DNA of 64,000 nucleotides from an uncultured bacterium. Its GTDB lineage: Bacteria; Patescibacteriota; Gracilibacteria; BD1-5; UBA6164. Below, in pieces: positions 1-64,000 of the stretch (positions are counted from its first letter, which is position 1; every line of letters begins with the position of its first letter). The stretch is taken from assembly GCA_942490775.1 (NCBI GenBank), contig CALNYL010000013.1, forward strand, positions 22,981-86,980. The letters are read 5' to 3'. A program made the translations under genes and the position numbers. Below the pieces are notes generated by a model. It saw nothing but the letters and a program-made list of their open reading frames with translations. It ran no database searches and was not told the origin of the DNA.

Positions 1-356
1 TCATACAAATAGCTAAAGAATACATATGATATCCATATAAATATTGAGAAGAATCTCCCGAAAAATGATTTGATTGCTCAGGTTTTGTATACTATGTATT
101 CAATAAAGCAGGTAAAAAATTAGCTAGAACCAGTTCGAAAGAAATGGCAAAACAGTGAATTACTATAGATAAAAATAAACTAGAAAAATGAGATTTGTTG
201 TTTTTTAAACCTTCATCAGAAAATATAAGTCATGTTTGAATATATATCTGAGACAATAAATACATTCATGCTACTCCTTCTAATTGAGTAAATATAGCTG
301 AATTAGATCCTGAGTATTTTACTTCTAAGTTTTTATTGGCTAAAAGGATAAATTAA
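1..356 (+). CDS. NlpC/P60-family cell-wall hydrolase, C-terminal part (5' end lies outside the window)
   Basis: Frame 3 is open from base 3 to TAA 354-356 with TGA=Gly. Translation contains KYGEESPEKGFDCSGFVYYVF, KGDLLFF and HVGIYIGDNKYIHA, the Cys/His core of NlpC/P60 domains. Confidence 0.8.
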
Positions 357-398
357 AATTTATAAAAAATTATAAGTGTTTATTATTAATAATTTTAT

Positions 399-1427
399 AT
401 GAAAAAATTAGTTGCATTTTTATTTTTATTGATACTTACTTTTAGTAATGTATTTGCTTTAGAAGAAACAGAAAAACCTGATAAAGAATTTTTAGAAAAT
501 CAGGTTATATATTATAAAGAAAAATTAGAAAAAGAATCATTAAAAAAATATATAAATATCATAGATATATTTTTTGAGAAAAATAAAGAAAATGAAATAA
601 AATTACAAGACCTAAAAGAGAAAATTAAAAATTTGGAAAACAAGTATTCTTCTTTATCAAATGTTAAAGAAGATTCTCGGAATCTTTTAAAATACTTAGA
701 ATTTAAAACAGATTTAACTATTTTAAATTTTACTGAATATAGAAATAAAATCTTTGATAGTATTTCAAATTTGAATGCTATAGAAAGTGATCGTAAAGTA
801 AATTATAAAATAGAAGAATGAAATTTTAAAGCAGAATATATATCAAATGATTTTGATTGTTCAAAATGAGATAATATAAAAGTTGAGATTAATTGAGAAG
901 AGTATATACTTCCTTGAGTTTTTGATCCTAAAGACACTATAAATGAAAATCGGAAAAATGAATCTGATAAATATTGGTGAATATGTGTAAAAGATTATCA
1001 TGAAACATTTAGTCACTTTTATGGATTTTCTCCCCAATGAACTTATTTAGCCTATTATATATCTAGTTTTGAGTGACCTTCAAAATTTGTTATAGTTGAA
1101 AGTAAAACTTGAAAAGAAGTTTATAGGGATATTGCAGTTTCTTTTGTTGAATGGGAAAAAAATGAAGACTTCATATTCTTAGGTTATTTTATAGATGCGA
1201 TGTCTCCAGAGGAGAAATCATGATTATATAAAATATATTTAAAGGATGATAAAATACCACCTAAAATGTTATTAGAATGATCTATAAATTCATGATATTC
1301 AGATTGAAAAAATATTTATGTTATTTTTAATGCTGGTTTTGATGATCGGATGAATTGAATTATAAGTAAAGCAAGAATAACTTTGGAAAATCCTAATAAA
1401 ATTATTTTTTATATAAATGTAGATTAA
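399..1427 (+). CDS. Secreted hypothetical protein (342 aa)
   Basis: ATG 399. N-terminal signal-like MKKLVAFLFLLILTFSNVFA. The track ORF stops at TGA 819-821, but the frame stays open through 13 further in-frame TGA codons to TAA 1425-1427. Confidence 0.7.
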
Positions 1428-1445
1428 TTTTTTAACCAAACACCT

Positions 1446-2435
1446 ATGACACAATACAAATGAAAAAAAATAATAACCTGAATGAAAGCAACAGGTTGAT
1501 GAATGCACCTATGAAACTACCTAGGATGAATGAATAACTTCCTAAAACTAGTAGAATGAAATGATGCCCATATATTTTTAGCAGACTTGCATTCACTAAC
1601 AACAGTACATGATTCAGAATACCTAGAAAAAAATAAAAAAGAAATGGTACTAGACTACTTTGCATCAATCCCAGAAGATACCTTAGATAAAATAACAATA
1701 TACGAACAATCAAAAATCACTCATATAAATAATATAATGTGGGTACTCTGTAGTATGACCCCATACAGTCTAATGCTAAGAGCACATGCCTTCAAAGACT
1801 CTAAAAACAAAAATTCCGAAATAAATATGGCAAGTTTTAATTACCCTATTTTAATGGCTGCTGATATATTAGCCTACGACTATGAAATAGTACCACTATG
1901 AAAAGATCAAATCCAACATTTAGAGTTTGCTAGAGACATAGCAGGAAATTTTAATAAAACTTATAAAACAGATTTATTTGTATTACCAAAAATACATGTA
2001 GAAGAAGAAGTTATGAGTATACCATGACTAGATGGTAGAAAAATGAGTAAGAGTTACAACAACGATATAAAAATGTTTGAAGACGAAAAAACTCTAAAAA
2101 AGAAGATAATGTCCATCCCCACAAATGATACACCTCTGGAAAAGCCAAAGGAGTATAAAAATTGTAATGTATTTAACCTAATAAAACTATTTGCAACAAA
2201 AGAAAAACAAGAAGAAATAAAAGCCAAATACAAAGCCTGAGGATACGGTTACGGTCATGCAAAACTAGAACTCCTAGAAATACTAAAAAACTATTTTAAA
2301 CCATTCAGAGAAAGAAGAGAATATTTGCAGAAACATCCAGAAATTATAGAAAATAAATTAGCAGAAGGAAATAAAAAAGCAAATGAAATGGCAACTAAAA
2401 AGTATGAAGAAATGTTGAGAATTGTAGGGTTGTAA
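1446..2435 (+). CDS. trpS: Tryptophanyl-tRNA synthetase
   Basis: 329 aa with TGA=Gly. Class I motifs are present: ITGMKATGGGMHLGNY (HIGH-like), VPLGKDQIQHLEFARD, and IPGLDGRKMSKS (KMSKS). Four track fragments join in one frame. Confidence 0.93.
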
Positions 2436-2507
2436 GAAGTTTAAAATTTCTACTTTTGCAGGATATAAAAATTATTCAGTTGCTTATTAAAAGGAAAAAC
2501 TAATATT

Positions 2508-2554
2508 GTAGCCCTCTTCCTTTTGTATTAAAGGAAGAGATTCAGAAATGGATT
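2508..2554 (+). repeat. Hairpin repeat family copy 1
   Basis: GTAGCCCTCTTCCTTTTGTATTAAAGGAAGAGATTCAGAAATGGATT. A 10-bp stem CTCTTCCTTT/AAAGGAAGAG, with the conserved 5' GTAGCC and 3' ATTCAGA-ATGG flanks shared with the other copies. Confidence 0.8.
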
Positions 2555-2560
2555 ATAATA

Positions 2561-2590
2561 AAAAAAGCTACAAATTTTGTAGCTTTTTTT
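2561..2590. terminator. Bidirectional rho-independent terminator between trpS and the convergent antiporter gene
   Basis: AAAAAAGCTACAAA-T-TTTGTAGCTTTTTT is a perfect palindrome with an A-run before and a T-run after. It lies between convergent stops at 2435 and 2601. Confidence 0.65.
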
Positions 2591-2600
2591 ATATCTTATT

Positions 2601-3983
2601 TTAACTAGTCTTAATTTGAATATAAAAGTGTAATATTTCAAACTGAATATACCGAACTAAAATAGAAGCAATATATCAAATAAGAACAGTCCGAAAATAT
2701 TTCATATGAGCAGAAAAAGTATAAACTCACTTCATCTTTCACATAACTCAAACTCAAGCAGCACTACCGAAACTAATTAAACTTCAACCAATTCAAGCAG
2801 TAAGAGTAATAAGTAACCACTGATCAAGTCACATAGTTGGATCAGCCTTAACTACCGCACTCATAACGGGAACATTATCAACAATAGCAGAAATAAATCA
2901 TACTCATATATTTCAACGAGTTTGTCATATATGTTCATATAAAACTGATATATATTCAAGGAATCATAAGAAATGAAGAGCTCAAACAGCCGATAAGATA
3001 CCAAAGAAAAATAGCAAAGTATCATTTTCTATAAGTTTTATACTAGCAAATACATCAAATGTAACTTTATACCTTCTTCTCTTTAAGAAATAAGCATATA
3101 ATTTTAGGATAGATAATCAAAATAACATTCACCACATAGCAGGAAAATGAAAAAATTGATGAGACAATACAGAAACAACAATAGTTCATATTCATATACC
3201 TATAATAGCCTTAGAACCAACTTTTAATTTAGGTTTCTTTTCCTTTTTTAAATCAAACTTAGGCTTTCACTTTGGTAAAAATCTAGAAAGCAAAAATCAG
3301 GTAACCAACCAACCAATAATAGAAGCAGGAAATAAAGAGAAAAACTCTAAAAATTGTCATTTTTCAGCTGTCCAAACCATAAGAGTAGTTATATCACCAA
3401 AAGGACTCCAAGCTCATCAAGCATTTGCAGCAACCACAATACTTATAGCACAAGGAACTAAAAAACGCTTATTATCTTTATCTATGGTTAAAATTACAGT
3501 AGATAGAATAAGGGCAGTTGTTAGATTATCAGCAATAGGACTTAGAAAGAAAGCAATTGAACCAATAACCCAAAATAACTTTTTATAACTCCGTCACTTG
3601 GATACCAATTTATATTTCAAAACCTGAAAAACTCTTCTATCAACAAGAGTTTCAATAAAAGTCATAGCAACAAACAAAAAGAAATATATTTCTGATATCT
3701 CTAAAATTAATTCTGATAATCATTCATTTAAAACATCTTTATCTAATCCATTAATAGCATAATAGAATCCAATTAACATAAAAAGAGAAGTTCACATAAA
3801 CATAGCAGGTTTAGCCTTATTTATATTATACTTCTCTTCTGTAGCAATAAAATAGTAACCAATAATGAAAATAATAACTGAAACTATTCAAACCCAAGTT
3901 CATGTGAGATTCCCAGTTACATGAGTAGCATTTACTACCGTATCAACAAGAGCCCCTGTAAGACTCCCAGTTGTTTCACCCAT
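2601..3983 (-). CDS. nhaD: NhaD/ArsB-type ion transporter (Na+/H+ antiporter NhaD-like), 460 aa
   Basis: Minus-strand frame checked codon by codon; no TAA or TAG. Polytopic membrane protein with AANAGGAWSPFGDITTLMVW and SAIVDNVPVM motifs typical of the NhaD/ArsB permease family. Many TGA=Gly codons. Confidence 0.75.
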
Positions 3984-4132
3984 ACAATTAAATTAAATAA
4001 TAAAAGCATCTAAAAATAGATGAGGAAAAAGCAGTATAATAGAAAACTATAAATAGTAAATTTTTTTATATAAATTAATAAATCTGTTAAATTATTTACG
4101 ATATATAGAGATATCTTCAAAATATTTTTTAG

Positions 4133-5807
4133 CTTTTTTCTGAAAATAATATTTTCAGAAAAAAGATTCAAAATAGAATGTCGTAAGATTAAAAATATTC
4201 GTAAGACATAAATGCCTCTAGCAGCCTGTACTAAGAAAAACCGTTAAGAAAATTTAAATGAAACTCGTTAATAAGTGTAATTTAAATTTTTAGGTTTTTC
4301 GTCGTTTTTGCTCTGAAATTGCAATATCTAGTTTCTTTGTTTTTCTTATCTTAAATTTATTCATCCAAGGATGCTTTTTTCAAGTTCTTTCATAATAAGA
4401 TTTTTTCTTGTGTTGACTTTTCTCTTTTTCCTCTTCTTTCTGAATTGTATCTATTTCTTCTAAATATTCAATTTCTTTTTTCATCTCAACAAAATCTCAT
4501 TTATTAGCAGGGGCCATAGGTAATTTATATACTCTATTTCTTTTTTCTTCTAATTCCTTTGATAATAGATATTTTCAATTTTTTGAGAAATATATTTTTC
4601 AATCTAAATGTTCTTCTACTATTATCAAATCTCACTTATATAATGTCCTCATCTCCATCCTTATTTCTATATAATTGATAATATTTATTATTAAAAGCAA
4701 TTGTAAAATCATTTTTCAACTTTCTTTTTGATTGTTTAGAAAATATCTGATTAATATGATTTTTTTCATCATTACTTAATTCTATATGTAAGTTTGATTT
4801 TCATTCTGGTTCTATACTAAATTGTCTATTAAATTTAGGCAAAAATTCTATTTCTAAAAATTTATTTGCATCATCTATATTAGAAATATTTGCCTCTCTT
4901 AATTCTTTTACTAGTCGATCTTGAAGTGTAGAATTCATCCTTTCTACTCTTCATTTTCATTCTGCTGAATTTGCAAATATGAGTTGTATTCAAAGTATTT
5001 GACAAGCTTTTCAGAATTGTGTCGGAAGCTCTTTATCGTTTGTAGCATTTGGATGATTAATTTTATATGTTGCAAATTTATCTAAATATATTCATCTTGG
5101 TTTTCAATTTTTTTTAATATAGTTTTTCCAGAAATTAAATGTAGGTTGATTCATTCTGATTTATCAAACTTAGCTGTGGCTATTCCTGTGGAATCATCTA
5201 CTGCAAGAAGTAAGCAAAGCTCTTCTCATCAGTTTCTATTTTCAACCATTTATGATAACTTCAGTCATATTGTACCATTTCTCAATAATTTTCTCTTCTT
5301 TTTCTCTGAGTAAATTGTTTTGTTATTTTTCTTTTTTTACTTTACAGTCATTTTCTTATTATTTCATTTCTTAGAGTTGGCATACTATATTTTTATATTA
5401 TGTTTTTCTGCTAGTTTCTCACAAAAATGTGTTATATTATAATCAGAATATCTTTCTTCTCTTAGTTTTATTATTTCTTTATAGTTTGTTGGATCATGCT
5501 TATGATTTGATTGTTTTCATCGAGATTTATGTATTAATCATTGTGGTCATTCTTTTATATATCTCTTTTTTATTATTCTTATTTGTCTTTTACTTTTTCT
5601 TAATAATTCTCTTGCTTTGTCGTTTGTGATTTCTTTGTTTAATTTTTATCTATTATATTTTTTATCTAATTCTTTTTGTCATTTGTAAATAGTTAGTCTA
5701 ATTTTTTTGATTAAGTTTATTTGTTACTTAATCTTTATCATATTTGACATTTCTATTTTTTACTAAAATGACATTTTAACTTTTTTTCTACATTTTCAGA
5801 AAAAAGA
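4133..5807 (-). mobile_element. Putative boundaries of a decayed ISNCY-like insertion sequence
   Basis: The 16-nt ATTTTCAGAAAAAAGA occurs at 4151-4166 and 5792-5807, on either side of the transposase relic. An inverted copy at 4133-4147 gives a perfect 15-bp-stem palindrome at the left end. Confidence 0.4.
4290..5690 (-). pseudogene. ISNCY/IS1202-like DDE (rve) transposase, decayed
   Basis: Recognisable blocks are spread over three frames: RQIRIIKKRYIKEGPQGLIHKSRGK, YDGSYHKW, LAVDDSTGIATAKF, NGKPRGIYLDKFATYK, ANSAEGKGRVERMNSTLQDRLVKELR, and EEHLDGKIYFSKNGKYLLSKEL. There are at least 3 frameshifts plus in-frame TAA/TAG codons. Confidence 0.75.
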
Positions 5808-5871
5808 ATTGCTATTTTTTAAAAAAAGGTTACAAGTATTAGATTATTTTTATTTTATAACTTTTTTGCTC

Positions 5872-7673
5872 ATGGAAATTTCAATAAGTAAGTTTTCTAA
5901 GTTTTTTAAGGATAGATTTACACCTTTTACTAAATGGTTACCAGAATTAAAAAATAAAAATGTAATTAAAGCTGATATGATAGCTTGAATTACTTGAGCT
6001 ATTATAGTTTTACCTCAATGAATTGCTTTTGCTACTATAGCATGATTACCACCTCAGTATTGATTATATACTGCAATGGTTACTCCAGTAATTGCTGCTA
6101 TATTTTGATCATCAAGGCATCTTATTTCTTGACCTACTACGGCAATATCTTTAGTAATATTTAAGACAATAAATAGTTTTTCTGAAGCTTGAAACTCAGA
6201 TTTCATTTGAAGTCCAAAATTTATTCAATTAGCATTAATTTTAACATTTTTAGCTTGAGTATATCAACTACTATTCTGACTATTAAAGCTCTGAAAAGTA
6301 GTTGATTTTGTTTCACATACCGTAGTAATAGGTTTCACAGCATGAGCCGCAATATTAATAGTTACTAGTCAAATAAAAAGTGTTTTATGAGTATCAGTAG
6401 AAAGGTGAACAGAGTTTTTAGAAACTTGGAAAATTATATTTTCAAATGTACTGAATTTTGATATTTTTACTATAATAGTTTGAGTTTTTACTTTAGCAGT
6501 GGCCGTATTAATTAAAAAATACTTTAAAAAAATACCAAATCTCTTAGTGGCATTAGTCTTAGGTTCTCTATTGGCACACTTCTTAAGAGACTTTTCTCCA
6601 TTAATAAAGCCAGTAGATGCAATCCCATGAAAACTACCATCTTTTTGAGTTCCAAACTTAACATATGATTGAATAAAAACATTAGCTTCAAGTGCTTTTG
6701 CAATAGCTATATTATGACTTATAGAAGCTGTTTCTATAAGTAGAGCAGTAGCATCTAAATCACATCAAATGGTTAGTGCAAATCAGGAGTTTATAGGACA
6801 ATGAATGTCTAATATAGTTTGAAGTTTCTTCTCTTCATATGCTTGAAGTTGATCATTCACTCGTTCTTGAGTAAACTACTCAGCATGAGCAAAGACTCCA
6901 ATGTCAGCAATATTTGCTGCATTATTTTTGATGATAATCATACTATTAATTGCTCCTATAACAAGCTATATATCAACACCAGCAATGGCATGAGTTATAA
7001 TACTTGTATGATATAATCTTATAGATTTTTCAAAGATAAAACATATTCTAAAAGTAAGTAAAACAGAAACAATAACTTTATTAGTTACATTCTTTTCTAC
7101 CTTATTCCTTGAATTAGAATTTGCTATATATATTTATGAATAATCGTATCTTTAGTAATATTTTTAAACAGAACATCTGTACCTAAAATCATTACTATGT
7201 ACAGTTCCTTTGATAAAATAAAAGGTAAAAAAACTCTTATTTGATCACATAGATTAAATTCTGTTGAGATAAAGGAGATAGATTGTCCACAGTTAGAAGT
7301 TATAAGAGTTGATATGTCTATATATTTTTGATCTTCTAACTATATACATGAGTTTTTAAATAATATTATTAATAACAAGAAAACAAAAAATATAATAATC
7401 CTTTGTTCAAGTGTTAATCTTATAGATATGACATGAATGGAAATGCTAGAAGAAGTTGCTGAAATATTAAAAGAAGACTGAGGATGATTATATTTCTTAG
7501 AATTAAAAACTCCTATAATGAAAAAATTAAAAAAAGCATGATTTATTAAAACTATTGGAAAAGATAATTTCTTTTCTGTAAAGAAAGATGCAATTAGTTT
7601 TGTTTATTCTAAATTAAACAGAGATGTTTGTAAAAATTGTAAGATAAAAGCATTTATTGAATGTAATAAATAG
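5872..7673 (+). CDS. SulP-family anion transporter with C-terminal STAS domain; frame broken once at an (AT)n run
   Basis: The frame from ATG 5872 is open to TAA 7141-7143 (AGITGAIIVLPQGIAFATIAGLPPQYGLYTA ... GSGSFTRSGVNYSAGAKTP). The STAS part (IVSLVIFLNRTSVP ... ILCSSVNLIDMTGMEMLEEV) continues in another frame to TAG 7671-7673. The expected FAIYLGIIVSL is restored by removing 2 nt from TATATATAT at 7125-7133. Confidence 0.85.
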
Positions 7674-7724
7674 TTTTCCTATAACTCAGAAAGTTTTGAC
7701 ATAAAACTCAAATGGAATATAAAA

Positions 7725-7766
7725 TAGATTAATAATTTATCAAAAAAAATTATTAATCTATTTTTT
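7725..7766 (+). terminator. Rho-independent terminator after the SulP gene
   Basis: A 13-bp stem TAGATTAATAATT / AATTATTAATCTA followed by TTTTTT. Confidence 0.6.
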
Positions 7767-7790
7767 ACTTTTTTAAAGAAATAAAAAATT

Positions 7791-9182
7791 ATGAAAAAAA
7801 ATATTATTGATAAAATTTGGGAAAAACATGTTGTAAAAAAATGAGACTGAGAACCAGACTTATTTTTTATAAACCTACATCTAATACATGAAGTTACCTC
7901 TCCACAAGCCTTTTCTATGCTAGAAGAAAAAAATATATGAGTATTTGATACAAGTAGAACATTTGCAACTATTGACCACTCTATACCTACAAAGAAAAAA
8001 AGAGATGACTATGCAGATGAAAGTGCAAGAAATCAAGTAGAAACTCTTATAAAAAATACAAAAAAATATTGAATAACACTATTTGATGATAAGTCTGGAA
8101 AACAGTGAATAGTCCATATCATATGACCAGAAACCTGATTAACACAACCATGAAAAACAATAGTATGCTGAGACTCACACACCGCCACTCATTGAGCTTT
8201 TTGAGCATTGGCTTTTGGTATTTGAACAACCCAAGTAGGTCATGTTCTAGCAAGTCAATGTTTACTACTAGACAAACCAAAAACTATGAAAGTAGATTTT
8301 ACATGAACCCCAAGTAAATATTTTTCATCTAAAGATGCAGTACTACTTCTGATACAACAAATAGGAATCCAATGATGAACAGGTTATGCAATGGAATTCT
8401 GTTGAGATTATATAAGAAATATGTCAATGGAATGAAGAATGACAATCTGTAATATGGCAATAGAATGTTGAGCAAAATCAGGTTTAGTAAGTCCAGATGA
8501 AACAACTTTTGAGTATCTAAAATGAAAAGAATATGTTCCAGAAAACACAGAAAAATCAATAAAACAATGGAAAGAAATAGCCTCTGATGAAAATGCCGAA
8601 TATGATAAAGAAATAGTTATAGATATAAATGAAGCCTTACCAGTAGTCACTTGGGGAACAAATCCTGAACAATCAGTTTCTATAAATGAAAAAATACCAT
8701 GACCAGATGACTTTGAAGACAAAGCAAAAGGCTTTGCCTGTAGAAAATCTCTTGATTATACAAAACTAATTCCATGAGAAAACATAGAATGAACAAAAAT
8801 AGACTATGTATTTGTATGAAGCTGTACAAACTGAAGAATAGAAGACTTTAAAATCGTTGCTGATATACTAAAAGACAAAAAAATAAAAGACTGAGTAACC
8901 GCTTTTTTTGTACCATGAAGTCATGAAGTAAAAAATATGTGTGATAAATTAGGATATACAGAAATCTTTAAAAATGCAGGTGCCCAGTTCAGAGAACCAT
9001 GATGTTCTATGTGCCTAAGTATGAACTGAGATGCTGTTCCTGAATGAAAAAGATGCATATCTACCAGCAACAGAAACTTCGTATGAAGACAGTGAGAATG
9101 AAGCTACACCCACCTAGCTAGTCCACTTATGTGTGGGATAGCTTGTATAACAGGAGAAATAACAAATCCAGAGAATTATTAA
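7791..9182 (+). CDS. leuC: 3-isopropylmalate dehydratase (aconitase-family) large subunit
   Basis: 463 aa. Motifs [46 protein letters not shown] and CSMCLSMN. Frame check passes. Confidence 0.92.
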
Positions 9183-9185
9183 CCT

Positions 9186-9225
9186 CACCACTGAATCTCC
9201 TCTCCTTATAGGAGAGGAGGGCTAC
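9186..9225 (-). repeat. Hairpin repeat family copy 2 (inverted orientation)
   Basis: The reverse complement reads GTAGCCCTCCTCTCCTATAAGGAGAGGAGATTCAGTGGTG. Confidence 0.8.
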
Positions 9226-9230
9226 AAATT

Positions 9231-9275
9231 GTAACCTCTTTCCCTAGAAAGGGTAAAGAATTCAAGATAGAGGTC
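9231..9275 (+). repeat. Hairpin repeat family copy 3, head-to-head with copy 2
   Basis: GTAACCTCTTTCCCTAGAAAGGGTAAAGAATTCAAGATAGAGGTC. Confidence 0.75.
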
Positions 9276-9314
9276 AAACCATGTAAGAAAAAATATTAAT
9301 CTAAAAAACTTTTT

Positions 9315-9830
9315 ATGAAAAAAATTGAAACAATAACATCAGAAATCATAGCACTACCATACAAAGACATAGACACAGACATGATAATTCCAGCAGAATA
9401 CTTAAAAACCACAACCAAAAAGTGACTATGAAAATATGCTTTCATCAATATGAAAAAAGCATACAAAGACTTCCCAGAACTAAACAGGGAAGTAATAGTA
9501 GCATGAAAAAACTTCTGATGCTGAAGCTCCAGAGAACATGCACCATGGGCACTCTTAGATGCCTGAATAAAATCTATAATATCTTCAGAATTTGCAGACA
9601 TTTTTAGACTAAATTCAGAAAAAAATGGTTTACTACTAGTTAGCTTAAAAGAAGAAGAAGTACAAGAAATAATGAATTATGACTCTAAAGTAGAAATAGA
9701 TTTAAAATCTCAAACAGTAAGTTTATGAGATAAAAAATACAATTTTGAAATAAATAAATCTACAAAACAAAAGCTACTAGAATGATTAGATGACTTAGAT
9801 TATATTTTGAAGTTTAAAAAAAAGAGATAG
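9315..9830 (+). CDS. leuD: 3-isopropylmalate dehydratase small subunit
   Basis: 171 aa. Motifs DTDMIIPAEYLK and [36 protein letters not shown]. Confidence 0.9.
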
Positions 9831-10194
9831 AAGAGTTTAATGAGAGAGAAAAATAAATAAAGAAGAGAAAAGGGGAAAATAGAATTATATATAATGAAAA
9901 AAGATTTTTTCTATTTATTTGATGATAAAAAATAAGAGGTTGTAAAAAATAGAAAGGAGAGAAGATTATTGAAGAGAAATGAGAGAGAGAGAGAGAGAAA
10001 AAGAGAGATAGAAAACTAATGAAAAGAGATTCCTCAATACAACTCATAGATAATGTAATATGAGGAATACAGTCAGTTTTATTTAATTCAAAGTCTGGCT
10101 TTTCAGGTAGGGCAATTTTTCTATTTAAATCAATGGCTTTATCTACCATTTTATTTCATGGTAGTAAAACTATATCAATAGCAATTTTTCACAT
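9814..10194 (-). CDS. Hypothetical ORF; N-terminus resembles a 2H phosphoesterase (HxTx) fragment, the rest is low complexity
   Basis: MGKIAIDIVLLPGNKMVDKAIDLNRKIALPEKPDFELNKTDCIPHITLSM is followed by an S/L/F-rich tail encoded by the complement of a GA-rich tract. No second HxT motif is present. Confidence 0.3.
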
Positions 10195-10381
10195 AGTGTT
10201 TTAGTTTTAGAATTTTAATCTTCATCTTTTTTATTTTCTTTCTCATTTAATGATCAATCACGGAGCAGATTAATGATATTTTTTCCTTTGTTTTGTTTGG
10301 ATTAGGAACATAAGTAAGTAACACCTTTTTTATAGGATTACTAACTAATAACATTTAAATTTCCTTAAAAAAGGAAATTAA

Positions 10382-12106
10382 CTAAAACCCACTCTGTAAA
10401 TCCAGCATCCTTTTATAAACTCCTTTTTGGTGAATTAACTCCTTATGATTTCACTCCTCCTTAATCTTTCAATCCTCTATCACAAAAATCTTATCAGCCT
10501 CCTTAACAGTTTGCAGTCTGTGAGCTATAATTATAACAGTCCTATCCTTAAATAAATTATGCATAGCCTTTGTTATCAATTCTTCTGAAAAACTATCAAG
10601 AGCTGATGTTGGCTCATCTAGTATAATAATCGCAGGATTTTTTAGAAATATTCTAGCAATAGCAAGTCTCTGTTTTTCTCATCAAGATAATTTTATTCAT
10701 TTTTCTCAAACTTCTGTATTTAATCAATTTTCTAAATTTTTTATCATATCATCAATTTGAGCTTTCTTTAAAGCTTCCCATATTATCTCATCATCATAAT
10801 CATGATTATCAGATAAGGCATATTCCATATTTTCTCTTATAGTTCAGTCAAATATTGCTGGGTCTTGAGATAAATAACCTATATGTTTATAAAAAGACTC
10901 CATCTTTAACTCCTTCAAATCCTGTCAATCAATTAAAACTTCTCATTTTTCATAATCATAGAGTCTAAGAAGTATTTTAGTAATTGTGCTTTTTCATCAT
11001 CAACTTTGTCATACAAGGGCTGTCTTTTTTTGGGGTGAAAATTCTAAGTTGAAATCTTTGAAAATTTCTTTTCATTTTCAGTATGAGAAAGATATATTTT
11101 TTAGCTCTATTTTTCACTTTTTGAAATTATATTCTTTTATTCAATCTTTTATTTCAATTGGTTTATTTACAAACTCTTGAAGTTTTATATATTTTTCCCA
11201 GACTCTGTTTATTTTAACTAGGTTTGAAACTGCTTTATGAAGAGGCCAACTTAAGAATACTATATATCAGGTAACCATAACTAAATAAGATATAGAAGAA
11301 CCTCATTTTATAATAACTGTTCATAGTACTACATATACTCATATTTCTAAAAGTTTAAGAAGTAAATCAAGAAAGTTGTAAAAAAAGAAATTGGACATGT
11401 CAGTTTTAACTGCATTTGGCACAATTTCTGATAATACTGATTCAGATTTTTTTAGTTCATAGTTTTGTTTTCAGAAAACTCTTATTACTAGATTTTCCAT
11501 AATTACCTTGGCTTTTATTCTACCATCTGTTTCCCATAGTTCTTGTTCTCTCTTTCTATATTTTTCAGAATATTTTCTTACATAGTAGTTTAGTATAAAC
11601 AAAATAATTATTGCTATAACTACTACGGTTATAAGTTTTGGTATAATTATAGCTAATATTGTTATTATAAGTATTCATCTAAATACTGCTGATATTAAAA
11701 TTTCTACAACTCAAGAGAATATATCAGATTCTGCAGAAACTCAGTTACTATATCTAGTTATTAATTTTCAAGTTCAAGAGTCTATTATGTCTTTATAGTT
11801 TTTTTCAAAAAGTTTTTTTCTGTAGTGTTGCATTTTTCTGTAATATAATTCTAGCCGTATTTTGTTTCAGAACATATCGAAAGAAAAAGATAAAATTTTG
11901 GTCATTATTAGAAATAATGTAAATGCTCACAAAAAAGTGTATAAATAACTTAATTCTTGTTTTTTTTCAATTATTTCAACTATTTTACCGACCATTTTTG
12001 GTATTCATAAGTGTGCTATTTCTGAAAGTATTCAGATTATCAAAAATTTGTAAAAATCTTTTTTTACAAATTTATAGTTTTTAAGTATATTTAGTATTGT
12101 TTTCAT
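10382..12106 (-). CDS. ABC exporter, fused permease and ATP-binding domains (MsbA-like), copy 1
   Basis: 574 aa. Every codon was checked; no TAA or TAG. Walker A is ALVGQSGGGKST, with GGG encoded as TGA TGA TGA at 10994-11002. Signature [13 protein letters not shown], Walker [14 protein letters not shown]-loop IIIAHRL. Confidence 0.9.
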
Positions 12107-12129
12107 ATTTTTTTTATTTTTAATATTTT

Positions 12130-12834
12130 CTATAAATAAGTTCCTAATAAAAATATTGTTTCTTTGACTAAATTTTCTTTAATCCACTTTTTTTTCTTAT
12201 CTTCTACAACTATTCCAAGTCAATCTAATATATTATAATTAGGTCAAAGACCATTTATAAACTCTATAACTTCCTGAATATAAACGGTAAACGATTTTCA
12301 TGTTATACTCTCTATTCTCCCCTTATTTATCAGCATATTTTTACTAACTATAAAATGAATATCATAAATATCTCTGTTCGCTGTTTTATTTCTTCATAAT
12401 AAAGCTAAAAATTTATTAGCACACATATCCTCAATCTTCATAACATTAAAATCTATTCACATCAATGTTTTTGCCTCAGCTTCTCAGGTAACTCATCTTC
12501 TATTTATTTCGACCTTTATATTATAATCTATTTTTGAGTATAATAAAAGTCAAAATATAGTATATCTTTTTATAATCAAACTTTTCACATCTCAATGCTT
12601 TTTTAGTATTTTTCATACTCTTTTCAAAATATCATCCTCATCAACATCATTTTTTGATAAATCAAAATCTAAATCAGTAGAAAATCTATCCAAACCATAA
12701 AATAATAATAAAGCAGTTCCTCATTTAAATACAAGATTTCTTCACAAAACAGGGTCTTTTGAAAAATCAAATAATATTCTAAGAAGATAGCTTTTATGCC
12801 TAGACATATCTAGTCTTGAAATTATTGCATTCAT
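12130..12834 (-). CDS. abiEii: AbiEii/AbiGii-family nucleotidyltransferase toxin (type IV TA)
   Basis: 234 aa. Contains RNLVFKGGTALLLFYGLDRFSTDLDFD, the hallmark of the DUF1814/AbiEii family. The start overlaps the upstream antitoxin gene by 13 nt. Confidence 0.85.
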
Positions 12835-13397
12835 TTTTTTGTATAAGTTAGTAATAAGTTTTCAAGTTTTCTAGAATTATATATTTTTATTAGTTCATTT
12901 ACTATATTAAAGTCTAAATCATCTAAATTATCAAAATATGTTTCTCAAAATATATAAAGAGTATCTAAAAAAGCTCTTTCCTTTGAGGCTATAGAATAAT
13001 TATCTTTTACTTCTATTCACTCAGGATTAAATAACAAATCATCTTTTAGTTTTTTCAAAACTATATCAAACTCAGTCATCTTTTTTGTATCACTTTTTTT
13101 ATATGCTAAATAAATATTATTTTCATATTGAAATATAATTTTGTGATAATAAAGAGCAGAAAAAAAAGAAATATAACTAGGTGAATAAATCTTATTTGCA
13201 AGTTCAAATTTATGATAGTTTTTTCATCTAATAGAGTAAATTCATTTAGCTACATTTGTAAGTATTCATTTCTTTTCATAAAAAGATATTCTATTTCTTA
13301 GATACCCATCAGAACTATGCTTTATAAAATGAGAAAGCTCACTTACACTAAAAAGTGTTTGTTTATTTTGAATAAGTTCAATTTTTTTTTGATTCAT
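12822..13397 (-). CDS. abiEi: AbiEi-family antitoxin / transcriptional regulator
   Basis: 191 aa. Contains KGIYSIRGKNY ... IYSPSYISFFSALYYHKII, the AbiEi pattern, immediately upstream of and overlapping the AbiEii gene. Confidence 0.8.
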
Positions 13398-13474
13398 ATA
13401 CTGTATGTAATACTATAGTGTTATATGTAGTATACAATATAAAGTAATTTTTTGCAAACTTTTAAATAGTTTAT

Positions 13475-13503
13475 TTCCCCTTCCTTAGCAAGGAGGGAGC
13501 TAG
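13475..13503 (-). repeat. Hairpin repeat family, short copy
   Basis: The reverse complement reads CTAGCTCCCTCCTTGCTAAGGAAGGGGAAA. It sits between the AbiEi start and the ABC copy 2 stop. Confidence 0.5.
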
Positions 13504-13512
13504 GGGGTGGTT

Positions 13513-15291
13513 TTAAAACCCACTCTGCAAATCCAACATCCTCTTATAAATCCCTTTCTTTTTTACCAACTCCTTATGATCTCACTCCTCAACTACTCTC
13601 CCTCACTCTATTACAAAAATCTTATCCGCATGCTTAACAGTCTGCAACCTATGAGCTATTATTATAACTGTTCTATCCTTAAACAAATTATGCATAGCCT
13701 TTGTTATAAGCTCCTCTGAAAAACTATCCAAAGCAGAAGTTGGCTCATCCAATATAATAATATTCGGATTCTTTAAAAATATCTTGGCAATAGCAAGTCT
13801 CTGTCTTTGTCATCAACTAAGCCTCACTCCTCTTTCTCAAATCTCAGTATTTATTCCATAAGGTAAACCCTTTATAAATTCACATTTTGCTAATTTTATA
13901 GCCTTCTCTATTTTTTCCTCATCCACATTTTCACCTGCAGCATAAATCAAATTCTCCAAAATAGTTCAATCAAAAACAGAAGGTTCCTGAGTTAAATATC
14001 ATATTTCTTTATAATAACTCTTCAAAGAAACCTCACTAAGCTTCTGTCAATCAACTAAAATTTCTCCAAAATTAGGACTAATATAACCAGAAATTAATTT
14101 AACCAATGTAGACTTTCATCATCAGCTATTTCAAACTAATGCTGTAACCTTTCATCACTTTATTTCTAAACCGAAATCATTAAGCACATCATTATTATAA
14201 CTATATCAAAAAGTTATATTTTTTAATTCAATATCTCACTTTTTATATTTAAAGTTTTTTCATGTTTCATATCATTCTATTTTTGAAGTATTATCAAAAA
14301 AATCCCACATTTTTTCAATTTTTGTAAATTTATGGGTAAAATCAGAATAAAAAATCATTGAGTTTATTATTACATTATTCATTATTGTTAATATTCAGAA
14401 TAATCATACAAACAAAGAAAATTCAGCATTTCATAAAATAACTTGATATCACAAAAATGTAAATATTAGAATTTTTACTGTATTTATAAAAATAGATGGA
14501 GTATAAAAGAACCAATGTGTTGGTGTTGCCATATTCATACTTTCCCTTAACATACCATAATTTATCACATTTATATTTTTTAATTCTTTTTCTATTTGTC
14601 ATGTTTGTAATATCTCAAATTTTGACATCAAAACTTTAACCAGCTGTCATGTGTAATCATTCCAAACATCTTGTCTTTTTCTTCTGAATTTAAGAGATTT
14701 GTTATTAAAATATTCTCAAGCAATATGAACTAGTATGTATAAAATAATAAAAACAAGAGAAGCCCAAATATTTACAGTTCAAATCATATAGATAGTAAAT
14801 AGTAATGTAAAAACAACTTTAAAAATATTTTCTGTTGTTTTATCTAGAAGCAAAGCCCAAGTATCCATCCCTGTTCCTATTATAGAAACCAATTTTCCAG
14901 TTCAAAATTTTTCAGTTTTAGTATTTGAAAGCTTAACAAATTCATCTAAGTAATAATTGTGAATAGGTTTTCTAAAAATATTTACAGTACTTAAGTATCA
15001 CCATGCTCTTGTATAAAATGCCAATATGTAATTTAAAATAACAAAAATACTATAAATTATTATAATGATAATAAATGTTTCTTTATTTTTATCTTCAATT
15101 GTTTCTGTGATTTTCTGAGCAAAAAATACATGCATTAATGGTGCTATTGCCCAAATACTATAAAATACAAACGACTTGAGAGTTACTACTTTATCCTCAA
15201 GATAAGGTTTAGTAAATCTCTTTGCTATTTCAAAAAATGTTCTTTCTTTAGTTTGCATACTTGAAATAATATAAAAAATATCAGAAAACAC
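13513..15291 (-). CDS. ABC exporter, fused permease and ATP-binding domains, copy 2 (paralog)
   Basis: 592 aa. Every codon was checked; no TAA or TAG. SGGGKST Walker A (TGA x3), [35 protein letters not shown]. Confidence 0.9.
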
Positions 15292-15330
15292 ATATTACAA
15301 ATAAACTACAAATTCACAAATGCAAATATA

Positions 15331-15358
15331 TTCCCCTCCGTAGAATGTAGGGGCTATG
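15331..15358 (-). repeat. Hairpin repeat family, short copy
   Basis: The reverse complement reads CATAGCCCCTACATTCTACGGAGGGGAA. Confidence 0.45.
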
Positions 15359-15367
15359 GAGTAAAAA

Positions 15368-15550
15368 CTAAAACCCACTCTGTAAATCCAGCATCCTCTT
15401 ATAAATACCTTTCTGATGAATTAACTCCTTATGATTTCACTCCTCCTTAATCATTCAATCCTCTATCACAAATATATTATCCGCCTCCTTAACCGTCTGA
15501 AGTCTATGAGCTATAATTATAACAGTCCTATTCTCAAATAAACTATGCAT
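15368..15550 (-). pseudogene. Orphan 3' fragment of an ABC exporter gene (last ~60 codons only)
   Basis: Encodes [60 protein letters not shown]. The DNA is close to the 3' end of copy 1 (10382-10570). No upstream ABC sequence is present. Confidence 0.8.
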
Positions 15551-15618
15551 TGCCAAGTATGCAGTAAAAGTTTAAACTACAGAAAAATGCTTAAGTTGGG
15601 GCTAGGAATAATAAAAAT

Positions 15619-15707
15619 TATAAAATTACAAAGGAGCAGTTGAGGTTTTTGGAGGGGAAAGTTTTGGAGTTGAGGGAGTTGGTGGAAGAGATTTGTGGTG
15701 AGGAGAT
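15619..15707 (+). repeat. 89-nt direct repeat, copy 1
   Basis: TATAAAATTACAAAGGAGCAGTTGAGGTTTTTGGAGGGGAAAGTTTTGGAGTTGAGGGAGTTGGTGGAAGAGATTTGTGGTGAGGAGAT. It matches 17183-17272 with scattered A/G differences. Confidence 0.8.
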
Positions 15708-16004
15708 TGAAGTATTACCGCATTAGACAGACTCTACAGTTAATTTTTATTGATTGCTTGAATAGTTTTAATAAATTTTTTCTCTTCTTGTTTTAAAAGG
15801 TTATCATATAAATCTATTAAAACTTTTATATTTATATCTTTATTTCATCATGAAATAACTTTTTCATATCTTTGCAATATTTTTTCCCATATTTTAAAGA
15901 TTCAAAAAAATATCTATTTTTATCATCACAAGCTTCAAAAAGGCATTAAATCTCTTATTTTTAGACTTACTGACTACAAAAGTTCAACTAGGATCTAAAA
16001 TTTG

Positions 16005-17015
16005 TTACCAGATAAAAATAGCAATCCTATTAAAAAATTCTAGAGGAGGTTCATTATGATTTTTTAATTTATTTGATATTTTTTTAAAAAGATTTGTTGT
16101 GTTTCAAGTAGCATGTCAACTTTGATCATTTTGTGTTGATGAAGTTTCTGATGCAAGTAGTCTTTCTATAATTCTATTAACTATCTTTTCTAATTTTTCT
16201 CATAGATTCTTTTTTTTATCATTATCATTTCATTTTAAAATTTCACTTATAAATAAATCTGGGTCATTATTTATCTTTACACCAGAAATATTTTTCCTTT
16301 CGAGATACTGGTTAATTTCTTCTTCATTTCATCTCTTTAAAAATCTTAAAATTGTACCTATAAAATCTTCTTTACTGTTAATTTTTTCTTTTAAATTAAA
16401 ATTTTTCTGTATAGTTACTATTTCATTAGAATTTTGAGGTAAATTAAAAGCTATTTTAAAAGCTTTTGTTATATTATTAAAGCTTTTTATTTGTCTATCA
16501 TAAAAAAAACTAAAGACTAAGAATATATTTTCTAGTTGGTATGTATTTATTGGTTCTTGACGAACTATCCATGTGGCAAAGGCATATTGATAATCTCCTA
16601 AAACTAACCAAATTTTCATAAGATATTCTATATCTTGATCTGTTTTAAATTTTTTTACTAAATCTCTAGAATTTTCTTCTCAATAAAAAGTAGTTAATTT
16701 TTCTACATTTTCTTCTTCTTTTATTTCGGTAATTAATTCAGAAAAAGAGATATGATATCCTAAACATAAATCCACTAAATCTGTATGTTTTAATATCAAA
16801 TCAATTCATCCATTCCTTAACCATTCTTGTTCTTCATTTTTCAAAGTAAATCTTGATAATATTGATTCCAAGCAATTTAAATCGTCTGAAGAAGTTTGAT
16901 TTCCTACTTTTGGGAGTCTTAAATTTACAGCTTCATTTGTATTAGGGGAAAATAATATCGTATTTTGAAGACCGCTATTATCTGGATTAAACGCTGCTTG
17001 AGTTTCTGCTATCAT
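16005..17015 (-). CDS. Hypothetical protein (336 aa)
   Basis: ATG 17015. Two track ORFs join through TGA codons in one frame, which was checked to TAA 16005-16007. No recognised motif. Confidence 0.6.
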
Positions 17016-17182
17016 ATTTATTTTTTGCTACTAATTTACTTATTTATATATATTATAACATAATATTTTATTTTATTCAAATTTATGTGAATGACTTAGA
17101 TAAGTCTATTTAGAGATATTAATTAGATATTTATGGTTTAAATGTATTAAATATACTTACTGTTACTAGGTTTAACAAAAAC

Positions 17183-17272
17183 TATAAAATTAAAAAAAGA
17201 GCAGTTGAAGTTTTTGGAAGGGAAAATTTTGGAGTTAAAAGAGTTAGTGGAAGAGATTTGTGGGGAGGAGAT
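17183..17272 (+). repeat. 89-nt direct repeat, copy 2
   Basis: TATAAAATTAAAAAAAGAGCAGTTGAAGTTTTTGGAAGGGAAAATTTTGGAGTTAAAAGAGTTAGTGGAAGAGATTTGTGGGGAGGAGAT. Confidence 0.8.
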
Positions 17273-17298
17273 GGGAAGGAATGAAAAAAAATAAAAAA

Positions 17299-17754
17299 TT
17301 AACTAACTTTTAATAAAAACTTTGAATATGACATATTTGATTCTAGTCCAAAATACTCTTTGTTTTCTAAAATAATTCTACTTATACTAATAATTGCATC
17401 ATTTCCTTTATTATGTCTTCTAATAAGTTCCCTAATAACTTTTTCTCATAATCATTCAAATATTCATTTAAGCTTTGGATTTTCTAATAAATTTTCTTGA
17501 GATTCTATATTATTACTATAAATTTTTATAAAATCATCTATTGTTTTTTTTACTTTAAAGTCATTAATATCATCTAACTCTACAGTAAATCATAAATCTA
17601 TTATGTCTTTTACTAGAGTACTAATAGAGCCTCAAAGTCTTTCTATTTCAGTAAGTTTATTTCTTAATTCAGACATTTTTATTGATATTTGCCCTTGTTT
17701 TTCTTTTTCTGTGGCTAAATTTAAAGCAAGATCTTCTATAGTTAAATGATTCAT
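17299..17754 (-). CDS. Hypothetical protein (151 aa)
   Basis: ATG 17754, open with TGA=Gly to TAA 17299-17301. MNHLTIEDLALNLATEKEKQGQISIKMSELRNKLTEIERLGG... has a helical, coiled-coil-like composition. Confidence 0.5.
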
Positions 17755-17903
17755 ATTATTCTTATGTACTTAAAAACTAAAAACAAATAAATTATCTTTA
17801 AAAAAATATTTTTGTCAAACTTATTTGACAATTTAATAAAAAAGCCTTATAATAAAAATGTTTTCTACTTTAGAAAATTTATTTTTTTTAAAAATTTTAA
17901 ATT

Positions 17904-18071
17904 ATGGGACAAGAATATCCTGATGATGAAAATAAATATAAAAGACAAGCCATAACTGAAGCTTTACAATTGATTACAGAAAAAAATGTTGATGAATATA
18001 AAGAAATTTTAATAGATCTTTTAGGAGAAGAATATGCGAGAGCTTATTTTAATAAACTTCTAAAAAAATAA
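17904..18071 (+). CDS. Small hypothetical ORF (55 aa)
   Basis: MGQEYPDDENKYKRQAITEALQLITEKNVDEYKEILIDLLGEEYARAYFNKLLKK. ORF evidence only. Confidence 0.3.
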   Translation: MGQEYPDDENKYKRQAITEALQLITEKNVDEYKEILIDLLGEEYARAYFNKLLKK

Positions 18072-18184
18072 AAAAAAATAAAATAATATATACACTGAGT
18101 CAGATTTTCCATTCCTATTTCCCTTGACTTCCCCCACAAACATATGATAGAATTACAACAAACACTAAAAAGTAATTCAAGATT

Positions 18185-18880
18185 ATGCTGATAACCTCCT
18201 TTGACCTATACTGAAACGAAAAAAGCCAACACCATGGAATAGAAATATACCATGATATATCTTTTGATTGAAAAAAATTACAACACAGCACCCCACAAAA
18301 AAAAGAAGTCTGAAAAAACGAACTAACAAACACCCTAAATAAAAGCGATTACAAAATCTGCCACAACTTCTACTGATACGACTGACCAAAACTACCATCA
18401 CTAAAAAATCACCACACCAACAACATAGACACCCTACTAATAGACTGCCTAATATCCATTAATCAAACACACCACAACCTAAAAAAATCCATAAACAACA
18501 CACCACTAGAAGATGCACACACCACTTTCAAAGTACTAGAAAAAAATCTAATAAAATTTCATAATTTTCCTTTTGAAATAAAAAATACACTATATTCATT
18601 ACTTATAAAATGCGAAAAATACAACGACTTTTTTATTTTCTATAACAAACTCACCTGATGAAAACTAAAAATTCTTAATAAATCTGAAATAATTGAAAAT
18701 ATTTCTAATTTATTAGACCAAAAGCAAATAAACTCTTCTGAAAATATCAAACTATTAGAAAAATATCTAATAGAGGAAAAATATTCAAAATATTGAAGCC
18801 CTCTTCCCTTATCTAAGGGAATAGATTCAGAGATGGGTTATTTTAGTAAAAACTCCACAAATAAACTAGCACTAGCATAG
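18185..18880 (+). CDS. Hypothetical protein (231 aa) whose last ~28 codons run through a hairpin repeat
   Basis: ATG 18185 to TAG 18878-18880. A/C-rich coding-strand composition like neighbouring plus-strand genes. It is in the same frame as the downstream helicase gene. Confidence 0.5.
18795..18839 (+). repeat. Hairpin repeat family copy inside an ORF
   Basis: GAAGCCCTCTTCCCTTATCTAAGGGAATAGATTCAGAGATGGGTT. Confidence 0.8.
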
Positions 18881-21323
18881 TTGGTTATATTTATTTATAA
18901 AAATACTGCTCTATTACCAGATTTTATACTAAATAGTAATATAAAACTCAAAGATGAGTTGAGAGGATTGTTAAATAATTTTTACTCAAATATATCTAAA
19001 AAGCTAAATGATAATATAAAATCTTATCTGAAAGAATTTTCATGATTTAAAAGTTTTAGATGAGAAACTCAGATAAAATGAGTTAGCAATAGTCTAGAAA
19101 ACAATGATTTTTTGACTATTCTTTCAACCTGAGGTTGAAAATCTCTTATTTATCAACTTCCTGCATGGCTAGTGTGAAAGAAGTTATGACATCTTACACT
19201 GATAATCACACCATTAAAAGCCCTTATAAAAGACCAAATAGACTGACTAAGAAATAAAAACTTTAATGAAGTTAATTATTTATCATGAGATCAAAATGCA
19301 ATTGAAAAAGATATGATACACAACAAAGTAAAATCATGAGAAACTAAGATTTTATTTATAACTCCTGAATCATTGAGAAATGAAAAAATATTAGAACTTT
19401 TGCAAAATAGATATATTTCAAGGATTGTTGTTGATGAAGCTCATACTTTGATACTTTGGGGACAAGAGTTTAGACCAGATTATTTTTTTATAAAACATTT
19501 TCTAAATGATATTCAAAGTAGAAATTTAAACAATAAGATAAATCTAACATTATTAACTGCTACAGCCACTGTTGATGTAGAAAAATGAATAAAGGATTAT
19601 TTTAAAGAAAGAGATATAAAATTAATAAAAGCCAAAGAATTGTTAAAAGAAAATATAAAATGAAGTGTAATAAATATAACTAATGAAAGTGATAAAATTG
19701 ATATTCTTTTGAGAAAGATAGAGGAAATAAATATAGAGGAAAATCCAAGTATAATATTTACTCAAAAAAGAGATACAGCCGAAGAAATAGAAAAGCATTT
19801 AAACAGCGAATGAATAAAATCTAGGTTTTTTCATGCTTGAATATTTAGGAATGAAAAGAAAAAAATACAAGATGATTTTATAAGGGGTGAGATTAATCTA
19901 ATAATTGCAACAAAAGCATTTGGTATGTGAATAGATAAAGCAAATGTAAGATATGTTATCCACTATGATTTACCCTCAAATATTGAAGACTATACACAAG
20001 AAATATGAAGAGCATGAAGAGATTGAAAAATTTCTAGAAATATAATATTTTACAATAAAAAAGAAGTTGATAAAAGAGTTAAACAACTAAATTTTGATTG
20101 ACTGAGATATTTTCATGTGCTGAACTTTTTAAAAAATATGTACTTATCTGATAACAAAGAAAAATATATATTAACCCCAAGACAGATAGCTTCTAAAAGC
20201 TGGATTAAAACGGATAAAAAAAACTGGACAACAAGTGTGAAAAATCTACTTAATTTTTTAGAACAACAAAAAATTGGTTGAATAAATATTCTTAGCAGAA
20301 AATACGATCGTACAGGTGTTTTATTCAATAAAATTGAAAAAAAGATATTACTGGATTCCTATAAACTAATTGAAAAAGATTGATATCTAGATGAAGAAGA
20401 AAAAAATAGCAAAAGAAGTATATATATAAAATTGTGGAACAGAAAAAGCCTTAGACTTAAATAATCTGGAGGAGAATTTTAGTGAAAGTTTATGAGAAAA
20501 ATTTGATTTTAAAAAAGTAAATGTAAGAAAAATAGTTAAAAAAATTGAATCATTAAAGATATTATCCAAATCTAAAAATAACAAAGAAGCAGACATATCA
20601 ATTGAGGCTTGAAATGTACTAAAAGATGAGAGCTTTAGAAAAAATATTTTTAATATATACCGTAAAAGAGTTTGAAAAATAGAAAATTTTAAGGAAAGTA
20701 ATGAAAAATGCAGTTTTTATGAAAAAATTAAAAATTACTATCTTTTCAGAAATTATATATCAGAAAAGCAGTGAAAAGTTATAGTGAGAGATAAAACTTA
20801 CTTGATAAAACATTTTGAAAAAAGCTTTAAAATATGAAAAATAATAATAGAAAAAATATTTCCAAACGAAGAATCATATGAAAAAAAAATAGTATTAAAT
20901 TTAGATGATTTACTACTATACATACAAAATACTTATAAAAGTGATTTTACCATAAGTGAATTAAAAACAGTTTTATTCTTTTTAGACTCACTAGGTCTTA
21001 TAAAAATAAGAAACTGACTATTAGTATTTCTAACAAGATATAGTCTATATTTCAACGAAAAAGTCTATAAAAATCCAGAAGATTTTAAGAAAAAAGTTAA
21101 TACTGAAGAATTAAAAAAAGAATTAATAGAAAAACTAGAAGAATTTAAAACAGTAAAAATAAATAAACTATTAGCTCTTCAAAAAATAGTTGAAGTATTA
21201 AGTAGAGACTGAAAAGATGAATACACAAAACTAACCAGATACTATTTTAATACTCCCATAAAGGAATTTACTCAAAAAACTTGCATAAAAAATAAACTCA
21301 ATATACTTGCCTCACTAAAATAA
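18881..21323 (+). CDS. RecQ-family DNA helicase with a long C-terminal extension; frame broken once at an A5 run
   Basis: Motifs [80 protein letters not shown]. No ATG lies upstream; TTG 18881 is the first possible start. Frame 1 ends at TAA 20462-20464. A second frame, open from 20430 with no start codon, runs to TAA 21321-21323. Confidence 0.8.
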
Positions 21324-21360
21324 AGCTATCCTAAAATATAAAACTAGATTTTTAAAATAA

Positions 21361-21395
21361 GGTCAGCTTGTCAACAGAGGGCTTTAGCCCTTTGA
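21361..21395. repeat. Short hairpin motif, copy A (partner at 56843-56872 in inverse orientation)
   Basis: The reverse complement TCAAAGGGCTAAAGCCCTCTGTTGACAAGC matches TCAAAGGGCTAAAGTCATCTGTTGACCAAC at most positions. Confidence 0.6.
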
Positions 21396-21442
21396 ATAAT
21401 TCATTTTTAGAACAAATATTATATCAAATAACTACAAATAAA

Positions 21443-22817
21443 GTGTTAGCAAAAATAACAATAATAGGAAGACCAAATGTTTGAAAATCAAGCTTTTTTA
21501 ATATGTTCGTATGACATAAAATCGCAATAGTAGCAGACAAACCATGAACTACTAGAGATATAAGTGAATTTGAATATACCGATTCAGAAGCAGATTTAAC
21601 CTATATCGTAGCAGATTCAGGAGGACTAGACTTTTGAAGTAAAGAAGATATTATTGCAGATGATATAATAGAAAGAACCAAAAAAGCAATAGACGAATCA
21701 GATTTACTAGTCTGGATTATAGAATATGATAGATTTACTGATTTAGATGAACAAATTTTAAAAATTCTAAAAAAGAAAAACTATAAAAACTACATAGTAG
21801 TTGCAAATAAAGCAGATAATGAAAATATGATTATGGAAGCTTACTGACTTGCTTGAAAATGAGAGCTAGATTTTTTTCCAGTATCTGTATCACACAACCT
21901 ATGAATTCAAGACATAAGAAAATATATAGCAAAATACTTAAAAGGAAAATGATTAAACTATAAAATAGAAGAGTTAGATGAATCTGTTATAAAATTAGCA
22001 ATTGTTTGAAGACCAAATGTTTGAAAATCCAGTATGATGAATGCTATTGTTTGAAAAGATAGGGTTATGGTTAAGGATATGCCTCATACTACTAGAGATA
22101 GTATAGATACAAAAATTTGTATATGATGATAAGGACTTTATACTAATAGATACAGCAGGTATCAGAAGATTATCAAGAGTTTGAACAAAAAATATAGAAA
22201 ACTGGTCAGTTATGAGAACTCAAAGGGCTTTAAAAAGGGCTGATATAATAACTGTAGTAATAGATTGATTTGAGTGAATAGTACAGCAAGATTTAAGTAT
22301 AGTTTCAACGGTTTTAGAAGAAAAAAAGTGATTAATAATTGTAGTAAATAAATGGGATAAGGTTTTAGCAAAGCCTTGAGTAGATAAAGAAACTATGATG
22401 GCTAGGTATATAAACTATTTAAAAGAGAAAATAGAATTTCTACCTTGGGTTCCTGTTATTTTCACTTCTGCTTTAAATAAAAAGAGAACAGACGAAATAA
22501 TTAAGATGGCTCTCCAAATAGATGGTGAAAGAAAAAAGAGAGTGAAAACTTGAATATTTAATGAATTTTTAGAGCAGGTTATATACAAACATCCGCCTAC
22601 TTGAAATAAGAAGTCTCATAGTCCTAAAATATATTATGGTTCACAGGTCGATACGAATCCTCCTAAGTTTTTAATTTCGGTAAATAATCCAAATCACTTT
22701 CATTTTTCTTATAAAAGATATTTGGAAAATAAGATAAGATCTAATTTTTGATTTAGCTGAACTCCTATTACTATAGAATATAAGGGGAGATGAAAATATA
22801 GTGATGTAAGAAAGTAG
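21443..22817 (+). CDS. der: Ribosome-associated GTPase Der (EngA), two GTPase domains; frame broken once at an A5 run
   Basis: GD1 P-loop IIGRPNVGKSSFFN (Gly is TGA at 21482-21484). GD2 IVGRPNVGKSSMMN, DTAGIRR, NKWD. Frame 1 stops at TAA 22130-22132. Deleting one A from 22111-22115 restores [21 protein letters not shown] start assumed. Confidence 0.9.
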
Positions 22818-22977
22818 AGAGAGAGTTATTTTTTGTAAAAGAATATTAGGTATATTATTAGAAAAAATAGGGGAGAGTACATTATTGCATATGCTGTAGC
22901 TTTTTTCATAGAGAAAATTTTATGAATATAAGATTTTTTTATTAAATCTGTATAGAGAATTTTAAATATAATCCATC

Positions 22978-24465
22978 CTAAATTTTTTCCTTTCATACGA
23001 AAGGAAGGAAGCTACATTTTTCTATTTCTCATTTTATAACATACCTATCTAAACTTAAAAGTTTCACTTTTACTATATCTCATATTTTTATATTTTCTGG
23101 TCACTTGAAAAATATTTCTTTAAAGTTTCTAGTTCTACCAAAAAAGTTTGAGTCCTTTTTTCAATAAATTAAAACATCTTCTGTTTTATCAAGCATTAAT
23201 TTATTTCTTTTTTTTATATTATCAAGTAGTAAATCATTTAATATATGCCATCTTTCGGCTTTTATCTCATCACTAATATCGTCTGGATATAATTTAGATG
23301 CTATTGTTCATTTTCTTATTGAATATCTTGCATTGTATGCAAAGTCAAATTCACATTCTTTAAATGCTTTTATTGTATCTTCAAACATTTTTTCTGTTTC
23401 TCAGCTAAATCATACTATTATATCTGTAGATACTGAAAATAGTGGATCTTTGTTTCTTAGATAAAAGACCATATCTTTAAAGTCTTTATATTTGTGTTTT
23501 CTATTCATTTTTTTTAGAATTTCGTCGTTTCCAGATTGCAGGGCAAAGTGTAGGTAGTTACAGGTGCTTTTTAGGTCAAAGTGAGAGTCTAGTATGTCTT
23601 TTGTCATATCGTGGGGATTGCTTGAAGTGAATCTAAGCCTATTTAGTCATTTTATTTTATCTAGTTCATTTAGTAGTTCTCTGAAAGGTGATATTTCTTG
23701 GTTTTCTTCTTCTTTTAGTAAAAAAGGGGATATATGATTTCATCAGGTCATTAATGTATTTTTTCAATAACTATTTACATTTTGTCCTACTAATATTATT
23801 TCTTTGGCTCATGATTCTACTGTTTCTGTTACTTCTTTTACTATTTCTGATATGTTTCTACTTTTTTCTTTTCATCTTGTATAAGGTACTATACAGTATG
23901 TACAGTAGTTATTACATCATGTTTGGATTATTGTTGTTCAAATTGCTTTGTTTTCTCTTAACTGTTTTATTTTTAGGTAGTCATCAAATTTGTGGTCTTG
24001 TCATATGTGTTCTGAAAATATATGACTTAGTATGAGTGATAGGTATTTTATTTCTTCTATTCTGAATACGAAGTCTATTTTATCGGTTCTTGGAAATAGT
24101 TTATCATCGTTGTTAAATATTTGTTTTGAGTTTTCTAGGAGTTCTATTGTTTTTGCTCTGTTTCTTTTTGATTCTTTTTCTAGATATTTTTTATTTACTC
24201 AGGTTTTTTTTACCATACATCATGTAATTCATATGATTGGTTTCTGAGTTTTAGTTTTTTTTGTGTTTTTAAATATTTTTTCTATATATCAGAAGACTCT
24301 GTCTTCTCATTTTTGTCTTACACTACAGGTATTGAAAATAACAATATCTGCTTCTTCTGTTTCTTTGGCTTTTATAAGTCATGCTTGTAGCAATATCATG
24401 TTTAGTTTTTCTGAATCTGCAATGTTCATTTGGCATCCAAATGTTTGTATGAAGTATTTTTTCAT
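22978..24465 (-). CDS. miaB: tRNA methylthiotransferase MiaB (radical SAM)
   Basis: 495 aa, all codons checked. Motifs [43 protein letters not shown], and a TRAM-like C-terminus. The last ~13 codons are encoded by a hairpin repeat. Confidence 0.92.
22981..23015 (-). repeat. Hairpin repeat family copy forming the miaB 3' end
   Basis: The reverse complement reads GTAGCTTCCTTCCTTTCGTATGAAAGGAAAAAATT. Confidence 0.75.
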
Positions 24466-24487
24466 TTATTTTTTAGAATTACTTTTT

Positions 24488-24787
24488 TTAAATAAAAAAC
24501 TGTTCTTTACTACTAAATTCTAGAAAATTATCATCTGGGGCTATTTTGTTTAGTATTTCTTTTCAGCATTTTTGGCATTTATGTTTTATCATGTATCCTT
24601 TGTTTTTTTTGTGATCTATTCATATAGGAGACATTAGTGAAAAGCACTTAGAGTTTCGATCTCAGGGGAAATCCTCATCTAAATGTTTGGAATACAAACA
24701 ATGTGGACAGTGATTTCTAGCTGAACCTGAGGGGTGTTTATCTATTTTTTTAGAACAGTTTTCACAAATGAAGCTGTCGTTTATCAT
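24488..24787 (-). CDS. RNHCP domain-containing zinc-ribbon protein (99 aa)
   Basis: FICENCSKKIDKHPSGSARNHCPHCLYSKHLD ... HKCQKCGKE. Literal RNHCP motif plus CxxC pairs. Confidence 0.8.
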
Positions 24788-24804
24788 TTTAAATCACATA
24801 TTTT

Positions 24805-25851
24805 TTACTTTTCTATCATGTAAAAGATAACTCAACTGACTGATAAAATTATTCAAATTAACCATAATCTAAAAACCACAGTTTCTTCACTCCATCAAAT
24901 AGCCTCAAAGTGATGATGAAATGGAGCTACACGAAATATTTTTTTTCAGTTTCTTAGTCTTTTACTACTTAGTTGTAAAATAACACTAAGGGATTCACAT
25001 ATAAAAATTGCTCAAATTATTATTAAAACATTTATAGTATTAGTTAGTAGAGCTATTAGTCATAGATTTGCTCATAGAGCTAGGCTTCAGACATCTCACA
25101 TATATATTTTTGCAGGTTTTACATTAAACCATAAGAATGCGACTAGAGCTCAAACTATACTTACACATAGTGTTGATAATAAAAATAATCATTGATCATA
25201 TGTTATATAAGCATAAACTCAATAACAAAATAGTAGTAATCATCAAGCTAATCAATCTAGTCAGTCGGTTAGGTTTACACTGTTGGAGGTTGCTATTATC
25301 ATAAACATAAATATTGGGATAAACCATAGTCATACTCAGAATTCTGCTCACTCTAAAAAGAAGATATCTATTACTCTATCTCACCATCATAGGTCATAAT
25401 AGAACCAGAAACCTGCTAATAATGAAAAGATGATTAGCCATATCATTTTAAATCTAGCAGATAGTCCTTTAGTTCTTCATATTCACTTAATATTCATAAA
25501 GTCATCTACGGCTCATAGGAAACCAACAGTGAATAATATAAATAGTACTAGAACGGTTTCATTTTTGTTAAATAGTGAGTTGTTTATAAATCAGAACTTT
25601 TGTAGAAATATGCTTATGAGTACCATAAAAAATACTGTTCATATTATTACTAATCCTCACATTGTTGGAGTTCATGATTTTTTATTATGTAGTTTTGAGA
25701 ATATGGTTGCTTTTCATATAGAAGCTTCATCTCTGATTTTTTTTCATAGTTTTAAGTCTATAAGAACCTCTATAAAGGCAGGAGTTAATATAAAACCTAC
25801 AAGAAATGTTAGTAGTCAAAACGAGAATATTGAGATTAGATGTTCGTTCAA
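24805..25851 (-). CDS. mraY: Phospho-N-acetylmuramoyl-pentapeptide transferase
   Basis: All codons checked. Motifs [67 protein letters not shown]. No ATG is available; TTG 25851 is chosen, and the frame is open up to 25917. Confidence 0.9.
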
Positions 25852-26068
25852 AATAAGAAAATGGTTAAGAATTATGAGGGGGAATATTATGATTATATTT
25901 TCATTATATCATAATATTTAATTATTTAAAATTATTTTTTTCTTTATTCTTGTAAAGCTCTATTTTAAATATAAATTTGCATGTCAAATATAAATTTGTA
26001 AAAGCTAAAATATTTATATAATATAAATTAGGCATAATCTAACTTATTTTCTAATAAAATCAAAAAAA

Positions 26069-26311
26069 ATGAAAAACACAAGCAAAAACATATGAAAATC
26101 CCTAGCCTTTATTCAATCTAAAATAGATGATATATTCAACTTCGGTTTTAAAAAAATATCAGAAATAGGAGATAAACAATTATCAAAAGACACACATAAA
26201 GTTAAAGAAATAACACACAAAATGCTATGATTTATCTGAAACATATGAAAAAGCTACTACAGTAGCTACAACAAAATAAAAGAAGAAAAATCAAAAAACT
26301 CTGAAAAATAA
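26069..26311 (+). CDS. Small hypothetical protein (80 aa)
   Basis: ATG 26069 to TAA 26309-26311 with 4 TGA=Gly codons. No motif. Confidence 0.4.
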
Positions 26312-26352
26312 TTTTATATTTTATCATCTTTATGATACTATAATACAAATCC

Positions 26353-26397
26353 GTAGCCTCTTCCCCTTATGTAAGGGGAAGAATTTAAGTTAGGGTT
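26353..26397 (+). repeat. Hairpin repeat family copy
   Basis: GTAGCCTCTTCCCCTTATGTAAGGGGAAGAATTTAAGTTAGGGTT. A 9-bp stem CTTCCCCTT/AAGGGGAAG. Confidence 0.85.
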
Positions 26398-26429
26398 ATT
26401 GAATATTTACAAACTAAAATTATATCTAT

Positions 26430-27719
26430 ATGACAAACAAAACCTGATTCAATGCATTTTTTAATGCCGTAACATCGTCACCAGAATTTAAAGCAGTAGT
26501 AGAAAACGACTACAAAGAAGACATGGAAAATGCCATCAAAAAAATGGAAAAAACAATAGAAAAAGCAAGTAAATTACCACAAAAGCTACAAGAAACCTTC
26601 GCCACAAAAGAAGCCATAGAAACCTGAGAATCACTAACTGTAAACTACTACGATGATGATTTTTATAAAGACTTAAAAAAACAAGAAAAAACTAAAGAAA
26701 AATGAGAAAATGAAGTAAATCTAGATATAAAATACCCAGAAAAGAAAAATCCAGACACATTCGGATTTTTTTGAGTAGCAGGAATGCAAGAACTAAAACA
26801 AGACCTTCAAGACAACTTCATAGCACCCTTGAAATTTAAATTTATGGTCGAAAAAATAAAAACAGAAATAGACCAAGAAAAATCAAAAACAAAAAAAGCA
26901 AAAAAACAACAAATGCAGAAAAAAATCTATGAAGTCTATAAAAAATTCAAAGTCTGAATTCCAACCTGAATGCTATTCTACTGACCGCCATGAACCTGAA
27001 AAACATTCATCACAAAAAAACTAGCCGAAGAACTATGAGCAGGACTAATTAAAAAATCAGTCTGAGAATTTGGATCAGAATACCACCACAAAACAAGCAA
27101 AAACATAAAAGAATTTTTTACCAAAGCCAAAACAGCAAGCGAATCTTGACCAATTATTTTATTTCTAGACGAAATAGACTCACTACTCTCAAAAAGAACA
27201 AACAATATAGATGCAAATAAAGCAGAGGAAGTTTCACAATTTCTCCAAGAATTTAATGCTCTAAACGAAGCCCCAAACCTGATAGTAATAGCCGCAACCA
27301 ACAGACCAGACCATTTAGACTCAGCCATCCTAAGATCATGAAGACTAGATAAAAAAATATATATATGACCACCCGATGCAAAAGCAAGAGAAGAACTATT
27401 TAAAATACACATAGAAACAGAAAAAAGACCCCACAAAAAACTTAACTACAAACTCCTATCTGAACTCACAGAAGATTATGTATCATCAGACATAGAAGCA
27501 ATATGTGATGAAGCCTCAAGAGCAGCCAGTAAAAACATACTCTCTATTGCTCACTCTCTCTGAGATGACTCAGATTATTCTAGTATAGAAGCTAGTTTAG
27601 ACGACCATTATATAACCATGGAACTACTAAAAAATACCATAAGGAAAATGCCCTCATCTTTAAAAATGGTTGATATGACTGTGTTTGAAGAGTGGGAGGA
27701 AAAAAACAGTAATCTATAG
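26430..27719 (+). CDS. Classic-clade AAA+ ATPase (single AAA domain) with a unique ~190-aa N-terminal region
   Basis: 429 aa. Walker A GMLFYGPPGTGKT, Walker B IILFLDEIDSL, second region of homology [29 protein letters not shown]. Confidence 0.85.
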
Positions 27720-27818
27720 ATAAATAAAATACATTTTATAAAAATATCTTTTTTTCTTACATTACTCTTACAATAAAAAACTATAATATATTTACTTATT
27801 ATTTAACAATAAATCATT

Positions 27819-29243
27819 ATGAAAAAATTAGTCTTATTTTTGATAATTGCTTTCTTATTCTCAATTAATAGTATATTTGCATCATATGGTCCTTTACCTG
27901 CTAGTAAATATGGTATCAGTGAAGAAAAAGAAATAAAAATAAATAAAACTTTGAATAAAATTAGTGTAAAAATAATAGCAAATTGATGAAAAGAATGATA
28001 TTTATATAAGAATCTTGATGCAAAAATTGATGAGTTAATTTCATCATCAACAGATGAAAAAAAGACTAATATACTAAAATATATTGATGACTATTTAGAT
28101 AAATCTGTTGAAATAGAGTGAATAATAAAAGTCTGAGAAAATAAAGATTATGATAAAATCTTAGAATGATTTATAGAAAATATGATGAGTAATCCTTTTT
28201 CTTTTGGTGCTATTGATAGAAAAAAAGATGATGTAAACTTAATAAATGAGAATAAAGAAGTTTTTATTGATTTATTCAAACAAAACAAATTACCGATTTT
28301 CTACAAGTTTGAAGTCTGAGGGAACGAAGTTTTTATAACATCAGTATATAAAAACTATTTAAAAATGGATTGGGCAAAAGATGTACCAATAACTTGCAAT
28401 GTATTAGGAGAAGTTAATACTCATAATCTATGTTTAGCTATTGTAAAAGATGGAGACTCATATTATATTAATGCGAGTGATTTAGGTTATTTAGAGTGAG
28501 ATAATTCCGACTTTAAAGTAGTAGATAATACGTATGTGTTATCTATTAACTGATATTGAGATAGCTGTGTAGCTTGATGAAATTCTAAATTATTAGATAA
28601 TAAATTGAATCTAGTATCTGTGATTAGTTGGGGAATATCAGCATGCGATATGAATATTGATGAATATACGATAGATTGAGTAACATTTTGATTTTATTCT
28701 AAGTTAGACCAGTCAACAAATCAGAAATATCCAGTTTCTTATAAAATATATGAATTAGAACTTGAAGAAAATAATACATACAAGAGAAATGTTAAAGAAT
28801 ATAAATTAACATTAGATACTACTTTTGGTTTTAATATAGAAGATAATTTAGTTTATTATAATGACACATGAAAAATAAAATTCACAATTTGAGATAAAAA
28901 ATATGAATACGATATCTCAGAATTAAAAAATAAAGACAGTAAATTCTCAGAAGATTGATGGGATACACTAATGTCACTCTCTAAAAACTGAGAAATTTAT
29001 TATTTAGAATGAGACTTAATGTGAAAGAAGATAAAATCAGTGGAGGTATTATCTTGTGATAATAATTGAGATACCTATGAAGATAGTTATTATAAATCAA
29101 AAAAGTTTATGCCCTGAGATAATGAATATCAATATAATATTTATGAGAACTATTGAAATCTTTGTAAAATACCATATTTCCTAAAATTAACAGATATGGA
29201 TTGAAAAGTAACAAAACAAGAATTTAGTTTAAATATTGATTAA
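27819..29243 (+). CDS. Secreted hypothetical protein (474 aa)
   Basis: Signal-like MKKLVLFLIIAFLFSINSIFA. Open with many TGA=Gly codons to TAA 29241-29243. Several Cys residues; no recognised domain. Confidence 0.7.
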
Positions 29244-29329
29244 TAAAAAATAATGCAATAAACATTTTTCAGTAGAGACAAAAAAATCTTTTGTCTTAAA
29301 AAAAAAACATAAATAAAAACAAAAAAACC

Positions 29330-29803
29330 ATGTGAAAAATAATAAAACAAAAACAAATTAACCCAATTCCAGAAAGTATAAAAATACACACTAAAAATAG
29401 ATGATTCTTCTTATACAAATGGCTAACAATTGAAAACCTTAAATTATCTATATGAAATGATATAAAAATATCCACAGAAATTTTTATATTATCTTTCCCT
29501 GTTTTATTTTTCATATCACTATATATCTCTTTTCCTAATAATATTAAATCTTTTTCTATAAATAAAACATATGTAGTACTATGATTTGTTATATTAATAT
29601 TTTCAATAATATTCCTTCTCGCACTAATTCTAATCTCACTTAAAACTACTAAGAAATTTATTATACTAAACTCTTACCTAATAATAACTGATAAATTTTT
29701 TTTTATCTGATGAAAAAATACTAAAACTATCCTTAGAATCTGTATATTGTATTTTTTGTACTTGTTTCAGATTTTATTTTTATCTTGAAATAGAAAAAAT
29801 TAA
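29330..29803 (+). CDS. Hypothetical membrane protein (157 aa)
   Basis: Starts MGKIIK, like the genes at 34538 and 35907. Two hydrophobic segments. It competes with the antisense track ORF 29296-29514. Confidence 0.45.
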
Positions 29804-29814
29804 ATTTTACTTTG

Positions 29815-30180
29815 TTAAGATTTATTAAATTTTAGGTCTAATTTGGTTCAATACTTCATTTTTGCAAGAAATATTTTAGAATATATTTTAGGGTATTTTT
29901 TCTGAAATATCTTATATTCTTCATGGGTACTATTACCAATAGTATAATTGATAATAAACTTTAATATATCCTTATTTATAAGTAAATTTCCAAAAATTTC
30001 TCTAATAATACTCTCAATAACTGTATTGTTATCTTCACTTAATTTATCACCTCATAACCCTCCAATAATCTCTCATATTTCCTGAATATCAATAAAATTA
30101 CCATTTTCTACAATAATAGAAAGTAAGTCCTTCTGTATATCTGTCCATTTATCAAAACCTTTTATAGAACCTGTTTGCAC
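29815..30180 (-). CDS. Hypothetical protein (121 aa, GTG start)
   Basis: VQTGSIKGFDKWTDIQKDLLSIIVENGNF... A degenerate copy of its 5' half lies at 30624-30821. Confidence 0.35.
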
Positions 30181-30623
30181 ATTTTAAGCTAACCTCCTAA
30201 TAATAAGTCTAATAGAACATAATCTAATTTTAGCCTCAGAGGTAGAAAGTTTTCATTCAAGTTTTTCCATAAAACCCAATTGGAATCCAAGCATTTGTTT
30301 TTTTTACAATCCATTTTTTTTTCATTAATCAATTCTTTATGAGGTTTTTTTTTAGATTTTTCTTTCATATAGGTCAGGTTTTTTTTTGTGTCTTTTTTAT
30401 CTTATAAAGGAGTTAGAATATTTTTAGTCTATTGTTTTTATTTTTTTTTTTAGAATATATCTTTATGGTATCAATTTTCTGATAATATTGTTATCACAAT
30501 TCATTCTTCATAGATAGTATTCCTTGTTCTCTCGTATTATTTGATTAATAAACTATAATCAGAAATATCTTTTGTACATTTATAAAATATGAATTTCCAA
30601 AAATATCTATTAATAATGTCTCT

Positions 30624-30821
30624 TTATTTAATTTGTACTTTATTGGATTTTTGTTTTTCTGCTGTATTGTTTTTTTCACTGTAATTTATCACCTCATAAT
30701 AGTAAGCTAGTAATTTCTCTTTTTTCCTTATTTTCTCTCTAATTTTTCCAATTTCAATAGTAATACATAATAAATTCTTCTTATTTTTCCATTTATCAAC
30801 TGAGAATAAACTGTTTGCCAT
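30624..30821 (-). pseudogene. Degenerate partial copy of the 29815-30180 gene
   Basis: Shared DNA blocks are GCAAACAG, GTTGATAAATGGA and TTATGAGGTGATAAATTA-AGTGAA-AACAATACAG, with a 1-nt register change relative to the intact copy. Confidence 0.4.
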
Positions 30822-30996
30822 TTGGGAAAGTCTTTGGCAAATCTGCCATTTTAATCAATTTTTCAATTGTTAATTTATTCCATTTAACATTTCTTTTTTG
30901 TTAATACTTTTTTCTGCTGTTCATAGTTTGTTTTTTTATTAGTTCATACTGCTTGTCTGTTAATTATTATTATAATATATTTTTTTTTATATAAAA

Positions 30997-32808
30997 TTAT
31001 TTCTTATTTTTAAATTTTTTACGAAAAGTGCAACCTGGTTCTATATTTGAAATCTCTACTAATTCATCATATCTCATAATATCTATTAGAGTTATTTCAC
31101 CTTGTCATCATAGTGCATAATTGAATTTTGGTAAAAAGTATTCAAATCCTTTATCTGCAATCTCTTTAAACTTTTCTGAATCAATTATTTTGATAAGTTT
31201 ATCCCAATCCATTCACCTCATACCTACTAGGATACTTAGATATTTTTTTTCATTAGGCGAAAGTTTTTTTTGTATTATAAGTAATACTTGTTCCCATGTT
31301 GAAATTACTTGCTGTCAAAATTCTACTTTTAGACAACTGATACAAGATAATTCTTTTTCTGTTAGGTTCAGAAAATCTTTTGATGATATTATTTCTATAA
31401 ATTCTCCTACCTCTATTCATATTAAATTTTTTAATTCAAATAATGCTGATGCTTGTTCGTTACTTAATCAAGCAATATTTTTAATAATTTCCTTTACCTG
31501 CTCTAGATTTATTGGTTCTTCTCATCTATTAGCAAAGTTGAATAATCAAATAGATTCATAATATAATGGTCCCGAACATAAAACTGAGAATTTTTTAAAA
31601 TCTTCAGTTTTAACTAGCTCAAAAGCTTGTTCTGCAGTTATTGTTTTTAGTACTGAACCTAGGTTTGAAATCCGCTCTTTTTCAGAATCCTCTAGGTCAT
31701 CATTACTTACAATATCCTTTATTTTGTCCCATTGTTTTATTCATAGCGAACTCATTAATTTATAAACTAGGAAGGTTTTTTTATCTTCATCAATGTATTT
31801 GAAATCATCATCTTCTACAAGAAATCTATACAACTCCTCTATTTTATTATCCCAATTAAAATTTTTAATCCAATAATTTACTGATTTCCTTTCTATTTCA
31901 TCTAAATCTACTATTTTTTCAAAAATATCAAAATTCATTCATTTTATTGATAATAAAGATTTAACTATATTGTAACCATCTACAGAAACTAGAGACTTAT
32001 TTTTTAATTTTCAAAATATTGTCATTATATTTTCTGGCTTAATCCATTCTACACTTCAAAGTATTCAAATTATTTTTGGTCAATATTCTCAAAAGTTTGA
32101 TATATCATTATCAATAATTATGTCATTTATTTTTTTAACTCTTCATAAGCTAATTATTTCATCTACACCTGGGATAAAATCATCTAGTTCTCTAAATGGT
32201 TCTATTAATTCACCATCTTTATATAAATCAGGATATAATTTTACTTTATCTTTTACTTTATAAGTCCTCATTAATCATTCTACATTTTCTTCACTATACA
32301 AATTCATTAATTCTTCAATACTACTTACCTTTGTACTTAATGCTAATTTTCATAGTAAAACTAATTTTAAGCTTTCCAATTTTCAGAAATCATCAGTTTT
32401 TATAAACTCTTTTATATCATCCATAGAGATATTAGATTCTAGTAGATGTCGAATGAACTCTACTTTTAATGGTCCAGAATTTTCTTGATATAATTCTATT
32501 ATAGTTTCAACCATTTCTCTATCTAGTTTTCCTATATTGTTATAAATAATAACCTGTAGTTCTTTATTAAGTCATATAAGTTCATCTAGTATTTTGTTTC
32601 AAAATTTGGCACATATTTCTTCCAATATATTTTTATCATAACTGTTTAAAGAAAAACCTTTATGGCTTAATAGTATATTAAATTCTTTATCTAGTTTTTC
32701 GTTACTATCAACCGAAAAATAATACTCAAAAAACACTAAAAACCAAATCAAAAAATAATCCCAAAATATGGGATTATTTTTTAGTTTAAAATAGAGGAAA
32801 AAAGGCAA
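30997..32808 (-). CDS. Large hypothetical protein (603 aa), no recognised domain
   Basis: All codons from 32808 to TAA 30997-30999 were checked; no TAA or TAG. It joins track ORFs 32599-32808 and 31741-31938 in one frame. Helix-rich, acidic composition. Confidence 0.7.
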
Positions 32809-32874
32809 AAAAAGTTGATTTGAGTATAAAAAAGTATAATTATTAGCTTAATAAAGGTAAAAGTTAACTAAGAA

Positions 32875-33925
32875 ATATGCACAAGATTTACATAAAAACA
32901 CAAAAAAAGATTGATAGATGAGATACTAAAACTGAGAGATGAACTTGGCAAAGAAAGAGGGAAAGTTAAGGAACTAGAATGAAAACTAAACAAAAATAGT
33001 AAAAATTCAAGTAAACCATCAGGACAGATGATTTAAGAACATACAACAATTTGTAATTCAAGAAAAAATGACAAAATCCCAGATGAGGTAAAAAAGGTCA
33101 TACTTGAGCGAACCTAAAAAGAAATGAGATGTAAATGAACAATTGATGTAACCCAAAAGATGTTCTATTGTGATGTTTTTATTTGTAAAAGAAAAGACAA
33201 GTATTGATATGTTAAGTATGGCAGTAGAGATTATATTTGAGTGATTGTCAAGTGTGATTTACATATTTTGATGAGTAACGTAATATTGACAGAGATAGTT
33301 TCATATATTAACTACATGCTTATATGAGATTGAAGATTTTTTGGGAGATTGATTATTATCAAACAAGTTTATATTTTACATTGATTTGATATTAGACTTT
33401 TGAGATTGATATAATCTCTATTAAAGAATCATAGATGAATGAGGAGAGATTGAGGTTGATTTGATTATATTCATGAGATTATTATTTTATCATCAGACAA
33501 GAGGTGAGAGAGGTATAGATATGTAGTTAGAATTAATGAATTTATATAGATACTTACAGTTACTAGCTTATGATTTGAATTACTTTGCATGTATTTGAGA
33601 GAATTATTGGGTAGAGAGATGAGAAAAATGGGCATATATTAGTATTTCTCATTATATAGAGAAAAGATATTTGATATTTATTTTGGATAAGTAAAGATAT
33701 CCTGAAGAGTAAGAGATATATTGAGATGAATAGATATGAGAAGTTGTTAGATGAAAGATGATTAAGAAGTGATTAATTACTTGAACGATTAGAAAAAGAA
33801 ATGAGCTGGTTTTTTGATAATTTTAGTATTCCATTTGATAATAATTAGCTGAAGAGACCTGAGAATGGTAAAAACTAGAATAAGGTTTTGGTTGTTTCAG
33901 AAGTGAAATGAGCTAGTGGTTTTGT
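32875..33925 (+). pseudogene. IS66-family transposase relic, heavily decayed
   Basis: Residual blocks are LNKNSKNSSKPSGQ (the IS66 NSSKPPS motif) near 32985-33030 and PFDNN-LKRPENGKN near 33830-33880 (the DNNxAER motif), separated by many stops and frame changes. Confidence 0.65.
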
Positions 33926-33928
33926 TGG

Positions 33929-33961
33929 TTTTTTTTTTTTTTTTTTTTTTTCTTTTTTTTT
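33929..33961. repeat. Homopolymer tract T23-C-T9
   Basis: Read directly: 23 T, one C, 9 T. It lies at the 3' edge of the IS66 relic. Confidence 0.95.
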
Positions 33962-33962
33962 A

Positions 33963-34178
33963 TTACAGTTTTTCTGTTCATAAGGATAATCTTAATTCTA
34001 GTAAATCGACTCTTGATATTTTATATATTTTTCTTCATTCTTTTTTATAAGTTTTATATTCAGGTATATAATTTGTAATACTTTGTTGGTTTTCTTCAGT
34101 TAATTTTTTCCATTCTCTTTCGGAAGGGAATTCAATAATTTTTGGTGATATTTTTATTAAAGGCTCTCATTCGCTCAT
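33963..34178 (-). CDS. Small hypothetical protein (71 aa)
   Basis: MSEGEPLIKISPKIIEFPSEREWKKLTEENQQSITNYIPEYKTYKKEGRKIYKISRVDLLELRLSLGTEKL. ORF evidence only. Confidence 0.4.
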
Positions 34179-34537
34179 AATTTCTTATTATAAAATATAA
34201 TATTAATTCCATAGTATCATATCTAATATAAAAAAACAAAAAAATAGGACTCTATTCTTCCCAGAGTGAAAAACAAGGTAGTAAATTTACTAAATTTTTA
34301 ATTCCTTCAAACAAAAACGAGCAGCTAGTTTTTTTATATGTTATTTCTCATTATGAAAAATCTATGTTTATTTTTTTGTTAAATTATAGTTTTTGGATAT
34401 TATTCATATGTAGAATAATTTTAGTTAAAGTTACACCTATTGAGTGTATTTATTTCAACTATATTTTTTTCTATTTTGTGCTACTTTTAAAATTCTTATG
34501 AAAATCTTTAGGATTATAAAATTTTTAATCAAAAATC

Positions 34538-35821
34538 ATGTGAAAAATAATAAAGAAATCCCTAGATACAGCAATAATCAGCAGAAAAAGATTTTCACTC
34601 TCAATGAGATGAAAGTTTAAAATAGAATTTGCAAATGACAGCTTCTGACCATACAGATATAAATTTGCCAGAGAAGACTGTTATTTTAGTGAATGATTAC
34701 AAGAAAGATGAGCCTCAGTATTTCCATTGAAAAACAAGAAAGTAGATAACACAGAAATATTTCTAGAAACAAATGATATAGTAATAGCAATTTGAGAAAG
34801 ATGAACTCTAGTTTGAGAAGAAAGGACATTTATTGACGTGATAAATATAAAAACAGAGAAAAAATACAGACTATTTACAAAAGAAGTAAATTTAATCTAC
34901 AATGAAAAAGATAAAATAATAGTAAATGCAGAAAAAGACTGAGTATTTAAAACAGTGTATTTAGATCTTGAAACATTAGAAAAGCTAGAAGAAAAAACAG
35001 AATGACTATTTGCATTTTTTAAATGTGTTTATCACAAAGAGGAGAAAAAGTGGTATAGACTAGATTTTAATTTTTTAGAAAATCAAGTAGAGAGTGAAGA
35101 AACTAAATATAGACAATGATATTTTAGCTTAAAAGAAATTGATGTGAAATGAAAACCTAAGAGATTTAATACTGAGAAATTGTTATTAAAAACTGAGATT
35201 TGAGAGATAAATGTATTTGAAGAAAGTATTTGATTTACAGATAAAAAATACATTATTAAGGAAAACGATTTTGAAAATTATGAAAAAATACAAGAAAAAG
35301 GTTTTTTAATTTCGTGGAATGCGGATTTATCAACAAAAAGAGTTTTAGACGAAAAAAAATGAAAAAAATTATTAGAAAATATTAATTTTATAAACACTCA
35401 AAGTTATATACTCTCATCTGTTAAAGTAAAAAGAATAATAGAACTTTTTAGTAATACTAGTCAATTATGAAATTTTAAATTCATTTTTTTAGAAAAATGA
35501 AAATTATATTTTTTAAATAAGAAAGACTTAAACAGGGTTTCAGATACACATAATTCACAATGAATATTATTTTTATCATTACCAATTATTTTACTTCTAA
35601 TGTGATGAAGTTTCTCAAAATCATTTAGAGAATTCCTTGTTGCTGTTGTTCTCACATTACCTATTTTTGGTGTAGCTCTTTTTATATTTTTTCGAAAAAA
35701 TAAAAGTAAACTAAGTAATAACGAATTATGAGAACAATATATATGGGAAGGAAAAAGAATATACTTTTCTAAATACAATGATTTTATCTTGTATTATGTA
35801 AAAGAAGATTTTAATAACTAA
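34538..35821 (+). CDS. Hypothetical protein (427 aa), paralog A, C-terminal hydrophobic segments
   Basis: Traced codon by codon from ATG 34538 to TAA 35819-35821. The first ~190 aa align with the gene at 35907 (MGKIIKKS, KIEFANDSFGPY, NTEIFLET-DIVIA-GERG, KTEKKYRLFT-EVNLIYN, IIVNAEKDG, AFFKCVY, KWYRLDF). Confidence 0.65.
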
Positions 35822-35830
35822 AAGATAACT

Positions 35831-35870
35831 TTAGCTTCTCAATAGAGGTTTTCCCCCTTTGCTATAGAAT
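35831..35870 (+). repeat. Hairpin repeat family, variant lacking the first hairpin
   Basis: TTAGCTTCTCAATAGAGGTTTTCCCCCTTTGCTATAGAAT aligns with the outer parts of the 52178-52246 copy. Confidence 0.55.
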
Positions 35871-35906
35871 AAAAAGAAACTTAAAATACTTTAACCCAAA
35901 AAAACT

Positions 35907-36605
35907 ATGTGAAAAATAATAAAAAAATCTGTAGATTCTGTAATAATAGATAAAAAGAAATTCTCACTCTGAATGAAATGAGAATTTAAAATAGAATTCG
36001 CAAACGACAGCTTTTGACCATATAACTACAAATTTACTAAAGAAGACTGTTACTTTAATGACGGTCTACAAGATAGATGAAGTAAAATATTTCCCCTGAA
36101 ATGAAAGACCTCAGGTAACACAGAAATATTTTTAGAAACAAGTGATATAGTAATAGCCGTTTGAGAAAGATGAAGTCTAAAATGAGAAAATAAAACATTC
36201 ATAGACATAATAAATATAAAAACAGAAAAAAAATACAGACTATTTACCACAGAAGTAAATTTAATCTATAATCAAGAAGATAAAATAATAGTAAATGCAG
36301 AAAAAGATTGAGAATACAAAACAGTCTATTTAGATACTCAAACACTAGAAAAACTAGAAGAAAAATCAGAATGACTACTAGCATTTTTTAAATGTGTTTA
36401 TAATGATATAGAAGATAAATGGTACAGACTAGATTTTTTTCCTTCTGATGAAAACGAAAAAGACCAAGAAAAAAAGCACAAAAATGGTTTTTTTTCATTA
36501 GTATTTCTTTGAAATTATCCAGAACCAGTTTTTTTTGATAGAAAAAACTTTATGGTAAATTTTAAAAAATGAATTCTAAATGTTTGGGAAAAAAGTTTTA
36601 AATAA
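35907..36605 (+). CDS. Hypothetical protein (232 aa), paralog B
   Basis: ATG 35907 to TAA 36603-36605. Homologous to the N-terminal half of 34538-35821. Confidence 0.65.
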
Positions 36606-36677
36606 GATAAAAAAAAACTATTTTTCCATATTTCTTTAGTTTTAAAGAAATGAATTATTAATTTAAAAAATTAAAAT

Positions 36678-37232
36678 ATGTGGAGATATACTTGGGATTA
36701 TGAAACATTTAAAGATAAAAATTTGCTTAATAATCAAAACTATATGCTTAGTGAGGAATTGAAAAAAAGCTTATTTTTAAACGATTTTCTATGAATAAAT
36801 AACTTTTCTATTTTTTATGTACTAAAATTAATTTTTAAATCATTCTCAAAAATAGTTTTATACTTTTATAGTAAGAAATGGGAATTTTTAATTTTATATG
36901 TTTATCATATTTTTGTCATAGTTTTGTTCAGTTATTTCTTTATTAATTTATATTTTTATTTTAGTTTATATTTATTTTTTAGTTTTAATATAATATATGC
37001 TATACAGATGTATCTTTCTTTAAAGGTTATGATAGTTGGATTTAGATGAAAAAAATGAAATAATTTAATAAGGCATAGTTATACTTCAAAATTAGTTCCA
37101 CATATAACAAAAAAGAAGGATTTTTTAAATATGAAACATACTGAATTTAAAGGATTATATAAAATGTTATTTTATTGAGTTGTTTCCCATATTACTGTTT
37201 TTTGAAGTATTTATATTTTTAGTTTATTTTAG
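36678..37232 (+). CDS. Hypothetical membrane protein (184 aa), member 1 of a tandem trio
   Basis: MWRYTWDYETFKDKNLLNNQNYMLSEE..., followed by F/I/L/Y-rich hydrophobic segments. Confidence 0.5.
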
Positions 37233-37237
37233 AAAAT

Positions 37238-37705
37238 ATGAATAACTATTTATTACCAAAAGATAATAATCTAAAGAATAATAATAACTATATTCTTGGT
37301 TCTAATTTAAGGCAAAAAATATGTCTGGATTATTTATTTCTTGTAGACTTAAATAATGATTACGACTTTTTTATGAAACTTTTTTATAAAATTACTTTTA
37401 AAGTCTTTAATTATCTTTATTTTTGGGAACAAAAAATTAAACTAAAAAAAATTGTGATTCTGATTCTACATGATATCTTATATTTAAAATTTATATTTTA
37501 TCCAGTCATTTTGTTTTTTTTAGATAACATAAACGGAATATCTACTTGTTTATTTCTAGGAACAATCTTGATATTTGCAATTGTAAATTTTTATATATTT
37601 AAAATGCTGTATATACTAAAAACCTTTTATATTCTAATAACAAATCCTAATGGGAAATATTATTATGTAGTAAAAAAAAGTAAATTATGAAAAATAACTT
37701 TTTAA
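37238..37705 (+). CDS. Hypothetical membrane protein (155 aa), member 2 of a tandem trio
   Basis: MNNYLLPKDNNLKNNNNYILGSN... The track ORF is extended 5 codons past TGA. It overlaps the next start. Confidence 0.5.
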
Positions 37706-38514
37706 ATAATCAGAATTATATTTTATGAAAAACTGAAAAGAAAAAGCTTTTGAGTAAATTTTTTGTGGAAAATAGCATAAAAAATATTTTTTCTATATTA
37801 ACAAAAATATATAATATTATTAATGAATATCTTGTTAAGATTCTTATATTCTCTCTATTTATTTTTTTTATAGTAGTTATTTTCAAAATATATTGAATAT
37901 CTTTATACTTACTCATTTTTATATTTTTAATTTTCTTAGCTTATTTATCATACAAATCTGGTATAAAAAAGAGAACCTACTCATCTAATTATTCATATTT
38001 ATGAAAGAGTTCTTTTTATTTACCTAAGAAGACAGAAAAGATATTCTCTATAACTAATTTTAAAAGTTATTTTCTATATTGAGACATAAGCAAGGAAAAA
38101 TGAACATCTTATAACTTTTTTTATTCAAGTGAAGATAATAAGTGAGAAAGAAATATGATAACAATGAAAATATTTTTAATTTTCCCTGCAATCTATTCAC
38201 CTATTTATACTTATGATGCTTTTTTTGTTGGTAAAGTAAGTATTTCTTTATTTTTATGACTCAACATATTTTTTTTATCTATCTATGTATACTTTATTTT
38301 CCGTTTTAAAGTTATAAATACATTGTTATTTCCTTTTCTATTTATATACATTCTTTTTATATTTATTATATCTATAATAAATATATTTCTCTTAAAATGA
38401 ATAAACTGATATAACTTTATAAAAAACACCCCCGAAAAAAATATTCTAAAAAAGTTTGATACAATAAATAAAAAATTTGCTCAAAATAAATTTTATGAAA
38501 TAAAAATTAAATAA
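37687..38514 (+). CDS. Hypothetical membrane protein (275 aa), member 3 of a tandem trio
   Basis: MKNNFLNNQNYILGKTEKK... Several hydrophobic segments. TAA 38512-38514. Confidence 0.5.
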
Positions 38515-38518
38515 ATCT

Positions 38519-39304
38519 ATGCACAACATAGCTACAATATACCGTTTCAATACTCCTTTTTTAGATTTAGAGGCTGAGAAAAACAATCTAATCTCAGTTA
38601 TTAGAAAAATAAAAAAATGTCTAGAGTTAGAATGAATAAGATATATAAAATGTGAAGAAAGAATATTGAACTATCATAAAATAATTTTAGATCTTGAAAA
38701 TAAATTATGAAAAATAGAGTTTTTTTATTTAATTAATAATATAAAAGAATATTATTTACCAGTCTTTAAATTAAATATTTATTTAAGCCTAAAATTTTTA
38801 GCAAATAATGAAACCAAAAGAAAAACAACCTTATTTTTAACAAATATATTTGAATGCTTTGACTGATTAAATGAAAGAGAATTTTTAATAGACCTAGATA
38901 ATACAATTTACTATAAAACATGATTATTCAGAAAAAGATTCCCAGATTATGATTTCTCAGATATTGAAATCATCAGAAAAGTATTTGAAAAAAAAGAAGG
39001 AACTACACTAATAGAAGACTTCATAAAAAGATTCTCTTGAAAAACCTTTGAACTAACCATAGAAAGATCAAAATATTACCACAAAATCCACTCCACTTTC
39101 CTATACTTCATTTACCTAATTTTTCTAATGCACCAAAATATAGAAAAAACCAGAAAAACAAAACAAAATATAAATAATATCGATGGATTATATGAATGAC
39201 ATATAGACCTTATGAAAAAAAGGCTTTCTTATATAGAAGACTTACATCTGAAGACATTTGAAAAATACAAAAATAGACTAGAAATGTTTTTTGAGTTGTT
39301 TTAG
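38519..39304 (+). CDS. Hypothetical protein (261 aa)
   Basis: ATG 38519 to TAG 39302-39304, 4 nt after the previous stop. One hydrophobic segment (FLYFIYLIFLM). Confidence 0.55.
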
Positions 39305-39378
39305 ATATTTAAGTAGTTTATAAAAAATAGAAGCAACAAGCTGTTACTTCTATTTTTATTATCGTACATTTTTTTTAT

Positions 39379-40341
39379 TTAATCCACCTTTCACTCAGCT
39401 TTTTTTAATTCTTGCTGTATTTGAGACCTATATTTATCAGCAATTTCTAATCAAATTTCATTCCATCTATCCTTAACTTCAGAAGAACTACCTTTTATAC
39501 TTTCTCCAGAGACTCCATAGTGAAGAATCAAATAGTTTAAAGGTCATAAAGTACTAATTAAAGTTTCTCTATTATTTTTCCCTCCTTCACTATTCATAGA
39601 TATTATTGCTTGTTTCTTATTTTCATCAAGAACAGCTCTTTTTTCTTCATCTGTTAGTTTTGTACCTTTAATTTCTCTAGCTTTTACAAGACTAGTATTA
39701 TTATCTTCTCAGATAGGGCTAAGTCATGCTTTTTTTAATAACATTCATGTACTAGAACTAATATCTCCCCCCATACTAGTTTCAGCATATGTTACAAAAT
39801 CAAAATTAACTTTTTCATTTAAAGATAGAAGTTTTTCAACATAACCACTATTAGGTACTTTTCAATAAATAGCTGTAAGTAAAACATTTAACCCCTCTTC
39901 AGAGATAACTCTTTCTGAAAGAAATTCTTTTGGATCATTTCTACTTAAAAACACTTTGTTTTCTAAATAGCTATAATCAGTTGATGATACAGAACCTTTT
40001 AGTTTTCATCAATATTTTTTAAACTTTTCTTTGGCTAACTTTTCTCATCAGCATCCTAGAGCTACTCTCATCATATTATTAAATAAATTTACAGATATAT
40101 TTCCAGACTCTTCTACCTCTTTTTCAAGTAAAGAAAGTATTTTTTCATCTATACATACAGCATTTTCTGTAATTTTATTATATACTATACTTAAAGTATC
40201 TCCATTGAAAGTTTTTTTATCCAGAAGAGTTTTAAGTTTATCTGGATTATCTAAATTATCTATTATTTCTTCAGCATTTTTCATTTCAGGACTTTTCGGA
40301 AGTCCATCAGGTATATCTGTATTTTTTTCTCCATTATTCAT
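39379..40341 (-). CDS. Hypothetical protein (320 aa)
   Basis: All codons checked; extends track ORF 40048-40341. No recognised motif. Confidence 0.65.
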
Positions 40342-40374
40342 ATTTTTATATATTATAAAATTAAAATATTTTTT

Positions 40375-40539
40375 TTAAAAGATTTGTTCTAAGATTCCTT
40401 CAGCATCATCTTTTTCAGCCTTTTCTTTTTTATTTATAATTAATTTATAACTTTTTTTTCTTTCTTTCAATTCCTGCTTCCTTTCCATTAATATTTTAGC
40501 TTTTTCTAAAATATCTTCTTTAGTTATTATTTTACTCAT
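40375..40539 (-). CDS. Small hypothetical protein (54 aa), charged and helical
   Basis: MSKIITKEDILEKAKILMERKQELKERKKSYKLIINKKEKAEKDDAEGILEQIF. Confidence 0.3.
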   Translation of the reverse strand: MSKIITKEDILEKAKILMERKQELKERKKSYKLIINKKEKAEKDDAEGILEQIF

Positions 40540-40674
40540 AAATTATAGAATATTTTTTAAAATCTTATTACAAAGTAATTGTATCCTATATTTTTTAGAT
40601 AGTCAAATTTTTGCATTTTCCAAACTTATCCATACAATAAACCAAAATTTATAAACTAACTAAAAAATACCCAT

Positions 40675-42567
40675 ATGCAACTATCAAAAATAAGAAACTT
40701 TGGGATAATAGCCCACATAGACCACGGAAAATCAACCCTAGCAGACAGACTACTAGAAATAACATGAACCATAGAAAAAAGAGACATGAAACACTGACAA
40801 ATGCTAGATACCATGGAACTAGAACAAGAAAGATGAATTACCATAAAGTTACAACCAGTAAGAATGAACTATAAATGATACGAACTAAATATTATAGATA
40901 CCCCATGACATGTAGATTTCCAATACGAAGTAAGCAGAAGCCTAGCCTCAGTAGAATGAGCCCTACTAGTAATAGATGCAACACAATGAATAGAAGCACA
41001 AACACTATCAAATGTATACATAGCCATAGAACAAGACCTAGATATAATACCAGTAATAAATAAAATAGACCTACCAGCCGCTGATGTACCAAGAGTAGAA
41101 GAAGAAATAATAACCCTACTATGATGCGATAGGGAAGACATAATACCAGTCTCAGCAAAAACAGGAGAAAATGTAGAAGCAATCCTAGAAGCAGTTATAA
41201 AAAGAGTAAGACAACCCAAAATATTCTCAGGTGAAGAAAATATAGAAAAACAAGAACTAAAAGCCCTAGTATTTGATAGCCAATACGACTCATACAGATG
41301 AGTAGTATCATATGTAAAAGTATTCTCAGGAGAAATCAAAAAATGAGACACCCTACACTTCTTAAACACAAACAAAAAAATAGAAGCACTAGATGTATGA
41401 TACTTTTCACCAAGTTACAAAAGTGATAAATCCATATGACTATGATCTATAGGATATGTTGTAACATGACTAAAATCCATAAGAGAAGCAAAAGTATGAG
41501 ACACACTATGGAAAGCAAAGAATATAGAATGACCAAAAGACAAACCAGAAGATGCAAAAGCCATAGACTGATTTAAAAAAGTAGTACCACTAATCTATGC
41601 ATGAGTATTCCCAATGAGTAGTGATGAATACCCATTACTAAAAGATGCAATGGAAAAACTTATGCTAAACGACTCAGCACTCCATAAAGATGCAGAAGTA
41701 AGCCCAGCACTAGGAAACGGATACAGATGTTGATTTCTAGGACTATTACATTTAGACATAGTAAAAGAAAGACTATTCAGAGAATTTGATATGGATGCCA
41801 TAATGACATCCCCACAAGTAACATACAGAATAAAAATGCTATGAGACAAAACAAGTGAATACTCTAGATTTAGAACCGAAATCATTTGACAAGAACAATC
41901 AAGCTGAAAACCATTTACATACATATATATATCAAACCCAGAAGATATGCCAGAAAGGGAAAAATACCTAAGCATAGAGGAACCAATAGCAAAAGTGGAG
42001 ATAATAACACCCACAGAATTTGTTTGAAACCTAATGCAACTATCACAAGAAAGAAGATGAATATTTAAAAATCAGCAGTTTATAGATAGCTCAAGAGTTA
42101 TGCTAACTTACGAACTACCAATGAATGAACTAATATGAGATTTTTATGATGAGTTAAAAAGCCTATCAAGCTGATATGCAAGCCTAAACTATGAGTTTTT
42201 AAAATACAAAGAAGACGATTTAACAAAATTAGATATGCTAATAGCCTGAGAAAAAGTATGAGCACTAAGTATGATATGCCACAGAGACCAAGCCAGATAC
42301 ATCTGATGAAAGGTAACTAAAAAGCTAAAAGAAGTAGTCCCAAGAGCTATGTTTGCAATAGCAATTCAAGCAGCAGTTTGAGGACAAGTAGTAGCAAGAG
42401 AAGATTTATCAGCTATGAGAAAAGATGTAACAGCAAAGCTTTATGGTTGAGATATATCAAGAAAGAAAAAGCTTTTACAAAAGCAAAAAAAAGGTAAAAA
42501 GAAAATGAAACAGTTTGGTAAAGTTAGTTTACCAAGTGAGGCATTTGTGAATTTGTTGAAGAAGTAG
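40675..42567 (+). CDS. lepA: Elongation factor 4 (LepA)
   Basis: 630 aa. Motifs [32 protein letters not shown] (Gly is TGA at 40906-40908), NKIDLPAA, and the C-terminal [13 protein letters not shown] block. Confidence 0.95.
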
Positions 42568-42618
42568 GGGGATATAATATTCAAGAAAAAATATATTTTA
42601 AATTTTAAAAAAATAATT

Positions 42619-43473
42619 ATGAAGAAAAAAGTTTTATTTATTTTGTTTCTTAGTTTGATTTTTGCTTCTTGTCAAAAAGAAGACTTAAATAAAAATGTAA
42701 CAATAAATACTAAATCTTGAGTTGTAGAAACTCCGAATAACTCAGAAAATATTGAATCTAATAAAGAAAAAGAGTTTGAAAATAAGTTATCAAACCTAGC
42801 TAAGCAGAAGGAAATTGAAACAAAATTATCAGATTTAGAAAAGCAAAAAGAGGAATTAGTTACAAAAAATGATGTATTACAAAAAAAATTAGATGAATGT
42901 CTTTCTAAGAAGGTTAATAAAGATGGTTTAATGTTAAATGAACAAAGTAAACATTTTTCTTTTCTGTTAAATGAATGAAGTATTTATAAAGTTCCTTTTG
43001 GTCACTGAAATGTTATTGGTGGAGAAGATTTAACAAAAGATTTTGAAATCATTAATAAAGATTGCAATAAAGAGCAATGAACGGTAAAACTATTTGTTTC
43101 TCCAACTTTATTTGATAATCAAAGATATATCTTATCTGAATATAGGGAATGTCGTTGCAATTCTGGTTGTGGTAGTCAATGAGAATACATATTCAATACA
43201 GATACTCTAAAATATATATCAACTAAAGAAATAAATAATGAATTATCAAAATATGATGAAATAAAATGAAACTTTTGATATCAAATAAAAGATATAAAAA
43301 ATGATAATTTAATTCTAAATATATTTAAATGAGAATGGGATACTTGATTGTGAAGTTCTCAGGAAGATTTAGTTAGTGACTTAAATCTTTCAATTAAAGA
43401 GATAGAAGAAAAGTATGAAGTGAAGTTTGTAAGGGAAATTATAGTTAAAGATTTATCTAGATTATTTAAATAG
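42619..43473 (+). CDS. Lipoprotein, hypothetical (284 aa)
   Basis: MKKKVLFILFLSLIFASC is a signal peptide plus lipobox Cys. A coiled-coil-like segment is followed by a Cys-containing domain. Confidence 0.7.
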
Positions 43474-43571
43474 CTTTTACAAAAGCAGAAAAAGGGGAAG
43501 AAGAGGATGAAGCAGTTTGGTAAAGTGAGTTTGCCAAGTGAGGCATTTGTGAATTTGTTGAAGAAGTAGGG
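43473..43571 (+). repeat. Duplicate of the lepA 3' end (99 nt), non-functional copy
   Basis: It matches 42471-42569 at about 89 of 99 positions, and the last ~45 nt, including TAG, are identical. It would encode [31 protein letters not shown]. Confidence 0.85.
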
Positions 43572-43600
43572 AAATATTTTAAAAATTAACAATAATAACC

Positions 43601-43978
43601 ATGAAAACAAAACTAAAAAAAGCATTTTTTTATATATTAGTAACCTGTATATGATTTTTCAATTTTGTATTAACAAAAGCAGCAGTTATTCTTTGAGAAG
43701 ATAGGGTTAATGTAGCAGTATTATACTGAATTCAGGAACCAGAAATAGATAAAAAACTTAAAATTACTTATTTTATATTAACATTTTCATCCTTTATACT
43801 TTCTCCTATTATATTTTTAATAGGACTATATTATCTAATAAATAAAAAGTTTAACGGAAAAAAGAAAAAAATATGAATAATATTTTTAGTAATATCATTA
43901 CTTACTTTTATAATAACATTTTTTTGATTATATGCTATGGGAGAACTTGTAGATATAGACTCATTTAGAATATTTTAG
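43601..43978 (+). CDS. Hypothetical membrane protein (125 aa)
   Basis: Three hydrophobic segments. It ends 17 nt before the radical SAM gene. Confidence 0.5.
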
Positions 43979-43994
43979 AAATACAAATAAAAAA

Positions 43995-45089
43995 ATGCTA
44001 AAACAAATATTTAAACTCTGAAGACAAAAACTCTGGCTAAAACACAGAGACTTCATAATAGAAGAACACAAGTTAAAATATGTCTTTTGGGAATGCACAC
44101 TAAACTGTAACTTCTTATGCAAACACTGTTGAAGTAATGCCTGAGAAGAACACATAAAAGAAACACTCTCTACACAAGAAATTAAAGATACTTTTTTAGA
44201 CATCTCTAAAAATTTTGATGCCAACAAAATCACGATAGCCATAACAGGATGAGAACCACTTCTTAGGAAAGATTTATTTGAAGTTATGGAATATGCTCGT
44301 AGCTTATGATTTTATTGGTGAATGGTAACAAATGGATTTTTCATTACACCAAAAGTAATAAAAAAAATGAAAAAATCATGAATGTGAACAATTGACATAA
44401 GTGTTGATTGATTATGAAAAATTCATGATAATTTTAGAAATAAAAAAGGATCTTATGATAAAAATATAGAAAATATAAAACTATTACAAAAAGAAAACTT
44501 TTTAAACCCCCTAAGGATAACTACAACAGTTAATAAAAATAATATAGACTCACTAGAAGAAATGTATAAAACATTTCTAAATATTTGAATAAAACAATGG
44601 AGACTTCTAAATATAGACCCAATATGAAGAGCCGAAATTGAAAATAAAGATTTATTATTAGAAAAAAAACAGCAACACAAACTCTATGACTTCATAAAAC
44701 AAAAAAGAAAATCTTGAAAAATGAAAGTAGAGACAGCATGTGCTCATTTTCTATGAGATGAATTTGAAGATGAAGTTAGAGATAGTTTCTTCTTTTGTAA
44801 CACATGAATAACAACCTGAACAATACTTCATAATTGAGATATATTTGTTTGTCCCAATGTACCAAGAGAAAAACATCTGATTCAATGAAATGTAAAAAAA
44901 GATTCTTTTTCAGAAACATGGAACAAAAAATTTGATTTTTTTAGGGATAAAAATAAACTAAAAAATGATAAATGCAGTAAATGTGAATATTGGGAAGAAT
45001 GTCTTTGATGACCAGTTCACAGCTTTGATTTCAAAAATAAAAAGCCTAAACTATGTTTTTTAGATGAAAAACATAGTCGGGAAAGTTAA
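43995..45089 (+). CDS. Radical SAM enzyme with a C-terminal SPASM-like Cys cluster
   Basis: 364 aa. Motifs ECTLNCNFLCKHCGS (CxxxCxxC), ITGGEPLL, FCNTGITTGTILHNGDIFVCPN and KCSKCEYWEECLGG. Confidence 0.85.
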
Positions 45090-45112
45090 TATTCTTCTTC
45101 CTATCCATAAGC

Positions 45113-45727
45113 CTACAAATATAAAACATACAATAATCAAAGCACCACTCCTCAAACAAGTAAAAAACTTAGTATTTTTAAATAAACTGGTGAATCCAAA
45201 ACTCTAACAAAATGAGAAAATTCTCTTTTAAGCGAAGTATAGTTCTCCAATGTTCCTTTTTCAGATTTAATCTGTTTTATAGCATCTTTCAAATTCCAAT
45301 TATTTTGTATAAGATACTTTTCAGCCTCCACCATATCAATTCAAGTTTCAGGAGTCTCTAAGTAATGTCTTCCTAAACTCAATATATAACGATTTTCAGG
45401 AATATGTTTAGAATCTCACATATTTCAAAGAAAATATATTTTATAATATTTCATTCTTTCCTCCTTCGGGCTTTTATACTTCTCTACCATTTTTTTATGT
45501 TTCTTATTTAAAATTTTAATTTTTTTTGCTAGATCCCCTTTGTTATTTATTAATTCTTTAACATTCTTATTTTCTAAAAGAATCCTCTTTTGCTTTTCAA
45601 TTTCAGTCTCAATTTCAATAGTTTCACTACTATTATAATAGTATTTTCTTTTCATCACCTTTTCTTGAGTAAATTTTTTCATTATTAATGATCTTTTCTG
45701 AGCCTGAGTAAGATTATTATTTTGCAT
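45113..45727 (-). CDS. Hypothetical protein (204 aa) with a C-terminal membrane anchor
   Basis: Track ORFs 45425-45727 and 45152-45334 are one frame joined by TGA codons. All codons checked. Ends at TAG 45113-45115. Confidence 0.55.
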
Positions 45728-45776
45728 TATATTTATAACTTAATAGTAGATAATAAACTTATATGGAAATAGAAAT

Positions 45777-45874
45777 GTAGCCTCTTTCTCCTGAGAAGGA
45801 CAAGTGAAGAAAGGAGTACTTTGTACGACTATTCTGAATTTGAAGCTTGCAGAGAGAATTTAGAGAGAGGTTTT
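45777..45874 (+). repeat. Hairpin repeat family, composite copy with an internal insertion
   Basis: GTAGCCTCTTTCTCCTGAGAAGG ...51 nt... AGAGAGAATTTAGAGAGAGGTTTT. The outer parts match the 52178 copy. Confidence 0.6.
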
Positions 45875-45957
45875 TTATTTCCATACAACTTTAATATAAC
45901 TTTATCATATAGTAGTTAATCTTGCAATATTCAAGTATAATTGAAACATAAATAAAA

Positions 45958-46803
45958 CTACCTCACAAACCTAACCCCATAAAAACAACTACCACTATCC
46001 AGAAGCTTATCACTATACCTAATATCTCAAATCAAATTCCCCTCCTCAAATAAAAATCATTTATGCATCTTAGGACAAATATCTTGATACTCAGATGCTT
46101 TTATTTTTTCTATTTTAAAGATATTTCCAGAAAAAACATTTACATACTCTATATTATAAAAACCACCCCTCTTTTCTATAACCTTATATCTATTCAAATA
46201 CAAAAAATCAGAACCAGTTTTTATGTAGGGAACAGCGATATAGTCTTCTAAAAAACTAATCTTTCCAGCATAATATCACTCTAAAAATCTGAAAAAGATT
46301 ATAAAACAAAACAAAAAACTTAAAAATACCACTTTCATCTTACTAAAAACAAACTTAGTCTTATTCTCTAGAAAAATAAATAAAACAACCACAGCAAAAA
46401 CTCAAAATAAAAAGAAATCAAAAACATACATATACAAATTAAGAGAATAATACTTATCAGAAAAAGGATAAAGTATAGGAATCCCCCAAACAGCTATGTA
46501 GTCAAGAAAAATATGAGCCAAAATTCAAGATAAACTAATCAAGTATATCTTCCTGAAAGTTATATTTTTATTTTTCTTATTAAAAAAATAAAAAACAAAA
46601 CTTAAAACAAAAGCAAAGATAGGGGATAGTAGTAAACTATGAGTCAAAACTCTATGCAAATTTATATTATTCCAACTCCAAATTATATCTATATCAGGAG
46701 ATACTGCAGAAAATAAAAAAATTATCAGAAAAAATCTAGTTTTCTTATCTGAAAATATTCTCTTAAGTAAATAACCAGATGTCAATTGAGTAAAAATATC
46801 CAT
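45958..46803 (-). CDS. Membrane-bound metal-dependent hydrolase, YdjM/DUF457-like (281 aa)
   Basis: All codons checked. N-terminal TM segments with DIDIIWSW ... HRVLTHSLL and AHIFLDY motifs typical of the family. Confidence 0.7.
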
Positions 46804-46874
46804 TTTATTGTATTTATTGAAAATATATAATTTATCTGCTAGTATTGTAACAATATTATTTTATAAAAAAAATT

Positions 46875-47780
46875 ATGAAAGAAAAGAATATTAAAGTATA
46901 TTTTTTTAGAATATTAGATTTATTTCTTATAACAATATTATTTTTTTGTTTAATTATTGTACTATTTTTATTTTATTTTAATTATTGTGAAGTTAATTCT
47001 CTAGAATTAAAATATTTTGTTATATCAATAATATTATTTTTGATTGTTAATATTTTTTTTCATATAAAATCTTTTATTTTGCTAAAAGAAAATTATAAAA
47101 AATGAATTAAACTATCTATAATATCAAAAACTATATCTTTTATAATATTATTAATATTAATTGCTTTTTTTTATAATTTTTATACTCCCCCTATATGATT
47201 TGGTTCATCAAATGAAACATTAAGAAAACCAGTAATCTACCTCTATCCCCAAAAAGAAACAAATATCAAAGTTCAACTTAACTACAAATGAAAACTAATA
47301 GCAGACTATCCAAAATACGATGAAAAAATAAACTGATGGGAAGTAAAAGCATATCCAGACGGAACACTTATAAACAAAGCAGATAACAAAGAATACAGTT
47401 ACCTATTTTGGGAATGAAAACCAAGCAAACCAATAAACTGGGATTTATCAAAATGATTTGTAATACCATGAGAAAACACAAGAGAATTTTTACAAGAAAC
47501 ATTATCAAAAATGTGACTAACCCCAAAAGAATACAATGAATTCATAGTATACTGGTATCCACTGATGAAAGATAACAAATATAACCTAATCCACTTTGCA
47601 GAAGAACAATATACAAATGAAGCACCACTAAAAATAATCCCAAAACCAGACTCAACCTTAAGAGTATTTATGGTATTTAAATGATTAGATAAAAAAAAAG
47701 AAATAGAAAAACAAGAATTAAAAAGTTTTGAAAGAAAATGATTTAGTGTGGTTGAATGGTGAGGAACTGAAATTAAGTAG
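46875..47780 (+). CDS. Membrane protein with a conserved ~190-aa C-terminal domain, tandem copy 1 (301 aa)
   Basis: N-terminal TM segments, then PVIYLYPQKETNIKVQLNYKGKLIADYP ... YSYLFWEGKP ... IVYWYPLMKDNKYNLIHF ... VVEWGGTEIK. Confidence 0.7.
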
Positions 47781-47805
47781 TTATTTATATTTTAATAAAA
47801 GTTTT

Positions 47806-48897
47806 ATGAATATTAAAGTTAAGCCCCCTATGGTTATAAATATTTTAAGAATATTAGATTTTATAATTATTATATTTTTTATTATTCTTTTATTTATATT
47901 TATCGTATCTTCAATTCAAATATGGGAAAACTCAGCCTTTAAGCTAACAGGAAAGATATTTGTATATATAATAATACTATTTTTATTTATAAATATAATA
48001 TTAAATATTATTTCTTTTAACTTATTAAAAAATAATTACACTAAATGACTTAATTTATCTTTGATATCTAAGTTTTTACTTCTCTTTCCCTTATTTACTA
48101 TTTTCTTTTTTGCTACAAGCTCTTTATATTATAGTTTAATCTTATTAATTCTACCATTTATTTCAATATTATATATTATTTATTACAAAATTCACCTAAA
48201 GATAAAAAGGGAAAATCTAAAAATAAAATATAATTTTATAGGTTATATAATAAATATACTTATGAGCCTTTTGTTATTATTAGTTATTTTTTTAGGAACA
48301 TATGAGTTTTTTATTATTCAATCTTCTGATTGAATACAAGCCAAACCAGTAATCTATCTCTACCCAACTCAAACTACAGACATAAAAGTTCAACTAAACT
48401 ACAAGTGAAAACTAATAGCAGACTATCCAGAATACGATGAAAAAATAAACTGATGGGAAGTAGAAGCATATCCAGATGGTACACTTATAAACAAAGCAGA
48501 TAACAAAGAATACAGTTACCTATTTTGGGAATGAAAACCAGATGAACCAATAAACTGGGATTTATCAAAATGATTTGTAATACCATGAGAAAACACAAGA
48601 GAATTTTTACAAGAAACATTATCAAAAATGTGACTAACCCCAAAAGAATACAATGAATTTATAGTATACTGGTATCCATTAATGAAAGACAATAAATACA
48701 ACCTAATCCACTTTGCAGAAGAACAATATACAGATATTGCACCACTAGAAATAACTCCTAAACCAGATTCAGTTTTAAGAGTCTTTATGGTATTTAAATG
48801 ATTAGATGAAAAAATAGAAATAGAAAAACAAGAAATGAAAAACTTTGAAAGAAAATGATTTAGTGTGATAGAATGGGGAGGGACAGAAATTGAGTAG
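47806..48897 (+). CDS. Membrane protein with the same C-terminal domain, tandem copy 2 (363 aa)
   Basis: ATG 47806 chosen (MNIKVKPP, compare MKEKNIKV in copy 1). The TM region is longer and divergent. The C-terminal domain is nearly identical to copy 1. Confidence 0.7.
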
Positions 48898-49024
48898 TTA
48901 TTTATATTTAATATTCTCTATTCCCATACAAGTTTAATTAAAAAAAACACAATACTGAAAAATAAAAACATCATTTCCAGTGAAAAAAATACCAGAACAC
49001 TTTTTACCATTTTCCGAGACTATA

Positions 49025-49062
49025 AAAAACCTTTTCGTTTTAAAGAACAAAAAGGTTTTTTT
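49025..49062. terminator. Bidirectional terminator between the tandem-copy gene and tRNA-Cys
   Basis: An 11-bp perfect stem AAAAACCTTTT / AAAAGGTTTTT with A and T runs on either side. Confidence 0.6.
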
Positions 49063-49073
49063 GATTACTTTTT

Positions 49074-49148
49074 TGGAGGTGCCTAGCGGAATTGAACCGC
49101 TGTGAACGGTGTTGCAGACCGTCGTATAAACCACTCTACCAAGGCACC
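49074..49148 (-). tRNA. trnC: tRNA-Cys (anticodon GCA)
   Basis: Cloverleaf: acceptor GGTGCCT/AGGCACC; anticodon stem ACGGT/ACCGT with loop CTGCAAC; T arm AGCGG-TTCAATT-CCGCT; discriminator U73 (a Cys identity element); encoded CCA. Confidence 0.9.
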
Positions 49149-49171
49149 CAAAATATTAAACCAAACGACTT

Positions 49172-49218
49172 GTAGCTTCTTTCAATTCGTATAAAAAGAA
49201 AGAATTCAAGTTAGAACT
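49172..49218 (+). repeat. Hairpin repeat family copy next to tRNA-Cys
   Basis: GTAGCTTCTTTCAATTCGTATAAAAAGAAAGAATTCAAGTTAGAACT. Confidence 0.75.
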
Positions 49219-49263
49219 ATCAGAATTATATAAAAATTAATAAAAAATCAAATTTTTATTTTT

Positions 49264-49860
49264 TTATTTTTCTGTTTTTTCTTCTTTTTCTTCTTTTTCT
49301 TCTTCTAATATACATTTAAAGGTTTTCAAAATATCTTCATATCTAGAATAATCATCTATACTAGTTGATAGAGCAATAGTTAAAAGATATGAATCTTCAT
49401 CACATATATACCCTACTTGCATAAATTTTACTCTTGGAGTATTTTCATTATATTTTGCTTCAAAAACATAAAGTTTTGATTCTTCCTCATCATTAAATAT
49501 AAAATCTTTCGCTTCTAATTCATAATAACTTTCATAATCATTTCTAGCTCATAAATTTGTAAACTTAGAAAAATCCTTTGAGTTTATTTCTTCTTTTATC
49601 TTATCCTTTAGAATAAGTAGATTATTAGAAAAACCATCTTTAGGTTCTATAGAAGATGCAACTAGAGATATTTCTGCATAACTAGGTTTCGGCAACATAG
49701 TAGAATCTCAAGAATCTATAATATTCCAAGATGCAGGTATCCCTACTTCAAATTCATCTAGAGTTTTTAACACTAGTCAATTATCTGAGCCAGTATCTCA
49801 ACAAGATAATAATCAGAAAATTAAGATAAAAAATATAAAGGTTTTATTTTTTATGCTCAT
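49264..49860 (-). CDS. Lipoprotein, hypothetical (198 aa)
   Basis: MSIKNKTFIFFILIFGLLSCG (lipobox LLSC). Acidic E/K-rich C-terminal tail. Confidence 0.65.
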
Positions 49861-50186
49861 AGTTTAATTGTAAATGGTAATAAGGTTCCTATTAACGCTA
49901 AAATTATTATTAATAATAAAATAAAAAATACTATTTTATTTTTCCAGAAAAACATTTTTTTTGCCAAGAAGTATAAAACAATAAAAAATGATACAACAAA
50001 TAGTGTATATGTATAAATAAAAGTTTTTTCAAATATTTCAGAATAGAAATTTGCTATTAAAAAAAAGTAGTTTATAAAAAACAATAGAGCTGAAATGAGA
50101 AATATCATTTTAGACGATTTCAATCTAATTGTTAATAAATCCTTATTTGAAGCAGAAACTTTTTTTATTTTTTCTAATAAGACCAT
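49851..50186 (-). CDS. Hypothetical membrane protein (111 aa)
   Basis: The track ORF is extended 2 codons past TGA to TAA 49851-49853. Three hydrophobic segments. Confidence 0.5.
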
Positions 50187-50273
50187 AGTTTACTTGATTT
50201 TTTTATAAATAATTATATACTCAGCCTTTATAATAACATAAAAGTGTAAAAATATAAAATAATTTTATAAAAA

Positions 50274-50561
50274 ATGTCTACAAAAAAATCTCAAATAAAG
50301 AAAGTATCAGAGAAGCTTATAAAAATTCCTTGAAACAATGAGAAATTAATTTGAAATATAGAGGATATTTTGCATTATGTTGATTTGTTAGAGGAAGTAG
50401 ATATCACTTGAGTTCAGCCAACTATCTCTGTAGTTGAGACTTGAACTGCTATGAGAGAGGATATAGAGATAGAAAAAGAAGTTTTACCTAAAGAACTTTT
50501 AAATTGTTCAAACCAAAAGGTTGTAGCAAATCAAATAATTATACCAAACATAATGAAATAA
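50274..50561 (+). CDS. gatC: Asp/Glu-tRNA amidotransferase subunit C
   Basis: 95 aa. ILHYVDLLEEVDITGVQPT ... MREDIE pattern and size fit GatC. Confidence 0.75.
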
Positions 50562-50565
50562 TATT

Positions 50566-51612
50566 ATGTTAAAAACATTAGAATTAAGAAATTTTAGAAA
50601 TTTTTGAAATTCTGTTTTTGATTTTGATAATCATAAAAATTTAATAATCTGACCCAATTGAGAATGAAAAACTAATATACTAGAATCTATTGGTCTTTTT
50701 AGTGATAATAATATACTTGATATAAATTATGGAAATTTAGTAAAAAAATGAGAAAAGTTTTTTTATGTAAAGATAATAATGGAAAATAAAGATGAATTTT
50801 CTGTTTCTTATGATAAGGAAAATAATAAAAAGAAGTATTTTATAAATAATAAGTCTACATCAAAAAAAAACTTGGTAAATTCATTCTCAAAAACAGTTTC
50901 ATTTCATCCTATGATTATGAATATGATGTATTTATCACCATCTCTTAGGAGAGGGTTTCTGGATAGTATTTTGGCTAGTTCTTATCCTGATTATGGAAAA
51001 GAGCTTAGAGAGTATAAAAAAATTCTTATAAATAGGAACAGAACTTTAAAAAATATAAATGAGTGAAAGAGTCAGAGGAGTGAGGTGTTTTTTTGGAATG
51101 ATGTTTTTATAAAGAAGGCTTGTTCAATTTATGTTTATAGAGAGAAAATATTAAAGTATATAGAGAAAAATATACATTTATTAAAAGAGTATCTAAATGA
51201 TAAGGTAAAAGATATTTCTTTTGTTTATAAAACAAAAATAGATAGGGAAGATGCAGAAAATAGTATTAAGTGTTATATAGAAAAGAATCTTGATAGAGAT
51301 ATAATTCTACAAAAGACTTATATCTGACCTCATTTGGATGATTTTGAACTAAATCTTGATTGATTTTCTTTAATAAATTTTGCATCTAGATGAGAGGTGA
51401 AGAGTTTAATATTGTGATTAAAGTTTATAGAGGCAAAATTTATTAGTAGTATAACTGAACATAGTCCTATTTTTATAGTGGATGATATTTTAAGTGAGCT
51501 TGATGGAATGCATATAAATATTTTGCTTAAGAATTTCTGAAATAATCAGGCTGTAATAACTTCTATAAAGGATATAGATCTAGAAGGGGAGAGGATATAC
51601 TTGGGGTTGTAG
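50566..51612 (+). CDS. recF: DNA replication and repair protein RecF
   Basis: 348 aa. LELRNFRNF, Walker A IIGPNGEGKTNILE (all three Gly are TGA: 50650, 50659, 50665), ASRGEVKSLIL, IFIVDDILSELD. Confidence 0.9.
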
Positions 51613-51651
51613 AAAAAGCTGGTTTTAAATTTAAATAAGTTTTTTTCACAC

Positions 51652-51694
51652 AAAAAGGAGGAAGTAAAGTTTTAGACTTTACTTCCTCCTTTTT
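51652..51694. terminator. Bidirectional terminator (19-bp perfect stem)
   Basis: AAAAAGGAGGAAGTAAAGT-TTTAG-ACTTTACTTCCTCCTTTTT between convergent genes. Confidence 0.7.
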
Positions 51695-51718
51695 CTTGTA
51701 TTTTTTAAGAGCTTTCTT

Positions 51719-52123
51719 TTATGCGGCTTGTGCATAACTATGATCATCAGCAACATTTACAACAGTCGGTACAACATCAGGATTTTGTAATTCTTGGAAA
51801 TATTCTGCTCAAGGCTGTATTTTCTTATAAACATCAGCTTTTCCCAATAACAATGCTCTTACACCATTCTTAACTGGTTGAAGAAAATCTCATAATTTTG
51901 CTTCTTCAGGAGTCATATCTGCTATGTTTTCAGTATCTAATTTTACTTTCATTATAGGTTCTAATAAACTTAAAGCTATAGTAGTATCTTCATTAATTGT
52001 ATTTTGTACTTCTTGGAGTGTACTTGCTTGTACTTTAGAAGTTTTTGGCGAATATCAAGTCAACCTATCTGGAGAATTTATATTTAATTCGTAAACTGCT
52101 CATCAATAATTCATTGCATTCAT
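51719..52123 (-). CDS. Hypothetical protein (134 aa)
   Basis: ATG 52123 to TAA 51719-51721. No motif. Confidence 0.5.
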
Positions 52124-52177
52124 AATATTTAAAATTAAGATTTAAAAATTTTTATTTATAAAATAACTAATTTTTTT

Positions 52178-52246
52178 GTAGCTTCTTTCCCCTGAGAAGG
52201 GGAGAGAATTTAGAGAGAGGTTCCTCCCCCCTTCGCTACAGAATTT
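52178..52246 (+). repeat. Hairpin repeat family, longest (possibly full-length) copy
   Basis: GTAGCTTCTTTCCCCTGAGAAGGGGAGAGAATTTAGAGAGAGGTTCCTCCCCCCTTCGCTACAGAATTT. The terminal GTAGC...GCTAC can close the element. It overlaps the stop of the M23 gene. Confidence 0.75.
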
Positions 52247-54824
52247 ACCTCATTGTTAAAAATACCTCTTGGTTTCTATTGAGAACGGTAGCTAAGAGAT
52301 AGGCTCATTCTCATCTGGTAATTTTAATTTTAGGTCTATAATAACTATCTCAGAATCTATCCTTCCAAGTACTATTTTTATTAAATATGGCATTAGCTAT
52401 TTCGTTATCTCTATTTTCCAAATCTATATATTTTATAGAATTTTTACTTCAGGTATCTTCTATTATCAAATATTTATAAGATAGTTTTAGAAACTCTTCT
52501 CTGGATAATTCTTCAAATCTTTTTGCTTTAAAGCTTTCTAGTTCTTTTAGATTTTTATCTATCTTACTCTTTGCTGTTTTAGAATTTGTATTATCCTTCA
52601 TAACTTCTAAAGTATTTTTTATCCAATTTATTCACTCTAGTTGTGTAAGTCAGTTATCTTGAAGAAAGTATCAGTTATCTATTCAATCTACTACTCATTT
52701 TTTTAGCATTTCAATTACTTCGTCTTTGTATAAATAGTCGTTATCTAGTCACTTTGGTTTTTGTACTGTTAAGCTTCTTTTTTCTATGACTTTGTTTGTT
52801 TTTTTATCTATTAGTTCTATACTTGCATTTTGAGATTTAGCTTTGTAGTTAAATAAAAGTAATCACCCTGTTGTATCCTCATAAGTAAATTCTATTCCAT
52901 TTTTATAATCAGCACACTCTTTTGTAAAAGATTGTTCTAAGGTATCTAGGCTTCATTTTTTTATACAGATTTCTACTCAATCATTAGTTTTTAGTTTATA
53001 TTTTCACTCATATTTTATATTTAAAAGCCTTTGTCATGATGAGTCGTTAAAGGCTACAAATCATGATTTTTCCTCTGATAGAACTGTATCTCATCAGGTA
53101 AATATTTCTCAAGAACTTATTGATATTGATTCACTATCAGAGTAAGCTTTTATCTTAAAACTTTTTATTACTTCATTTCATATTTTTACTTTTAGGGTTG
53201 TATTTCAGATACTTTTTCAGGATATATCTATATCTCTTTTTCAGTCTCTGAAGTTATAGAGTTTAGTAGGAAAAATTTTTACTTTATCAAAATCTGTTTC
53301 AAAAGTCATTGCTGATGGAATATTTCATTTAAATGCTCTTCATTTTTTCTTATCTGTGACACTTAGGTTAAGCTTTATGGTTTTTCATATTTTTACATTT
53401 CATCCTATTTCCTCTAATTTTAAATCTATATTATAGTCATTTAAAAAGTCTTTTAACTCTTGGGCCTTTATTTCTTCTCTAGACATAATATTTTTTTGTG
53501 GAATATTTTGTGTTTTTACATTTGATGTTACTACTACGGTTGTATTAGTTTTCTTTTCTTCTACTTTTTTTTCTATTTTTTCTTTCTCCTTATCATTCTT
53601 TTTATATTTATTTTTTTCTATCTCTATTACTTTTGGTTCTTCTATTCTAATAATTTTTGTTGTATTTTTTTCCTCTGTATCTTCTTTTTTTACTGCTGAA
53701 ACTATTTTTATATTTTCTAAATCATTTAGTAAATATTCTCGATAATCCGATTTTGTTTGTTTTCTAGTTTTAGGACCAAACCGTCAAGCTCATACACTAT
53801 ATCTTGTTTCTATAACTCATGTTTTTACTTGATAGTCTATAAGATCTTCTACTATATCATTATAGTTTCAATTTATGTCTCAGTTGTATTCTCATAGGTC
53901 TTTAAATATTTGTTGTACCTTTTTTATATCAGTTTTGTCATATCAGATATAAACTGTTCTATCAAATATACTAAAATCGTATAAATTTTCTTCTGTTTTT
54001 TTATCTTTAGTTTCTTTTGATTCTTTAGGAGTTTCTGCAATTACATTTGGAACTTTTTCTATTTTCAAATCATTTAAAATAGCTCATTGAGTTTCTAAAA
54101 ATAGTAATGGATCTATTGTATTTTGTTTTAGTTCTCAAGAACATACAGATGTATTATTCATTTTTAGATTACTATAAGGACATGTTTCTGGATTATAGTA
54201 GAAAGGATGAAAAGGAGCTGTATCATAATCTATCTGAAAATGTAAATGATTTCAGGTAGAATTTCATGTACTTCATACTTCTCATATTTTTATTCAAGTC
54301 TTAACTTTTTGTCATTTTTTTACATCTATTTTAGATAGGTGCATATAGTTTGAAACTATTTTTTTTCAGTTTACTAAGTGTTCAATAGATACAATATTTC
54401 AGGTATATAATCATTTTTTTGCAGATATAACCGTTCATTGATATATATTATAGACTGGAGTTCATTCTGCTGTTGCTATATCTACTCAAATATGTCATCA
54501 GTTTCATACATCCCAACCATATGTATAACTTCAAGACCATAAAACTGAATATAGTCTGGTGTAGTCATTAAATCATCAATTTAGTTTTGCATATTTTTCA
54601 TAATCTTTTGTTTTTACTATAGGAAGGGGTTGTTTACAGTTTGACGACAAATTAGAAAACTTTTCAAATCTACAATCTAGCTTTGAAATTTCTTTTAGTG
54701 GGTAAACCATTTTTTCTCAAGCAGAAACATATGTATTAATAGAAATTAAAGAGAATATCAGGAAAAATAAAACCAATACTGAAACAAACTTGTTTAATTT
54801 TGTATAGTTTAATTTATTATCCAT
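52245..54824 (-). CDS. Large secreted M23 (LytM-type) metallopeptidase with a peptidoglycan-binding domain (859 aa)
   Basis: All codons checked. N-terminal TM/signal. M23 core GGHIGVDIATAEGTPVY ... YMHLSKIDVKKGQKVKTG ... GSTGNSTGNHLHFQIDYD. PG_binding_1-like FKDLGEYNGDINGNYNDIVEDLIDYQVKTGV. About 500 aa of unassigned C-terminal sequence. Confidence 0.88.
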
Positions 54825-54984
54825 TTTTAATATTTAAAAAATAATTTTATAAAAGTGCTTTTTTGTGTATAATTTTTTTGTTTTTTAAGAGATAGAATAC
54901 TTTGACTTTTAAATTATCTCATAAAAAATACCTCTTGTCAAATATTAAAAATGTTTTTTAATATATTTTCTAATAAACAATAAT

Positions 54985-55818
54985 ATGTACATATTTTCTA
55001 TAAATATTTTTTGAATCCAGATATTACCAAGTTATTATTGACTTATGTATGCCTTAGGGTTTATAGCTTGATATTATATCATCAAAAAAAGAGGAAAATT
55101 CTCAATAAACTATTTCTCAGATAAACAAAAAAAAGTTTTAGAAACAAAAAATCTTTTATCTAAAAATAAAAAACAAGTTCCTTTATTAGATAATTTACTA
55201 TTTTATATATTTCTATGAGTAATATTATGATGAAGACTATGATACACTCTTTTTTATAACTTTTATTATTATATAGAAAATCTAGGACAAATTTTTAGAA
55301 TATGGGAATGATGAATGAGTTTTCATGGAGGGGTTTTATGAGTTCTAATAGCTATGGCTTTATTTTCAAAGAGATACAAAATTAGTTTTTTAATGATAGC
55401 TGATGAGGTAACTGCAATATTACCAATATGATTAGGTCTTGGTAGAATCTGAAATTATTTAAATAAAGAACTTCTAGGTTTTCATCCGTATACTTGACCT
55501 CTTGCTACTAAAATAAATGATATTTCATATTTTCCTTCTACTTTAGTTGAGTCTCTACTTGAGGGGCTTGTTTTATTTTTCATACTAAATTGGATTTATA
55601 AGAATAAAAAATTTAACTGACAGATTTGAACTTTATTTTTAATATTTTACTCTATTTTTAGGATATTAGTAGAAATATTTTTTAGAATGCCAGATGAGCA
55701 TATAGGTTATATATTTTGATTTTTAACTATGTGAGAAATCTTAAGTTTACCAATGCTAGTGATTTGAATTTACTATTACTTAAAACTTAGGAAAACTTCT
55801 CAGAAATTACAATTATAG
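54985..55818 (+). CDS. lgt: Prolipoprotein diacylglyceryl transferase
   Basis: 277 aa. Motifs YGLMYALGFIAG, GVILGGRLGYTLFYN, IWEGGMSFHGGVLGV, GLGRIGNYLNKEL, LVESLLEGLVLF. Confidence 0.9.
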
Positions 55819-55889
55819 TAAAACAAACTTTTGACTTTTAAAAATATACTATACAATATCAGCACTTTTTAATATTTAATAAAAAAATT

Positions 55890-56690
55890 ATGAAAAAAAC
55901 AAAGATTGGTTTTATTGTAGTTTTGGCTTTTTTTGTCTGAACTACACTTACTTTCTGAGGATATGAGGAAATATCAAATAAGAAATTTTATCGCTCCGAT
56001 GAGTTTCCTGTTTTTGGTAGTGGTTATATTGAATCTGGTGATTATGAGAATTATGTAGAATGAAATTTTGAAGACTATAAGGATGAACTTGCTCTTTATA
56101 ATATAAAAGAAGAAAAATGTAAATATGTTTCTTATCTTGAAAGAAGTGAAGATGGAAAAAATATATATTTTGCTTGTTGATATGAGAGTGGAAAGATGTA
56201 TCCTGATTTAGAGGTATTCGAAAATGGTAAACTAGTAATGCAATTTCCATCTTGACCTTCAATAGCTAATATTAGTTTAGATGAAAATTGAGACTTAGAA
56301 ATAGAAGCTATAAAATCATACTTTACAGACCAATGAAGTAGAATAACTTATAAGAGAACTCCAGAGACTACGGAAGAATTACTTGCTGAATCATTATCTA
56401 TAAAAGAAGTATTGTCTAAGTGAAAATATGGTAAATATCTTAAATTATTTGATGCTTTTGTAGAAGGACTTTCTGATGAAAAATTAGATGAAATTCTTGA
56501 AAAAATAGAAAATATGTGAATAGAGAGTAAGGCTATGGTTGGTTACAGAAATATTTTTGCATTAATTGCTAATAAAATAAAATTAGAGAGGTTAGAAAGG
56601 GAGGAAAATACGGATAATGAAGGAGAAGTAATAGATGAATGAGTAGAGGTGGAAAATGAAACAGGAGAATGAGTAGAAAAAACTGAATAA
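55890..56690 (+). CDS. Secreted hypothetical protein (266 aa), acidic C-terminus
   Basis: Signal/TM MKKTKIGFIVVLAFFVG. Open with TGA=Gly to TAA 56688-56690. Confidence 0.65.
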
Positions 56691-56710
56691 TTTCTTCAAG
56701 AAATACATAA

Positions 56711-56742
56711 AAAATAAGGCAAATTAATTTGCCTTATTTTTT
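56711..56742 (+). terminator. Rho-independent terminator
   Basis: Perfect palindrome AAAATAAGGCAAATT/AATTTGCCTTATTTT ending in a T-run. Confidence 0.65.
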
Positions 56743-56842
56743 ATGTAAGAACTTAAACTATATTTTCTTTTGCTTTTTTATAGACTTTATTGATAATCTC
56801 TTTTTCTAAAATTATTTTTATAGTTTTAAAAAATAGAAAGTA

Positions 56843-56872
56843 TCAAAGGGCTAAAGTCATCTGTTGACCAAC
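56843..56872. repeat. Short hairpin motif, copy B (partner at 21361-21395)
   Basis: TCAAAGGGCTAAAGTCATCTGTTGACCAAC. It contains TTGACC about 17 nt upstream of a TATATT-like box ahead of the MFS gene. Confidence 0.55.
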
Positions 56873-56917
56873 AGTATAACATTTATATTCTACAAAACAG
56901 TTATTTTTCTTAAAAAA

Positions 56918-58126
56918 ATGAAAATCCTAAACAAAAACATAAAACTATTTTATACAATAAGCTTTTTAAATGCTTGTATTTTTACTACATCAATCTGGTC
57001 TTTTTTCTTTACAAAGTATTTAACATTTTCTTTTAAAACAGCAATGTTTATAGTTGTTTTTTCGTGAATAGTTTCGGCTATATTTGAAATCCCCTCTTGA
57101 GCTTGGGCAGATAGACTTTGAAGAAAAAAAATGTATTTTTACGGGGTATTCTTAATAATTTTATCTTATAGCTTTTGGTTATTTGCAGATACATTATATC
57201 TATTTCTGATTTCTTCTTTATTATGCTGAATATGATTTGCTATAACCTCTTGAAATATAGAGGCTTTGATTCATGATTCTTTGGAATGAAAATGAGTGGA
57301 AGCAAGATTTAAAGACATACAAGCAAATGCTCATATATTTAATTTTTCTTGAAGATTTTTTTCTTCTGTATTTGCAGGATATCTATTCATAATGAATCCT
57401 AAATTACCAATATTTGTAACCATTCTAGCTTACTCTATAGTTTTTATTATATTATTTTTCTTAAAAGAATCTAGTCAAGAACTTTCACACTCAAAAAATA
57501 CTAGAACACATATAAAGGAATGATTAGATTTTATCTTAAAAAATGATTATATATTTTACTTTATATCAATAGTTTGTTGTATTACCTCTATTTGAAATGT
57601 GTACTGGTTTACATATCAGCTTTATTTTGAACAAATCGGTTTTAGTATAGAAAATATTTGAATAGTTTTTGCAGTGATATGACTATTTTCAGCAGTTTGA
57701 GCATATATTATAAAAAGATTACAAAATATTTTATCTGAAAAACAAATTGTTTTGCTTATGTTACTTTTACTTTTTGTTTCAGAAATATTTCTTCAGTTTT
57801 TTAATGCTTATTTAGCTATATTATGAGCTATACTTATTGCAATAATGCATTGATTTATAAAAAGCTTCTGAAATAATGTTTTAATTAAAAGGTCTCCTAA
57901 AACCCATAAATCTACAATTTTATCAGTATTTTCTCTTTGAATAACCGCTTGATATTGAATTTTCTCTATAGTTTCTTGATTTATTGTAGATTGTTTTTGA
58001 CTAAAAGAATTGTATTTACTAAATATTTTACTAACTATAGCAGTAATAATGTTTAGTTTGATAAGATTAAGGAAGAAAAAAACACATAAGAAGGATACCA
58101 GCACACCTTTTTTAGGAAAATTATAG
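56918..58126 (+). CDS. MFS transporter (402 aa)
   Basis: About 12 hydrophobic segments. The loop 2-3 motif GAWADRLGRKK matches the MFS signature. Confidence 0.8.
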
Positions 58127-58224
58127 ACTATTTCTTTATTTGTTTAGAAAATATTAAAAAAATTTTACAAATAGGTATTCTATGTGATACAATAGTTAAG
58201 TATTTATAGCTTAACTATTTTTTT

Positions 58225-59766
58225 ATGTTTTATTTTTTGAAGATAAATAGGAGGATTTTTTTTAGTAGTGCTAGGTTGCAATTTGAGAAATTAATAGAAG
58301 GTGGATGAGAAATTAGAAAAAAACATGAACAAAAAAGAATAAATGAAAGAGAAGAGCATTTTACAAAGTTCTTTGATGCTATAAATCAAGAAAATCAATA
58401 TTTAGCTGATTTGAAGTTATTAGCTAGTAAACGGAAAGGTATTGATAATCTTGATGAACTTGATGAATATGATAAAGCTGTTCTAAAAAAGGATTTAATA
58501 GAAATGCTTAATCTGATTCATTTACATGATAATCCAAATGGTTCTACAAAATTTTTAAAAGAAGCTAGAAAAAAAGCTAAAAAAGAAGGTAGTTCTCTTT
58601 CATATGTTATTCATAACAAAAAAGATGAAAATAAAAATAATATAAGAAATTATGCTACCCCTAGAGAAAATGAAGTTGATTTGATAAAGGATCTTAAAGA
58701 ATCTAAAAATAAATTAGTTGATTATCTAAATGGTAAGTGAGTAACTATTACAGAAGATGGAAAGGTAGAAGTGAAGGATGATGATATAACGAACTTAGAG
58801 AAAAAAATAGCTGCATTAAATAATACAGATTATAAGGTACAAAAATGAAAAGAACAAAGTTATAAAACAGTAGATGATTATAAAGAAGAGCTTGAAATTG
58901 CAAGGGATAGACTATCGGCTCAATTAAAATTAGATAATTTAAGAGAAAGTTCTGTTAATATTGTTAATATTGAAGAAGAAAGACTAAATTTAAGATTATA
59001 TATAGAAGAATGGAAGTGAGTACCTATTGAAAGTCTTGATAATTATTATCTAGATATAGATGATATAGAGGTGATTATACAAGATATGGAAAAAACTAAA
59101 GATGAGTATAAAACAAGAGATGATTTTTCTGATTTAGTTCTTGATCTAGAAAAGAATATAAAAAAGTTTAAAGAATATCTTAAATCTAAAATAGATTCTA
59201 ATAAGAAAAATGAAAATGATCCTGAAAAGGAAGTTCTTAGAAAGCCTGAGAAAACTGAGGAATTAATTAGATCAGAAGAATCAGTAGAACCAGTAGATAA
59301 ACATGTAGCAACAGAAAAAGAAACAGATACTGTTGTCTGAAAAGAAAAACATAAGGGTTGAGCTTCTTGTAATTGGAAAACAAGAAAATGTACTAATCTT
59401 TCAGAAAAAGAAAGAAGGGTTCCAGTTAATAAAATAAAGCCTAAAGAACAAGAAGAAAGTTATGTAGATAGACCCAAGGAATATGAAAAACTGAAGGCAT
59501 ATATTAAGTCAGCAATAAGTAAAATAGAAAGTTATTATTTTCGTGATGAATGAATTGGAAACTTTGATTATAAGGAATATTTGACTAGACTAAGTGAAGC
59601 ACTAGAAGTAATGGATAAACAAAATCTATTAACTGAAGATGTAAAAATGAACTTAGGACACTTTACTCATATAATAGACTCTTATTACTCCATAGTAATG
59701 AAGTGAGAAAATCCTAATAACTTAGCGATTAAAAATAAAGTAGATAATCTTTTAAAAATAGCTTAA
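58225..59766 (+). CDS. Hypothetical coiled-coil-rich protein (513 aa)
   Basis: ATG 58225. Joins track ORFs 58411-58740 and 59071-59340 in one frame. K/E/D-rich. Confidence 0.6.
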
Positions 59767-59798
59767 TTTTTTGAAAAAATATTTTTCCTTCATATAAT

Positions 59799-59829
59799 AA
59801 AAACTATACTCTCTAAAAGTATAGTTTTT
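59799..59829 (+). terminator. Rho-independent terminator
   Basis: AAAACTATACT-CTCTAAA-AGTATAGTTTT followed by TA TTT. Confidence 0.55.
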
Positions 59830-59850
59830 ATTTATGTTAAAATTTTATTT

Positions 59851-60960
59851 ATGAAAAAAGAATTATTAGAACTTACCCATAGCCTACTAAACATTCACTC
59901 CATCTCATCCGATATAAAAAAACTTAACGAAATAGTAGACTTCACTCACAAATACATAAAAGAAAATACAACAAAAAAACATTTCTCAGAAAAACTAGAG
60001 TTTGAAAATAAACCCTCTTTAATAGTAAAAAACTTTGATTGAAAAAAAGCAGACATAATACTAAACGGTCACCTCGATGTAGTCCCACCAAGCGATGAAA
60101 ATCAATTTGATTTCTATGAAAAAAACTGAAAACTCTATGGAAGATGAACCTGAGATATGAAGTGATGAATTGCCATTTTAATAAAACTTATGATAGAAAT
60201 CATAAATTCAGAATTTACAGATAAAAAAATAATGCTTATTTTAAATACCGATGAAGAAGTTTGATGAGAAAATTGAGCAAAAGAGATTACAGAACTTGGT
60301 TATATTTGAGATGTAGTTTTGATACCAGATGCTGGTTGAATAAATAGCATTGTGTATAAAGAAAAATGACTCTGTGATATAGATTTTGAAATAAATGGTA
60401 AAGCCTCTCACAGTGCAGAACCTTGGAATTGAGACGATGCTATAGAAAAAACTTATGAGTTTTATAGAGAAGTAAAAAAAGCATTAGAAAAAAAAGAAAT
60501 AATATATGGATGAAAAAATGGTAGATGGTGAAACTCTGTGGTTATATCTAAAATCTCAGGTTGAGAAGCTACTAATATGGTTTGTGGTTTAATTAAAGGA
60601 CATTTAAATATTAGATTTACAGAAGAAATAACACCAGAAAAGTTAAAAAGTGTGGTTAATGATTTACTTGAAAAGTATAACTGAAAAATGTTAAGCTTCT
60701 TTATAGGATCTCTTCTGTATAGCCCTAAAGATAATGAGCATATACAAAAATATTTAGAGATATGTAAAAAAAAGATTTGAAATAAAGTTGGCTTAACTCA
60801 TGAACATGGAGCTTCTGATGGAAGATACTTTGCTGAAAAATGATCTGTTGTTATTTTTCACAAAGCCGATGATTTTTGACTTCATTCTAAGTGAGAATAT
60901 GTTGTAGTGGATGATTTAGAGAAAGTTTATAAATGTTATAAGGAGTTTATTTTTGGGTAG
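59851..60960 (+). CDS. M20-family metallopeptidase (ArgE/DapE/CPG2-like)
   Basis: 369 aa. Motifs LNGHLDVVPP, YGRGTGDMKGG, NTDEEVGGENG, HEHGASDGRYF. Confidence 0.85.
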
Positions 60961-61045
60961 AAAATGTAAAAAAACTAGGATTAAGATTAGTACTATTAGT
61001 TTTTTTTATATTAAATAGGATTTTATTATTTAATAAATAATTTTT

Positions 61046-61255
61046 ATGAAAGATTTTTGGTGAACTTTATTATTTTGATTAGCAATATGACAGGTAATTC
61101 TAGTGTTATTTCTAGTTGTTGTATTTGTTATTTCTTGTATATTTTTGTATAAATGATTTAAAAAGAAAAAATGAATTATTTATAAGTCTATATGGGGAAT
61201 AATTTTATGATTTTCTATAGCTTTCTTTGTATCCTTTAGTGATGTTTCTTTATAA
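61046..61255 (+). CDS. Small membrane protein (69 aa)
   Basis: Two hydrophobic segments. TAA 61253-61255. Confidence 0.4.
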
Positions 61256-62212
61256 TTATTGAAATATTTTTTGGGAGGGGTATTTATCTTATAAAGATGA
61301 CAAAATAAAGGAAGAACAAATAATTAGTAAACAACAAAAATACAGAGAATTATTGAAACCAAGTATAGAAGAATTTTCTTTAGCAAAGTTAAAAGAGTTT
61401 GATAATGTTTCTTTTTATAATTCAGATGATGATTTTTAAGTGAACTTATTTCTAAAATAGAAAATGCTAAAGAGAGAGTTTATGTAGAACTTTCTTGGTT
61501 AAATGATGAAAATTTGATATGAGCAATTAAGAAAGCTAATAGTGGATGAATTGATTTGAAGATTATTATAGAGAAAGAACATCTTGGAATACCCAATACA
61601 ACTTTTAATGCTGAATTTAAAGATCCTTGACTAAATATATCTTATCTTGATTCAGTTAGGTTAAACTTCATTATTATTGATAATGATGTTATTATTTTAG
61701 ATTCTGGAGACTTGCTTTTTTCTGTTGTTATAAAAGATGAATTATTCTTAAAAACTATGCTTGATGTATTTTCAAGTGATTTTATTTGAGAAGTTTTACC
61801 GTTCTATCATGATAATCTTCTTTTATGACCAGAGTATTTATCAAAAAAGTTAGAAAACTTTATTGATTCTGCTCAAAAAGAAATTTATATATATACCAAT
61901 GATATTAATGATGATTTTTTATTACCATTATTGTATAGAAAATCTGGACAATGATTAGATATAAACATTATTACTAATCAAAATAAAGTAAATAATGATA
62001 TAATTGAGAAATTAAAAGGTAAATGATTAAGGATAAAAGATAATCGGTATGGTAATTTTGATTTTGTTTATATTTTGATTGATGGAAAATATCTTTATAT
62101 TTGAAATGAATCTGATTTTTTTAATAAAAGTAGAAGTTTAGGAGTTATTTTAAAAGATAAGTGAGTCATACATAAATTCTTAGAAAAGTTTAATTTAGAT
62201 TTTAAAAAATAA
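61242..62212 (+). CDS. PLD-like (two-repeat) domain protein with degenerate HKD motifs; frame broken once at a T5 run
   Basis: ATG 61242 frame stops at TAA 61437-61439. The continuation LSELISKIENAKERVYVELSWLNDENLIGAIKKANSGGIDLKIII ... FDFVYILIDGKYLYIGNESDFF has no start of its own. The two join if one T is added at 61433-61437. Catalytic His and Lys are not conserved. Confidence 0.55.
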
Positions 62213-62217
62213 TTTTT

Positions 62218-63267
62218 ATGCAAAAAAAATATTATAAAGTAGCAGATAGACCCGATAGTCAGATAGAGGCTTTTAAAAATCGTTATGATTTTGTTAGTGA
62301 GGATGAAATAAAAAATGTGTTCTTGAAAAACTGATATGAGGTTGAGTCGCTTGAGAAGTCTAGTAGTTGGTGAACTGCTCATTTGATATATTATGCTAAG
62401 ATAGTATGAAAAAAGGATAGACTAGTTTTTAGGTCTAATTCTTGAGATAAGTGAGGCTTTATAAAGCCTGAGATAGTTATGTTATCTGAGAAATTAATAA
62501 CAGATAAGGTTCTTGAAATATGAGTTTCAACAAATAAGATTTTGTTTGTTGATATATCTAGAAAATATTTTCCTTTTGATTATCAAATAGAAGAGGAACT
62601 TTTATGAGTTGACCCTGAAAAATATATTGATAATTATTCTAAATTTTTAGGTAAAAAAGAGGATTATGATAAATTGTCTTATGAATTGTGACAAAGTGTA
62701 GCAAAATATTCAGATATAAAATTTAACTGATTTTGATTATTTGATGAGGATAAAATTATTAGTTGAGATATAGAGTGAATTGATTCAAACTTTTATGATT
62801 ATATAACAACAAATCTTGAAGAGCATCTTAGTTTTTTATTAGTAAATAATGTTATAGATAAAAATATATTTGATAGAATCTTAGGTATTTATAAGTATCA
62901 TAAAGATTTAATAAATGATTGTGAGTCTTGTTTAATTCATCATGATTTAGCAGATCATAATTTGACCTATGATGTTGATAAAAAGTGACTTTGAGCTATA
63001 TTTGATTGGGAAGCTATGGTTCTTTGAGATTCTATGCTTGATTTGTGAAGTTGCCCAACTTGGGAAACCCACTACCCTAGAAAAAACCTATTAGTTCAAT
63101 GATATAAGTCAATTAAAAAGTTGCCAGATAATTATGAGACTAGAATGAATTTGTATGAACTTAGGACATGGATTTGGAAAATAATGTTTTCTATTAAGAT
63201 GAATTTTGATAAAAAGTTATTGAATAGTTGGATTAATAGTATGAATACTGTTTTGAAGGAGTTTTAA
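62218..63267 (+). CDS. Aminoglycoside phosphotransferase / choline kinase-family kinase (349 aa)
   Basis: CLIHHDLADHNLTYD and AIFDWEAMVLGDSMLDL correspond to the catalytic-loop HxDxxxxN and DFE/DWE motifs of the APH fold. Confidence 0.8.
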
Positions 63268-63285
63268 TTTATTAAAAATAATAAT

Positions 63286-63957
63286 ATGAATGAACTAAGT
63301 ATAGATAATAGAATAAAATTTAAAACTATAGAATTAAAGCAGGGAGAAGTTTATAATATATCTTGAAAAAATGAAATAGTAACTGTTGTCTCTTGAAAAG
63401 TTAATGAGAGAATGAAGTGAACTCTAAAAACTTTTGAATCTTCTGTTTATCATAATTGAAATATAAAAGCAGATGAAGACACTTTACTAACAGTTTTTGA
63501 AATAGAAAATATAGATATTATTTTAGATAAAGTTGATTTAGATAGTGAATTTTGAGATTTTTGTAGAAAAAATTGGAAACAACTTAGAGAGTTGTATGAT
63601 GTAGAAGGATTTGAAAAAGTAGATTTATATAGATGAAATCAGATTGATTATGAATTTGCTTGAGAAAGTTATAAGTTTAATTTACGGTTTTGTTGAGCAA
63701 ATACAGATTGTCTTTGGCATAATGAACATAATTTTATAGAAATTCATACAAATATTGCCTGAATTTGAAATATGCAAAAATCTTTGGATTGAACAGATGA
63801 GTGATTAGTTGAGACTGTTTCTTTGGGGATATGAGCGACTCATAGAAAGTTTAATGTAGCTTCAGAATTTGAGGAAAATGGAAATCCTAAATATCCTTTT
63901 CATAGGTGGCTTGGATGACCTAGCTGAAATATATGGATGGCAATTGAAAAGTATTAG
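63286..63957 (+). CDS. Hypothetical protein (223 aa)
   Basis: ATG 63286 to TAG 63955-63957 with many TGA=Gly codons. No motif recognised. Confidence 0.55.
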
Positions 63958-63967
63958 AAATTATTTT

Positions 63968-64000
63968 ATGTCTAAAATGTTAAATGTAAATTTTGAGAAC
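63968..64000 (+). CDS. Start of an ORF running off the window
   Basis: ATG 63968, MSKMLNVNFEN... Only 11 codons are visible. Confidence 0.25.
   Translation, partial: MSKMLNVNFEN

Follow-up and report, generated by a model that had tools for sequence, protein, structure and literature searches.

A family of repeats of about 48 bases is spread across the class Gracilibacteria, and its sequence pattern is the code of a potential class II, purine-motif intrastrand DNA triplex, made of a pyrimidine arm, a purine arm and a reverse-Hoogsteen arm. With a probability of roughly 0.6, the repeats are a DNA-level triplex-forming element tied to a selfish cassette with a DUF559 nuclease gene, and the copies in the window (the whole 64-kb stretch of DNA analysed) are remnants.

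The Repeat Family

The window has a GC content of 25.4%. TGA is a sense codon in it, being far commoner than GGN and falling at conserved Gly positions of LeuC. An earlier note on this DNA had listed at least 12 hairpin repeats and suggested a covariance model, a shuffled-sequence control and a search for compensatory stem changes as checks. A covariance model (CM) trained on eight window copies recovers exactly those eight when the window is scanned (E 4e-12 to 1.5e-8), and the next best match has an E of 0.06. A strict IUPAC pattern matches five times in the window and not at all in 100 dinucleotide shuffles. Compensatory changes from C-G to T-A occur at 8 of the 10 hairpin pairs. Beyond the window, the CM finds 123 further matches at pattern-selected loci in 24 Gracilibacteria-type assemblies, and none in other phyla, where about 25 loci matched the pattern by chance. 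From the 24 assemblies, 85 distinct copies were collected.

Ten of the twelve listed copies hold: eight are clean CM matches, one is split by an insertion and one is a deletion derivative (Table 1). The remaining two, placed on the minus strand at 13475 and 15331, have no CM match and drop out of the family.

Table 1. Repeat copies and related motifs in the window. CM, covariance model; Y, pyrimidine arm; R, purine arm.
Feature	Position	Strand	Evidence	Context
Canonical copy (head GTAGCC 2508-2513; Y 2514-2523; loop; R 2530-2539; ATTCA turn; third-strand arm 2545-2554)	2508-2557	+	CM 60.4 bits, E 9.8e-12; 9/10 triads; generic class II finder match	Between convergent trpS and gene 2601-3983
Canonical copy, left half of head-to-head doublet	9178-9225	-	CM E 4.9e-10; 10/10 triads	Between leuC and leuD; overlaps leuC stop codon
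Canonical copy, head GTAACC, right half of doublet	9231-9278	+	CM E 1.5e-8; 7/10 triads	
Canonical copy, head GAAGCC	18795-18842	+	CM E 2.4e-11; 9/10 triads	Final ~29 codons of ORF 18185-18880 run through it
Decaying copy	22967-23015	-	CM E 1.6e-9	Overlaps 3' end of miaB-like ORF 22978-24465
Canonical copy, best CM match	26353-26400	+	61.9 bits, E 4.2e-12; 9/10 triads; generic finder match	Flanked by co-directional genes 26069-26311 and 26430-27719
Deletion derivative of long form	35831-35875	+	Sequence comparison with 52178-52246; no CM match	
Copy split by ~50-nt insertion (about 45801-45850) in R	45777-45875	+	Half CM matches 45777-45820 and 45842-45875	Antisense to both neighbouring genes
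AT-rich, partly decayed copy	49172-49221	+	CM E 1.3e-9; 7/10 triads	Between tRNA-Cys (49074-49148, -) and gene 49264-49860 (-)
Long form: canonical copy 52178-52225 plus C-rich extension CCTCCCCCCTTCGCTAC	52178-52246	+	CM E 3.7e-10; generic class II finder	Antisense to both neighbouring genes
Class II triplex motif, second, GC-richer family	13474-13512	+	Relaxed class II finder; no GTAGC-family CM match	
Decayed paralogue of 13474 motif	15323-15361	+	Sequence comparison; no model match	Downstream of paralogous ABC-transporter gene fragment

Architecture and Triplex Code

On its own strand, 5' to 3', each unit consists of the GTAGCC head, a 10-nt Y arm, a loop of 4-7 nt, the R arm, a turn of 3-4 nt (A-TTC-A) and a second purine-rich arm, H, which is the mirror image of R. 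The parts named in the earlier note, from the GTAGC(C/T) head through both arms and the loop to an ATTYAR turn, were all found as described. What had been taken for a conserved 3' flank in fact mirrors the purine arm, so that each unit could form an intrastrand triple helix.

In the 85 distinct copies, 770 of 850 triads (90.6%) fit C-G*G, T-A*A or T-A*T, and 46 copies are perfect, with all ten triads fitting. The commonest triads are C-G*G (318), T-A*A (275), T-A*T (136) and T.G*G (56). Counted either side of the central T, mirror positions 2-12 hold G/G, A/A or A/T in 92.6% of cells, compared with 36-52% in shifted registers and 68 +/- 1.1% in column shuffles. Some of the triad covariation could reflect descent within subfamilies and not independent changes. 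Where the stem has a T.G wobble (position 6), the third strand tracks R and not Y. The pyrimidine motif of the complementary strand fits 69% of triads and gives no perfect copy. Mismatches are likewise asymmetric between the strands, with 69 T.G wobbles versus 19 C.A. A generic finder of class II motifs recovers 4-7 window copies, versus 0.05-0.4 per Markov shuffle. The GTAGCC head, though conserved, has no role in the triplex model.

Individual window copies illustrate both folding and decay. As DNA, the hairpin of the 2508 copy has a predicted energy of -8.1 kcal/mol (z -3.6), and the entire doublet at 9178-9278, in which AAATT separates the two heads, is predicted to fold at -21.4 kcal/mol (z -5.9). 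The long form has a 4-nt ATTT turn, and with that turn 10 of 11 mirror positions agree when read by eye. In the decaying copy at 22967-23015, the R arm has AA opposite a retained CC in the Y arm and GG in the third strand. The copy at 45777, reported earlier to carry an insertion, is a true copy with the insert inside its purine arm. The copy at 35831 retains 5' TTAGCTTCT and 3' GAGGTT..CCCCC..TTTGCTATAGAAT. Since both ends are common with the long form and the middle is missing, its earlier description as a deletion derivative fits.

The second family is represented at 13474-13512 by TTTCCCCTTCCTT AGC AAGGAGGGAG CTA GGGGGTGGTT, on the plus strand and thus opposite to the one given in the earlier note. 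Its decayed paralogue adjoins a family of 189-nt direct repeats (10380/13511/15366).

Arrangement and Genomic Placement

The copies had been placed at gene ends, which proves too narrow: they lie between genes in tandem, convergent or divergent order, and about 24% are inside ORFs. Copies in frame can be found in DnaE, RecG, a helicase-like protein, transporters and a large membrane protein. One ABC transporter contains a 42-aa in-frame doublet that two paralogues in the window do not have. Of the miaB-like genes homologous to that of the window, those of two other loci (L009 and L062) carry their copy elsewhere within the gene.

The copies show no preferred orientation with respect to the flanking genes. 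Between co-directional genes, 18 copies are sense and 25 antisense, and 12 more are in divergent regions. Because there is no T-run and 25 of the 43 copies between co-directional genes are antisense to them, the repeats are not ordinary terminators, as the earlier note had said. That note also reported a head-to-head pair in the window, which is real and has the arrangement that dominates family-wide (17 head-to-head doublets versus 1 tail-to-tail). The palindrome at 2567-2585, in which that note saw the same junction, could be a remnant of one. Inverted pairs join two subtypes.

The DUF559 Cassette

Among 210 ORFs within 300 nt of copies, DUF559 is the sole recurrent non-housekeeping family. 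All six DUF559 genes in the fetched loci (Pfam E 8e-32) lie between two class II motifs in inverted orientation. The sequence families of these motifs vary from cassette to cassette, and the other families have no GTAG head. The cassette is about 0.5 kb long, with the unit heads facing inward and a gene of about 120 aa. The product is a putative Vsr-like PD-(D/E)XK nuclease, and its nearest solved structure is 3HRL, an "endonuclease-like protein" (E 1e-8).

An example of gain and loss can be found in RecG. About 20 of the best 120 homologues have the cassette, all at one site between helicase motifs I and Ia, where it is translated through in frame with no intein or intron. A single RecG is about 90% identical both to a filled protein (P0248, 828 aa) and to an empty one (P0241, 688 aa). 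When filled and empty recG genes are compared, the boundaries reach about 30 nt past the repeats, and no target-site duplication is recognisable. The DUF559 genes of another lineage (31% GC, L105-L108) have no triplex flanks, so the association is not a general property of DUF559.

Proposed Mechanism and Alternatives

When the element's own strand becomes single-stranded, the Y and R arms would pair as a hairpin, and H would then turn back into the major groove, running antiparallel to R and giving G*G-C, A*A-T and T*A-T triads. Two inverted units and a DUF559 gene form the cassette, and genomes gain or lose it whole, even where it sits in frame in recG. Since the nuclease gene comes and goes together with the inverted pair around it, the repeats look like cassette ends and their remnants. 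The solo copies of the window and its head-to-head doublet would derive from such cassettes, as non-autonomous forms or leftovers. They would survive at places where they cost little, namely intergenic DNA, the 3' ends of ORFs and tolerant loops that they enter in frame. Triplex formation itself, the action of the nuclease on the triplex and the route by which copies spread are what we infer from these patterns. No DUF559 gene lies within the window, so that a nuclease partner in the source genome is hypothetical.

The repeats could instead be a structural DNA motif domesticated by the host, serving in replication or transcription pausing, nucleoid organisation or recombination hot spots, with the DUF559 cassette as an independent homing element whose target is the palindrome where the two heads of a doublet meet. 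The leuC-leuD doublet is kept at one place in three species (the window and relatives L002 and L003; LeuC identity 74-78%), and this could mean a host function and not selfish persistence. Several species also have copies close to the der/miaB gene pair, 24 assemblies keep the triad code, and at one locus (L112) an intact doublet adjoins a DUF559 gene but does not enclose it. The E. coli repeat TM_ECO has been tied to genome instability with no mobility gene nearby (PMC4666352). We nevertheless consider a domesticated motif unlikely. The in-frame inserts in essential genes and the variable positions resemble insertion events and not functional placement, and cassettes flanked by different triplex families are easier to understand if the units belong to the cassette.

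The earlier note had offered a REP/MITE-like element, an RNA-stability or processing signal, or a small structured RNA. The first comes closest, given dispersed copies, doublets, variable positions and a mobile cassette. A true REP/REPIN system, in which a RAYT (Y1 HUH) transposase from another part of the genome would move units of GTAG head and hairpin in single-stranded form, has still less to recommend it than a domesticated motif. A 5' GTAG directly ahead of an imperfect palindrome is reportedly the REP signature, said to have been described by Nunvar in 2010 and Messing in 2012. The inverted doublets resemble REPINs and BIMEs, and the element's own strand has G.T wobbles, a sign that it folds while single-stranded. 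Neither a Y1-like nor any other transposase family recurs in the 210 neighbouring ORFs, however, and the suggested RAYT partner was thus not seen; the recurrent neighbour is the DUF559 nuclease. Such a system would not explain the mirror-repeat third arm, and the copies inside ORFs and the other triplex families around DUF559 genes, which have no GTAG head, also count against it.

Least probable of all is an RNA element, whether a factor-independent terminator lacking a U-tract, a 3'-end stabiliser or processing site, or a small structured RNA. Four sense copies in the window follow stop codons (2508, 18795, 22967-23015 and 26353), and the hairpins fold well and show compensatory changes. These points are outweighed by the unbiased orientation (4 of 9 window copies are antisense to their neighbours), by the many copies translated inside ORFs and by the lack of any Rfam family match to the repeat. 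In addition, the third arm follows the purine-motif code, and triplexes of this kind reportedly do not arise in RNA (PMC4666352).

Comparison with Known Systems

Preferring a triplex-forming element of a nuclease cassette, we find the nearest parallel for the unit itself in the BoxC/PIT/TM_ECO repeats of E. coli. They too are intrastrand triplex repeats of class II with the purine motif (Hoyne & Maher 2000, cited by Holder et al. 2015, PMC4666352). As here, a pyrimidine arm is followed on one strand by a loop of 3-6 nt, a purine arm, a loop of 3 nt and a reverse-Hoogsteen arm, and the triads agree, even in allowing T to replace A in the third arm. They are also multi-copy and dispersed, without strand bias relative to genes, and often occur as inverted pairs of two subtypes. 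TM_ECO differs in sequence (CCCTCNCCC..GGGNGAGGG..GGGNGAGGG) and has a 9-nt, all-G/C-rich stem, whereas the repeat described here has a mixed A/G stem of 10-11 nt, the GTAGCC head and the A-TTC-A turn, in a 25% GC host of a code-25 CPR class. TM_ECO is reported to be always intergenic and never beside mobility genes. In contrast, about a quarter of the Gracilibacteria copies are read in frame as part of ORFs, and a DUF559 nuclease gene stands between inverted pairs.

Like this family, REP/BIME/REPIN elements with their RAYT are short, dispersed repeats with GTAG on the 5' side of an imperfect palindrome, and they form inverted doublets and show signs of folding on one strand. They differ in having no mirror-repeat third arm; the Gracilibacteria copies also lie within ORFs and have no RAYT nearby. 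With homing endonuclease cassettes, free-standing or carried by inteins or introns, as with the DUF559 cassette, close relatives differ in whether a conserved gene has a small nuclease ORF at one exact site. Here the product is DUF559/Vsr-like and a putative nuclease, structured inverted repeats stand at both ends, and the RecG cassette is translated through with neither intein nor intron. Rickettsia palindromic elements (RPEs) and other in-frame MITEs are likewise short structured repeats tolerated within conserved proteins, as the copies described here are in DnaE, RecG and transporters. Neither a triplex code nor a flanked nuclease gene is known for RPEs, which are unrelated in sequence and host.

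Structure of the repeats

Repeats of the GTAGC family are about 48 bases long. They consist of the head GTAGCC, a pyrimidine arm (Y), a loop, a purine arm (R), an ATTCA turn, and a third arm (H). In an alignment of 91 copies, what follows the ATTCA turn mirrors the purine arm, and the two loops measure 4-7 nt and 3-4 nt. The pyrimidine arm, the purine arm, and a reverse-Hoogsteen arm thereby lie as three blocks on one strand, which is the architecture of class II intrastrand triplexes.

In a purine-motif triple helix, the triads are G*G-C, A*A-T, and T*A-T, and the third strand lies antiparallel to the purine strand. Counted outward from the central T of the repeats, positions 2-12 hold the pairs G/G, A/A, or A/T (A left, T right) in 92.6% of cells. 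When the mirror register is shifted by 1-4 nt, the value is 36-52%; when columns are shuffled, it is 68 +/- 1.1%, with a maximum of 71%. Most levels vary genuinely. In covariation counts that take in related copies, mirror position 6, for example, has G in both arms in 48 copies and a base other than G in both arms in 38, and is discordant in only 2.

Written as Y-R*H, the commonest triads are C-G*G (318), T-A*A (275), T-A*T (136), and T.G*G (56). The purine-motif code, as in other class II repeats, accounts for 770 of 850 triads (90.6%), and 46 of the 85 distinct copies fit it at every one of the ten levels.

Evidence for a structure rather than a mere duplication is provided by the exceptions and by other repeats. 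Where R and H differ, the tolerated change is almost always T for A. At stem levels with a T.G wobble, it is the purine arm, rather than the pyrimidine arm, that the third arm tracks. In addition, unrelated sequence families retain the Y-R-H plan, both at position 13474 of the window and in L043, L052/L095, and L084 (L-numbers denote genomic loci fetched from relatives and other genomes). A generic class II finder that is blind to the family recovers four window copies with strict settings and seven with relaxed ones, compared with 0.05 and 0.4 per Markov shuffle.

In silico folding reaches only the hairpin part of the element. A closing stem, P1, between GTAGCC and a 3' GGTTAT was also considered. 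It is 83% paired, shows almost no covariation, is lost in relatives, and is incompatible with the better-supported mirror register; it was rejected, and the apparent pairing is treated as a by-product of the near mirror-symmetric pyrimidine arms.

Selection acts on the element's own strand, because the pyrimidine motif of the complementary strand fits worse (69% of triads, with no perfect copy) and because T.G wobbles outnumber C.A mismatches by 69 to 19. On the best reading, what is selected is a DNA triple helix made by one strand folding back on itself, which would form in vivo. Base-by-base covariation in the purine motif across a bacterial class is unusually clean comparative evidence of such a helix under selection.

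Copies in the window

An earlier note on this DNA had listed twelve hairpin repeats. The sequences at these sites are as it described them, and ten of the twelve hold as members of the family, while those at 13475(-) and 15331(-) have no match to the covariance model. This model, built from eight copies, recovers exactly those eight in the window with E-values of 4e-12 to 1.5e-8; the next hit has an E-value of 0.06. A strict pattern gives five matches in the window and none in 100 shuffles. The hairpin itself is backed by compensatory changes, since eight of its ten pairs show C-G replaced by U-A in the eight-copy alignment. A repeat search of the window missed the family, whose copies are too short and too divergent.

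In the automatic register, seven of the nine window copies have 7-10 of 10 triads. The long form at 52178, read by eye with a 4-nt turn allowed, has 10 of 11 mirror positions. In the copy at 22967-23015 the purine arm is mutated and the other two arms retain the old state.

Two irregular copies are as the note had proposed. The one at 45777 is interrupted within its purine arm by an insertion of about 50 nt (CAAGTGAAGAAAGGAGTACTTTGTACGACTATTCTGAATTTGAAGCTTGC, ~45801-45850). The one at 35831 is a deletion derivative of the long form at 52178-52246, whose two ends it retains without the middle. The C-rich extension of that form (52226-52246) reads CCTCCCCCCTTCGCTAC and is also found at 35853-35875 in the derivative. 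From its likeness to the complement of the third arm found in the other type of end (L052 and L095), it may be a fragment of a tail-to-tail partner.

The repeats had been held not to be ordinary terminators, and the data agree: no T-run follows the copies and their orientation is unbiased, contrary to what intrinsic (Rho-independent) terminators show. The palindrome downstream of trpS looks like a bidirectional terminator. In it GCTAC and GTAGC face each other as in the junctions of repeat doublets, with the repeat bodies absent.

Repeat-related features of the window and families at the ends of DUF559 cassettes
Location	Strand	Feature	Context or basis
Window, 2561-2591		Perfect 31-nt palindrome AAAAAAAGCTACAAATTTTGTAGCTTTTTTT	Between convergent trpS and gene 2601-3983
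Window, 13474-13512	+	GC-richer class II triplex motif, CTA second loop, no GTAGC head	Structure-based search
Window, ~15323-15361		Decayed paralogue of the 13474 motif	Beside duplicated ABC-transporter genes
L027		DUF559 cassette	GTAGC family at both ends
L013		DUF559 cassette	GTAGC family at both ends
L088 (complete genome CP042461.1)		DUF559 cassette	GTAGC family at both ends
L043		DUF559 cassette	GC-rich BoxC-like family at both ends
L052		DUF559 cassette	One end of each kind
L095		DUF559 cassette	One end of each kind

Arrangement and copies within genes

Neighbouring copies are mostly arranged head to head, with 17 such doublets against 1 tail to tail and 4 in tandem; a second batch of loci contains more doublets. 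The GTAGCC heads face each other across an AT-rich spacer of 4-15 nt (up to ~110). The two halves usually belong to different subtypes, GTAGCCTC...GAATTCAAG being paired with GTAGCCCT...AGATTCAGA or GTAGCCCC...GGATTCAGG.

Repeats also occur within genes. Of the 100 copies analysed first, 24 fall within ORFs 109 to 1365 aa long. The host proteins include RecG, an ABC transporter, and, from two species, DnaE, which carries VASF..GE..IQE.G. Putative further hosts, labelled from a reading of their sequences, are an AcrB-like transporter and a UvrD-like helicase that contains two copies.

An example can be found in the ABC transporter of L084, where a doublet encodes a 42-aa in-frame insert that is absent from two paralogues in the window. 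Likewise, the place of the copy varies among miaB-like homologues: it is internal, though not at the same position, in L009 and L062, and at the 3' end of the gene in the window. These differences are insertion polymorphisms. The repeats add in-frame segments of 16-45 aa to core proteins, e.g. DnaE and RecG. In code-25 genomes, they probably also break up assemblies and mislead gene calling.

Distribution across genomes

A pattern scan of one genome per species (GTDB) returned at least 99 stretches. About three quarters of those listed come from 24 assemblies labelled Gracilibacteria, 'Peribacteria', Patescibacteria group, or unclassified bacterium. The family extends beyond the window, as the covariance model finds 91 + 32 copies in these loci, which were fetched as 8-kb pieces. 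It finds no copies in chance pattern matches from other phyla and rejects all three pattern matches in viral contigs. There are likewise no copies in the 8.6 kb of L001, from a more distant relative whose LeuC is 69% identical to that of the window. Because the pattern used for collection fits only four of the nine window copies, the harvest of genomes is biased toward one arm type.

Full-text literature searches, which took in the paper describing the closed genome of L049 and L088, gave no description of GTAGC-type repeats in Gracilibacteria.

Association with a DUF559 nuclease

In the RecG gene of L027, two copies bracket an in-frame DUF559 domain (Pfam PF04480, E 8e-32), a member of a family of Vsr-like PD-(D/E)XK nucleases. 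Used as a tblastn query, this domain identified six DUF559 genes among the fetched loci; the window gave no hit. Each of the six lies between inverted class II motifs whose 5' ends point toward the gene. DUF559 genes of another lineage (L105-L108) lack triplex flanks. The nuclease is free-standing with its own ATG in L013 and L088. In L027, L052, and L043, the unit lies in frame at one RecG site, between helicase motifs I and Ia; the RecG insert is read through in frame and shows no evident splicing motifs.

When the 210 ORFs within 300 nt of copies were clustered with no candidate in mind beforehand, DUF559 was the sole recurrent family other than housekeeping genes. Among solved structures, 3HRL, an uncharacterised 'endonuclease-like protein', is nearest to the nuclease. 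In full-text literature searches, no paper connected DUF559 with triplex or BoxC repeats.

The cassette is variably present. Among the 120 best homologues of the L027 RecG, about 20 have the DUF559 insert (756-880 aa), and uninterrupted proteins (~660-690 aa) are interleaved with them at every identity level. For instance, the filled protein P0248 is 91% identical to the query and the empty P0241 is 90% identical, and their alignment shows a clean indel. In one comparison of filled with empty recG DNA, ~520 nt replace 12 nt, with ~30 nt extra outside each repeat. As with homing-endonuclease cassettes, a nuclease ORF is present or absent at one site of a conserved gene in close relatives.

A different addition is seen in the RecG proteins P0268, P0304, P0312, and P0317 (821-827 aa): in place of the DUF559 insert, they have a GNAT acetyltransferase domain (PF13673, PF13508, PF00583). 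Nothing interrupts their site between motifs I and Ia, so the GNAT domain is a second addition to some Gracilibacteria RecG proteins.

In E. coli MG1655, the DUF559 gene ycjD (L104 5195-5440 = NC_000913.3 ~1351194-1351439) has a BoxC/TM_ECO copy ~170 bp downstream. Also just downstream lie a partial Y-R hairpin that overlaps the stop codon and a duplicate of the gene's 3' end in relic form. Of 5426 complete E. coli genomes, 3378 have the gene and 38% lack it. One genome without ycjD has a different gene set at the locus and no clean empty site.

Relation to known repeats

The class II architecture of the GTAGC family is that of E. coli BoxC, PIT elements, and TM_ECO. TM_ECO repeats are dispersed in unbiased orientation, often as inverted pairs of two subtypes (PMC4666352), and the same holds for the GTAGC family. 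The family is not a member of TM_ECO, since its sequence differs: its arms and turn depart from the TM_ECO/BoxC consensus CCCTCNCCC N3-6 GGGNGAGGG N3 GGGNGAGGG. TM_ECO copies are reported to be always intergenic and never next to mobility functions (PMC4666352), whereas GTAGC copies also lie inside ORFs and adjoin a nuclease gene. Intrastrand triplex repeats are known from BoxC and the PIT elements onward, but for TM_ECO neither function, origin, nor partner protein had come to light, and the 2015 study detected no function or mobility gene (PMC4666352).

The second, GC-richer triplex family, represented by L043 and the window motif at 13474-13512, comes closer to this consensus. In L043, BoxC-like units CCCTCTCCT TGT AGGGGAGGG TTA GGGAGGGG flank DUF559, and such a unit forms half of the in-frame doublet in L084. 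Both window members are located downstream of the duplicated ABC-transporter genes. Peptides such as SPQPSP..GEGE and PHPNPLLGEER recur beside GTAGC-family insertions in several proteins, namely DnaE of L010 and L015 and proteins of L060 and L072. As peptides, they look like translated copies of the GC-rich family.

The cassette has inverted ends, as has a MITE derived from an insertion sequence, whose parent element would encode a transposase. No target duplication was recognisable in the one filled versus empty recG comparison, and the internal gene is a DUF559 nuclease and not a known transposase.

Proposed origin of the repeats

The window copies are best read as derivatives, solo or in doublets, of a DUF559 cassette's structured inverted ends. 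More generally, intrastrand triplexes may be the recognition ends of a previously unrecognised mobile cassette driven by DUF559, with orphan BoxC/TM_ECO repeats as its decayed ends. We give this tentative proposal a probability of about 0.3. We infer that the nuclease would recognise the triplex fold, and likewise the mode of spread. It is pure speculation, if a suggestive one, that the Vsr-like DUF559 protein might read the frequent T.G wobble of the stems. If true, the proposal would supply an origin and a mechanism for BoxC/TM_ECO-type repeats, hitherto without function or mobility gene. DUF559 is a candidate partner enzyme and the cassette is polymorphic within an essential gene, which makes the hypothesis on the origin and spread of the repeats directly testable.

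A clearly less probable alternative to this reading of the window copies is that the triplex is a structural motif useful to the host and merely targeted by the cassette. The doublet between leuC and leuD of the window has counterparts at the same place in two relatives (LeuC 78% and 74% identical), in which the arm sequences differ and the plan is kept. A REP/RAYT system is an unlikely source: the 5' GTAG followed by an imperfect palindrome and the inverted doublets are like REP and REPIN elements, but the location is not strictly extragenic as in those elements, and no transposase family, Y1 (RAYT) included, recurs among the 210 neighbouring ORFs. An RNA signal is the least probable of these explanations. 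According to the summary of Holder et al. (PMC4666352), purine-motif triplexes form in DNA under physiological conditions and not in RNA. Intergenic copies between co-directional genes are sense in 18 cases and antisense in 25, with 15 between convergent and 12 between divergent genes, so there is no orientation bias; four of the nine window copies are antisense to neighbouring genes. At gathering score, Rfam 15 matches only a tRNA-Cys in the window. Together, the code, the orientation, and the lack of an Rfam match make an RNA role unlikely and point to a fold of single-stranded DNA.

Genetic code and other features of the window

The G+C content of the window is 25.4%, and it uses code 25, the code of Gracilibacteria. 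Under table 11, 24% of the window is covered by ORFs of at least 100 aa; with TGA as a sense codon, their sum over six frames comes to 119%. TGA is several times commoner than all GGN codons combined, and TGG is kept. The public record of the window LeuC (P0001), a code-4 translation, has W exactly at the conserved Gly positions of the aconitase-family GDSHT...G.G motif.

The window also contains two pairs of direct repeats unrelated to the hairpin family. The pair at 15613-15707 and 17178-17272 is 95 nt long, 83% identical, and G/T-rich, and that at 42466-42575 and 43468-43577 is 110 nt long and 89% identical. In the 172-aa ORF at 4636-5154 (-), the stretch GKGRVERMNSTLQDRL resembles by eye the C-terminal part of DDE integrase-type transposases. 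The ORF was rejected as a transposase fragment, with no Pfam match at E 0.01. On each side it is flanked by ~650-720 nt of apparently non-coding DNA.
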